Translations under genes and position numbers: made by a program
Shown here: one piece after another, positions 1 to 64,000 of the stretch
How positions within the stretch are numbered: position 1 is the stretch's first letter
How the letters are laid out: each line of letters starts with the position of its first letter
Notes under the pieces: generated by a model
What the model was told of the DNA's origin: nothing
Database searches by the model: none
Seen by the model: the letters and a program-made list of their open reading frames with translations, nothing else
Assembly (NCBI GenBank): GCA_964016885.1
Contig: OZ024740.1
Location: 250,852,001-250,916,000 of the forward strand
Length of the DNA: 64,000 nucleotides
From: Eledone cirrhosa
Taxonomy: Eukaryota
Reading direction: 5' to 3'

Positions 1-135
1 ACCACCACCACCCAACGCTTCAGAACTAGCACCAGCGCCTACACCATCCACCACACCACAACCAAAGCTAACGGCTGTGGAGGATTTTCCACTCCCCGGC
101 CTATCACAACTGGAGACAGATTGTGACGACGAGGA

Positions 136-720
136 GTGGGAAACGATATCCGGAAAAAAAAAAGAAACCAAAAAAGAAAAAATTCTCTTCCTTCCCCCTC
201 CAAAAACAAAATACAGAGGGAAACAAATAAACTAAGAAACAAAAAAGTTAGGACAGATATGCCACCATCCACACCAGCATCACCAACCCCATCAACCCAA
301 ACACCAACACCATCACCATCATTATCCCCAGCACCACCATCACCTACACCACAAAAGTCACCAAAATGCGAAACAGAAACAAACCCACAACAAACGCAAA
401 CAAAACAAAACAACCAAAACGATACACACTACACAGCATTAAATTTGAACAACAAGCAATTATTACACTACATCCAACACAACACCAGCATCACAGAAAA
501 AGACTACACAACAACCCCCAAATTCACACCACCTCCACACATACAAATCACTCGCATCACACAGAAAACGTACATGACACTAAAACAAAAATTCCCCAAA
601 GACATCGGAGACTTCCGACAAGCACTCTCCAGGAGGATTTATAAGGACATCCTTCCTGAGGAGGCCACAAGCAGTGAAAAGGATGGAAAAGCCGTCCTTC
701 CCCTACGAGAAGTAAGGTAA
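136..720 (+). pseudogene. C-terminal part of Tx1 ORF1 (K/R-rich NLS-like run, Pro/Thr/Ser-rich linker, conserved C-terminal block)
   Basis: The peptide ...KQKFPKDIGDFRQ.LSRRIY recurs in copies B, D and G, downstream of a CCHC knuckle seen in B and G; frame is broken at an A-run. Confidence 0.75.
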
Positions 721-782
721 GTGGTCTTTCCCATCTTTTCCACTCCTTTTCAACATGACCTCACTCAGAATAGGCAGCATAA

Positions 783-3700
783 ATGCGCGTGGGGTCGTCA
801 TGGAAGCAGGGCCACCTCAGGTCACTAAACATAGATGTAGTGGCCATCAGCGAGACCAGAATCTCCGAAGCACAGGCTTTCGCACCGATCTTCGGCGGCT
901 ACGATGTGTACGCATCTCCCAGCCATCCGGGATCGGGGGGAAGAGTTGCTGTGCTTTTTCGGAGAGGTTTGGATCTTGCCATACGGGCCATCTTCCTGGA
1001 CCCAGAAGGTAAGTTGGTGGTGCTGGACGTGACCAGCGGAGACGGGCAAGCTTTCAGGTTAGTGGCCGTCTATACCCCGACAGGAGCAGGGCGGCCTGAT
1101 TTCTTCCGGCGTCTGGAGACCTTTCTTGGAACGTCCCGCTCTTTAGTGTTAGTGGGCGACTGGAACGGGATCTTAGATGCACGCTGGGATTGTGTGGGAT
1201 TAGTGGATAGGGAAGGAGGGTGCAAGAGTCTCACCAACCTGCTCAGACGTTTTGAACTGTCTGACAGGTACCGAATGGATTTCCCGAATGTACCAATGTG
1301 GACTTGGACAAATCGCATAGGGTCATCCAGATCATATCTAGATAGAGTATTTTGTAGGGAAATAGATAGGTCTAGCATAGGCTGTCCACAATTCAAGATA
1401 GTCAGCTACACGGACCACAAATTCGTGATCTGTGTGCTTGACTTAGATAGGCTTCATAGACGAGGACCCGGCTACTGGAAGTTAAACGCGTCCTTAGCAG
1501 CGCGCAAGGCCTACAGAGACCGGATTAGCGAACTAGTTAAGCGGGCGTTGACGGGGGCCATCGTCAACAACAAGTGGTGGTTTGCTCTGAAAAGAGCAAT
1601 TAGAATAGAGTCCATTAGGTTTAGTAAGACTTTAGCAATAGAGAAAAATAGAGCAGAGGGAGAATTAGTTAGAAAATTAGATGAGGCGCTTAGCAAAGGC
1701 ATCGCGACCGACGTACTTGCGGCGAAATTGGCCCTTGACCAATTCTTCAATGCAAAGCACGAAGGCTGCGTTGTCAGAGCTAGGGTGCGTGCTCTCAGAC
1801 ACGAGGGGACGAAAGCCGTTCAATGGGCCCGAGTGGCGGAGGCGCGTCGTGGCAACAAAGCCACGATCCGGTCTTTGGTGGACCACGACGGGCGCATGCT
1901 ACTCGATCCCGGGCAAATGTGTGAAGCTTTTCAGCGACACTTCGCTCAACTGTTCGGGGGCAGTGGCGGGCCGGATCGAGGGATGGACTTTAGTGTCTAC
2001 CTCGACGGACTGCCGCGGATTTCGGCCACTGAGGCGGAGTGTTGCGAAAAGCCGATAACAACCGCTGAAGTACGGGATGCAATGACTAGTTGCACAAGGG
2101 GTAAATCGCCTGGTTTGGATGGTCTGTCCTATGAACTTTACGTACAAATGCCAAACTTGTTCGGAGGCCTCTTGGCGGACGTCTACTGCAACTGGCAACA
2201 GAACGGGAGAATTCCCAGCTCTGTGAGCCGAGGAGCGGTGGCGCTGCTGAGAAAGGATCCGAACAAGGGGGATAACATAGATAATTTTAGACCCATAACT
2301 CTGCTAAACACAGAATTCAAGATTTTGGCCAAGGTGCTAGCAAAGAGGTTGGCGCTTGTCGTTGGTGGTCTGGTGGGAGAGCCACAGACATGCGCCATTC
2401 CCGACAGATCCATCCACGACAACCTCCACCTCATGCGATACATCGTAGAGAGGGTAGCTAGGGAACCTGGCACGGGTGGGTCTTTGATCAATTTAGATCA
2501 GTCGAAAGCCTTCGATAGGGTCGACCATCGTTACCTAGCGGCAGTCCTGAGGGCGGCTGGCTTTGGGCCCGTCTTCAGAGGCTGGATCGCTGCCATGCAC
2601 AGCGACATCTGCTCTGTAGTGAGAGTGAACGGTCACCTTTCGGAACCGTTCAACATCATGCGCTCGGTCCGCCAAGGATGTCCCCTCTCGTCCCTATTGT
2701 ACGTATTGACTCTCGAGCCATTACTGCACAAACTGGAGACGTTGAGGGGGGTCCCGCGCGAACTAGGATGCGGAAGATCCGTGTCAGCATATGCCGACGA
2801 TGTCACCGTAGTGGTGTCGAACGCCAAACACATCGAGGCGATCGGCACTACACTAAGAGAATACGAAGCGGTGACAGGAGCAATGATCAACCCGGAAAAG
2901 TCAGTGGGCCTGCAGCTCGGGACCTGGAGAGGCAGGTCCATACCGTCCAACAGCGTCGTCGGGCGCTGGACGGACGGACCGGTTAAATTGCTAGGGGTCT
3001 GGTTCGGTCCAGACCTCCAGACGGACAAAAACTGGGACGAGGTGACGAGCAGGGTGGCTTCTCTCACCCAGAAATGGGCCGAGAGGAAGCTATCCCTGAA
3101 AGGTCGAGCGGGGGTGGCGAATGCGTACATCGCATCCGTCATCTACTACCGCCTGACCGTCGTACCTTGTCCTAAGCCCCGCCTGACTGCGCTGGAGCGT
3201 TTGCTCTTTCGCTTCTTGTGGAAGGGACGCGCTCCGATGGTCAGGCGGTCCATCTGCTGTCAACATCCGCTACGTGGAGGGCTGGGCATGTCGTGGCTGA
3301 TGATGCGCAGACACGCGCTCAGGCTACGACATCTCCACCTCTTCCTCGACGGTGATCAGGTGTGGTCGCCGTTTGCAAGACACGTTTTTCCCCAGCTCGT
3401 CTCCTTGACGGAGCTGCAGTCCTGTGTCAAGCGAAGACCGAGAGGGAGCGCTTGGAGACTGGAATGTCTTCAGGCGCTCACAGCCCTCGACCAATCGGGC
3501 AATGTGATCGGTGGAAACTCCACCTTGGCGTTCTATAGGGGATTAGTGGAGGGGAAGAGCGACGACGTACTTGGAGAAACTCTAGGCGTCGACGAAAATC
3601 AACTAGCCAATCTCTTCGGAAGGACTTTCGGGCCGGGGCCTATGGACAACTTCCAGAAATCCCTGGCTTTGCCAGTTCGGGATAAACTCTACAGGCATGG

Positions 3701-4037
3701 AGGTGCCGTCAGACGCGCATGTCCGAGATGCGCGCAGGGAGACGAAACCGTCCTGCACGCACTCGTCCAGTGTCCGAGCATTGCTGACTTGTGGGTTTAT
3801 GTCGAACACCTGCTGTCACGTGTAGGACGGATCCAGCTATCAGCTGAGTCCATCGTGAGGATTGCCCCGCCCCCTTCCTTTAGCCTGGAAGGGCAGGCAG
3901 TTTTTATCTGTCTGGTGGCCATGGCGAAAGAGATAGTATGGTGGACACGTTTGAAAGGGCTGAAGACGAGCACTTACCTCTTCGGTGATGCCCTGATTAA
4001 CTTTTTCAAATTTCATTTGAAAAGGAAATCAGGGTAG
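783..4037 (+). CDS. Tx1 ORF2 polyprotein: APE endonuclease + reverse transcriptase + C-terminal Cys/His finger
   Basis: APE motifs DVVAISET, LVGDWN, YLDR, TDHK; RT motifs KSPGLDGL, FRPITLLN, DQSKAFDRVD, VRQGCPLS, YADD; C-terminal CPRC...ETVLHALVQC. The true start is probably ATG 755 (MTSLRIGSINARG) with a frameshift near 795, and a second frameshift near 4030 extends the protein to about 4135. Confidence 0.92.
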   Translation: MRVGSSWKQGHLRSLNIDVVAISETRISEAQAFAPIFGGYDVYASPSHPGSGGRVAVLFRRGLDLAIRAIFLDPEGKLVVLDVTSGDGQAFRLVAVYTPTGAGRPDFFRRLETFLGTSRSLVLVGDWNGILDARWDCVGLVDREGGCKSLTNLLRRFELSDRYRMDFPNVPMWTWTNRIGSSRSYLDRVFCREIDRSSIGCPQFKIVSYTDHKFVICVLDLDRLHRRGPGYWKLNASLAARKAYRDRISELVKRALTGAIVNNKWWFALKRAIRIESIRFSKTLAIEKNRAEGELVRKLDEALSKGIATDVLAAKLALDQFFNAKHEGCVVRARVRALRHEGTKAVQWARVAEARRGNKATIRSLVDHDGRMLLDPGQMCEAFQRHFAQLFGGSGGPDRGMDFSVYLDGLPRISATEAECCEKPITTAEVRDAMTSCTRGKSPGLDGLSYELYVQMPNLFGGLLADVYCNWQQNGRIPSSVSRGAVALLRKDPNKGDNIDNFRPITLLNTEFKILAKVLAKRLALVVGGLVGEPQTCAIPDRSIHDNLHLMRYIVERVAREPGTGGSLINLDQSKAFDRVDHRYLAAVLRAAGFGPVFRGWIAAMHSDICSVVRVNGHLSEPFNIMRSVRQGCPLSSLLYVLTLEPLLHKLETLRGVPRELGCGRSVSAYADDVTVVVSNAKHIEAIGTTLREYEAVTGAMINPEKSVGLQLGTWRGRSIPSNSVVGRWTDGPVKLLGVWFGPDLQTDKNWDEVTSRVASLTQKWAERKLSLKGRAGVANAYIASVIYYRLTVVPCPKPRLTALERLLFRFLWKGRAPMVRRSICCQHPLRGGLGMSWLMMRRHALRLRHLHLFLDGDQVWSPFARHVFPQLVSLTELQSCVKRRPRGSAWRLECLQALTALDQSGNVIGGNSTLAFYRGLVEGKSDDVLGETLGVDENQLANLFGRTFGPGPMDNFQKSLALPVRDKLYRHGGAVRRACPRCAQGDETVLHALVQCPSIADLWVYVEHLLSRVGRIQLSAESIVRIAPPPSFSLEGQAVFICLVAMAKEIVWWTRLKGLKTSTYLFGDALINFFKFHLKRKSG

Positions 4038-4378
4038 AGAGGGAAGTGCTCTCTTCCCAGCATTTTGTTGAAAGATGGGTGAGAGAAGCAAGTATGGCCC
4101 GAATGAATGGGCCTTCTCTGAGTATGTGTCTGTAAATTAAAGGTGGAAAACTGGGAGAGGGCACTTGCCCTGGTGGTCAGGGCCACTGTGGTCTTTTAAT
4201 GGGCTTTCTCCACAAATGTCCCTTGGAAGTCTCCCCCCTATTGGGGAATTTTTCTTTGTTATTTTATTTCAACCTCTGTTTTTTTTACACGCAGAAATGC
4301 CCATTTGTACCGTCCTGTATTGTCCTGTACTGTCCTTAATGTCTACTTTATGGGAACCCTTGTGGTTAATAAAGAAAA

Positions 4379-4380
<2 letters not shown>

Positions 4381-4417
<37 letters not shown>
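4381..4417. repeat. (TTA)n microsatellite at a Tx1/R4 tail-to-tail junction
   Basis: Direct reading. Confidence 0.97.
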
Positions 4418-4575
4418 AGTTGCATTTATCTTGCTTTATGTTCATACGAGTTATCACCAAGTCACAACCAGTGACCTCAAGAGACAACAAGGTCCGCCAT
4501 GTTCAAGAAAGAACATACATATTCACACATCCATCTTTAGTGTTTAGACTTGTGATGTACTTATATTGACAGAAT

Positions 4576-5709
4576 CTACCTTAGTATATGGGCAGTTCTC
4601 ATTAGTACTATCTTTTGTATTTCTCCTATACGCGGGTTTCCTGGGATTTGCGATATGTAATCATTAGACCCCTTAGGTATCATTCCCAGAGCGCCTACAA
4701 CCACTGGTATTGTTTTAGTTCTCAATTTCCACAATTTTCCAATTTCTATCTCCAGGTCCTTATACTTGCTCAATTTTTCAAATGTTTTTATAGATACATT
4801 CTTGTCTATTGGAACAGACATATCAATTAGCAGGCATACCCTCTTTTGAAAGTCTTTCAATATTATATCAGGTCTGTTTGCATCTATTTTTCGGTCTGTT
4901 TGGATGCTAAAGTTCCCCAAGATTGAGATGTGATCTTTTTCAAGTATGGGAGGTGGTTGATGCTCCCACCAATTCTTTTGATGGGGCAGGTCAAAATGCT
5001 TACATATTATCCAATGTATGTATTGTGCAGCTCTGCCATGCCTGTTTAGGTATTTGGTTGGAGCTATAGGACTGCACATTGAAATTATATGGTCAATGGT
5101 CTCTGGTTGTTTTTTGCATACACGGCATAATGGGCTGCACCCATTTTTTATTATGTTGGCTTGGTAATTTTTTGTTGGCAGACACTGATCTTGTGTCGAT
5201 ATAATCAGTCCTTCAGTCTCCGATTTCAGTCCAGAGGATGCCAACCACTGATGGGTTAAAGTTTTGTCAACATCAGGATTGTTAGCTCGCTCTGGGTATT
5301 TTCCATACAGAGGCTTTTCTTGCCATTTCTTAGCCAGTTTCTGTAGCAGTTCTTTCTTTGCAGTTACTTTTACCTGCTTTGCTTTTTCTGTGTTTTCCAT
5401 TTCAGCAGTAAATGGAACTTCTGAAATTTGTAGTCCATTACTGTATCTTTGTGCATCTTTTGTAATGGAATATGATCTTTTGATGCTTTCGTGTTTCAAA
5501 ACGAGTTTGATCATCCAATCATGTGATTCCCTTAGATATGTAGATAATCCAATTGTTGCAGTTTTCAACGCAATGTCTAACTGGATTAACCCACGTCCTC
5601 CTTCTTTCCTAGGGAGATATATTCTATCTATATCTGCTTTAGGGTGATGCATTCTGTGCATGGTTAAGAATTTTCGAATTTTTCTCTGTGCTTGACCAGT
5701 TGATGACAT
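4576..5709 (-). pseudogene. R4/Dong C-terminal CCHC finger + restriction-like endonuclease
   Basis: CRVC...ETIDHIISMC, RH, RPDII...IDMSVP...K..KYKDL, PVVVGALG. Confidence 0.92.
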
Positions 5710-6598
5710 TGTAACTGTAGGTTACTACTGGTATGGCAAGCGTGTTTATGGCATCGATCCTATTCCTTGCATTCAATTCCGTTTTTAAGATTGCTCTCAC
5801 CCTGCGGTAACATTCCTTCCTTATCCTTTCCCTCATTGTCGAGTGCTTGATTCCGTCTCCTTCAGAAACACCTAGATATTTGTAATTTTTTTCTTGATCA
5901 AATTCTCTTATCACGTTCCCCCGATCAAGATTAATGTCTGAACTCTTCAGCAGCTTTCCTCTGGTGAACGTTGCTTTGGCGCATTTATCTAGTCCAAACT
6001 CCATTTTAATGTCATCACTGAACTGCTTCACAGTGGATAATAGCCTTTGCAATTGTTCATCATTTTTTGCAAATAGTTTCAGGTCATCCATGTAGAACAG
6101 GTGACTAATGGTTTTGTCATAGACTTTATATCCATGTTTTGTTTCATTGAGCATTTTACTTAATGGTATAAGTGCGATGCAGAATAAAAGCGGTGATAAA
6201 GAGTCACCCTGAAAAATTCCACACTTAATATTAACTTCTCCAGCTTCCAGTGATTTTGTTTCACTATTCAAAAGGAGTGTCGTTTTCCATGTCTTCATAC
6301 TGAATGACAAAAACCTCCTGACAAGGGGGGATACTTTGAAAATCTCTAAACATTTTTCAATCCAACTGTGTGGCAAACTATCGAATGCTTTTTTATAATC
6401 TATCCAAGCAATCGATAGATTTTTGTGTCTATTATGACAATCTTCCAGTATCATTTTGTTAACCAGAAGCTGATCCTTACAGCCATATGAGCCTCGTTTA
6501 CACCCTTTCTGCTCAATGGGAAATAGGTCATTTGTTATCAGGTGGTCATATGTGTATTCAGTTAGGACTGATGTTAAAATTTTATACATTGTGGTCAA
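5639..6598 (-). pseudogene. R4/Dong reverse transcriptase domain
   Basis: EQKGCKRGSYGCKDQL, WIDYKKAFDS, GIFQGDSLSPLLF, HLFYMDDLKL, FGLDKC, YKYLG. Confidence 0.92.
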
Positions 6599-9315
6599 GC
6601 AAGTTATCGGTCTGTAATTTTTGGGATTGTTTGTCTCATCATTCTTCGGAAGCAGGAATGTAATGCCGTTAACTAGCCATGAAGGTATCTTTTCTGGCTC
6701 CTTAACTATTTCATTGTAAAGTTGGGCTAACAGCTCATGAGACTCTGTGAAGGCATTTATCCAAAAGTTTTGTATTTTGTCTTTTCCTGGGGATTTCCAT
6801 TTGCTGGTTTTTCTGCCAAGCGCAACTGTTCAACTGTTATATTTTCCCATGTTTGTTTCTCAAGGTGAGCTGTATCTTTCATTTGTCTGTCTATCCATGG
6901 GGCATGTATGTTATGAACTTTTTCTTCGGCCCAGATCTTTTCCCAGAATTCTTGCACTTCCTCCTTGGGTGGTATTGATTTAGCAGTTATTGTTGACTTA
7001 CCAATTTTTCTGTAGAAGTTTCTTTGGTTGTTTTTGAACATATTATTGTCCTTATAGAATCTAGATCATTTTTCAAAGCGCCTTATACGAGCAGCTTTGG
7101 CCGACACTTTTTGCTTGATTATTTCTATCAGCATATCTATGTCACTTGTTGATTTTATACTGTACTTTTTTTTCAATTTTCTAAGTTTAGTTTGTTTAAC
7201 ATGTTCACCTACTTTATAGTTTGTTAAAATTTCTATGTCAGATCGGAGAAGGTTTATTTGGCGATTGATGTTCTCTTGCCAAGTAGATTTCTTGTGGGAA
7301 TTCCTTTGTTTTTTCATCTTCACTCCACATAAGTGAGTGGTGACTTTAGCCGATGCATAATAGAGATGATTTAAATCAGTAATGTTTGGTTTGTTTGTGA
7401 TGATAATGTTTTTGAGAATTATGTTAGTCTTGTGTATTATCTTTTGGTTCTGTTTGGAGTTCTGGATCTTAGGGAGGGTGTCTCGTTGCCCCATGTCAGA
7501 TTCTTTCATTTTCATCCATTCGATCATAATTTCATCCTTCAAGTTGGCAAGTTCATTCTCATTCATTTCTTTATCATTTACGATCTCCTTATTTTCATTT
7601 GGAGTTTCATCTTGAGCATGCACTCCCTCCACTTTTTCGATCCTTTCTTTAATTTGTCAGTGATTCCGCCCCAACCCTGGGATTCGAAGTGTTACAATTT
7701 ACCTCGTTTTCACTGACACATGTTTCATTTTCCCTTCGCTGACTTTGTGCTAATAGCTTGATCTGATCAATTTCTATATCAGTTAATAACTTTTTTCTTA
7801 CAATATTTCTTCGTATATTGGCTAGTTTGTTACTGTCAATATAGCCTCTGTTTTCGGGATGTTTCTTTTTCCAGTTGATATATGTCTGTTCTGTATTCGA
7901 TGTATTTGATGGGTAGTACATGGCAGTGTAGAAAGCCTCAAGGACTTCTTTATTATTTTCCCTTGACCATTTTTCTCTCTTTTTCTTTGGATTTCTTGGT
8001 GGTGAGCATGGAGGGCCAACAGTAGGAGTATTCCGGTTATGGGAGGTCTCCAGCTCCGAAGTGATGGGAAGGTTTGAACCATTAGCTGATTTTTCGACCC
8101 CAGTCTGGTTCCTCTCTGAGGGACGCGGCCCTTTTTTACCCGGGTGACGGCCGATCCGGTATGAGATTTTATCATTAGACATTTACTTTATTTTGTCGCG
8201 TTTTATCCTTATCCGCCAAGGGGTAATCATTTCGTGTTACCACTTCTAGAACGAGTGTCAACCAAGACTAGAGGGGTCGTTCTCCCCTAGAGACACGGCT
8301 ATTCCCCGCCGGCCGCCATCCCGGTATTTCTTGGTCACGGGTTTTCTTTTTGTTGTTTTTTTTTTAAATTGTTATTATCATGAGTGGTTCCTTAATGTGA
8401 GCATTGCGTGGCTTAAGAATGAAATTATTAATAATTGTCTCCACTCCAGGCACAAGGCCAGCAATCACCCAGTGCATTACAATAATATAATATACTTTTT
8501 GCTGAAGTTGCCTGTTATTGTTGTTGGCTATGTCGGTGGTGGTGCTGGGGATTTTTATATTGTTGGTGAGGAAGGGGGGAGCCAGCAGTGCCATATTTGT
8601 TGACGTTTGGCCGGTGGCCAGGTCACTAAGTCAATCTATTTATATCTTTTGCTAGCCTCTCCCTTGTCTAGTGATACCGCCACCTTCCCCTTTCTTAAGT
8701 TAACAGGGGAATAGTGGTGGTAGCAATGAAGGAGTGGTGGCGGCGGTGATGGGATAGTGGTAGCAATGATGGATGGAATGGTGGCGGCGGTGGCGTTGTC
8801 GTTACTGAGTTTTGTGATATGTAGTATCTATGAGTTTGTGTCGCGTATGTTTAATATATATTGTGTTGACATATTCCCGTAAAATTGGAATTAAACATTT
8901 TGTTAAAACTTGAGACAATAATAATAGTAATTATTATTATGATGCTGGGATTGGTGGTGGTGGTGGTGAAATTGCCGTTATCTGGCTGTTATATTTAGTG
9001 TGATGGGGTAGGTGGTGTATCAAGTTTCTGGTGTTGGTGAAATTGCTGTTATTTGGCTGTTCTATATACTGTAGACAGAGGGTGTTTTCTTCCATTTATA
9101 ACCATTTTCTTTTTTGAATAGAAAATATATAATACAAAATTGAATATTTGAGCGATATAACAATATAATATGGATCCGAAATTTTATGGGACTTGATTCG
9201 GTGGTTTATGCATCATTTGTACTAATAATTGTTATTTCACAATTGATTTAAATATGTTAAAAATCAAAAACTTACGGGAGCGATTTCATGACCTTCTACC
9301 ACCACGTGCGTCTTC

Positions 9316-9318
<3 letters not shown>

Positions 9319-9368
<50 letters not shown>
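9319..9368. repeat. (TTA)n microsatellite between two tandem R4/Dong copies
   Basis: Direct reading. Confidence 0.97.
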
Positions 9369-10410
9369 AGTTGCATTTATGTTCATACGAGTTATACCCA
9401 AGTCACAACCAGTGACCTCAAGAGACAACAAGGTCCGCCATGTTCAGGAAAGAACACACATATACACACACATGCATCTTTAGGTGTTTAGACTTGTGAT
9501 GTACAGAATCTTCCTTAGTATATGGCATGTTTGTTCCTCAAGGTGAGCTGTATCTTTCATTTGTCTGTCTATCCATGGGGCATGTATGTTATGAACTTTT
9601 TCTTCGGCCCAGATCTTTTCCCAGAATTCTTGCACTTCCTCCTTGGGTGGTATTGATTTAGCAGTTATTGTTGACTTGCCAATTTTTCTGTAGAAGTTTC
9701 TTTGGTTGTTTTTGAACATATTATTATGCTTATAGAATCGAAATCGTTTTCCAAAGCGCCTTATACGAGCAGCTTTGGCCGATACTTTTTGCTTGATTAT
9801 TTCTATCAGCATGTCTATGTCACTTGTTGATTTTATACTGTATTTTCTTTTCAATTTTCTAAGTTTAGTTTGTTTAACATGTTCACCTACTTTGTAGTTT
9901 GTTAAAATTTCTATGTCAGATCGGAGAAGGTTTATTTGGCGATTGATGTTCTCTTGCCAAGTAGGTTTCTTGTGGGAATTCCTTTGTTTTTTCATTTTCA
10001 CTCCACATAAGTGAGTGGTGACTTTAGCCGATGCATAATAGAGATGATTTAGATCAGTAATGTTTAGTTTGTTTGTATTGATAATGTTTTTGAGAATTAT
10101 GTTAGTCTTGTGTATTATCTTTTGGTTCTGTTTGGAGTTCTGGATCTTAGGGAGGGTGTCTCGTCTGGATCTTAGGGAGGGTGTCTCGTTCCAATTGCTG
10201 TTATCTGGCTGTTGTATTTAGTGTACACAGAGGGGTGGTAGGATAGGTGGTGTATTTAGGTTGTGGTGGTGGTGAAATTGCTGTTATCTAGCTGTTCTAT
10301 ATAGTGTAGACAGAGGGGGTTTTCTTCCATTTATAACCATTTTCCTTTTTGAATATAAAATTTATAATACAAAATTGAATATTTGAGCGATATAACAGGA
10401 TTTTATGGGT
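9369..10410 (-). mobile_element. Internally deleted second copy of the same R4/Dong element
   Basis: Near-identical to 4418-4594, 6848-7487 and about 8970-9190, joined together; RT and RLE are absent. Confidence 0.88.
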
Positions 10411-10419
10411 CTTCATTTC

Positions 10420-13400
10420 CTGGGGGCTAAGCCTGGTGCCTTATGTCACTAAGAGAAGGAGATGGCAGTCGCAAGGGCCATGGTGACAAGAAGCGCCAAT
10501 AGAGTCTCCCTGAAACCTCCACCCGATTTTTTCAAGGACCAACAGCTACGGACGGTGACTTACCGCACCGTAAGCAAAATGCCACGGAGCCTCAAATCCA
10601 AAAGACCTTGGGGTGCGTCTAGGCACGCAAAAACCCACATCACTAGAGGCAGAAAGTACGCCACAGTAGACGTACTTTTCGCCAACCCCCAAGAAGCGAA
10701 GTCTCACTCTTTGGAAACTCTAAAGAGTAAGGAGATAGTCTTGGTGCCCTCCTACTGCGGGCAGAAAATTGTGAGGGTTAAAGTGACCCAGGTCCCACCC
10801 GACGTGCCCATACATTGGCTGGCCGCGTCTGTCCTTGCTGGAATCGAGGACTGGACGACCATGCTGCAAGTAGAGAAAATAGGGAGAGAGAAATGCTTAT
10901 ACAAACTGACCAGGAATGTATCGACGCTATCCCCGATATCATAGACGTCGAGGAAGGACTCCAACTCCCTATAAGCGTAGAAGGAAGACGGCCAAAATGT
11001 TATCTCTGTCGGTCAAAGGGTCACCTCAGGGCCTTTTGCCCGCAGAAGACAGCGAAGAAGAAGGCCCCTCTCCTTCGGTGAGTAGGAGGGCAACGTCCGT
11101 GACACCCGTACCAAGGCCACGGACAACTAAAGCAGCAGCATCAGTGGCGGCAACACCAGTAGCTACTACATTTGCAGTAGCTGCACCAGCAACAAAATTG
11201 CCGGAGAGGGCTCTACTACCACCACCAACAGCCGTGGAGCACATACCCATCCCAGACGCCACGGAATCCGACATGGAGTTTGAGGCGGGAGAGTAGTGGA
11301 AAACGGTCTGCCACAAAAACAAAAAACAAAAAAACTCTTAGCTTCGCCCTCCAAAAGCGAAGGCACACAAAGAGGGGTAAAGGCAGCAAGGAAACTTGCA
11401 CTAACACCACCACTATCACCATCACCACCACAAGCACCACCGCCAACATTACCAAAAACACCAACAGCGCAAACAAAACAAAACACACACACCAAACAGC
11501 AACAAAATCACCCCTCCCCGCAAAAGTACACAGCCATAAACATGACAAAAAAAGAACTCATACAACATATAAAGCAGCACACAGACATCACAGAAAAAAA
11601 CTACTACACCCCACCAACACCAAGAACTCTCCCGACAAACATAAGCATCATTGAAATATCAATAGAACAGTACACACTTTTAAAACAAAAATTCCCCAAC
11701 GCAGTTGGAGACTTCAGAGGGTCGGTTACCAAGAGGATATACACTGACATCCTCTTGGAAACACCAATGACCAGCCAAAGGGACGGTTCTACTGTCCCTT
11801 CACCACACTATCAAGGTAAGTGACCCTTTCTCACTTGCCCCGTTTCTCATCCAATATGGCCGTACTCAGAATAGGCAGTATAAATGCACGTGGCCTGGGG
11901 TGTTCTTGGAAGCAGGGTCACCTGCTCAACGACCTCAGGTCACTAAACATAGATGTGGTGGCCATCAGCGAGACCAGAATCTCCGAAGCACAAGCCTTCG
12001 CACCGATCTTCGGCGGCTACGATGTATACGCATCTCCCAGCCGTCCCGGATCGGGGGAGGGGGGGGGGGGCGTCCTTTTTCGGAGAGGCTTGGATCTCGC
12101 CATACGGGCCATCTTCCTAGACCCAGAAGGTAAGTCGGTGGTGCTGGACGTGACCGGCACCGAAGACAACGCTTTCAGGCTAGTAGCCGCCTATGCCCCG
12201 GCAGGGACAGGACGGCCAGATTTCTTTAGACATCTAGAGACCTTTCTTGGAACGTCCCGCTCTTTAGTGTTAGTGGGCGACTGGAACGGTATCTTGCATG
12301 CACGCTGGGATTGTGTGAGGCTAGTGTATAGGGGAGGAGGGTGCAAGAGGCTCACTAACCTGCTCAGACGTTTTGAACTGTCTGACAGGTATCGACTGGA
12401 TCACCCGAATGTGCCAATGTGGTCATTGACAAACCGCATCGGGTCATCCAGATCGTATCTCGATAGGGTATTCTGCAGGGAACTAGATAAGGCTAGTATA
12501 AGTTGTCCACAATTTAAAATAGTCGACTACACAGACCACAAATTTGTGATCTGTGAGATCGACATAGACAGACTTCATACACCAGAGCCCGGTTACTGGA
12601 AGCTGAACGCGTCTTTCCCGGCGCGCAAAGCCTAGAGAGACCGGATTGGCGTATTAGTTAAGCGGGCGTTGACGGGAGCGGTCGACAACAACAGATGGTG
12701 GTTCGCCCTGAAAAGGGCAATTAAAGTAAAGTCGATTAGGTTTAGCAAAGGACTTAGTGATAGAGGAAAATAGAGTAGAGGGAGAGCTAGTCAGAAAGCT
12801 AGAAGATGCGTTTAGGACAGGCACCGCAACCGACGTGCTTGCGGCGAGATTGGCACTCGACCAATTCTTCAACGCAAAACACGAAGGCTGCGTTGTCAGA
12901 GCTAGAGCGCGTGCTCTGAAACACGAGGGGACCAAAAGCCGTCCAATGGGCACGGGTGGCAGAGGCCCGACGTGGCAACAAAACCACAATTCGGTCTTTA
13001 TCTGACCAAAACGGGCGCGTGTTGCTCGAATCCGAGCAGATGTGTGAAGCTTATCAGCAGCACTCTGCTGAACTGTTCGGGAGCAGCAGCGGGCCGGATC
13101 GGGGTATGGACTTCAGTGCATACCTCGACGGACTGCTTCGACCCTCGACGACCGCAGTACAGTGTTGCGAAAAGCCAATAACAGCCGGTGAAATACGGGA
13201 AGCGATGGCTAACTGCAAGAGGGGTAAATCGCCAGGTTTAGATGGTCTGCCCTACGAGATTTATGCATTTATGCCAGACTTGTTCGGTGACCTCTTGGCA
13301 GACGTCTACTGCAAGTGGCAGCAGAACGGGAGCATTCCCAGTTTTGTGAGCTGGGGAGCGGTGGCGCTGCTGAGAAAAGACCCAAACAAGGGGATGTTAT

Positions 13401-15470
13401 CGATAACTTCAGGCCCATAACCCTGCTAAACGCAGAGTTCAAGATTTCGGCCAAGGTGTTAGCAACGAGGTTGGCGCTTGTCGTCAAGGGTTGGTGGGGG
13501 AGGCGCAGACATGCGCCATTCCGGACAGATCCATAACAGACAACCTCTACCTCATGCGATACATCATAGAGAGGGTGGTTAAAAACCTGGCACGAGTGGG
13601 GCCCTGATCAACTTGGATGAATCCAAAGCATTCGATAGGTTCGACCATCGGTACCTGGCGGCGGTCCTCGAGGCAGCCGGTTTCGGGCCTGTTTTCTGGG
13701 GTTGGATCGCTGCGATGTACAGCGACATCTGCTCAGTTGTGACGGTGAACGGTCTCCTGTTGCAGCCGTTCAGCATCATGCGCTCGGTCCGCCAGGGTTG
13801 TCCACTCTCGTCCCTCTTGTACGTATTGTCTCTCATGCCGTTACTGCAAAAAACTGGGGGAGATGAGGGGCGTCCCAACTGAACTAGGATGCGGGAAATC
13901 CGAATCGGCTTACGCCGACGACGTCACCGTGGTGGTGTCGAGCATCAGACGCGTCCAGATGCTTGGCACCGCTCTCAAGGAATACGAAGCGGTGACAGGA
14001 GCAAAGATAAACCAGGAAAAGTCGATGGGCTTGCAGCTGGGCACCTGGAGAGGCAAGTCCATGTCGTCCAACAGCGTCGTAGAGCGTTGGACTGGAGCGA
14101 GGTGACGAGAAATGGGCCGAGGGGAAGCTGTCCCTGAAAGGCCGGGTGGAGGTGGCGAATGCATACATCGCATCCGTCATCTGCTACCGCCTCACCGTCG
14201 CCCCTTGCCCCGGCCCAACTCTCACCAAAATTGAGCGCCTCTTCTTCCGGTTTTTGTGGAATGGACGCGCTCCCATGGTCAGACGATCCATCTGCTGTTT
14301 ACACCCGTTGCGTGGAGGACTGGACATGCCATCGTTGATGATGCGCAAACATGCGCTGAGGCTGCGACATCTCTGGTGCTTCCTTGACGGTGAACAGGTG
14401 TGGTCGCCGTTCGCCAGGCACGTTTTCCCACAGCTCGTCTCCTTGACGGAGCTGCAGTCCTGGGATAATGGGATAGACCGAGGTATAGTTCTTGGAAACT
14501 GGAATGTCTCCAGGCGCTCACCGCCCTCTGTCAGCTGGGCACCAGTATCGGTAGAACATCCACCTCGGCGTTCTATAGAGGACTAGTGGGGGGGCGACGA
14601 CGTTCTCGGAGAGATCCTGGGCGTCGAAGCAGATTAGCTCTTTGCTCTCTTCCGGAGAACTTTCAGCCCAGGGCCTATGGATAACTTCCCAAAATCCCTG
14701 GCCTGGGAGCGCTGCTGGTTCGAGATAAGCTCTACAGGCACGGAAGTGCCGTCAACCGAGCCTGTCCAAGATGCGCGCAGAGCGACGAAACCGTCGTGCA
14801 GGCACTCATTCAGTGCCCGAGCATTGCTGACTTGTGGAGCTATGTCGAACAGTTACTGTCGCGTGTAGGACTGATCCGGTTATCCACTGAGTCCATTGTG
14901 CAGATGGTCTCGCCGTCTTCCTTCCAGGAGGAAGGGCAGGCGGTTTTCATCTGCCTGGTGGCCATGGTGAAAGAGATTGTGTGGTGGACAAGGTTGAAAG
15001 GGTCAAAGACAGATACTTTCCTCTTCGGAGAATCCCTAATTAACTTTTTCAAGTTTCACTTGAAGAGGAAAATCAGGGTGGAGAGGCAAGTGCTGCCTTC
15101 TAGCAAGTTTGTTGAAAGGTGGGTGAATGTAGCGAGAATGGTCCGAGTGAACGGGACCGCTCTGAATATACGTCTGTAGTTTGAGAAATGGAAAAATTGA
15201 GAGAGGGTGCTTGCTCTGGTGGTCTGGGTGGCCGTGGTCTTTTGTGTGGTTTTCGCCACTAGTAACCCTCGCAGGTTTCCCCCATATTGGGGAATTTTTC
15301 ATTGTTTCAATTTTCATTTTTATTGTTTATATATATATGTTTCTATGTGTTTTTTTCTTTTCTTATATAAATAATAAAAATATTTACACGCAAAAAACCC
15401 ACATCGTACCGTCCTGTGCCATCTGTAATGTTTTTCTTGATGTCAGCCCTTGTGGCCAATAAATAAATCA
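10420..15470 (+). mobile_element. Tx1 copy B (divergent ORF1), degraded ORF1 + ORF2
   Basis: ORF1 with knuckle RRPKCYLCRSKGHLRAFCP; APE at 11820-12635; RT fragments with QGCPLS and YADD; zinc finger; 3' end AATAAATAAATCA then (TTA)n. Confidence 0.9.
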
Positions 15471-15599
15471 TTATTATTATTATTATTATTACTATTATTA
15501 CTATGTAGTGTGCATATTGGTATTATACGCAAATATATATGCATATAGATATATATAAATTGAAAAGTAAATTGACAATATCCTCTTCTTCGCCCACTT

Positions 15600-16115
15600 A
15601 TTTCTGAAGAGTCCTTCTCAAACACTCCTTCCAGCGAGTCTGTCACAAGCAAACATCTCTAACTGATCCAGCTGTATCTCAAAGCGTGACCAGCGAAGCT
15701 CATCGATATTATCCAACTATCTTGCTCAGGGTCTACCTCTGTAAAATCTGTGCAACGATTCTTTACTGAGACATTCTAACCACATGCTCATAATATCGGA
15801 GTTGTGATCTCTCAGTTAGGAGAAGTAGCGGCTCTACCAGGAGTGACTCTCTGGTCTCTGAGTTATGCACTTTATCGAGTAACGTTACTCCAAAGACCCT
15901 TCGGAGGAACACCATTTCTGCCGCTTTTATTTGCAATTGTATTTTTTTGGTCATTACCCAAGATTCATGATCCTCAGTAAGAGTTGGCAGGAATACCAGG
16001 AAGACAGCGAGTTTGGCTTTTACACCTACCCCTCTTCTTCTGATTGCTGAATGCTGAGGCTGGCGAATTACTGCATCAGCTTTTGCAATTCTTGCACTTA
16101 ATTCAGCCTCCTGCA
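15600..16115 (-). mobile_element. RTE-clade LINE 3' fragment
   Basis: ESWVMTKK...IKAAEMVFLRRVFGVTLLDKVHNSETRESL...SQLRYYEHVVRM, typical of an RTE ORF C-terminus. Confidence 0.8.
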
Positions 16116-16374
16116 TTCATGAACACGGCCCTCGAGATACTTGAACTCCTGTAACTGCCTCAGTAGAACTCCATTCACATGTATATAAATTTGAGGGACT
16201 TCTGTCCACGCATCTGTCGCACAATGTGTGTGTTTGTGTGAATGTATGTGTGTGTAAAAGGAAGGAAAGGGATACACACATATATGTCTCTAACTTAAAA
16301 ACAGTGACACATACACATACATACGTCTCAAAATTAAGAACGCCAATAAACTCACGCGCGCGCACATACATACT

Positions 16375-16833
16375 GTCCTATTACCACTTCAGAGCTTTGA
16401 CCCAGACAAACATCTCCTCAATTTTGGAACCGTCTGGGTTGTCCAGAATTGGTGGGAAAAGAATTGACGGTCTTACTCTGTGCTCCTGGTCAAGAGGCAG
16501 GTGCCTTATCTGGGACGTCACAGTTAGTGACTCTTTTTCTTCTTCCCACATCCTGGACGCAGTGGTAAGGGCGATAACTACAGCATCCGCAGCTGAACGG
16601 AACAAAATCCTAAAATACCGTGTTCTGTCAGCTAACTACATTATCCAGCCTATGTGGTCTTAGATGTGTGCATTACCTGCTTGTGTATTTTTCGCTTTCT
16701 TTTTTTCCTTTCCCCTTCCTTTGTATATATTATATTTCTTTGTGTGTTCGTTGTGTAATCATTATATTACATTTTTATACAAATGAGTTTTTTTTTAAAT
16801 AGTTAAACTGTGTCGTTAATAAATAAATAAAAA
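16375..16833 (+). mobile_element. CRE-like RLE LINE 3' fragment
   Basis: EPSGLSRIGGKRIDGLTLCSWSRGRCLIWDVTVSD...KILKY resembles the RPDG...WDVT RLE motif; an A-rich tail follows. Confidence 0.7.
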
Positions 16834-16945
16834 GTTGGAGGGAATATTAATCAAAAGTACCACATGAAAGTCTACACTGTAGACTCTACAGTTTTTAAGC
16901 CAAGAAAGGAACTTAACATTGTAACTTTAACACAGCTACTGAACA

Positions 16946-16976
16946 GCCCCGAGCAACGCAGGGCTTTACTGTTAGT
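16946..16976 (+). mobile_element. Possible Helitron-type 3' terminus
   Basis: GC hairpin GCCCC-GAGCAACGCA-GGGC followed about 7 nt later by TTAGT (CTAG-like). Confidence 0.35.
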
Positions 16977-17159
16977 AAATAAATAAAAAGTTGTACTTCA
17001 TTTTATTCTCGAACGCTGCTATCATGACTATGTGTGTGTTTGTGTAAATGTATGTGTGAATGTGTGTTTGTGTAAATGTATATGTGTGAATGTATGTATT
17101 TGTGTGAAAGTATGTGTATTTGTGTGAATGTATGTCCGTGAGCGTGTATTTTTGTAAGT

Positions 17160-17627
17160 TTGTACCATGAGGTGGCTTTCCCTATCTTATGTTTAGTCCT
17201 ACCTAAGCTATTCCATGATTTGCTCCTGTATAATGGGCAAATTCTTTTCATGTCCAGTTCTAAAGGAATTTGCCCATTATACAGGAGCAAATCATGGAAT
17301 AGCTTAGGTAGGACTAAACATAGGATAAGGAAAGCCACCTCATGGTACGATAACCAGAGATACCAGAGTGTCATGTTCGTGGATGCTCCCCCTGGGGGGA
17401 AATTAGCTAACCAATGTAGAAAAGCCCTAAGAAAGACCCACTTAAAGATTAAAGTGGTAGAAAAGCCAGGAACTACCATAAAATCCCTGATCAGCAAAAC
17501 ATACTCCTTTAAGAAAACCCACTGTACTTATAAGAAATGTGTTATATGTAAAGTGAACCTCCAGATAAACTGTAAAACTAGAAATGTAGTCTATAGCATA
17601 AGATGTACAGAGGGTACTTCCAGTTAG
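17160..17627 (+). mobile_element. Penelope-like element fragment (pre-GIY-YIG region) with a 5' fold-back
   Basis: SVMFVDAPPGGKLA...KVVEKPG...C...CVIC...NCKTRNVVYSIRC; the first ~85 bp are an inverted copy of 17265-17348. Confidence 0.7.
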
Positions 17628-17982
17628 AGGTTATGAATACTTCGTATTATGGATGGTTTTAGCGTACGGCGTTGTTTGACTCAGCAAGAGGTTTACGTAG
17701 GTGGCGAGTTTATGAGTTATCTTGTATTTATGAGTTCTCTTGTATTTCTATTTATCTCCGATGATCTGGTTAAGCTAACAACGTATTTAAAATTGAGTGG
17801 CACTGCTTCAAGTGTTCAGCAATTTTTAGACAACTTAATCAGTGAAAAAATTGTCAGACTGTAAATAAAACCCTTTTTTGTACTGTTGACCATGTTATTC
17901 TTCACTCTTTATATATATTTATATATATAACGGCGATGAATTAGTTTTGCGAGGTTTTTGATATGAAATCGTGTCGAAACAA

Positions 17983-18464
17983 ATATTGTTATACTTGGGG
18001 AGGGTCATATTTGTGTAATATTGCCAGAATTAATAACAGAACACACTCACTGTTTGGTTGGTTTTCGCTTTTCGCTTCTGTGTCTTTTATATCGGTAATC
18101 TAATTTATTCGGTCCTCAATGTGGCCATTGACTGACCAACGGTCAAAAATACAGATACAATATAGACACAAACACATATATATAGTTTATCAAAGTTCTT
18201 TCGTTGCACATCTGAAACAATAGCACCACTGACGATGTTGCAGATGTGCAACGAAAGAACTTTGATAAGCTATATATATTTGTTTGTGTCTATATTGTAT
18301 CTGTATTTTTGACCGTTGGTCAGTCAATGGCAACATTGAGGACCGAATAAATTAGATTACCGATATAAAAGACACAGAAGCGAAAAGCGAAAACCAACCA
18401 AACAGTGAGTGTGTTCTGTTATTAATTCTGGCAATATTACACAAATATGACCCTCCCCAAGTAT

Positions 18465-18472
<8 letters not shown>
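17983..18472. repeat. Near-perfect palindrome (arms ~237 bp, spacer ~16 nt), Penelope pseudo-LTR-like
   Basis: 17983-18219 is the reverse complement of 18236-18472 with few mismatches. Confidence 0.93.
18225..18266 (+). ncRNA. Minimal type I hammerhead-like motif (stem I imperfect)
   Basis: acca-CTGACGA-t-gttgca/gatg/tgcaac-GAAA-gaac-T-T-tgat. Confidence 0.6.
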
Positions 18473-18514
<42 letters not shown>

Positions 18515-18863
18515 CACATAATCACTCTATCTATCTGTATCTCTCTCATCACACACTCTCTCTTTCTAGCTCTATCTATATATATGGTAGTTGAAGTGGT
18601 GGTGGTGGCGATATACAGGTAGTGAAGAAATTTGAAACTTTTAAAAGAAGTCAATTTTAAATAAGGAATAAAATTATTCATATTTAATCAAGAGTTACGA
18701 AATTTAGTACATAAATTATGTAATATTCATTCATTATTTATTCAAAGTAGAACAATTATTTATTCAAAGTAATCCAATTTATTTTGCAAACAGGATAAAA
18801 AGATATATTCTGGATGCAGTTCCGCACTCCTCCCTTTATTATAGTATAGATTATTATTATTAT

Positions 18864-21800
18864 TGGCTGTTAGACAGTGTAGACGTCTTTTTAGAGCTCC
18901 GCAAAAGTGGTAAATTTTCTGTTTATTTACATTTATAATAATGTTGTATTCTTTGAAAAGGGTCGTAAGACTTCCGTCTTTGGCCTGTGAAGGGGTGACT
19001 GTCTAATATTTGGGCATTTTGGCTCAAATATTTGAACTTTATGAAAAAAAAAATTCTCGAATAAAAAAAAAATGGCTGAGCCACGCCCCTCATCTTTAAG
19101 TCAGCTGTCGTGTGACAGCGGGTTAGACGTTGAGAGGAGGGATACGGCAAATACAATAATTTATACTACAAACACATTTAGCAACACCCCCACAAACAAC
19201 ATGAACAACTACAGCAACAACAACAGTAGTGAGAAAAATAACCTTTAAAAAAACGACAACACAAACCACAGCAGTAACAGCGACAACCAAAATAATGATT
19301 TCTAGTATAGGCATAAAGCAAGTAATTTGGGGGAAGAGGAAAGTCGATTAAATCGACCCCAGTACGTTACTGGTACTTTACTTTACCCACCCCCGTAAGG
19401 ATGAAAGGCAAAGTTAACCTCGGTGGGATTTAAACTCAGACCGTAAAGGGCCGTAACTCTATGCTGCAAAGCATGGTGTCCGACTCTCTACTGATACTGC
19501 CAATCCACCGACAACAGAAAATAATGACAACAAAAACAACAACGAAATTAATACCACTAAAAAGAACATAAACAGCGACAGCACCAACAGCAACAATACC
19601 AACTGCACCGAGAACAACAACAACACCAACAAGAACAACGACGACACTAACAACAAAGGCAACACTAACAACAACGACAACACCAATAATAACAACAACA
19701 AGAACGACAACACCAACAACAATATAGTCAACGAAAAACAGCAAAACAGCAACAACAAAAAGAACAACAGCATCAACAAAAAGAGTACTTTCGCGGCCAC
19801 AGTAGCAAAGAGTCAAACGCTGAACGATTTCGACCTAAGAGAGAAAAAAGAACGTTTGGCCCCGACGGAAAAATTTATAACAAGAGAGAAAAGCTGGACC
19901 AATTTAAATGCCAGAGGTAATGGCAGCAAAGGAGAAGAGGACTTTAAAATATCGATGCATTTCGGTCAAATCTCGAAACGCCGAGAATGCTTCCGAAGGA
20001 CAGGTAGAGGCAGCGCTGAAATGCATCGATAATGATCACATAGGGCCAAACAATTTGGGAGCATCTTGGTGCTTTTCAAAACTGATGCCCTTGCTATAAA
20101 GCATTCTGTGGTCTCCTGCAAAACGGACCAAATCATTTTGACCCCGTCCTACATGGGGAGAACAGTAAGGGTCCGTGTTCCCAGGATTCCACTTGGACTG
20201 GATTTATGGTGGCTCCTGGGATGCGTGTAGGTAGAGGGCACTGACACCCTCCTCGACGATAAATTTACAAAGAGAGAGAGGTGGTCGGGGACTGGTTTGG
20301 AGCTAGTAGCTAAGTTAGACGAGGCTATTTGATGTGGCATTGCAACTGACGTGCTAGCGGCGAGAATGACATTAGACCATTTCTTCAATGAGAAACACGA
20401 AGGTTGCATTGTCAGAGCTAAGGCGCGTGCTCTGAGAAACGAAGGAACCAAAGCTGTTCGATGGGCCCGCGTGGCAGAGGCGCAGCGTGGTAACAAAACC
20501 ACAATTCGGTTTTTGACGGACCGAGACGGACACGATCTGAGCGATTCCCGGCGGATGTGTGAGGCTTTTCGCCAGCATTTTGCTTTGTTGTTCGGGGGGG
20601 AAATGCCGGGTCAGAGACGGTGGTGGACTTCAGTCCCTACCTCGATGGCTTGCCGCAACTCTCGATGGCCGACGCTGAGCGCTGCGAAAGGCTGATATCT
20701 TTAGCCCAAATTCAGGATGTCCTTGTCGGCTGCACGAGGCATAAGTCACCCGGTTTGGATGGAGAGCTTTACGTAAATATGCTAGACTTGTTCTCCGATA
20801 TCCTCGAAGCGCTCTACTGCAACTGGCAGCAGAACGGGAGTATTCCCAGTTCTGTGAGCCGGGGAGTAGTAATACTGATGAGGAAAGACGAGAACAAGAG
20901 GGACACATTAGATAATTTCATGCCCATAACTCGGCTCAACACGGAGTTTAAGATGTTGGCCAAGGTCTTAGCGAAGAAGCTGGCGCTTCTCGTCGAGGAT
21001 TGGGGAGGCGCAAACTAGTGCAATCCCGACCAGGTCCATACACGACAATCTCCACCTCATGCAATACATCATTGGGAGGGTAGGGTGTAAACCTGGGAAC
21101 TGGTAAAGTTGTTCGGGGTTTAGTTCGGGCCAGACTTCCAGGTGGATAAGAATTGGGACGAGGTGATGGGGAGGGTAGCCAGTTTCACCCAGAAAGGGGC
21201 TGTGAGGAAGCTATCACTGAAAGGTCGGGCGGATGTGGTGAACGCGTACATCGCGCCCGTCATCTACTACTGCCTGACCGTCATCCCTTGCCTCCGTCCG
21301 CGCCTCGCCAACTTGGAACAGCTCCTCTTCAAATTCTTATGGAGAGGACAGGTTCCGTTGGTGAGGTGGTCCATCTGCTGCCACCACTCTCTACGTGGAA
21401 GACTGGGAATGCCGTGGCTAATGATGCGCAGACATGCGCTGACGCTGCGGCATCTCCAGATACTCTGCTTAAACGGTGGACAGGTGTGGTCGCCGTTTGT
21501 CAGACGGAGGTTTCCGCAGCTCGTCTCTTTGATTGAGCTGCAGTCCTGGGTTAAGAAGAGACCAAGACTGTATGACTGGCATCTGGAATGTTACCAGGTA
21601 GTCACTGTCCTCTAACAGGCGGGCAATGGGGTCAGTGGAACTTCCACTCTCGAGTTCTATAGAGAATTAGTCGTGGGCAAGTGCGACGACACACGCGGAG
21701 AGGCTCTGGGCGTCGACGAAGTCGAACTAACCAGTCTGTTCCAAAGGACTTTCGAGCCGGGGACCATGGATAACTTCCAAAAATCCCTCGCTTGGCAGTG

Positions 21801-22040
21801 CTACCGGGGGGGGGGGGGACACTGCCAGTTCGAGATAAACTCTACAGGCACGGAAGTGCTGTAGACGGACCCGCCTGAGTGCAGAACGACGAAACCGTAC
21901 TGCATGCACTCGTCCAGTGTCCGTGCATTACTGACTTATGGAGTTATGTGGAGCCGCTGTTGTCACGTGTAGCATGGATCGGGCTACCGGCCGAGTCCAT
22001 AGTGAAGAACGACTCGCCGCCTTCTTTTGGCCAGGAGGGG
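18864..22040 (+). mobile_element. Tx1 copy C (second subfamily): 5' end present, large internal deletions, SINE inserted
   Basis: Begins GGC directly after (TTA)n; low-complexity Thr/Asn-rich ORF1 start; ORF1 remnant at 19908; ORF2 fragments 20351-22030 match copy F. Confidence 0.8.
19341..19504 (-). mobile_element. tRNA-derived SINE
   Basis: Reverse complement of the family consensus (B-box-like GAGTTYAAATCCC, core GCCTTTCATCCTTACGGGG...GTACCAGTA). Confidence 0.8.
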
Positions 22041-25000
22041 TTACAGGGTCACCCCACCATCAAATACCATGGAGCATCGGCGCCTATGTACTGTATCTTT
22101 TCGCACGATCAATATAAAAACACGCCGAGTGGAACGGGCATCCGAGTCCCAGATCCAAAGAGCTTTGGGACATGTGTGGGCTCAAAAACCACACATCAGA
22201 CGTGGACGAAGATATGGGACTGTAGACGTGTTCTTTGGAACCCTACAGGAAGCCAGAGAGCACTCCATGGCTCCATTAAAAAGTGACGAGTTCACATTCG
22301 TCCCAAGCTACCGTGGACAAAGGCAGGTAAAAATAAATTCTCTGGCTGATAGCTGCCGTCTTTGCCGACATCGAGGCCGACACAAAAGGGATCGAGGTGA
22401 TTAGAGTAAAACAGGAAAACTGGTCCGATCTGAAAGGGAGTTCCTGATCCAAGCGGAACAAAAAAACATCCAAGAGATTCCAGAGGTGATCGGCCTCAAT
22501 GACGGCCGCCACCTCACCGTAATCGTTGAAGGTCAAGGTATGTCGTTTGTGGCGAAGGAACCCACCTAAAGGCCTTCTGCCATCAGGGGATGGCTAAAAG
22601 ATTAAGGCCACCTCTCCTGCCCACCCTAGTGACTCAACCATCAAAACCAGCAGCAGAAACGGCAGCAACAACTGTAGCAGCAACTGTAGCATCAACGGTA
22701 GCAAGACCAACACCACCATCGCCCACCGCGACAGAAGTAACACCAACGCCTGTGGAGGACATTCCACTTCCCGACCTCTCACAACTGGAGACGGATTGTG
22801 ACGTGGAGGAGGGTTGGAAACTGTATCTGGCAAAAAAAGAAACCAAAAAAGAAAAAAAACTGCTCTTCCTCCGCCCCCCCCCCCCCCAAAGAGAGAGAGA
22901 GAGAGAGAGGGCGAAACAAACACACAAACTAACAAGAAAGTTAAGACAGCTACGCCACCACCCACACCAGCATCACCAGTCCCATCACCACAAACACCAT
23001 CACCATTATCAACCCCAACACCACCAACACCACAAAAAACACCAACAAGCCAAACAGAAACAAACCAACAACAAACGGAAACAAAACAAAGCAACCAAAC
23101 CGAAACACACTACACAGCATGAAACTTGAACAATAAACAATTATTACACTACATCCAACACAACGCCAGCATCTCAGAAAAAGACTATAGAACACCCAAA
23201 AAATTCTCACCGCAAATCACCCGCATCACACAGAAAACATACACAAAATTAAATTAAAATTCCCCAAGGACATCGGAGACTTCCGGCAAACACTTTCCAG
23301 GAGGATATATAAAGACATCCTTCCGGAGAGGGCCACAAACAGTCAGAAGGACGAAAAAAACCCATCCTTCCTCCATTCCTTTTCAACATGACCTTACTCA
23401 GAATAGGCAGCATAAATACGCGTGGCCTGTAGTCGTCATGGATGCAGGGTCACCTGCTGAACGACCTCAGGTCAATGAACATAGATATGCTGGCCATCAG
23501 CGAGACCAGAATTTCCGAGGCACATGCCTTCGCACCTACCTTCGGCGGTTACGATGTGTACGCATCTCCAGGTCGCCCGGGATCGGGAGGCGGAGTCGCT
23601 GTGTTGTTTCGGAGAGGCATGGATCTCGTGATACAGACCATCTTCCTGGACCCAGAAGGTAAGTCGGTGGTGCTGGACGTGATCATCGGCTAAGGCTATT
23701 CTTTTAGGCTAGTGGCTATTTATGCCCCGACAGGGGCAGGACGGCCTGGTTTCTTCGGGCGACTTGAGACCTTCCAAGGAACGTCCCGCTTTTTAATGTT
23801 AGTGGGCGATTGGTACGGAATCTAGGATGCACGCTATGATTGTGTAGGATTAGCGGATAGAGGAGGAGGGTGTAAACCTGCTCAGACGTTTTCAATTGTC
23901 TGACAGGTACCGACTGGATTTCACGAATGTGCCGATGTGGACATGGGCAAACCGCATCGGGTCATCCAGATCGTATCTAGATAAATTATTTTGTAGGAAA
24001 ATAGATAGTTCTAGAATAGGTTGTCCACAATTCACAATTCACGGACCACGAATTCATGATCTGTGTGGTCCACTTAGATAGGTTTCATAGACTGGGACCC
24101 GGCTAAACAGCGCGCAAGGCCTACAGAGACCGGATTAGCGAACTAGTTAAGCGGGCGTTGGTAGGGGCCATCGTCAACAACAAATGGTGGTTTGCTCTGA
24201 AAAGGGCAATTAGATTAGAGACCATTAGATTTAGTAAGAGTGGAGTGAGATCTAGTTATAAAATTAGACGAGGCGCTTAGTAAAGGCATCGCTACAGATG
24301 TTCTTGAGGCGAAAGCACGAAGGCTGTGTTGTCTGAGCTGCGCGTGCTCTCAGATACGAGGGGACGAAAGCGGTTCGATGTGCTTGTATAGCGGAGGCGG
24401 GTTGTGGCAACAAAGCCACGACCCGGTCTTTGAAGAACTATGACGGGTGCATGTTACTCGATCCCGGGCAAATGTGTGCGTCTTTTCAGTGACACTTCAC
24501 TCAGCTGTTCGGGGGAAGTGGTGGGTAGGATCGCAGGATCGACTTTAGCGCCTACCTCCACGGACTGCCGCAGCTCTCGGCCACTAAGTCGGAGCGTTGC
24601 AAAATGCCGATAACAGCCGCTGAAATACGAGAGGCAATGACTGACAGCACGATGGGTAAATCGCCTGTTTGGATGGTCTACCCTACGAGCTTTATGTACA
24701 CATGCCAGACTTGTTCGGCGACCTCTTGGTGGACGTCTACTGCAACTGGCAGCAGAACGGGAGAAGTCTCAGCTCTGTGAGCTGAGGAGAAGTAGCGCTG
24801 CTAAGAAAGGACCCGAACAAGGGGACAAGATAGATCATTTCAGGCCCATAACTCTGCTAAGATTTTGGCCAAGATGCTAGCAAAGAGGATGGCGCTTGTC
24901 GTCGGTGGTTTGGTGGGAGAGGCGCAGACATGCACCATTCCAGAGAGATCCATCTACGACAACCTCCACCTCATGCGATACATCGTGGAGAGGGCAGCTA

Positions 25001-26910
25001 AGGAACCTGGCACGGGAGGGTCCTTGATCAATTTAGATCAGTCGAAAGCTTTCGATAGGGTCGACTATCGTTATCTGGCGGTGGTCTTGAGGGCGGCCGG
25101 CTTTGGGCCCGTCTTCAGAGGCTGGATCGCTGCCATGCACAGTGACGTCTGCCCTGTGGTGAGAGTGAACAGTCACCTTTCGCAACCGTTCAACATCATG
25201 CTCTCGGTTCGCCAAGGATGTCCCCTCTCGTCCCTCTTGTACGTATTGACTCTCGAGCAATTACTGCACAAGCTGGAGACGTTGAGGGGTGTCCCGCGCG
25301 AACTTGGAAGCGGGAGAACAGTGTCAGCATATGCCGACGATATCACCGTAGTGGTGTCGAACGCCAAACACATCAAACTGAGAAAATATGAGGCGGTGAC
25401 AGGAGCAATGATTAACCGGCTCCGCAGCTGGAGAGGCAGGTCCATGCCGTCCAACAGCATCGTCTGGCGTAGGACGGACGTACCGGTTAAATTGCTAGGG
25501 GTCTGGTTCGGTCCGGACCTTCAGACAGACAAAAACTGGGACAAGATGACGAGCAGGGTGGTTTCTCTCACCCAGAAATGGGCCGAGAGGAAGCTATCCC
25601 TGAAAGGTCGAGCGGAGGTGGCGAACGCGTACATCACGTCCGTCATCTATTACCGCCTGACCATCGTGCGTTGTCCTTAAGCCTCGCCTGACTGCGTTGG
25701 AGCGTTTGCTCTTTCGCTTTTTGTGGAAGAGACGCGCTCCGATGGTCAGGTGGTCCGTTTGCTGTCAACACCCGCTACGTGGAGGACAGGGCATGCTGTG
25801 GCTGATAATGCGCAAATATGTTCTCAGGCTACGACATCTCCACCTCTTCCTCGATGGTGATCAGGTGTGGTCGCCATTTTCTAGACGCATTTTTCCCCAG
25901 CTCGTCTCCTTGACGGAGTTGCAATCCTGGGTCAAGCGAAGACCGAGAGGAAGCACTTGGAGACTGGAATGTCTTCAGGCGCTCACAGCCCTCGACTAAT
26001 CGGCAATAAGATCGGTGGAAACCCAACCTTGGTGTTCTATAGAGGGAAGGAAAGAGCGACGACGTCCTTGGGGAGAGTCTGGGCGTCGACGAAAATCAAC
26101 TAACCAATCTCTTCGGAAGGACTTTCGGGCCGGGGTCCATGGACAACTTCCAGAAATCCCTGACCTGGCAATGCTACCGAGGAGCTTTGCCAGTTCGGGA
26201 TAAACTCTACATGCATGGAGGTGCCGTCAGTCGGGCATGTCCGAGATGCGCGCAGTGCGACGAAACCGTCCTGCATGCACTCGTCCAGTGTCCAAGCTTT
26301 GCTGGCTCGTGGGTTTATGTCGAACACCTACTGTCGCGTGTAAGACGGATCCGGCTATCAGCTGAGTCCATCGTGAGGATTGCCCCACCGTCTTCCTTTA
26401 ACGAAGAAGGGCAGGGAGTTTTTATCTGCCTGGTGGCCATGGTGAAATAGATGTCGTGTGGTAGACGCGTATGAAAGGGCTGAAGACGAACACTTACCTC
26501 TTCGGTGATGCCCTGATTAACCTTTTCAAATTTCATTTGAAAAGGAAAATCAGGGTAGTGCTCTCTTCCCAGCATTTTGCTGAAAGGTGGGTAAGAGAGG
26601 CAAGCATGGCCCGAGTGAATGGGCCTACCCTGAGTATGCGACTGTAAATTGAAGGTGGAAAACCGGGAGAGGTCACTTGCCCTGATGGTCAGGGTCACCG
26701 TGGCTTTTTTAATGGGCTTTCTCCACGAATATCCCTCGGAAATCTCCCCCCCCCCCACACACACACACCTAGTGGGGAATTTTCCTTTGTTTCTTTTTTG
26801 TTATTATCTGTGTTTTTTTTTACTTTACACGCAGAAATGCCCATTTGTACCATCCTGTGCTGTCCTTAATGTTATACTTTATGCCAACCCTCGTAGTTAA
26901 TAAACAAAAC
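22040..26910 (+). mobile_element. Tx1 copy D (same subfamily as A and G), degraded
   Basis: ORF1 from MEHRRLCTVS; APE; RT at 24865-25680 with YADD; zinc finger CPRC; 3' end AATAAACAAAACA then degenerate (TTA)n. Confidence 0.9.
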
Positions 26911-27303
26911 ATTATCATTATTTCCATTATTATGTTTATTGCACATCATTACTGCTTTACAGAGCACAGCTCTGTGCACCTTGGGTATGAGTAGTGTAGT
27001 TTTTGCTGATGTCGTTTCTATTTTATTGATAATACTTTTCTTAATATGTGTACAGTTGCCTAGTAGTGATATCTTTTGTATGCTGTATATATTTGTAACC
27101 CCTGGGCTTTTGGCTATGTATTTGTCTATCATTCCGAGAGTATCTTTAGGTATTGTTTCTGCTTTCATTTTCCACATTCGAGTTATTTCTATCTCTAGAC
27201 CTTTATATTTGGAGAGTTTCTCTATTTCCTTGGAAGATATATTGTCGTCTGTGGGGATTGATACATCTATTAGAAGGCATTTTGTTCTATGTGGTCTTTT
27301 ACT

Positions 27304-27484
27304 ATAATTGTTTCTACTTTTGGCACAAGGCCAGCAATTACCCAGAGCATTACTGGTACTTTATTTTATCGACCCCGTAAGGATGAAAGGCAAAGTTAAC
27401 TCGGCGAGATTTGAACTCAGAATGGCAAGGGCCGTAACTCTATACGTCAAAGCATGGCATCCCACCCTCTACCGATACTGCCAA
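27304..27484 (-). mobile_element. tRNA-derived SINE
   Basis: Full match to the family consensus ending TGTGCCAAAAGTAGAAACAATTAT. Confidence 0.85.
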
Positions 27485-29545
27485 CTAGTCGGTTGGCCTT
27501 GATCTATCTGTCTGTATATATTGGCATATCCCAGAGAATAGTTGCTTTGTCATTCTCAGATTATTTTTCTGGTGTGTGTTTGTACCATCTTTTTCAGTTG
27601 GTATTTCATAATGCTTGCATAATTTCCAGTGTATGAAAGTCCCAACTCCATCATGCCTATGGATATATTCTCTCTTTTGGCTAGAGCTGAGGATCCAGAG
27701 ACTATGTGGTTGATTGTTTCTTCCCTATCTCCACATTATAGTGTTTTGTTTTATTATGTACTTCTGGTAATTTCTGGTAGGTAGACTCTGGCCTTGCGCT
27801 GCAATTAAAAATCCTTCGTCTCAGATTTGTGTGCAGTGCTTCGGAGCCTGTTTTCTGTGTTTCCTTTGTCTACTTCCTTTTTATTTAGTTTTTTGTTGTT
27901 GTTTTTTCTTAGCTTTCATTTTCTTTATAATTATCAGTTAGTCCAGTTTCTGATTTGAATTTTTTGGCTTCCTTGACGACCGAAAACAATTTTAGGTATT
28001 TTTATAGTCCTACAGTAGCTATTTTATTAGAGTTTTCTAGTTGCATAAGGCCCTTCCCCCTTGTGTTCTTGGTCGGTATAATCTTTCTACGTCTGATTTT
28101 GGATGGTGTATTCTAAATGCGGTCATTATTTTTCTTATATTGGCAGTATCGGTAGAGGGTCGGACGCCAATCAGGTGTTTTTCTGGTTCTATCAGAATTT
28201 CATTAAAATTCCTTTGCCAGCATTTCATATAACCCTGTTAAATATTTTAACCAGAAGTTGGGGATCTTGTTATGCCTTCCAGTTGCTTGCCCCTCTCAGT
28301 ATGATAGACACATCATCTGTTGTTATATCCTCTCATAGTTGTTCGTCTGCTGTGTTTGCTGTTCTTGCAAGCTTTGTGCATGGTAATTTCTTTTCCACTT
28401 CTGTCTATATTCTTCTCCAGAACTCTTCCACTTCTTTTACTTTTGGGACTATATTAACTGCTACTTTGTTTCTATTAAATTCTTGGTAGAGTCGTTTTGG
28501 GTTGGAGTGAAACAGCCGATTTTGTTGGAAAAACTTTTGGCGCTTTTCATATCTCCAGATTCTTTGTGCCTTTGCCAGTATTTGTGCATATGCCAGTATT
28601 TTTAAGGCTTTCCTTAGTGTTTGGGATTTCCTTTTCTGTTATGTTATATTTTTTAGTGTTTTTATTTTTTTCTCTGTTCTTAGTTTTGATGGTTTTTTTT
28701 TCCTATTTCGTTTAAGATTGAGAGGTCTTTTCTTTTATTTTCTATCTTTTTTGTACCTTTGTGAGTATTTTGTTTTTCTGGCTTCTATAGCTCTAAGAGG
28801 GTATCCACCTTCTTTTGTAACAACAGTGACTGCTGCATATATTATATTGTTTAAATCTGTGATAGTGGTTTTATTCATATATATATTAAGTCTGTGATGT
28901 CTAGGTTGGCGTCTTATAAGGGTTGTTACTTTATTATTAATTTTTATCTTTGGGGGATTTACCTTTTGATCCAAAGGGGAATCGCCTATTGTTTGGATTA
29001 CTTGGAGTATTTCCTTGTCATCTTGAATTTCGTCATTAGAGGCTATTTTCTCTCTATCTTTTTCTTCATATTTCTTTTTATTTATATTTTTGGTTGTATT
29101 CTTGGAATCAGTTTTTGTTGGTTAGCATTCTGTGTATCTTTTATGGTTGGGATTTGTCTGTTTTGTTGTTTACTTTGTTTACTTTATCTATTTGGCTATG
29201 TCGGTTTTTACGTCACATTTTAAATTTTCTGTATGTTTATGTTCGTTAATTAGTATTTTATCAATATTTGTGTTTTTGTTATGAATTTGTTCTTTTAGTT
29301 GTCCGATATCAGTGTCTGATATTTTTGTTTTTGTTTTTAATATTATCTCCTTAAATTTGCTAGTATCAATTCAAAATGTGGTTTGTTTTTCTGCCAAATT
29401 TTGTCTGTTGTGTTTTTGTGTTTTGGGTATAATGTTGTCGTAAGGTACACGTGTATGATTGAAGCATATTCCTCAGTTGTCCATTTGTGTCTTTTTGATT
29501 TTATTAGGGGTACTTGAGGATTAGAGTCCGGCCCATTATTTAGAT

Positions 29546-29854
29546 CAGTGATTCTCAACGTGGTCCAGGTGGACCACCGGTGGTCCACATAGCATTTCTA
29601 GTGGTCCACAGAGAATTCGTAGCCATAAAAAAATTGTAGCCATTTCACAAAAATGTAACTAATATAATATTTTGTTTAATTACACACATGTCCATTATAT
29701 TTGAAAATTTAGAGATCACAGCTCTGATACTATGGGCATGTGGTTAGAATGTCTCTAGCAGTTCTATTACAAAAGATTTAAAAGTTTAGGTGGTTCACAG
29801 GAAAAAATTACTTATTTTGGTGGTCCACAGCGAAAAGAAGGTTGAGCACCCCTG
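29546..29854. mobile_element. Non-autonomous hAT (Charlie/Buster-like) MITE
   Basis: TIRs CAGTGATTCTCAAC / GTTGAGCACCCCTG; perfect 8-bp TSD ATTTAGAT at 29538-29545 and 29855-29862; subterminal GTGGTCCAC repeats. Confidence 0.9.
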
Positions 29855-30199
29855 ATTTAGATCATTATCATTTGTGTTGGCTTTGGTGCTGCTGTATTTT
29901 CCCTTAAGTTCAAAGAACGAACGTCTGTACAACTGTATTTTGTGTTTATTTTTCGTTGTGTTTATAATACAGCATTTGTAATACAATCAGTAAATTTTGT
30001 TACTTCTGTGTTTCGATATACCAACGGTTTCCATTTCAAACTCTGTGTGATATTATGGCTAATTTTTAAGTTGTTGCATTTTACTCACGTGGTCGCAATT
30101 TTAATAAAGAAAATTATGTTGTAAGGACGATCTATTGTGTTTCCCCTTCGTTTTCTTAGTATATTTATTATTGTTTTGTTGATGGTGTCCGATTAAAAT

Positions 30200-30290
30200 C
30201 TTCGGTGACGCCCTCATTAACTTTTTCAAGTTTCACCAGAAAAGGAAAATCAGGGTGGAGCAGGAAATGCTGCCTTCCAGCCAGTTTGTT
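30200..30290 (+). mobile_element. Small Tx1 ORF2 3' fragment
   Basis: Matches the FGDALINFFKFH.KRKIRVE segment of the other copies. Confidence 0.75.
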
Positions 30291-30339
30291 TGTGAGTATT
30301 CTACAGCAGTTGCACAGAAATATGAAAGCTCAAGTTACC

Positions 30340-31520
30340 TTTAAAAGTCAACTATCTGGGGTAAATCCCAATTGACAACGAGGTAAAGCAAGGTGATATT
30401 CCAGCTCCTACGCTTTTTTCCATCTTCTTTGCTGCCTTGCTCACACATGCTTTCCATGATTGTGACAAAGGCCTTCTCTTACCACCGGAAAGGTTTTCAA
30501 ATTAAGACAGTTTAATGCCAAAACAAAACCTTTTCAAGCTTTGATCAAAGATCTTGTTTAAGCCGACGGCGCTGACTTGCTAGCGCACACAGAAGCTGAC
30601 ATGCAACACATTATGGACCGTTTTCCATCCTTGTGTAAAGCATTTGGGCTTACAATCAGCCTTAAAAAGACCAAAATAATGTTAACCTCAGTTCCTGGAG
30701 AACCATATACTGAACCCAATATCATGGTTTGTGGAACCACGTTGGGAGTAGTAGATAAATTTGACTACTTGGGTCAAACGATGACTCCTTTGATGTTGAA
30801 ATACATCTGCGCAACCAGAAGGCCTCTGTTGCTTTCGGAAAATTGGAAAAGAGAGTTTAGGCTAATCGCAACATTACGAACCAAGATGTGTGTGTGTATA
30901 GATCATGTGTTTTGTCTGCTCTTTTATACTCCGATATTTGGACGCTATTCCGCGTTTTCAGTAGAATTATCTTAGGCGCATATTCAACATCAAGTAGCAA
31001 GACAGAACTAATATTGATGTCCTTGTCAAAGCAGAATGTCCAAGCATTGAGTCTCAAGTAACATCTTCTCAAATGCGCTGGACAGGACATAGCGTTCGCA
31101 TAAAAGAAAACAAGATCCCAAAGCAACTGGTTTACGGTGAGCTTCATCATGGAAAAAGGCGTCAACACAAACCAAAAATGAGGTACAAGGACAACATCAA
31201 GAACAACCTCAAAGTGATGGCGTTTGATATAGACAACTGGGAGGAGATAGCTCTAAATAGGGCTGAGTGAAGAAAGCGCATAAAGGGCAGTTGCAATACT
31301 TTTGAAAAATGCCGCTTAGAACATAAACCACTGAAGCGTCTGTTCCGGAAGGGTTATGCTCAGTCTTGATGAAGACATCAGTAGTTGAACATGCAAATTC
31401 TGTCAACGTGTACTCCTCTCAAAAGCTAGTTACGTTAATCACCTGAAGTCACATGAAAGAACAACCATCCGCAGCACCATTCAACAAAGACCTGGTGAAA
31501 CAACATGCGTGATGTGCAAC
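30340..31520 (+). mobile_element. RTE/BovB-like LINE, 5'-truncated and degraded
   Basis: VKQGDIPAPTLFSIFF, LLADGADL (decayed YADD region), FGLTISLKKTK, MRWTGHSVRI...IPKQLVYGEL..GKR. Confidence 0.82.
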
Positions 31521-32430
31521 AAAGTGTATAGATTTCTCATTAGTTCTGCATAGATATTCTCTTTTTCGCTAATCTTTAATATTATATTGGCATCTGCTAG
31601 GCAGCTAAATTCCACTACTGTGCATGTCTTTTTTTCCCTGTCCCATATCATTATATCTAGTCTGTTATGTTTCACATTTCTTGAGCAAAGAGGACAAGGG
31701 ATTTAATGACAGGATAAATAGCAGCACAGAGAGACTGTCTCCTTGAAATATACCCCTGTGATATTCTATTTTATCAGTGAAAATAGTCCTCCTTCTTTGT
31801 TTTTAACTTTAGGATAGTAGCCCAAAAAGAAGACAGCTTCTCTATGGCGCTGATAATAATGTCTGGGACTTTAGCAAGTCGGAGGGCCTCTATCATCTAA
31901 GAGTGGGGAACAGAATTAAATGCTTTCCTGTGGTCCAGCCAGACTGTAGCCATATTTCTCCTAAGTTGTCGCATCTCTAACATCGCAGTTTTGTTAATTA
32001 GGAGTTGTTCAACACACCCAAACACATTTCTTTCCAGCTGCTTGTTCATCTGTGAAGATATCATTACTGTTGCAGTGATCTTGGAGGAATAGGTTCAGGT
32101 AGGCTGTATACATCTTATACGTCAGGTTCTGGCATGCAATGAGTCGGTAGTTTTTTGCCAAGTGGGTGTCTTTGTTCTTGGGAACCAGTATTGTTTGTGC
32201 CAATGTCAACCATTCTGGTATAAGTGCATCTCCCTTGAGAGGTTGCTGGTAGAGGTCAGTAAGATACCTCCGATAGAATATCAGTTTTTTGTACCAGTAG
32301 CCGACAACAATGTCTCTTCTTGGTGTTTTTTTATCTTGGAGTTTTCCTATCACAATCTTCTCAAGGGTATCCTCATTTATTTCGTATGTTTTTGTTGTAG
32401 TGTAGGAGCGATATCTCTTTTGGATTTCTT
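31520..32430 (-). mobile_element. R4/Dong-type fragments (RT N-terminal part and RLE)
   Basis: GYWYKKL...PEWLT...LVPK...NYRLIAC.N..YK...EQAAGKK; HNRLDIMIWDREKKTCTVVEFSC...KENIY. Confidence 0.75.
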
Positions 32431-32469
32431 TTAGCCAGACTGCCTTTTAGTTGAAATTCTTCTTTTCAC

Positions 32470-32487
32470 TACTACTACTACTAATAA

Positions 32488-32561
<74 letters not shown>
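32470..32561. repeat. (CTA)n microsatellite
   Basis: Direct reading. Confidence 0.97.
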
Positions 32562-32752
32562 TCTGATCAAGCATTAACTGCCTCAGTTCTTCACCGGGTG
32601 ATTCTGCATCTTCCGTTCTCACCGGAGGGGTTGAAAATCCATTCGGTGAAATGCGTGTCATCGTGTATGGTTTGCGAATTTGTTATGGAACTCTCTCTCT
32701 CTCTCTCTCTCTATCGATATATAGATATATTGATATATAGATATATAGATAT

Positions 32753-33482
32753 ATTGAAGTCACCCAGAACAAGCAGGATGTTGTGAGCTCTATGGTGTTG
32801 ACAGCTCTACACACTTCCTCATGGAACTCCTCTGCACTCACATCACTGTCCCCCTCAGTTGGACTATAGGCCGAGATGACTGTCAGCCTTGGGTTTCCAT
32901 TGAAGGTCACCCTCAAAACTGGCAAGAAGACATGTATGATCTCCTCCTACTGCAGCATGTGTTCTTCACAGTTGATGTAGTGATGAGCTGGCTCCTCTTT
33001 CCAATCATCATTCTCTTCACAAGCTAATCATGTAGGGTCCTGTGTTCTTGGATCGCAAGGATCTGCATACCACTCTCCTCAAACAAATGACCCAACTCCT
33101 CTCTCTTCTCCAGCATGTTAACAGTACTCACATTTAGTGTGCCAATTTTAATGGCTCTTCTGCAGGACAAAACTGTATTTTTTATATTTACATAGATGTC
33201 TTAGAGACAGCCCATCCATCATCCACTGGCCCCCTCTACGGGTCTAAACCAGCAGAGTCATAATGACCAGACTGCTCATTGACAGTGCTGTTAGGGGCTC
33301 TAATCCTAGTGCTGTTAATTATATTCTCCATCGTTCTTTTCAATGTCTGATACCTTACTGGCGACAGTCGACTAAGATAATTATTTAACCCATAAATGGG
33401 GCCTTAACAGGTACTACTGCTCCGGGCCAGAGCAGACCTGGGAGTGATAACAACTAAGAGGTACTCCACATTCCCCACAGGT
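32753..33482 (-). mobile_element. Inverted 5' part (leader + APE N-terminal half) of an RTE-clade LINE
   Basis: Minus-strand IGTLNV, ILAIQEH, LRVTFNGNPRLTVISAYSPT, HNILLVLGDFN. Confidence 0.75.
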
Positions 33483-33489
33483 CCTGAAC

Positions 33490-35170
33490 TCCCGTGGAAC
33501 TTTCAAGGAAGATAATAAGCTACAGGAGAAGTACACAGTAGAAGTGAGGAACAGGTTCAGTGCTCTGTGTGGAGAGGCAGAGGAGAGAGAGAGAGAGATT
33601 GAGGTGACTGAGGAGAGTGTGACGAGAAGATACGTGTACTTCACCACTGCAGCGGCAGAAGCAAGTGAGGTCCTGGTGCCGAGGAGAGAGAGGAAGAGGA
33701 GGGACGACAGCTCTGCAGACACAAAAGTGTGTGCAGCCAGAGAACACCTGAGAGCTGCCAAGTACCAATTATATGCTGATCCCACGGAAGAGAGGAAGTG
33801 GCATGTGGAGGTGAGGAAGGAAAAACTCTGTGCCGCTTACACTGAGGTCAGAAAGGAGTTGCTGATGGAGAAGGTCAGGAGTGTAGAGAGAGCTATGGAC
33901 AGGTGTAAGTGTAAAGAGAGCTGGACGATCAATGAGATCACAGGGAGGAAGAGAGGGAGTTCGAGTCAGATCCGGGGAACAGGTCCCAGGGAAAGGAAAA
34001 GGAATTGGCTGGACCATTTTAAGACCCTACTAGAAAAGCCACCTTCCACAGCCCAGGACACTGGAGGGGGGGGGTCAGACATCTGTTTGAAGAACTGGAT
34101 AGTGAGACAGGACCCTTCGCCAGAGAGGAGCTTCAGAGAGTCAAGGATAAGATCAAGGAGGGCAAGGCCCATGGAGTAGATGGAGTGGCCGCAGAGGTGA
34201 CGAAGAGGTGTAATTTTGATGATATCATCCTGGAATTCTGTAACCAGGCACTGGAGAAAGGAGTTGCCCGAACCAGTGGAGGATCAGTAACATCGTCCTC
34301 AAGGAAGGGAGATTTCTCAACAACTACAGGGGGATCTCACTGACGTCACTTGTGACAAAGACCCTCAATAGGATGATTCTTAACAGGATCCAGTCCGAGA
34401 TGAAGAAGAAGCTCAGGGACAACCAGAACGGCTTTGGAGAGGGAAGATCAACCAAAAGGTCACATGCTGATGCTGAGGAGAATCTTAGTGAGAGCTAGAC
34501 CAAAGAGACTTCCTGCTGTCATTGACTTCAGGAAGGCCTTTGATTCTGTGGACCGAGACTGCCTGATGATCTTACAGGCTTATGGAATCCCCCAAAATAT
34601 AGTGGATCTGATATCACTGCTTTACACCAACACCAGAGCCCAGGTCATTACACCTGACGGGATGACAGATTTTTTGAGACACTGGCTGGAGTGCTCCAGG
34701 GAGATTCATTGGCTTCCTACCTTTTCATCATCGCAGTGGACTATTGTATGCGCCTTGCACTGGAGAAACACTAGGACTCTGACTTTACTGTAGCACTGCC
34801 TCAGAGTAGGAGAGTTAAGGCTAAAAAGATATCAGATGAATTTGCTGACAACATAGCTCTACACAGTGAAGGAGCCAGAGGAGTTGATGCAAGAAGTGGA
34901 GACAGTGTCGACGGGTTTGGGGCTGAGAGTGAATGATAATAAGACGAAGTATCTGGTAGAGAATACCAAGGAGCCAGAGAAGATTATCAATATGGGCGGG
35001 AGGCCACTAGAGCTGTTTGAGGACTTCCTATATCTAGGAGCAAAGATTCGGAACACAGAGGATCGTGTGGTGGAGAAAAGAGCAAAGCCTGGGCGGCGTG
35101 TCACAGTTTGAGGTCGCTGTGGAAGTCGGACAGTCGTAAATACCTGAAGATCCATTTATTCGTCGCTTCA
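33490..35170 (+). mobile_element. RTE-clade LINE, linker + RT part, degraded
   Basis: EVRNRFSAL, NYRGISL, QNGF, IDFRKAFDSVDR, GVLQGDSLA, FADNIAL, FLYLG. Confidence 0.82.
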
Positions 35171-35637
35171 GTGGCATCATCAGTGATTAACATGTTTCCT
35201 CCCGTTGTGTTCCTATAATGTTTTCTTATTTTGACTGTGTTGCCTTAGTTTTTTAAGCACATTTTATGTAAATAATTCAGTTATTCAATTATTTGGTTTC
35301 TAAAAGTCGTCGGTTTTACGCATTAGAGTACCCAATGATGGTTTCTGGAATTCAAAAGACAACATTAATCATTCCAAGACATTGGAAAAACCAATATTGG
35401 AAGGATTACAATTCCGTCGTCGGGAGGAGAGTTCTTTGGAATAAGAGAAGTTGAATATATATCATACATATCATGTCGTTGCCGAACCACATGGTGTCCA
35501 ACGTGCTGCGTCACTGAATTACTATATGTCTATACCCCACTCAATGTGGGGTATAAGCACGACGAGCTTATATTGACGCTGGAAATAGCAACCAAAACCA
35601 TCTAAATCTGCTCAACAATGACGGAGCAGTTATTGAT

Positions 35638-36560
35638 ATGTATGTATATCAACTTCAAACCCGAACCTGTAACTGCCGCAATAATACACAATGCCCTCTA
35701 CAGGGGAACTATCTAATGAAAGGCATCGGGTATAAATGTCTGGTTGACACACGCAACACAAAGCACATCTACATCGGTGCAACATCTACGATCTTTAAGA
35801 TGTACAACCATACGAATTCTTTCAAGGACCGGGCTAGGGGGCACTTCACTAGACTGACAGACTTAATCTGGGGCTTGAAAGATAGTGGCACAGCATACTC
35901 CGCCGGGGAGAGACGGTGCAGACTGTGTCTGACTGAAGCCATGGAGATAGTCAGATTAAAGAGTAACGCGGTCAAGCTGAAATCCGAGGTCATCATGACA
36001 TGCAGGCTCCAACAGAACTGCACATTTTCTGCACTGGAATTCCAGGATAATTACAGAGTGAGTCCCGTAGAGGAACGACCGGTATTCATGCGTCCCTCAT
36101 TTATTTCATCTCACGGCCTCAGGCCGCGTCTATCTGTCAAATTACACCCCGGATTGGGGACCACATAATAACAGAATATATAATAACATGTAATAATATG
36201 AATACTAGGGTATATTGTCTGAAACATGTCACCCCGAAAATTGAACCTAGTATGCTTGCGTACCTGTGTGCCGTTAACAACGTTTTCTTCGTTTACTGAT
36301 ATAACGGCAGAGTATTTTACCAGGTACCCGTTTTTATTGGGGGGGGGGGGGGGGTCTGATTCTTGATTCTTGATTATTCGTTTCGTTCGCGAGTACGGAC
36401 CCGAGCAAGGGGATCGACACAAATATATAGGATATGAGATCATATCATTACATATATTGTATCTTATTTTATCTGACTTTATTTTATTTTACTTTACTCA
36501 ATTTTCACCGTATGTTTTGAATGTTTGCGGTGCCCACTGATATACTCAAAGGGACGGTAG
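35638..36560 (+). mobile_element. Penelope-like 3' fragment (GIY-YIG endonuclease) with downstream UTR
   Basis: CNCRNNTQCPLQG...GIGYKC...HIYIGAT...HTNSF...CRLCLTE. Confidence 0.8.
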
Positions 36561-36713
36561 AGTGCACATGTATGTGTATTTATGTATATGCATCTATATG
36601 TGTGTATGTGTATATATTTATATGTATGTGTGTTTGGTAATTCCGAAGGAAAAGCAAAGGAAAAAAGAAAGCTCTATGTACAGAATAGAGCTATTTAATT
36701 GTTGTTCACTTTC

Positions 36714-36774
<61 letters not shown>

Positions 36775-36881
36775 ATAATAATAAATTTGAAGACTAAAAT
36801 CCAAAGAGGGCTCGATAAGGATAAATATATATCAAATATATAAGAACCGTAGAGCAAATATTTATTAAAATAACAGATTAA

Positions 36882-36932
36882 AGTTTAAGCAAAGAATCGC
36901 TGCTTTCACCCTCAACGGGATCTTCTGAAACT
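36882..36932 (-). ncRNA. Type I hammerhead-like motif with CAGAAGA core, in the 3' pseudo-LTR
   Basis: agttt-CAGAAGA-tccc/gttga/gggt-GAAA-gca/loop/tgc-T-T-aaact. Confidence 0.6.
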
Positions 36933-37874
36933 ATCAAAGTCAATCTGTAAACGCAGAAGTGGATATTTTAAAAAACGTTGCAACCGGAGGAAGACAGAAA
37001 GACGATACTTTGGTTTGTGGAAACGTTCCCTGGCAAAGAACGGGAAAAACGAATATAATACGTCATTATTTGGAGGGTGAAAAACAATTACGCGCAAAGA
37101 CAGAACCACGTTTATGGTATAAAAGAAGTCGTAGACTAATGTTCTCTTAGGTGGTTCATAGAGACGTTCTCTGGCAATGAGCGGAAAAAACGAAGATAAG
37201 ACGGCATATGTGGAGCGTGGAGAACAATTGCACGCAAAGACAAAACCACGTAAATTGTATAGCTGAAGTCGTAGACTAAAATTCTAACTAGGAAACCGAA
37301 TGAATCTCCGCTTCAGAGTTAAGAATAAAGTAAATAAAATACAATACAGAGGTAATAGAAATTAAATAAATACATACACGAATGCAAATACATAAATACA
37401 CAAGCACACGCGAAAACACTTGCCATAGGTATACAAAACCACGCACATATAAATATGTGTGTGTATGTGTGTGCGTGTATACAAATAAATAAATAATTAA
37501 ATAAACGTATATAAATAAATAAATACGTATATAACAAGCGCACACACATACCTACATGTAAATACACAAATGTTCGGAGACGTACGTCAACCAAAACATG
37601 CTGTACACATATACACACACTCTACATACGTACGAATCTGCATACTTACACAGACGCAAAACTCCCGTATACACATAACCAAACCATATGTACCAGAATA
37701 TATAAAAAATTATACGCCATAACATATACAATCAAATATACGTACGAGAAAGTATACGTACATTCACAAAACAAACAGGTAATAAATACTTACCTATGCA
37801 AAGAAGTAATGGTATAAACAAAACATATACTTAGCTACCACATCAAGACGTAAAATATCCACGTATAGATCGTA

Positions 37875-39890
37875 CTATCCGTTAGGGTATAACGTGGCGC
37901 TGTAATACAGGAAAGTTTTGTGCAATTTATGTTTACAAGCCGAAATTGCCTCAGATTTTTTGTTTAAGATGTGGTCTGTGGCGTAGAGTATTTCCAGGGC
38001 CTCAGCGGCGCAGAGGTCACATGGTCTTTTATTTCCGTTATACGATCTAGCCCTAACTAGGATCTCCCAGTGTAACTTATATTGGGTGTGGTTGTCTTTT
38101 AGACTCCAGATATAAGCTGAAAGTGACGTCATATTCCGTCTTAGAGGGTAACGAAAAGAATGGGTATGCATGTAAAGACGCTGCTTGAATTTATTGGCGG
38201 TTAACCCTATGTAGGCCCTACGGGACGTGGGTATTACAACCTTACATTTGTAGACAATGTTACTAGAGAGGCATTTCCCGGATAGGGGGCAATCAACCCG
38301 ATTCCTACAATTACAGTTAGTACTAACTTGCACGTGTTCCTACAGCTAGGTAGTTTAGCTAAATTTGAAGCTGTGATGTTATGTGCAAGGTTAGTAGTCG
38401 TAGAGTAAGAAATTTTAATAGTATTTCTATTAAAAATTTTACTATATTTATGTGTAGGGGGAAAATGCTTCGTAATAAGGGAAAGAAAGAGCTTAGCTAA
38501 TGGTGTGGCCACCTCCATATTATATGGTGGGTTATACCAACAAATGCGACGGGATCTATTTCCAGGTCTATTTTCGTACTCTGTATATGCTACCTTATCG
38601 ACAAATCCACTCCGAGCAAGAGCTTCATTGTAATAAGTGGATGGTCGTTGAAAATATGCTCGTTAGTAGATAGACGGGAAAGCCTCAACGAAACGTTTCT
38701 TACCAGGTTCTTGGTTATGCTGGCAGGATGGTTGGAATGTTTACTTATGTAATTAAGCGTATCATTCGGCTTTCTAAGCCGTTCGATAAATTGAGGGTAA
38801 CGTCGAGGTAATTAACGACCGAGAGGTTGGCCTCAACCTGTATAGAGAGGTTGAAGCCTTTAAAGAAGACTGTGAGTTCTTTTCTGAACCTGTCGCAAGC
38901 ACGAGGGCCGCACTTAGTCATGGTCAAAAGACCATCATCACGGTACAAACCACCACCTGCGTTGGGGAATTCGTCCTTGATAGAGAAAAGAAGGAAAAGG
39001 CCGATAAGATCAGTAACCTCTGAAGAATCGCTGGCGCCCATACTCACGTCGAATGGGATACTATTGGATTTTTTAATCCAAATAGAGTCATCGAAATTAA
39101 TCAGAGACTTACGGGCATTGAGGATGACATCAACTTCGAAATCCTTAACCACTGTGAGTGTTTTAGCGAAATTGATAGCTCTAAGGAGAAGTGGTAAAGT
39201 GATGGAGGACTAGTAACTGTTGATGTCGAATTGGATAAAACGGCAATGTTCCTTGTTGCATATGCCGTTGAACCAATCAATCACCGCGAAAGAATTGTTC
39301 CACAGTGCAAGAGGGGCCAAACTTCTAATTTCAGGTATAATTCTATCAAGAATACTTTTACTAAGTCTACCTAAATCGGACTTCGTAGGGTTAATAAGCC
39401 GAATAGAGGAAATTGTTCGGAAAATTGGATTTGTGATCCTTCAGGGTAAAGTGGGGAGAAATAGGGTCCAGAGGTTCGGTCCGGTCCAGGATCTTGAGAT
39501 CAGAGGTTATTTTAAACCCAGCATCGTTGATTTCATCGTTGATGACGCACCGATTAGTTTTACGGTAATCCTTAGTTACAGCATTATGTAGTAGTTGATG
39601 GTAAGTACTGCGCTCCACTTGATATAGGTTGCCAGTTTTGTCGGAATGGACGTGCATGGCATTAGAATCCTTAATAGAACGAATTCTATTCTTCAGGTCC
39701 TGCTGGAAGGAATTGCTCCTATTCCGAAATTTGATACTCCGTATGAGTTCCAAGACATCATTTTCGAAGGGTAGCAATGCTGGGTTACGCGGGGGGTTAT
39801 TATAGGTTTTAAACCCAAATTTATCCTGTTTGTTGTCTGCTTTTCGCGGATTATCGAAATAAAAGGAACGCCAACGCAACCTTTTATACC
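37875..39890 (-). pseudogene. Penelope RT + GIY-YIG ORF, frameshifted
   Basis: HSDKTGNLY, LKDHK, FDVSMGA, GLYRDDGL, NYLDVTLNL, KIFNRNTIKISYS, CNCRNRVDCPL, NIVYKC...YIGLT, CDLCAAE. Confidence 0.9.
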
Positions 39891-40118
39891 ATAAACGTGG
39901 TTCTGTCTTTGCGCGTAATTGTTTTTCACCAATTTTATTGTTTTTCAACAATTTAATTGTTTTTCAACAATTTTAATTGTTATTAATGACATATTATATT
40001 CGTTTCTCCCGTTCTTTGCCAGGGAACGTTTCCACGAACCAAAATATTGTCTTCTGTCTTCCTCCGGTTGCAACGTTTTTTGAAATATCCACTTCTGCGT
40101 TTACAGATTGACTTTGAT

Positions 40119-40168
40119 AGTTTCAGAAGATCCCGTTAAGGGTGAAAGCAGCGATTCTTTCTTAAACT
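40119..40168 (+). ncRNA. Inverted copy of the same hammerhead-like motif (stem III damaged)
   Basis: agttt-CAGAAGA-tcccgttaagggt-GAAA-gcagcgattctttc-T-T-aaact. Confidence 0.5.
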
Positions 40169-40453
40169 TTAATCTGTTATTTTAATATATATATATATAT
40201 ATATACGTATGTGTGTAGGTGTGTGTATGAATGTACATATGTGTATATATATATTTAATTATTTAGGTTTGTTGGTTTAACACTGGATAGAACTGGTCAT
40301 TCCGTATGGTCAACCTCGATGTAATACTATGGAGAGCACTCAACGTAATGCAACTCACCCGTCTTCGTTTGTGTTGTTGGTGGTGCGAGTACGGAGTTAA
40401 TTATTATAAAATAACAGGAGGCTGGACTGATGTAAATCATTGAAAGGTTTATT

Positions 40454-40511
40454 ATACTATGATCATTTCAATGACCGGGTTCAGTGTGAATCCGGTGACA
40501 TCATCAGGTAT
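40454..40511 (-). ncRNA. Type I hammerhead ribozyme motif
   Basis: atac-CTGATGA-stem II (accgg/ttca..tgaa/ccggt)-GAA-palindromic ATGATCAT-A-gtat, then AATAAA. Confidence 0.75.
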
Positions 40512-40764
40512 TCAAAATATAACAAAGGAATATAACAGAGCTAAAAATCAGAGACAAGAGGGCGACCGACTATTTAGCAGCTTCTATCTCTGTCGGCCCC
40601 CCTCAAGTGTTGATTATTAAGTCTACTTATGACCATCTTTTGAGGTGGTGCAAGCTTATCGTGTGCTACTATCACCCCGTCAAATGGAAATGTCAGCGTT
40701 GAGGTCATGTCACAATTAGGCTGATCATGCGTGCTCGAAATTGCCGCGAAAAATGTTTTTTTCC

Positions 40765-42255
40765 AAAGACATATATAGAGAGTAAAAATGAGAGAGAGTG
40801 TCTGTGAATGAGAGAGTGACAGAGAGTGAGAAAGAGAGAGTGTGTGTAAGTGATAGAGAGAGAAAGTGACAGAAGGAGGCTTTTATGAAAAAGTTTAAGT
40901 GTAATATAGATAGTCACGATAAATTTTCATGGTAGGATATAGAGTAAAGATTAAGCCCTTGCTTAGCGGTCAATAACCAGGGACGACCGCGGACCCTCCG
41001 CCAGCCCCCCCCCCCCCTCCCCTACCTACGTGCCAGCCGTTCCGAGTAATATCGTCTAGCGAAAGAAATGGAAATTAATTTTTCCGAGCACTCCAGGAAT
41101 GTAACTGTCTAAGGCGTCGGGTGTGTTAGCGGGAAGTGCCCCACCACCGGCTGGCCATCCTATATACCAAACGATTACTAGTAAATCACAGAGGAGGGGG
41201 ATTTAGTTGAGTGCTAGTAGGAGTAGGGATGATACAGCTAATAGTTATGATTAAGCCTAGAAATTAAAGGTACTATTTGGCGGTCAATGCCGGCGGCGCG
41301 GCGAGTCCCAAGCCCGACAGGGCCCGGGGCCGAAGCAACCGTTCCGAGTAATTTCGTTTACCGAAAGAAGGGGGAATTTATTTTTCCAAGCACTCAAGGA
41401 AGCTTGATCTACCCGAGCGCCTGGCATGCAGTCGGGAAATCCGCCACATCCGTCGGATCATCGCGTGTTACCAAACGATTATCATTTATTCACACCCGTG
41501 ATGTGAGGTTGAAAGTGGTAAAACCCGATGAAATGCGCTAATAGTCCCCAGTTATTCCGGGTTATATGTAGTGTGGTTCTTGGGTGGGTAGGGGGAGTGG
41601 ATAAAGATAAACAGATATAAGGGTACAGAGAGTAATATTCTAGGGTCGTGTGCTAATGAGCACAATGATAAGTATATAATGAGAATGGAGCGAGTAAGTA
41701 AATACATAAATAAAAGGAATAATAAGCATAAAAAGCAAAATACATAAATAAAGTTATGACTTTATTTTGTATTTTTATTTATGTATTTTGCTTTTTATGC
41801 TTATTATCCCCTTTGCTTGTGTATTTACTTACTCGCTCTACTCTCATTATATACTTATCATTGTGCTCAGTAGCACACGACCCTAGAATATTACTCTCTG
41901 TACCCTTATATCTGTTTATCTTTATCCACTCCCCCTACCCAACCCGGAATAACTGGTCGTCGCTGGTTATTGACCGCTAAGCAAGGGCTTAATCTTTACT
42001 CTATATCCTACCCTGAAAATTTATCGTGACTATCTATATTACACTTAAACTTTTTCATAACGTCTCCTTCTGTCACTTTCTCTCTGTATCACTTACACAC
42101 CACACTCTCTCTTTCTCACTCTCTGTCAATCTCTCTCTCTCTATTTCATTCACACACACACTCTCTCTCTCTCTCTCTTTTACTCTCTCTGTCACTCTCT
42201 CTCTCTCATTATCATACACTCTCTCTTTTTTACTCTCTATATATGTCTTTGTTGA
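40765..42255. repeat. Large interrupted inverted repeat
   Basis: 40765-40980 pairs with about 41963-42255; 41548-41563 pairs with 41941-41956; 41585-41752 pairs with 41773-41941. Confidence 0.88.
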
Positions 42256-42856
42256 AGATATTTGTTCTTGAGGTAGAATCCTTTATTATTTCGTGGTGGT
42301 CTCTCTAGTATTTTGCCCCCCCCCCCCCTTTGTTGACCCGTCACCGTACGATACACGCACTTATACCTCGTATAAGGGTCCCTTTATTTCCGTCCCACCT
42401 AGTTTATTTATATTATTATTATTTTTTTTTTTATTCTTCATTATATATATATATTTTTTTAAATTTATTTATCTATTCTTTTATTAACTTATTTGTTTAT
42501 TTATTTATTTATGTATTTCTTTAGCCTAGCAATAGCGAGAGACTTAAGTCTTAGTAACCAGACTTTGCTTATTTTATTTTTGTTCTCTCCCAGTACCTTT
42601 TATAGTTTTACCTTTCATTGTTCTACTTACCGTTTCGACTTCCTCCCCCTCCCCCTCCCCAGTATCTTCTTTGACCTCACGCCCAGCTGTAGCTGGCACT
42701 ACCAACGCATGAATGGGTCTACTCCACCCCTCTCCCTTTTTTCTCCTACCGGCAGGTTTAGCTACCCCTTCCCCCACCAATTTGCCATCACAGATTTACT
42801 ACTAACTTGTGATGTGACCAATCCTGGTCATTATCTCTTCGACCATATATGGAATT

Positions 42857-42950
42857 ACCCCTTGATAAGCTCGGCTATTTAAATACCAGAATAAATTTTT
42901 ATTCAGTACAGAATTAGCCGTCGAAACGGCTTGAGCTCAGCCGTCGGGGT
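42857..42950 (+). ncRNA. Type I hammerhead with variant U3-A8 core
   Basis: acccc-TTGATAA-g..cggcta/…/tagccg..c-GAA-acggc/ttgagctca/gccgt-C-ggggt; predicted GUC cut after 42945. Confidence 0.72.
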
Positions 42951-43028
42951 CTTACTTGTTCCTATTACCCACTCTACTACCCTAAGTATTGAGTACTTTG
43001 GTGCATTATGGTCCACCTGTTTCCTTCG

Positions 43029-43082
<54 letters not shown>

Positions 43083-43271
43083 TTAATATAGATGAGATTC
43101 TATAGGACTAGAACTGTTTCATTCTTTAGAAATCATCAGGAATCTGGCTATCCAAAAATAAATGTGGTATTTATAGGTCGTTTCATTTTTTCCGTTTATC
43201 GTTTTCGGTACCCCGGCCGATTAACTCACTCGATGTGCAGATTAGGCTGCTCAGCCGTTAATATGCATAAG

Positions 43272-43816
43272 GAAATTTCATTTCTCACTCCTAGTACGGC
43301 TGTTACTTAAATATAAGTATGTATACGTACATACATATATGTATACAGACGTACAGTAGTATGTATATCTATATACATACATGCACACATATATATATGT
43401 ACGTATGGATTCACCGAACATTTATTATAATGCTCGGTGTGTTTGTAAACAAACATCCCGAATTAAGCCGTACAGTGTCTAGCAACCATCGTTGCTCATT
43501 TGTTCAACACTGACAAAAGAACGCTGTACTAGTTTCAAGCTTATTAGCTATCGTCAGCAACGTATACCTTCCTGCCAGATGATTGAACGTCTGAAAGTAT
43601 ATACTTTCCTTATGCATATTGGCTTAATTCGGGATGTTTGTTTACAAACACACAGAGCATTATAATAAATGTTCGGTGAATCCATACGTACATATATATG
43701 TGTGCATGTATGTATATAGATATACATACTACTGTACGTCTGTATACATATATGTATGTACGTATACATACTTATATTTAAGTAACAGCCGTACTAGGAG
43801 TGAGAAATGAAATTTC
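43272..43816. repeat. Inverted repeat, arms ~197 bp, spacer ~150 bp
   Basis: 43272-43469 is the reverse complement of 43621-43816. Confidence 0.92.
43522..43562 (-). ncRNA. Minimal type I hammerhead motif
   Basis: cgttg-CTGACGA-t-agct/aata/agct-t-GAA-palindromic ACTAGT-A-cagcg (GUA site). Confidence 0.78.
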
Positions 43817-43890
43817 GTTTCATGTTTTCCGTTTATATATATATATGTATAAAGTAAGAATATTTTCGAAACAGCGAGCGGGTTTGAAAT

Positions 43891-44054
43891 TAGAAATATA
43901 AGATATCGCCGTATTTTGACTAAAGAAATTATTTAGCCTGATAGTGGGTCAATACTCATCTTTTTCCATTTCTCCGAGGGTTCTTAACCCCACTATCAGG
44001 CTAAATAATATCTTTAATTTCTTTTGTTAAAATACGGCGATAGCTTATATTTCT
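43891..44054. repeat. Short inverted-repeat element related to 53161-53535
   Basis: Arms AGAAATATAAG.TATCGCCGTATTTT...TTTAGCCTGATAGTGGG and its reverse complement. Confidence 0.75.
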
Positions 44055-44060
44055 CTCTCA

Positions 44061-44129
<69 letters not shown>

Positions 44130-44234
44130 AATGAAGTAATTCCGTCAGAAAAGTCCAGGAAAAAAGAGTGCTCTATGTAGGCAACAGAGCTTAATTATTA
44201 TTATTATTATGTAATAAACAACATAAGGCAATTA

Positions 44235-44294
44235 TTCCATTTACCAGTGGTTTCTTAAAAGCAAAAGGTTTTGCTTTAAATCCTCAGAATGAAA
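44235..44294 (-). ncRNA. Type I hammerhead ribozyme motif
   Basis: tttcatt-CTGAGGA-t-ttaaagcaaaa/cc/ttttgcttttaa-GAA-acca/c/tggt-A-aatggaa (GUA site). Confidence 0.78.
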
Positions 44295-44445
44295 AAATCC
44301 TGGTTTGTTTATTGAATTTGGATTTTAAAAAACAAAAATACAATCTATATGAAAGTGAGGCTGGAGAAGGAAGAAGGAAAGGAAAAATAAAATAAAACTA
44401 CACATGCAAACACACACAAAAAAACACAAAAGCATACATACACAC

Positions 44446-44478
<33 letters not shown>

Positions 44479-44563
44479 TACCTACATCAGCACACATCTC
44501 TACCCACATATAAACACAATGACATACGTAAACACACATGCTCTATGGTGAAACACAAAAAAA

Positions 44564-44607
<44 letters not shown>

Positions 44608-44951
44608 ATATCATTTCACACCTTTTATTGTTAAGATTTTTGATGTTCTATTAAGAGAACCGATTTTACTGAAAAAATCGAATAATGTACACCATTTTAC
44701 CGGGGGGGGGGGATACTGGTCCACCCCACCCCCACCCCACCCCACCCCCATCCCCCCACACACACACACATTCACACACACACACACACACACATATATA
44801 TACACACACATACACACGCGTACATTAACATACAAAGAGACTTATACACACACACACGCACTTCTCCGTATAAGACAAAAGCTGAAAAATATCTTTTGAC
44901 ATGCTAACATGCTTACAGACACATTCTTACTGACCATCCCTGCTACCACGA

Positions 44952-45014
<63 letters not shown>

Positions 45015-45134
45015 ATCTTAATAGCCATTTGACACACATCCCTGCTAACCATTATCACAACATCGAACACCTTACTACTACTACTACTACACACACACAC
45101 ACACATATTTGTTGTGAAAGAGTCATTTCTCAAT

Positions 45135-45379
45135 TTTGGCGCAAAACCAATTTTTTATTCACATGACCTCTACCGACCAATAAAAATTGTTTTGACCACA
45201 AGAATTTTTGCAAACACCAAGTAGCGCTGGAGCCACTTTTTTAACATAAAAACAGTCTTGGCGCAAAATCAATATTTTACATTCATATGACCTCTACCGG
45301 CCAATCAAAATTGTTTTGACCACAAGAATTTTTGCAACACCAAAGTAGCGCTGGAGCCACTTTTTTAACATAAAAACAG
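45135..45379 (+). repeat. Two-copy ~122 bp tandem repeat
   Basis: TTGGCGCAAAA...GTAGCGCTGGAGCCACTTTTTTAACATAAAAACAG occurs twice. Confidence 0.85.
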
Positions 45380-45595
45380 GTAGAATTCCCAAAACTAATC
45401 AGATCAGAGCAAACAACACGGACACTCTATCTCAAAATTATTTTTGAAAAGCATTTAGAAATGCGCAACCGGTAAAAACTTAAAAACTTAAAACCACAAC
45501 TGAATACTAACCCATACAATTACTAATACTCTTTTATTCCTAATTAAACCATTTTTCAACTGTGAACAATTTGTCAGCATTTTCTATTCCGTTTA

Positions 45596-45633
<38 letters not shown>

Positions 45634-45678
45634 TCAAAATATTAATAAATGAAGACATTCACATAATCAAAATATATG

Positions 45679-45740
45679 TTTTATTATATATATTTCGAAG
45701 GTACTGTGCTGTTTTTTCAGTACGTCCTCGTCAGATAAAA
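45679..45740 (-). ncRNA. Type I hammerhead motif in the 3' pseudo-LTR (sense to the ORF)
   Basis: ttttat-CTGACGA-g..gtactg/…/cagtac..c-GAA-ATATATAT-A-ataaaa. Confidence 0.75.
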
Positions 45741-46092
45741 TACATGAATTCATGTATGACATACCTCAACGGTTCAATTCCAGTATTGGCAGTGATTTAT
45801 TACAACAAATCTCAACATTTATATACCACAAATAATAACATGATAAACTTAAATTTAATGAAGAAGAGGATGTGGAGCGAGATATAGGTATAAGGAGGGG
45901 GTGAGTATGAGGAAATGCAAGAAGAAATAAATAAATAAATACATACATACATAAATATTTAAATGCGTAAATATACGTGTTAGGGAGGAAAAAGGAAGAG
46001 AGAGAGAGAGAGATAGAAGAGAGAAGAAGAAAGACGTAACTGCAAAAAGGAAAGAAAGAAAGAAGGAAGAGAAATGATGCGTGACCGTTGTT

Positions 46093-46254
46093 TGGATGCC
46101 ATGCTTTGAAGCATAGAGTTACCTCCCTTTATGATCTGAGTTCAAGTCCCGCCGAGGTTAACTTTGCCTTTCATCCTTACAGGGTCGATAAAATAAAGTA
46201 CCAGTAATACACTGGGATAATTGCTGGCCTTGTGCCAAAAGTAGAAACAATTAT
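46093..46254 (+). mobile_element. tRNA-derived SINE
   Basis: Family consensus with GAGTTCAAGTCCC B box. Confidence 0.85.
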
Positions 46255-47537
46255 ATATAATTTCCCTTTAAGGATTTTTCTTATATTATTAAACTGTATA
46301 AATCATGTTGAATATACATTATCAATCCATTTGGATAGAACAACATTATTTACGAAGAATGTAAACAAAGGAGGATAACTCGTTCAACTAGTGATCATTT
46401 ATGATATTTAAGTGCTTTGAAAGCCAAAAGATATTTCAAACCGCAAATTCAGAAATTTCTAGTTATACAATGACCATTCTAAATCCGAACTTAGGATACT
46501 GAGTCTCATCATGAGATTAATTTACTATATAAAAACGATATACAATTTTTAAGGTAAGGCAAAACATTATATATATATATAATAATAATAATATTATTTC
46601 AAGAATTATTAATAATAGTCAATATTTTTTCTTCATAGTCAGTATTTTTTTCTAAATTTGTATAATGCTTGAAATGTTTTTCCAGACTTATGTAGACAAG
46701 TTCCGAATAACTCTTTTTTCTTATTAATTAAATTACCATAATTGATAATTATTAATAGAGTTTCCAAATTGCAAAGATTGCAATTTGGTGAAATAGAAGC
46801 GTTCCGATAGGAATCAGAATACTTTAGTTTACTCCAAGAAATTGAGTATTTAATATTTTTCTCTTTTAAAGACCATATTAATTGTGAAAATGAAGTAGAC
46901 ATTTTTTTAATCTGGATTAGAGAAAGAATGTTTGTGATTGGAAAAGCGAAACTTAAAGTTTGATGAAGTGGCACCTATGTAGTTATAAGTATTATTATTA
47001 TTTGTCTTAATGGTACATTTATATACTAAATTCTTGTCTAGGCAATTATTTTGTAAAGGGCATTCAGATTTCCTTCTACAGTTACAGTTCAATTCCATGT
47101 TACTTCTATAACCTAAACTATTCGTATTATCATTATTATTTCTAGGTGTTCTACTATTATTCATATTTAAACTATTGTTATTGTTATTCACATTAACTAA
47201 TGTATTATTATTAATATTGTTATTATCGCTAATTATATGCTGGTTCAAATTAAGAATTTTGCTATAAATTTTTGCAATATTTTGAGCAACATTCATAGTT
47301 GTTGAGTAAGAGAGTTTAACTGTGTATCTATTGAAGATACAGTAATACTTATGTAATCTAAGGAAACATTTATCCAAGACTTTAAAAAATAAATGTGCTA
47401 AAGGTGTTTTAATAGCTAAAGATGCTGGTGGAGCATACCAAATTATAGATCTAGTCCTAATTTTTTCCCCCGATTTATTCCTCAAGTTATTATTTTTACA
47501 GTCAGTTTTATTTTTATTATTATTATGGGTGGTGGAT

Positions 47538-47715
47538 TGGTAGTATCGGTAGAGGGTCGCACGCTATGCTTTGCAACATAGTTACGTCCCTTTACGGACT
47601 GAGTTCAAATCCCGCCGAGGTTAACTTTGCCTTTTATCCTTACAGGGTCGATAAAATAAAGTACCAGTAATGCACTGTGTAATTGCTGGCCTTGTGCCAA
47701 AAGTAGAAACAATTA
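47538..47715 (+). mobile_element. tRNA-derived SINE inserted in the Penelope ORF
   Basis: Family consensus, flanked by (TTA)-rich sequence. Confidence 0.85.
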
Positions 47716-48083
47716 TTATTATTATGAATATTGTGTTTATAATTAATATTATTTTTTTCTACATATTCAATGTCATTTTTATACCCTGCTTTATTTAACG
47801 CCTCATCCAGCTTTACTATTAAAAATGGATCTATTAGCAGATAGTCTGGATATTCGTTGTTGGACACTTTTAGGATGATTAGAGTAAAAGCTAACATAAT
47901 TTAGGTTTTCATTGAGTTTATGGAAGGGGTAATATAGGCCTGAGTTTATAAACCACCGGTAATCTCCGGCAGTTTTCTATTTATTTGCAAAAGATATTAA
48001 AAAAGTTCATGGTATTTAATTGGTCGCTTCTATTTGACTTAATATTTGAAAACAACGGTCCCGCATCATTTCTCTTCCTTCCT

Positions 48084-48131
<48 letters not shown>

Positions 48132-48437
48132 TCCCTTTTGCAGTTACGTCTTTCTTCTCTCTTCTATCTCTCTCTCTCTCTTCCTTTTTCCTCCCTAACA
48201 CGTATATTTACGCATTTAAATATTTATGTATGTATGTATTTATTTATTTATTTCTTCTTGCATTTCCTCATACTCACCCCCTCCTTATACCTATATCTCG
48301 CTCCACATCCTCTTCTTCATTAAATTTAAGTTTATCATGTTATTATTTGTGGTATATAAATGTTGAGATTTGTTGTAATAAATCACTGCCAATACTGGAA
48401 TTGAACCGTTGAGGTATGTCATACATGAATTCATGTA

Positions 48438-48499
48438 TTTTATCTGACGAGGACGTACTGAAAAAACAGCACAGTACCTTCGAAATATATATAATAAAA
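48438..48499 (+). ncRNA. Inverted copy of the 45679-45740 hammerhead
   Basis: Same motif on the + strand. Confidence 0.72.
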
Positions 48500-48694
48500 C
48501 ATATATTTTGATTATGTGAATGTCGTCATTTATTAATATTTTGAATAATATTAATGACTTAAAGCTCCTTGTAGAGTGCTTTTAATCTATTGTAAAACTA
48601 TATTCATTAAGTAATCAATGAACCATATTAATGTGTGTGTGCGCGTGTCTCTATACATATTCGTGTGTGTATGTATGGAAATGTATGCACGAGC

Positions 48695-48776
<82 letters not shown>

Positions 48777-48875
48777 AGATATTCTTGTGTGTGTGTGTGT
48801 GTACATACAGATGTATATATATATATATGTATATATATGTGTGTGTATATATATATTTATGTGTGTGTGTTTATA

Positions 48876-48907
<32 letters not shown>

Positions 48908-48927
48908 CGTAAGTGACAAATTGGTGC

Positions 48928-49305
48928 TGTGAGAATGGTAACGTAGTAGTAATTGGTGAACAACATTGACGGATGACAGGTTACGTTTAAATGATTCCAA
49001 CCAATGGCTGAATGTAAGTGGACAGAAAGATGGCGGTGACAACGGGACTACTGAACCAATGAAAAGGCCGAAATAACAGGATGCTATTATGTATTACGGA
49101 TAAAGAACAGCTGAGATGTTTGAACATACGAGACATATATTAAAACCCTTCGAATGCAGAGTCGGGTTCGATCTCTAACAGTTCCTGCGTCGAGCTGATC
49201 GACGGAGAAACATATGTAATATGTTAATAAATTGTGGTTTGATTCTTCTTCTTTTCGTATTTTCGAAGCATGTGGTTATATGACAGTTTCCCATTTCTTT
49301 ACACA
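48928..49305 (+). mobile_element. Candidate solo LTR
   Basis: TGT...ACA ends with imperfect terminal inverted repeats; flanks GTGC/GTCC; internally two CCAAT boxes, TATATTAAAA and AATAAA in LTR order. Confidence 0.45.
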
Positions 49306-49399
49306 GTCCTTTGAATTATTATAAAATTCTTACGATGAAATAAAGTACCAGTAATGTACTGCGTAATTGCTGGCCTTGTGCCAAAAGTAGAAACAATTA

Positions 49400-51380
49400 T
49401 TATTAAATTCTGCGAGATCTTTTAAGCTGCACTGGTTGGGTAGTAAAGGGCAAACAAGGCAGTGCTGCATCGTATGGTCCTCTTCTCCGCATTCGCAGAT
49501 GGTTGGGCCGGTCTTGTAGCCCCATCTGGCCATAGCAGCTTTTCATCACCCCATTCCTGTTCTCAGGCGGTTGAGTGTCTTCCATTGGACCCATGGTGCT
49601 TCTGAGCCAGGAGGGAGGGCTTCAGAAGGGGGGTTCCCATGTCAATAGGAGGGGAGTCATTCTCTAGCTTTCTAGTCCATAGCTGTTGTCGGGTTTCTTC
49701 CTGAGATGTTGTTAGGGGCTGGACATGGCTGAGGAAGCTTCTCCTTGACTTCAGTCGTTGGGCCGGAGGTTCACGTCCGTGTAGGATAGCCTTTGTGATC
49801 TCTACTCGGCTGGCAGCTTCCCGTCTCACATCTGCAGGGGCAATGCCACCGAGGAGATGCAGGTTGTTCGGGTTAGTAGGCTTCAGGCAACCAGTGATCA
49901 AACGGCAGGTGTTGTTCAATGCTGGGTCTAGTTTACTGGCATGGGTTGATCTCTCCCAAACAGGACACGCGTACTCCGCAGAGGAATAGCACAGGGCCAA
50001 GGCAGTACATCTTAGTGTGTGTGCTGTGGTTCCCCATTTGGAGTTGGTCAGTTTCCGTAGGATGTTGTTCCGGAAGCTGACTTTCAATTTGGTGTTTTTG
50101 ATGTGTTCCTTGAAAGAGAGGGTGCAGTCCAGGGTTACGCCAAGGTAGACATGATTGGTGCAGTTCTCAAGTGGTGTTCCTCACCATGTGAAGTTAAGAG
50201 GTCGGTTGGCTTCCTGGTTCCTGAGATGGATCGAGCAGGCTTGAATCTTCGCAGGGTTTGCGTGCAGGTGGTTGCTCTCATAGTAGGGGATAAGCTCATC
50301 CAAGGCTGAGTTGAGGTTTGCTTCTACTGCTTCGAACGTACTCTCAGAAGTCGTCAGCGTAGATGAACCGCTCAGTGTTATGGTCCATTGGCTGGTCATT
50401 GGTGTAGATGTTATATAGTAGTGGAGCCATCACACTACCTTGAGCAAGCCGTTCCTTTGTCGTCGCCAACGACTTTGCTTGTTGTTAAGGGTAAAATAGA
50501 AGCGCCTGTATTTCAAGAGGGCTCCAATGAGGTCTGTGAGTGCCAGGTCTTTTGACAGCTCCAAGATCTTTTTCAGGAGGAGGCTGAGGTTCATAGTGTC
50601 ATATGCGGCCGACAGATCAACAAAGACGGCTCCTGTTACCAGTCCTTTCTGAACCCCATCTTCAATGTGCTGAGTGAGATTCAGGAGTTGGCTTGTTGTG
50701 GATTTGCCAGGTCGGAATCCAGCTTGTTGGGGGTGATGGCCGGTTCAACAACTTGGGCCAACCTGCTGAGGATCAGGCGCTCAAACAGCTTAAACGGGTG
50801 GCATAGCAGAGAGATTGGGCGGAAACTCTTTGCATGCGCTGGATCTTTACCCGGTTTGAGAAGAGCAATAATGTTTCTTTTCAGCATGCAGTTGTTCATC
50901 AGCTCAAGGATCCATTTCCGTGTCAGAGGTCCAAAATGCTTGATCTCCTCTGTGAAAATATTATCTAGGCCAATGGCTTTACCAGTCTTAAGGGCATTGA
51001 TGCTGAAATTGAGCTCTTCAATCGAGAACGGCTTAGTCAGTCCATGGTTTGGGAGTACTGAAGTCGGTCTACCTTTGGTCTTGGCTGTTTGGTGGTGGAT
51101 TTCCCATTGAGCAACAGCTGATATGCAACTGGGTTGGCGGTGATGGTGTACTGCTTTGAGCATCGAGTCCAGGAATGTATTGAGTGTGGCAGCCTCTTGG
51201 GATGTTCTTCCGAGCTAATTGGTGCACAAACTTGGTGAAGTTATCGTAGTTTTGGGGGTCCACTGGGAGGTGGGCAATCTTCCTTTCAAGATCTTCTTGG
51301 AAGCCAGGCCAGTTCGCTTTCCCAAAGTTGAATCTTCTTCGGAATGGACCTGTGACTGGGGTGATTACAGCATTGACCGC
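49400..51380 (-). mobile_element. Ingi/Vingi-like LINE (RT and C-terminus), degraded
   Basis: FNFGKANW, KAIGLDNI, FRPISLLC, FVDLSAAYD, QGSVMAPLLYNIY, RNNILRKLTNSKWG...LALCYSSAEYACPVW, CECG...QHCLVC. Confidence 0.8.
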
Positions 51381-51456
51381 CTCTCCTTTGTTCTGTCCTA
51401 CGCCATGGCGTAGGACAGAACAAAGGAAAGGCACAAAACAAAGAAAAGAATCCCCA

Positions 51457-51499
51457 GTCACTGAAGAGGTTGCAGAATGTATGACGAAAGAACTTTGAC
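51457..51499 (+). ncRNA. Minimal type I hammerhead motif, same family as 18225-18266
   Basis: gtca-CTGAAGA-ggttgcagaatgtatgac-GAAA-gaac-T-T-tgac; downstream 51657-51730 is homologous to the reverse complement of about 17937-18008. Confidence 0.68.
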
Positions 51500-52940
51500 A
51501 ATATATGAACAACCGTCCGGTTGTGGAACCAACCAACCGGAAATATATAAATTAAAAAAAAAAAAAAGTTTAAGAAAATTTTCTTTTTGAAAAAAATTTT
51601 TAATTTATAGTAAATTGGAGTGAAAGCAACTGGTGCGTGTGTTTCTTATTGGCAGCATGACCCTCCCAAAGTATAACAATATCGGTTTCAACACACGTTT
51701 TCAGATAAGGAATCTTGCTAAACAAATTCAGAAACGAAATATATATATATACGTAGCGGTTCTTGCACGTGACTACTGGACCCGGATGAAACGAAGACGA
51801 AGAATTTCCTTGCGTACCGTTTTGTACCACAGATGCGATCTCACCCTGCTTCGTTAATGTCCTATCGACACCAAAGTTCAACGTTCGGGCGAATAGATTT
51901 GAATCCAACCACCAACAACATAGCTGGATGACCGATAATCACACCAAACCGGAGTACTGTGATCCTTGTGATTTCCAAATATACAACCACTGACACTGTT
52001 ACAAAGACCAGAAAACCACACTCCATATATTGAACCAATTGATTGATTTGTGCGACCAAAATAACACCAAACACATATTGAACTAGGAATATTGGATCCT
52101 CAGTCAATGTCCGGGTGAGCAAAAATTGATTTCTATCTGCATTGGAATTTACAAACTTGTGCATCTGCTGTGGTGTCAGAAACAAACGCACATGACCGCA
52201 CAAATAAACAATGGACCATGCCACGTGGCTTGAACCCGTAAGTGAATTGAAGGTTCTGCAACTCTGATACACATATTATTTATTATTTATTATTAAGATG
52301 TATAAACTGGACATAACTATTATCATCTTATATTCTCTCAACTAATCACACTTGATCATATTTCTCTATCCTGTTTTCTCCCCCCATAATTATTATATTT
52401 TTATTATTATTTGAAAAAATCGGTTTTTTTTTTTTACATTGTGTTTTCCCCTCCAAATATTCGCTTATATTTCTTTATATATTCTCTATATATATTTTTT
52501 TATCTTTATTATTTCCACTTTTATCCTCCTTTATATTTTACCTTATTCTTACTTTTATACCTTATTATAGTGTAATCTTCCCCATGCCTTATTATACACT
52601 ATTAATTATAGATTATTATTATTACTCTTTTTCCATCTCTAATTACCTCATGTACCTTCTCCTCCGCTATATATATATATGTATTCTACGCCCCTTGTGT
52701 TTGTGTAGCCTCTGCGCACCCTCTGCACCATACTATCGACGCCACCCCATCTATGGTTCAGCTAACCACCCGACTCCCAGGAATGAATATGACCGCAGCT
52801 AGTAAGCAAGGACCCACACCCCACCCTCCCGCACCAAAATTAGACTTATCGTCCCCTACTTTTGCTCTTTACTCTCTTTACTCTTTGTTCTTGAGTGTTT
52901 GGTTGGTAGAGTCCATAACACCAATCAAACCCATTTTATA

Positions 52941-52987
52941 GCTCTGAAGAATCCTACGGTTACACGTAAGGAAGAAACATTGTTAGC
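52941..52987 (+). ncRNA. Minimal type I hammerhead motif
   Basis: gct-CTGAAGA-a-tcct.acg/gttaca/cgt.agga-a-GAA-ac/att/gt-T-agc, then AATAAA. Confidence 0.65.
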
Positions 52988-53129
52988 CAATAAAAATCTT
53001 TTGATGTTGTAGACGCTCTTGTGTTCTTTTTCATATATACGGCTCTGCTCCAAAGCATAGAGCTAATTATTATGCTGCCAATACCTTAATGGGACACGGG
53101 TATATAATACCTAACTCCTATTAACCTAA

Positions 53130-53167
<38 letters not shown>

Positions 53168-53265
53168 TTAGAAATTATAAGCTTTCACCGTATTTTAGAC
53201 TAAAGAAATTTCTAGCCTGATAGTGGGGTTTATAACCATCGGAGAAATGGAAAAAGATGAGTGTT

Positions 53266-53336
53266 ACCGTACATGGGAGTCGAACCCACATCTTTGGTTA
53301 TCCAGACCACTGTGCTACCATTACACCAATACACAT
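53266..53336 (-). other. tRNA-like sequence (probable SINE head or pseudo-tRNA) inside inverted repeats 53161-53218 / 53476-53535
   Basis: A box TGGTGTAATGG, D stem GTGT/GCAC, anticodon arm TGGT-CTGGATA-ACCA, T arm GTGGG-TTCGACT-CCCAT; weak acceptor stem. Confidence 0.65.
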
Positions 53337-53799
53337 CCCGTCTCCTTCCATTCGAATTAGAAGCTATGAACTTAGCAAGTGAATGATAAACAATCAAATT
53401 ATAAACGTAAACATGTAAGTATGTTTTTGAAACGGTGCGCGAGTTTGAAATTAGAAATTAGAAATTAGAAATTAGAGGCTAGAAATTTCTTTAGTCTAAA
53501 ATACGGTGAAAGCTTATAATTTTTAATTTCTAATTTATATATATATATGTATGTTTGTATGAATGTATGTATGTATGTATGTATGTATGTATGTATGTAT
53601 GTATGTATGTATATATCGAACTGTCCACTTCGTTTGTCTACCAACATATCATGAAAAAAGTATACATTTTCTATGTATATTGTCTGAGGAGTACATGTTT
53701 AGTTTTATGATATACATAAAACTTTGCTTCTTCGAAATATATATAATGAAATAAATAGAGATGATATAAAATGTATATCTTTCGTTTTCGAGAGAGATT

Positions 53800-56700
53800 T
53801 CCTCAAGACGTGGCAACACAACGTGAAACCCACATCGAGACTTTTAAAGGGGTTCCCGAAAGAGACAGCCACCAACCATGGAGGTCGAACCAGATCTTCG
53901 CATCTGTTAGCAGGCCGGGAATGGGAGGTGGGGTAGCAGTGTTGTTTAGGAAAGGTCTGGATCTCGAGGTATGGTCGTTCTTCCGGGACCCGCACGGTAA
54001 GTTTGTGGTCCTGGATATGAGCAGTAGCGAAAGTGGTGCCTTTAGACTGCTGCCCGTCTACGCCCCTACTGGGGTCGGACAACCGTACTTCTTTAGGTGC
54101 CTAGAAACCTCTCTGGGTGCGTCTCGCCCGCTACTGTTGGCGCGGGACTGGAACGGCATCTTAGACGCACGCTGGGATTGTGTAGGAGTAGCTGATAGGA
54201 GCGCGGGAGGGGGGGGGGCAAAAGCCTCAAACACCTAATCAGCCAGTTCCAACTGTTTGACAGGTATCGACTAGATTTCCCCAAATGCGCCAGTGTGGAC
54301 GTGGACCAACCGCATAGGGTCATCTAGATCGTATATAGACAGGATCTTCATTAGGAAAATAGATAGAAATAGTTTAGGCTGCCCAATTTTTAAAACGGTC
54401 GCCTATTCAGATTACAACTTTGTGATCTGTATAGTCGATCTAGGTAAAACACGTAGGTTGGGATCTGGTTACTGGAAGCTGAACATGTCATTTCCGGCAG
54501 GTAAGGCTTACAGGGACTGAGTCAACACTTTCTTTAGCAAAAGTTGACATCAACAACAGATGGTCGTGGGCTCTCAAAAGAGAAATTAGAGTAACTTCGA
54601 TAGAGTTCAGCAAAGAACTAGCGTTAGAGAAAAATAGAAAGGAGGCGGAGCTGGTAGATAAGTTAGACGAGGCTATTTGTAGTGGCATTGCAACTGACGT
54701 GCTAGCGGCGAGAATGGCATTAGACCATTTCTTCAATGCGAAACACGAAGGTTGCATTGTCAGAGCTAAGGCGCGTGCGCTGAGAAACGAGGCAACCAAA
54801 GCTGTTCGATGGGCCCGCGTGGCGGAGGCACAGCGTGGTAATAAATCCACAATTCGGGCTTTGGTGGACCGAGACGGACACGAGATAAGCGATTCCAAGC
54901 GGATGTGTGAGGCCTTTCGCCAGCACTTCGATTGTTCGGGGAGTGTGGCGAGTCATAGAGAGTAGTAGATTTCAGTCCCTACATTGACGGCTTGCCACGC
55001 ATCTCGACGGTCGACGCTGAGCGCTGCGAAAGGCCGATTACTTCAGCCGAAATTCAGGACGCTCTTGTCGGCTGCATGAGGCGCAAGTCACCCGGTTTGG
55101 ATGGCCTGCCCTATGAGCTTTACGTAAATGTGCCAGACTTGTTCTCCGATTTCCTCGAAGCGCTGTATTGCAACTGGCAGCAGAACGGGGGTATTCCCAG
55201 TTCTGTGAGCCGGGGAGTGGTGACGCTGATAAGGAAAGACGAGAACAAGAGGGATACATTAGACAATTTCAGGCCCATAACTCTGCTCAACACAGAGTCT
55301 AATATTTTGGCGTGGGTGTTAGCGAAGAGGTTGGCGTTTGTCGTCGAGGATTTGGTTGGGAAGGCGCAAACTTGCGCAGTCCCAGTCAGATCCATACCCG
55401 ACAATCTCCACCTCATGCGATACATCATAGAGAGGGTAGGGTGTAAACCTGGCTTCGGTGGGGCACTGATCAATTTAGATTCGATAGGGTCGACCCTCGG
55501 TACCTGGAGGCTGTCCTCAAAGCAGCTGGCTTCGGCCCTGTCTTCAGAAGCTGGATCGCTGCAATGCACAGTGGCACATGCTCGGTGGTCAAGGTTAATG
55601 ACCACCTCTCGGTGGGTTTGGTTCGGGCCAGACCTCCAGGTGAATAAGAATTGGGACGAGGTAATGAGCCGGGTAGCCATTCTCACCCAAAAATGGGCTG
55701 GAAGGAAGCTATCACTGAAAGGTCACGCGGAGGTGGCGAATGCGTACATCGCGTCCGTCATCTACTACCGCCCGACCATCGTGCCTTGCCCCCGTCTGCG
55801 CCTCGTAAAGTTGGAACGGCTCCTCCTCAAATTCTTGTGGAGAGGACAATTTCCGTTGGTGAGGCGGTTCATCTGCTGCCAGCACCCTCTACGCGGAGGG
55901 ATGGGCAGGCCGTGCCTAATGATGCGCAGACATGCGCTGAGGCTGCAACATCTCCAGATATTCTGCCTAAACGGTGAACAGGTGTGGTCGCCGTTTATCA
56001 GACGGGCCCTTCCGCAGCTCGTTTCTTTGACTGAGCTGCAGTCCTAGGTCAAGAAGAGACCGGCAGCTGGAATGTTGCCAGGCACTCACTGCCCTCTACC
56101 AAGCGGGCAATGGGATCAGTGAAACTTCCACTCTCGAGTTCTATAGAGGATTAGTGGTGGGCAAGTGCGATGTCGGACTCGGAGAGACTTTGGGCCTTGA
56201 CGAAGTCGAACTAACCAGTTTGTTCTGGAGGACTTTCGAGCCGGGGACGATGGACAAATTCCAGAAATCCCTCGCTTGACAGTGCTACCCGGAGCACTGC
56301 CGGTTCGGGATAAACTCTACAGGCACAGAAGTGCTGTCAGACGGACCTGCCCAAGATGCGCACAGAGCGACGAAACCGTTCTGCACGCACTTGCTCAATG
56401 TCCGCGTATTACTGGCTTGTGGAGTTATGTCGAACAGCTACTGTCGCGTGTAGAACGGATCTGGCTATCGGCCGAGTCCATAGTGAAGATCGACCCGCCG
56501 CCTTCCTTAGGTCAAGAAGAGCAGGCAATTTTCCTCTGTCTGGTGGCAGTTGCGAAAGAGGTTATATGGTGGACCAGATTGAAAGGACTGAAGACAGATA
56601 CTTTTCTCTTCGGCCAATCCCTCATCTACTTTTTCAAGTTTCACCTGGAGAGAGAAGTGCCCCCCCCCCCCCAGTACATTTGCTAAAAGGTGGATGAATG

Positions 56701-57024
56701 TGGCGAGAATGGCCCGTGTGAATGGGCCTACTCTGACCATGCGCCTATAGGCTACCTAATTTGAGGAGAGGGATGCTCTCCCTGGGTGCCCTAGAAGCGC
56801 AGGGTGGTTCAGGATTGGTGGGGTACCTGAGTCACCCCTGGGTCGCCCACCCACTATAGGGGAATTTATTTTGTTATACTTATACATAGTTTATTTTATA
56901 TTTGTATATCTTCAGTGTTAAATTAGTGTTGCCATTGTGCACTTTACTCGACCTTATTGTAAACACCCACTGTCCCTGTCTTTGTATTGTACCCTACATT
57001 GGCTCTTGTGGCCAATAAATGAAA

Positions 57025-57027
<3 letters not shown>
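53800..57027 (+). mobile_element. Tx1 copy F (subfamily of copy C), ORF2 only, RT core deleted
   Basis: APE fragments; KSPGLDGLPYE, FRPITLLN; jump over the QG/YADD region near 55610; zinc finger CPRC; ends AATAAATGAAATCA then (TTA)n. Confidence 0.88.

Positions 57028-57080
<53 letters not shown>
57028..57080. repeat. (TTA)n microsatellite
   Basis: Direct reading. Confidence 0.97.
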
Positions 57081-57342
57081 GTTCTTTGAGTCTCAGTCAT
57101 TGATGTTAGTTAACTGGAAAGTTTGTTGAAATGAATATCAAGCCACTACCTGCAACCTCAGATATTCAGGACGTATCGGAGGGTTCTTGCTGTTCCCAGC
57201 AAGCATGCGTTTTGAAGAGTTCCAAAAAGCGGGGCGGGGCCAATTTTCGTTAACCATCCCTGGAAACTTTTTGAGATAGTACCTAGTGCGCCTATGAAAA
57301 TCGGGACCACTTTGACATCACGGCAGTTCCAAATCCTTTACC
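57081..57342 (-). mobile_element. 5'-truncated R4/Dong-type 3' end, with (TAA)n on both sides
   Basis: Manual translation: RIWNCRDVKVVPIFIGALGTISKSFQGWLTKIGPAPLFGTLQNACLLGTARTLRYVLNI*. Confidence 0.85.
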
Positions 57343-57356
57343 TATTATTATTATTG

Positions 57357-60300
57357 GCGACCTACCTAGTAAATCGTATCATCGTGAGCTCCGCAAAGGT
57401 TTATTTTCAGTTGTTTAAAATTGCCATTCATGGAAAATTTTTATTGTTAACTGTATGTTTATTGTTAACTGTGCTATACATTGTTATCTGAAAAGGACAC
57501 CCAAAAAGATTGGGGCCTTGAGCCCAAAATTTAAACATTTATAATTGTCAAACAAAGATTTTTCTTTGTAAAATCATGGCTGACTCAGAGTCACTCCTTT
57601 CTCACAAACTAAAACCTCACACCGACACCACCATTGTAAATATTACTAAATATATAAGCAGTAGCAATATTTTAAATTTGTCTCAGGCAGACATTCATTT
57701 CCCGCCATTACCAATGACTGCAGGTGTTAAAGCCGCCACCACCACCACCGCGACAACCACCACCCCCACCACCACCACCGCGACAACAGAAACAAAAGAA
57801 TAAAATAAATTAACTCGTGATATCGAAATGAATTCAACCAAATGAACTCTTCCACACCGAACACCACTGACGCCACCACCACCACAACTGAAACTATAAT
57901 TAATAATAACGAAAATAACGATAACAACAACAGCAACAATGACATTAAGAAAACCACCCTGAGCTTTGCCAGAGTAGCAAAACAGTAACTCAGGAGGAAT
58001 TAGAAGCCAAAAAAATGGTAAAGAAAGATGGGTACAGGGTCAGCCTCACCACCCCCACCTAATAAAATGGAGCATCGGCGCCTATGCACCGTGTCTATCG
58101 AACAATTAATATAAAATCGCGCCGAGTGGAACGGGCATCCGAGTCCCAAATACAAAAAGCTTTGGGACATGTGTGGGCAAAAAACCCCCACATCAGACGT
58201 GGGCAGAAATATGTAACCGTGGACGTGTTCTTTGAAACACCACAGGAGGCTAGAGAACACTCCATGGCCCCATTAAGAAGTGACGACTTCACACTCGTCC
58301 CAAGCTATTGTGGCCAGAGACTCGTAAAGATCAGGGTGACCCACGTTCCACCGGCCATCGAAATTCCCTGGCTAATAGCTGCCGTCCTCGCCGGCATCGA
58401 AGCCAACACCAAGATAATCGAAATAGCAAAAGAAAAGCAGGAGAACTGGTCCGGATCTGGGATGGAGCTCCTGATCCGAGCGGACCAAAATAGCATTGAG
58501 GAGATCCCAGAGGTAATAGACTTCACTGACGGCAGCCACCTCACCGTAATTGTCGAAGGCAGAAGGCCTAGGTGTGTCGTTTGTGGTGAACGAACCCACC
58601 TAAGGGCTTTCTGCCCTCAGGCTAAAAGGTTGAGGCCACCTCTCCTACAGCAGAGATGGCAGCAACAACTGTAGCAGCAACAACAGAAGCAACTGTAACA
58701 GCAACAACCCGAGCAACAGTAGCAAAACCAACACCACCACCACCCAACGCGCCAGAACTAGCACCAGCGCCTACACCATCCACCACGCCACAACCAAAAC
58801 CAACGCCTGTGGAGGATTTTCCACTCCCCAGCCAATCACAACTGGAGACAGATTGTGACGACGAGGAGTGGGAAACGGTATCAGGAAAAAAGAAAAAAAG
58901 AAACCAAAAAAGAAAAAAATTCTCTTCCTTCCCCCTCCAAAAACAAAATACAGAAGGAAACAAATAAACTTTCAAACAAAAAAGTTAGGACAGATATGCC
59001 ACCATCCACACCAGCATCACCAACCCCATCACCCCAAACACCAACACCATCACCATCATTAACCCAAACACCACCCTCACCTACACCACAGAAGTCACCA
59101 AAAAGCGAAACAGAAACAAACCCACAACAGACGCAAAGAAAACAAAACAACCAAAACGATACACACTACACAACATTAAATTTGAATTGGCATTATCGGT
59201 AGAGGGTCAGACGCCATGTTTTCCAGCATAGTTACGTCCCTTTACGATCTGAGTTCAAATCCCGCTGAGGTTGACTTTGCCTTTCATCCTTACGGGGTCG
59301 ATAAAATAAAAGTACCAGTAATGCACTGGTTATTGCTGGCCTTGTGCCTAAAGTAGAAATAATCATAATTGAACAACAACCAATTATTACACTACATCCA
59401 ACACAACACCAGCATCACAGAAAAAGACTACACAACAACCCAAAAGTTCACACCACCTCCACATACACAAATCACTCGCATCACACAGAAAACGTACACG
59501 ACACTAAAGCAAAAACTCCCCAAAGACATCGGAGACCTCCGACAAACACTCTCCAGGAGGATTTATACGGACATCCATCCGGAGGAGGCCACAAGCAGTG
59601 GCCACCTGCTCAACGACCTCAGGTCACTAAACATAGATGTAGTGGCCATCAGCGAGACCAGAATCTCCGAAGCACGGGCCTTCACACCGATTTTCGGCGG
59701 CTACGATGTGTACGCATCTCCCAGCCGTCCTGGATCGGGGGGAGGAGTTGCTGTGCTTTTTCGGAGAGGTTTGGATCTCGTCATACGGGCCTTCTTCCTG
59801 GACCGAGAAGGTAAGTTGGTGGTCCTGGACGTGACCAACGGAGACGGGCAAGCTTTCAGGCAAGTGGCCGTCTATGCCCTGACAGGAGCAGGGCGGCCTG
59901 ATTTCTTCCGACGTCTGGAGACTTTTCTTGGAACGTCCCGCTCTTTGGTGTTAGTGGGCGACTGGAACGGGATCTTAGATGCACGCTGGGACTGTGTGGG
60001 ATCAGCGGATAGGGGATGAGGGTGCAAGAGCCTCACCATCCTGCTCAGGCGTTTTGAACTGTCTGACAGGTACCGATTGGATTTCCCGAATGTGCCAATG
60101 TGGAGTTGGACAAATCGCATAGGGTCATCCAGATCATATCTAGATAGAGTATTTTGTAGGGAAATAGATAGGTCTAGCATAGGCTGTCCACAATTCAAGA
60201 TAGTCAGCTACACGGACCACAAATTCGTGATCTGTGTGCTTGACTTAGATAGGCTTCATAGACAGGGACCCAGCTACTGGAAGCTAAACGCGTCCTTACC

Positions 60301-62182
60301 AGCGCGCAAGGCCTACAGAGACCGGATTAGCGAACTAATTGAGCGGGCGTTCATGGGGCCATCGTCAACAACAAGTGGTGGTTTGCTCTGAAAAGAACAA
60401 TTAGAATAGAGTCCATTAGGTTTAGTAAGGCTTTAGCAATAGAGAAAAATAGAGCAGAGGGAGAATTAGTTAGAAAATTAAACGAGGCGCTTAGCAAAGG
60501 CATCGCGACCGACGTGCTTGCGGCGAAATTGGCCCTTGACTAATTCTTCAATGCAAAGCACGAAGGCTGCGTTGTCAGAGCTAGGGTACGTGCTCTCAGA
60601 CACGAGGGGACGAAAGCCGTTCAATGGGCCCGAGTGGCGAAGGCGCGTCGTGGCAACAAAGCCACGATCCGGTCTTTGGTGGGTCACGGACACGGGTGGG
60701 TCCTTGATCAATTTAGATCAGTCGAAAGCTTTCGATAGGGTCGATCATCGTTACCTAGCGGCAGTCCTGAGGGCGGATGGCTTTGGGTCCGTCTTCAGAG
60801 GCTGGATCGCTGCCATGCCGTCCAACAGCGTCGTCGGGCGCTGGACGGACGGATCGGTTAAATTGCTAGGGGTCTGGATCGGTCCGGACCTCCAGACGGA
60901 CAAAAATTGGGACGAGGTGACGAGCAGGGTGGCTTCTCTCACCCAGAAATGGGCCGAGAGGAAGCTATCCCTGAAAGGTCGAGCGGAGGTGGCTAACGCG
61001 TACATCGCGTCCGTCATCTACTACCGCCTGACCGTCGTACCTTGTCCTAAGCCCCGCCTGACTGCGCTGGAGCGTTTGCTCTTTCGCTTTTTGTGGAAGG
61101 GACGCGCTCCGATGGTCAGGCGGACCATCTGCTGTCAACACCCGCTACGTCGAGGGCTGGACATGCCGTGGCTGATGATGCGCAGACACGCGCTCAGGCT
61201 ACCACATCTCCACCTCTTCCTCGACGGTGATCAGGTGTGGTCGCGGTTTGCTAGACACGTCTTCCCCCAGCTCATCTCTTTGACGGAACTACAGTCCTGG
61301 GTCAAGCGAAGACCGAGAGGGAGCGCTTGGAGACTGGAATGTCTTCAGGCGCTCACAGCCCTCGACCAATCGGGCAATGTGATCGGCGGAAACTCTACCT
61401 TGGCGTTCTATAGAGGATTAGTGGAGGGGAAGAGCAACGAAAATCAACTAGTCAATCTCTTCGGAAGAACTTTCGGGCCGGGGCCTATGGACAACTTCCA
61501 GAAATCCCTGGCCTGGCAGTGCTACCGGGGTTCTTTGCCAGTTCGGGATAAACTCTACAGGCATGGTGGTGCCGTTAGCCAGGCATATCCTAGATGCGCA
61601 CAGGGCGACGAAACCGTCCTGCACGCACTCGTCCAGTGTCCGAGCATTGCTGACTTGTGGCTTTATGTCGAACACCTGCTGTCACGTATAGGACGGATCC
61701 AGCTATCAGCTGAGTCCATCGTGAGGATTGCCCCGCCCTCTTCCTTTAGCCGGGAAGGGCAGGCAGTTTTTTTATCTGTCTGGTGGCTATAGCGAAAGAG
61801 ATAGTATGGTGGACATGTTTGAAAGGGCTGAAGACGAGCAGTTACCTCTTCGGTGATGCCCTGATTAACTTTTTCAAATTTCATTTGAAAAGGAAAATCA
61901 GGGTAGAGAGGGAAGTGCTCTCTACCCAGCATTTTGTTGAAAGATGTGTGAGAGAAGCAAGTATGGCCGAAGTGAATGGGCCTAAACTGAGTATGTGTCT
62001 GTAAATTAAAGGTGGAAAACTGGGAGAGGGCATTTGCCCTGGTGGTCATGGTCACTGTGGCCTTTTAATGGGTTTTCTCCACAAATGTCTTTCGGATGTT
62101 TCCCCCCTATTGGGGAATTTTTCATTGTTATTTTTTATTACATTCTCTGATTTTTTTACACGCAGAAATGCCCATTTGTACC
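57357..62182 (+). mobile_element. Tx1 copy G: 5' end present, internal deletions, SINE inserted, 3' UTR cut short
   Basis: Starts GGC after (TTA)n; ORF1 with knuckle RRPRCVVCGERTHLRAFCP; APE; deleted RT. Confidence 0.9.
59187..59362 (+). mobile_element. tRNA-derived SINE inserted in Tx1 ORF1
   Basis: Interrupts the sequence equivalent to position ~448 of copy A; TTGAA duplicated on both sides. Confidence 0.9.
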
Positions 62183-64000
62183 GGTTCTGAGGGCGGCTGG
62201 CTTTGGGTCCGTCTTCAGAGGCTGGATCGCTGCCATGCACAGCGACATCTGCTCTGTGGTGAGAGTGAACGGTCACCTTTCGGAACCGTTCAACTTCATG
62301 CGCTCGGTCCGCTAAGGATGTCCCCTCTCGTCCCTCTTGTACGTATTGACTCTCGAGCCATTACTGCACAAACTGGAGACGTTGTGTGGGCTCCCGCACG
62401 AACTAGGATGCGGAAGATCCGTGTCAGCATATGCGGACGATGTCACCGTAGTGGTGTCGAACGCCAAACTCATCGAGGCGATCGGCACTACACTAAGAGA
62501 AAACGAAGCGGTGACAGGAGCAATGATCAACCAGGAAAAGTGAGTGGGACTGCAGCTCGGCACCTGGAGAGGCAGGTCCATACCGTCCAAAGCGTCGTCG
62601 GACGCTGGACGGACGGACCGGTTAAATTGCTAGGGGTCTGGTTCGGTCCGGACCTCCAGACGGACAAAAACTGGGACGAGGTGACGAGCAGGGTGGCTTC
62701 TCTCACCCAGAAATGGGCGGAGAGGAAGCTATCCCTGAAAGGTCGCGCGGAGGTGGCTAACGCGTACATCGCGTCCGTCATCTACTACCGCCTGACCGTC
62801 GTACCTTGTCCTAAGCCCCGCCTGACTGCGCTGGAGCGTTTGCTCTTTCGCTTTTTGTGGAAGGGACGCGCTCCGATGGTCAGGCGGACCATCTGCTGTC
62901 AACACCCGCTACGTCGAGGGCTGGACATGCCGTGGCTGATGATGCGCAGACACGCGCTCAGGCTACCACATCTCCACCTCTTCCTCGACGGTGATCAGGT
63001 GTGGTCGCCGTTTGCTAGACACGTATTTCCCCAGCTCGTTTCCTTGACGGAGCTGCAGTCCTAGGGCAAGCGAAGATCGAGAGGGAGCGCCTGGAGACTG
63101 GAATGTCTTCAGGCGCTCACAGCCCTAGACTAATCGGGCAATGTGATCGGTGGAAACTCCACCTCGGCGTTCTATAGAGGATTAGTGGAGGGGAAGAGCG
63201 ACGACGTACTTGGGGAAACTCTAGGCGTCGAAGAAAATCAACTAGCCAATCTCTTCGGAAGAACTTTCGGGCCGGGGCCTATGGACAACTTCCAGAAATC
63301 TCTGGCCTGGCAGTGCTACCGAGGAGCCTTGCCAGTTCGGGATAAACTCTACAGACATGGAGGTGCCGTCAGCCGGGCATGTCCGAGATGCGCGCAGGGC
63401 GACGAAACCGTCCTGAAAGCACTCGTCCAGTTTCCGAAAATTGCTGACTTGTGGGTTTATGTCGAACACCTGCTGTCGCGTGTAGGACGTATCCGGCTAT
63501 CAGCTGAGTCCATCGTGAGGATTTCCCCGCCCTCTTCCTTTAGCCGGGAAGGGCAGGCAGTTTTATCTGTCTGGTGGCCATGGCGAAAGAGATAGTATGG
63601 TGGACACGTTTGAAAGGGCTGAAGACGAGCACTTACCTCTTCGGTGATGCCCTGATTGACTTTTTCAAATTTCATTTGAAAAGGAAAATCAGAGTAGAGG
63701 GGGAAGTGCTCTCTTCCCAGCATTTGTTGAAAGATGTGTGAGAGAAGCAAGAATGGCCCGAGTGAATGGGCCTACTCTGAGTATGTATCTGTAAATTAAA
63801 GGTGGAAAACTGGGAGAATGGCACTTGCCGTTGTGGTCAGAGTCACTGTGGCCTTTTACTGGGCTTTCTCCACAAATGTTCCTCCGAAGTCTCTCCCCTA
63901 TTGTGGAATTTTTCAATGTTATTTTTTTCTTACATCCTCTGTTTTTGTTTTTTACACGCAGAAATGCCCATTTGTACCGTCCTGTATTGTCCTGCACTGT
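62183..64000 (+). mobile_element. Tx1 copy H (3' half), head-to-tail with copy G
   Basis: Collinear with 2545-4335 of copy A; YADD, zinc finger and 3' UTR present. Confidence 0.92.

Follow-up and report, generated by a model that had tools for sequence, protein, structure and literature searches.

Young Tx1-type LINEs almost certainly target TTA repeats, and the best explanation is probably that one Tx1 lineage and several R4/Dong-like families occupy (TTA)n in fixed opposite orientations through nicking of opposite strands. The pattern had been proposed in an earlier note for the window (the whole 64,000-nucleotide stretch of Eledone cirrhosa DNA analysed here); it is confirmed and extends genome-wide. 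A sister Tx1 lineage in (TATC)n and a SINE are new relative to that note.

Organisation of the window

The features of the window are displayed in Table 1. All protein matches fit the proposed strands, Tx1 on + and R4 on -. At least three subfamilies are represented among the Tx1 pieces, and at least three among the R4 pieces. Relative to the window, the polarised cluster starts at about -12 kb and reaches at least +84 kb. The first of the Tx1 copies is a full-length one whose head, preceded by (ATT)n, lies 1,489 bp to the left of the window. Regarding the single polarised array previously described, the strand polarity holds, but the 30.3-53.8 kb region is mostly other sequence and the array therefore consists of two clusters.

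Table 1. Elements and repeat runs in the window (positions in nucleotides)
Feature	Position	Strand	Comment
Tx1-type LINE, young subfamily A	1..4379	+	97.6% identity to intact copy L106; ORF1 end, ORF2 783-4037 (APE, RT and zinc knuckle), 3' UTR
(ATT)12 run	4380..4416	+	separates Tx1 tail from R4 tail
R4/Dong-like LINE family 1, full length	4417..9316	-	frameshifted ORF 8182 to 4576
(TTA)17 run	9317..9367	+	separates two tandem R4 copies
R4 family 1 copy, internal deletions	9368..10411	-	
Older Tx1 copy, subfamily C tail	10450..15469	+	left edge approximate, without TTA
(ATT)n run	15470..15504	+	3' of Tx1 tail
(ATT)5 run	18850..18864	+	5' of Tx1 head
Tx1 copy with head, internally deleted	18865..22040	+	no 3' end
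SINE within Tx1 copy 18865..22040	19360-19535	-	
Tx1 copy, tail at 26910	22049..26910	+	joins preceding Tx1 copy without TTA
Degenerate (ATT)n run	26911..26934	+	
Old R4-like copy, third family	26935..28536	-	tail-to-tail with Tx1
SINE within R4-like copy 26935..28536	27304-27484		
Tx1 ORF2 scrap	30199..30290	+	without TTA
Divergent R4-like RT fragment	31716..32356	-	then (CTA)n run 32468-32561
SINE, Tx1-like 3' end	47506..47723	+	flanked on both sides by ATT repeats
Tx1 copy, subfamily B	53894..57026	+	left edge without TTA
(ATT)18 run	57027..57080	+	separates Tx1 tail from R4 tail
R4-like family 2, 5'-truncated	57081..57342	-	TTA runs at both sides
(ATT)4 run	57343..57355	+	5' of Tx1 head
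Tx1 copy with head, deletions	57356..62183	+	SINE inside, 59183-59366
Tx1 3' half	62184..64000	+	joined without TTA; tail and (ATT)n just beyond the right end of the window

The junctions reported earlier were recovered. Four Tx1 3' ends present AATAAA, 5-6 nt, C and then ATT repeats at 4380, 15470, 26911 (degenerate) and 57027, and both Tx1 heads begin with GG directly after (ATT)n, at 18865 and 57356 (the earlier coordinates were one base off), sharing GAGCTCCGCAAA at 18894 and 57386. R4 3' ends adjoin repeat runs at 4417, about 26935, 57081 and 9368, and R4 left ends adjoin TTA at 9317 and 57343; the R4-like piece at 31716-32356 adjoins (CTA)n instead of TTA. Only three of the eight Tx1 pieces carry TTA at their 5' edge, and those starting near 10450, 22049, 30199, 53890 and 62184 lack it there.

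Tx1 insertion in (TTA)n

The young Tx1-type LINE is 5.9 kb long, L106 being an intact copy. A non-head junction was counted when at least 8 of 9 bases matched ATT, which occurs by background at 0.65% of 61,360 positions. Among genome-wide copies chosen as best-scoring matches and not by random draw (a few loci recur across groups), (ATT)n was found directly upstream of 30/30 full-length 5' ends, 26/26 further heads and 28/52 non-head junctions, so the random 5' flanks that the earlier note had named as its refutation were not observed. The junction phase is ATTATT/G in 75 of 76 heads of five types. Taken together, the full-length heads and the other junctions indicate that TTA is a target, beyond being the own tail of the element. 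The other 24 of the 52 non-head junctions, like the five window pieces without TTA, show no ATT upstream; subsequent deletion or insertion may account for many of these cases.

If there were no targeting, (TTA)n would be just the tail of the element itself and clusters would result from passive accumulation, recombination and segmental duplication. Another Tx1 tail does precede 11 of the 30 heads, duplicated junctions occur (left of the window; L124 and L125), and the five window pieces without TTA also agree with this possibility. However, it is contradicted by the (ATT)n upstream of truncated copies, which are broken at many different positions (the 28/52 above), and many heads follow ATT runs that sit in unique DNA. 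Moreover, the sister lineage described below is flanked by its own repeat at both ends. An origin without targeting is thus very improbable.

Target insertion is also consistent with the repeats that flank full-length as well as truncated copies on both sides, and with fixed junction phases. Raw reads show the Tx1 tail running into ATT repeats, as well as a joint of tail, (ATT)7 and truncated copy. Of the 26 perfect (ATT)5+ runs present in 400 kb of unselected DNA, 17 adjoin a Tx1 or R4 LINE. The duplication of target sequence upon insertion, also proposed earlier, was found at four degenerate Tx1 sites with lengths of 11-20 bp (L123, 11-12 bp; L317, 16; L323, 12; L337, 19-20), and the TATC lineage supplies three of these four clear duplications. 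On the other hand, upstream and downstream runs of full-length copies did not differ in length (medians of 14 and 10 units, p 0.10), which gives no support to a net addition of repeats by the tail.

R4/Dong-like LINEs in opposite orientation

R4 3' ends adjoin a repeat run in 29/30 cases and R4 truncation points in 12/14 (counted by eye), and five R4 5' ends are likewise at (TAA)n; these families carry TAA on the sense strand at both ends. The strand bias noted in the window is general, since Tx1 and R4 neighbours are opposite in all 37 contacts, and like elements meet in the same orientation (23 Tx1-Tx1 and 12 R4-R4 contacts). An inverted Tx1 tail faces a Tx1 tail in two cases, L147 and L166; two other apparent opposite Tx1 contacts were discarded as SINE matches inside a reference sequence. 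In the unselected DNA, two of the 12 R4 contacts show the unexpected direction (L218, a 5'-inverted copy, and L222). Furthermore, two R4 copies to the left of the window have an identical break point, which shows that local duplication produced part of the array.

The R4-like elements present the anatomy of the R4 clade: one long ORF with RT, a CCHC knuckle and a putative restriction-like endonuclease. Pfam detects RVT_1 and a weak zf-RVT without APE, and a RPD..D..K motif is visible in the ORF, which we take to be the restriction-like endonuclease; a search of solved structures with the C-terminal part of the protein gave no match. Their relatives are RT proteins of about 1,200 aa, and the R4/Dong label is based on anatomy and target, with no named Dong protein among the protein matches.

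Classification of the Tx1 lineage

The ORF2 of L106 contains the Pfam domains Exo_endo_phos, RVT_1 and zf-RVT, corresponding to APE, RT and a C-terminal zinc knuckle. Its top solved-structure matches are L1 endonucleases, and the catalytic residues of the APE are retained. The 661-aa ORF1 shows by eye a C-x2-C-x4-H-x4-C motif, on which Pfam is silent; ORF1s with RRM/zf-CCHC have been associated with Tx1 (PMC5203782). Target preference together with target-site duplication is also a feature of the Tx1 clade.

All RT trees were quick trees, built without named Tx1 or vertebrate L1 references. In them the sister clade of the lineage includes the U2-inserted L251 (SH-aLRT 89) and the 5S-inserted elements are farther out. 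These U2- and 5S-inserted relatives have poly(A) ends, are located in RNA genes and share 25-33% identity over ORF2. A metagenome scan retrieved distant relatives only (24-42% on the best segment; relatives at 40-45% were known from another search), and the Atlas search returned unnamed APE-RT clusters only. The only match of an Rfam scan of the window was tRNA-like; the Tx1 heads matched neither a ribozyme nor any other RNA family. The z-scores of five folded 3' ends were near zero and do not support a stable tail structure.

A sister lineage in (TATC)n and a SINE

A sister Tx1 lineage, nested among the TTA families, is found in (TATC)n: nine of its 18 truncations adjoin TATC and none ATT, TATC is found at 0/52 junctions of the TTA lineages (Fisher p 1.6e-5 and 7.5e-7 for TTA versus sister lineages), and nine of 11 sister-lineage heads are in TATC. 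A first candidate head proved to be internal ORF1, and the true head was located afterwards. Among 30 tails of the TATC lineage, two begin with (TC)n. This lineage has likely switched its target to (TATC)n. The TTA and TATC lineages are about 75% identical in RT and about 60% in the endonuclease.

In addition, ATT runs are contributed by an abundant SINE that ends in a Tx1-like tail. It resembles Tx1 over roughly 25 nt of the tail and shares its orientation, which suggests a SINE-Tx1 partnership.

Proposed mechanism of target choice

The opposite orientations are likely due to the Tx1 and R4 enzymes cutting opposite strands. The strand nicked would be the A-rich one for the Tx1 endonuclease and the T-rich one for that of R4. 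The Tx1 APE nick is predicted at the T-A step of 5'-AAT/AAT-3', and the freed 3' end could then anneal to the read-through tail, which has (AUU)n shortly past AATAAA, and so prime reverse transcription. The second Tx1 cut would be at ATT/ATT, about 4-7 units off, and the R4 nuclease would nick TTA/TTA. Each insertion would duplicate target bases, likely creating new sites for both LINE groups; re-insertion into these regenerated runs, later deletion and local duplication could give rise to the polarised clusters.

The target could also be chosen by the RNA: after loose T-A nicking, only nicks pairing with the read-through repeat tail would prime reverse transcription, and the change from TTA to TATC would be a change of tail with an unchanged enzyme. 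This would agree with Tx1 tails that hold the target repeat without poly(A), with off-repeat sites that begin with ATT or TAT as in the tail (L123, L337), and with the SINE, whose short ATTAT end is found at loosely matching sites. According to the part of Repanas et al. considered here, RNA-target pairing may contribute to site choice (PMC1950540). Nevertheless, the same source describes the Tx1L endonuclease as nicking in vitro hardly any site but its own. A few bases suffice for pairing, but at least four perfect units precede 69 of the 72 heads, although the genome contains far more two-unit runs than longer ones (555 versus 44 three-unit runs). Furthermore, in every copy whose tail was scored, the hairpin-loop sequence goes with the target, albeit as one evolutionary event. 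Target choice by the RNA is considered rather unlikely, and an endonuclease-led choice of site, aided by tail pairing, is probable; in its strictest form, the prediction would be that the endonuclease is the sole determinant of the target. Since both lineages are close and have young, intact ORF2s, domain swaps can test the endonuclease against the RNA tail, and the TATC lineage would be a natural test of target change in such elements.

A wider scenario can be put forward tentatively, in which Tx1, Dong/R4 and a Tx1-mobilised SINE of octopod genomes would form a self-feeding system that occupies and regenerates most long (TTA)n, with strand-polarised LINE clusters making up several percent of the genome, and in which the recent switch from TTA to TATC would have come through a few endonuclease changes in and near the DNA-probing hairpin loop.

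Comparison with known systems

In octopus, L1-Tx1 and Dong-R4 elements are described as abundant or recently active, and TE hotspots have been reported (PMC13282606, PMC8967140). The main texts of these papers, as far as available, give no insertion preference ("target" is absent from PMC13282606 and used once, in general terms, in PMC8967140). The insertions described here are a possible cause of such hotspots and of the many long AAT microsatellites of octopod genomes, and AAT markers in these genomes should be used with caution as they are often at LINE ends. No TTA- or TATC-targeting Tx1 was found in the literature searched, Repbase being outside that search.

Among Tx1 elements, Keno has U2 as its target (PMC4494074), and in the RT tree the present lineage is sister to the clade with the U2-inserted L251. 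However, the U2- and 5S-inserted elements reside in RNA genes, with poly(A), and those studied here in microsatellites. Tx1-Mar and SINEU have a common target preference, read as a sign of trans-mobilisation in the sections consulted of PMC4494074, whereas our SINE has a much looser site preference than its Tx1.

Dong, DongAg and DongBg, of the R4 clade and with a known snail member, target TAA microsatellites (PMC3812793), and the R4-like families are also in TAA repeats. The difference is that here the target is common to an APE-type element in opposite orientation, and that at least three R4-like families are involved; APE-type and restriction-like LINEs would thus converge on one repeat from opposite strands. 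Regarding the Tx1 clade, Kibi, Koshi and crocodilian families are APE-type LINEs inserted in microsatellites, as here, with (TC)n, (TTC)n, (TTCC)n and (TTTC)n among the targets given in the portions consulted of PMC4494074 and PMC3812793. Compared by target only, the present elements differ from Kibi and Koshi in being flanked by (TTA)n or (TATC)n instead of (TC)n or (TTC)n, and their host is an octopod rather than a vertebrate. Microsatellite-targeting Tx1 and TAA-targeting Dong were known before, and the TTA and TATC Tx1 lineages are the apparent addition, by which the Tx1 repertoire gains two microsatellite targets.

Sharing of (TTA)n repeats by Tx1-type and R4/Dong-like LINEs

A Tx1-type LINE lineage occupies (TTA)n repeats in one orientation and R4/Dong-like LINEs occupy the same repeats in the other; this pattern is real and genome-wide. 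Within the window, the four Tx1 tails (3' ends), the two heads (complete 5' ends) and the common GAGCTCCGCAAA described in the earlier note were all recovered to within one base, and its strand split was borne out, with every Tx1 protein match on the plus strand and every R4 match on the minus strand. TTA at the Tx1 edges was confirmed for the tails and for three of the eight 5' edges; the other five pieces abut other sequence directly. With flanks added (30 kb left, 20 kb right), the polarised cluster begins near -12 kb relative to the window and reaches +84 kb or further. Part of the array growth is local duplication, as one R4 break point is present twice.

Tx1-R4 contacts were opposite in 37/37 cases and parallel contacts comprised 23 Tx1-Tx1 and 12 R4-R4 pairs (five anchored sets, between which a few loci recur); two inverted Tx1 tail pairs are the exceptions to the rule. 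Among 26 perfect (ATT)5+ runs in unselected DNA, 17 adjoin Tx1 or R4, two more adjoin the SINE and seven are free, and the expected direction was found in 9/9 Tx1 and 10/12 R4 contacts. Concerning the R4/Dong-like elements, whose sense-strand repeat is TAA, 29 of 30 3' ends and 12 of 14 truncation points (counted by eye) lie at a repeat run. One family 2 copy (L218:7680-8160) has an inverted 5' segment, yet ATT runs flank it on both sides.

Features of the window and of extracted loci (L-numbers)
Feature	Position or locus	Strand	Remarks
Tx1 ORF	783-4037	+	APE, RT and zinc-knuckle domains
R4-like ORF	8182-4576	-	RT present, APE absent
SINE tail piece, 50 nt	8431-8480		Sits in the 5' UTR of R4 family 1; the copy beyond the window's right end has it too
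Tx1 heads with GAGCTC/GCTC and GTAAG-like block	18894-18915, 57386-57405; L027, L006, L135, L212, L393
Decayed RT-bearing elements of other kinds	30300-31400, 33450-35500, 49560-51550		Presumed from motifs in translations; no TTA association seen
Divergent R4-like RT fragment	31716-32561		Coordinates include an adjacent (CTA)31 run; the family may target (TAG)n
SINE copy with Tx1-like tail	47506-47723		ATT-repeat end; short duplications starting ATTAT
tRNA-like Rfam match	53268-53332	-	Possibly the head of another SINE
TATC lineage	L208, L369:1-5388, L311-L340, L386-L405		Young; best matches 98-100% identical
Distant metagenome relatives	L251:5815-5977, L246:5495-5618, L254:5892-6010		Poly(A) ends within U2 snRNA or 5S rRNA genes (Rfam)

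TTA as target

The top 30 Tx1 3' ends all continue into ATT repeats, poly(A) being absent, and an ATT run precedes 30/30 top heads as well as 26/26 heads reached from the 3' end. Across loci and five head types, the junction reads ATTATT followed by G in 75 of 76 heads. The decisive test between target and tail is offered by truncated copies. The random 5' flanks that the earlier note had set against targeting were not seen: ATT (at least 8 of 9 matches) lies directly upstream at 28/52 non-head junctions (7/13, 8/18 and 13/21 in three TTA subfamilies) against 0.65% of random positions, a count that includes one near-complete head among the 28 and leaves out 21/60 subfamily B and C loci that ran past the extracted DNA. 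The 24 junctions without ATT include some rearranged or secondarily interrupted copies. Independently of the assembly, raw reads from one run carry the tail into ATT repeats (4,541 reads) and the joint of tail, (ATT)7 and truncated copy (114 reads). Passive accumulation in the repeats, with no targeting, is nearly excluded.

LINEs insert by target-primed reverse transcription. Considering this together with the junction phases, Tx1 would nick the A-rich strand at AAT/AAT and R4 the T-rich strand at TTA/TTA; nicks on opposite strands would place the two in opposite orientations. The claimed target duplication was found at degenerate sites (11-12 bp in L123 and, in the TATC lineage, 12 in L323, 16 in L317 and 19-20 in L337). 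These lengths correspond to 4-7 TTA units, and four or more units stand upstream of 69/72 heads, so insertion would regenerate targets, as also claimed, if such runs suffice.

Structure, age and abundance of the Tx1-type element

The intact copy L106 spans 5,892 bp, with an ORF1 of 661 aa and an ORF2 of 1,139 aa, and the nearest named protein is from Argonauta hians (73% identity), which makes an octopod the likely host. Membership of the Tx1 clade is suggested by anatomy and by kinship with a U2-inserted element in a quick RT tree. The best 40 of 1,241 candidate 3' UTR matches are 99-100% identical, which indicates a young family. In a blind sample of 40 evenly spaced 10-kb stretches of the 3.0-Gb genome, Tx1-like sequence covers 8.6%, R4-like 1.4% and the SINE 1.9%. 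Part of the element is present in twenty public runs (16 organism codes), with at least half of its words in 7.

Three copies (L117:2112-8180, L114 and L227) are 96% identical to L106 in ORF2 but depart from it in the 5' UTR and in ORF1 (about 52% aa identity), with the same ORF2/foreign-head junction; this structure is a modular swapping of heads. Otherwise dissimilar heads carry, 25-45 nt in, a GAGCTC or GCTC block and then a GTAAG-like word, which we take to resemble a splice donor or promoter element; Rfam gives no match for it. Six distant relatives (L277, L285, L293, L295, L299, L310) have poly(A) followed by a common site that begins with TCCC and looked tRNA-like; Rfam was blank in the three tested.

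A sister lineage in (TATC)n

Tx1 copies with (TATC)n ends, first met in the blind stretches, form a lineage that builds tandem arrays of its own and keeps ORF2 intact in L369, L370, L371 and L378. TATC repeats precede 9/11 of its heads. At its truncation points, TATC lies upstream in 9/18 and ATT in 0/18, versus TATC in 0/52 for the TTA lineages (Fisher p 7.5e-7 and 1.6e-5 for TATC and ATT; 12/30 loci ran past the extracted DNA and two locus pairs are non-independent). A quick RT tree unites all subfamilies and the Argonauta protein in one clade (support 100), and two such trees make the TATC copies the sister group of TTA subfamily B (support 99 and 98). From this nested position, TTA is likely the ancestral target and TATC the derived one.

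The endonucleases of the TTA and TATC lineages are about 60% identical and keep the catalytic residues. Their hairpin-loop region reads WTWTNRIGSSRSY in 32 ATT-tailed copies and WSWSNRSGSSRSY in 11 TATC-tailed copies, with no cross-over. The main rival, rather improbable in our view, is that pairing of the RNA tail picks the site and not the enzyme. As for choice by the enzyme, grafting of the hairpin loop altered the nicking preference of the L1 endonuclease (PMC1950540), and the loop may determine TTA or TATC; the match being a single event, this is a lead only.

The SINE

The last 40 nt of the abundant SINE resemble Tx1 tails (shuffle p 0.001-0.018) and show no likeness to R4 tails (p 0.98-1.0). 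Beside LINEs it runs mostly in the same direction as Tx1, and its sites in the blind stretches start ATTAT and are seldom long repeats (read by eye). Tx1 is a plausible, unproven partner of the SINE; another LINE could be the partner instead. It is possible that the SINE is a source of new ATT targets.

Comparison with described elements

A TAA target is on record for Dong (PMC3812793), and PMC10088271 refers to Repbase Reports for a Tx1 specific to telomeres. Octopus repeat papers name L1-Tx1 and Dong-R4, with no insertion target given in the portions consulted (PMC13282606; PMC8967140). Neither a Tx1 with a TTA or TATC target nor a target common to Tx1 and Dong appears in the literature searched, outside which lie Repbase and Repbase Reports; an earlier description is possible. 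Tx1 families described earlier target the microsatellites (TC)n, (TTC)n, (TTCC)n and (TTTC)n (PMC4494074), whereas the targets of the Tx1 lineages found here are (TTA)n and (TATC)n.
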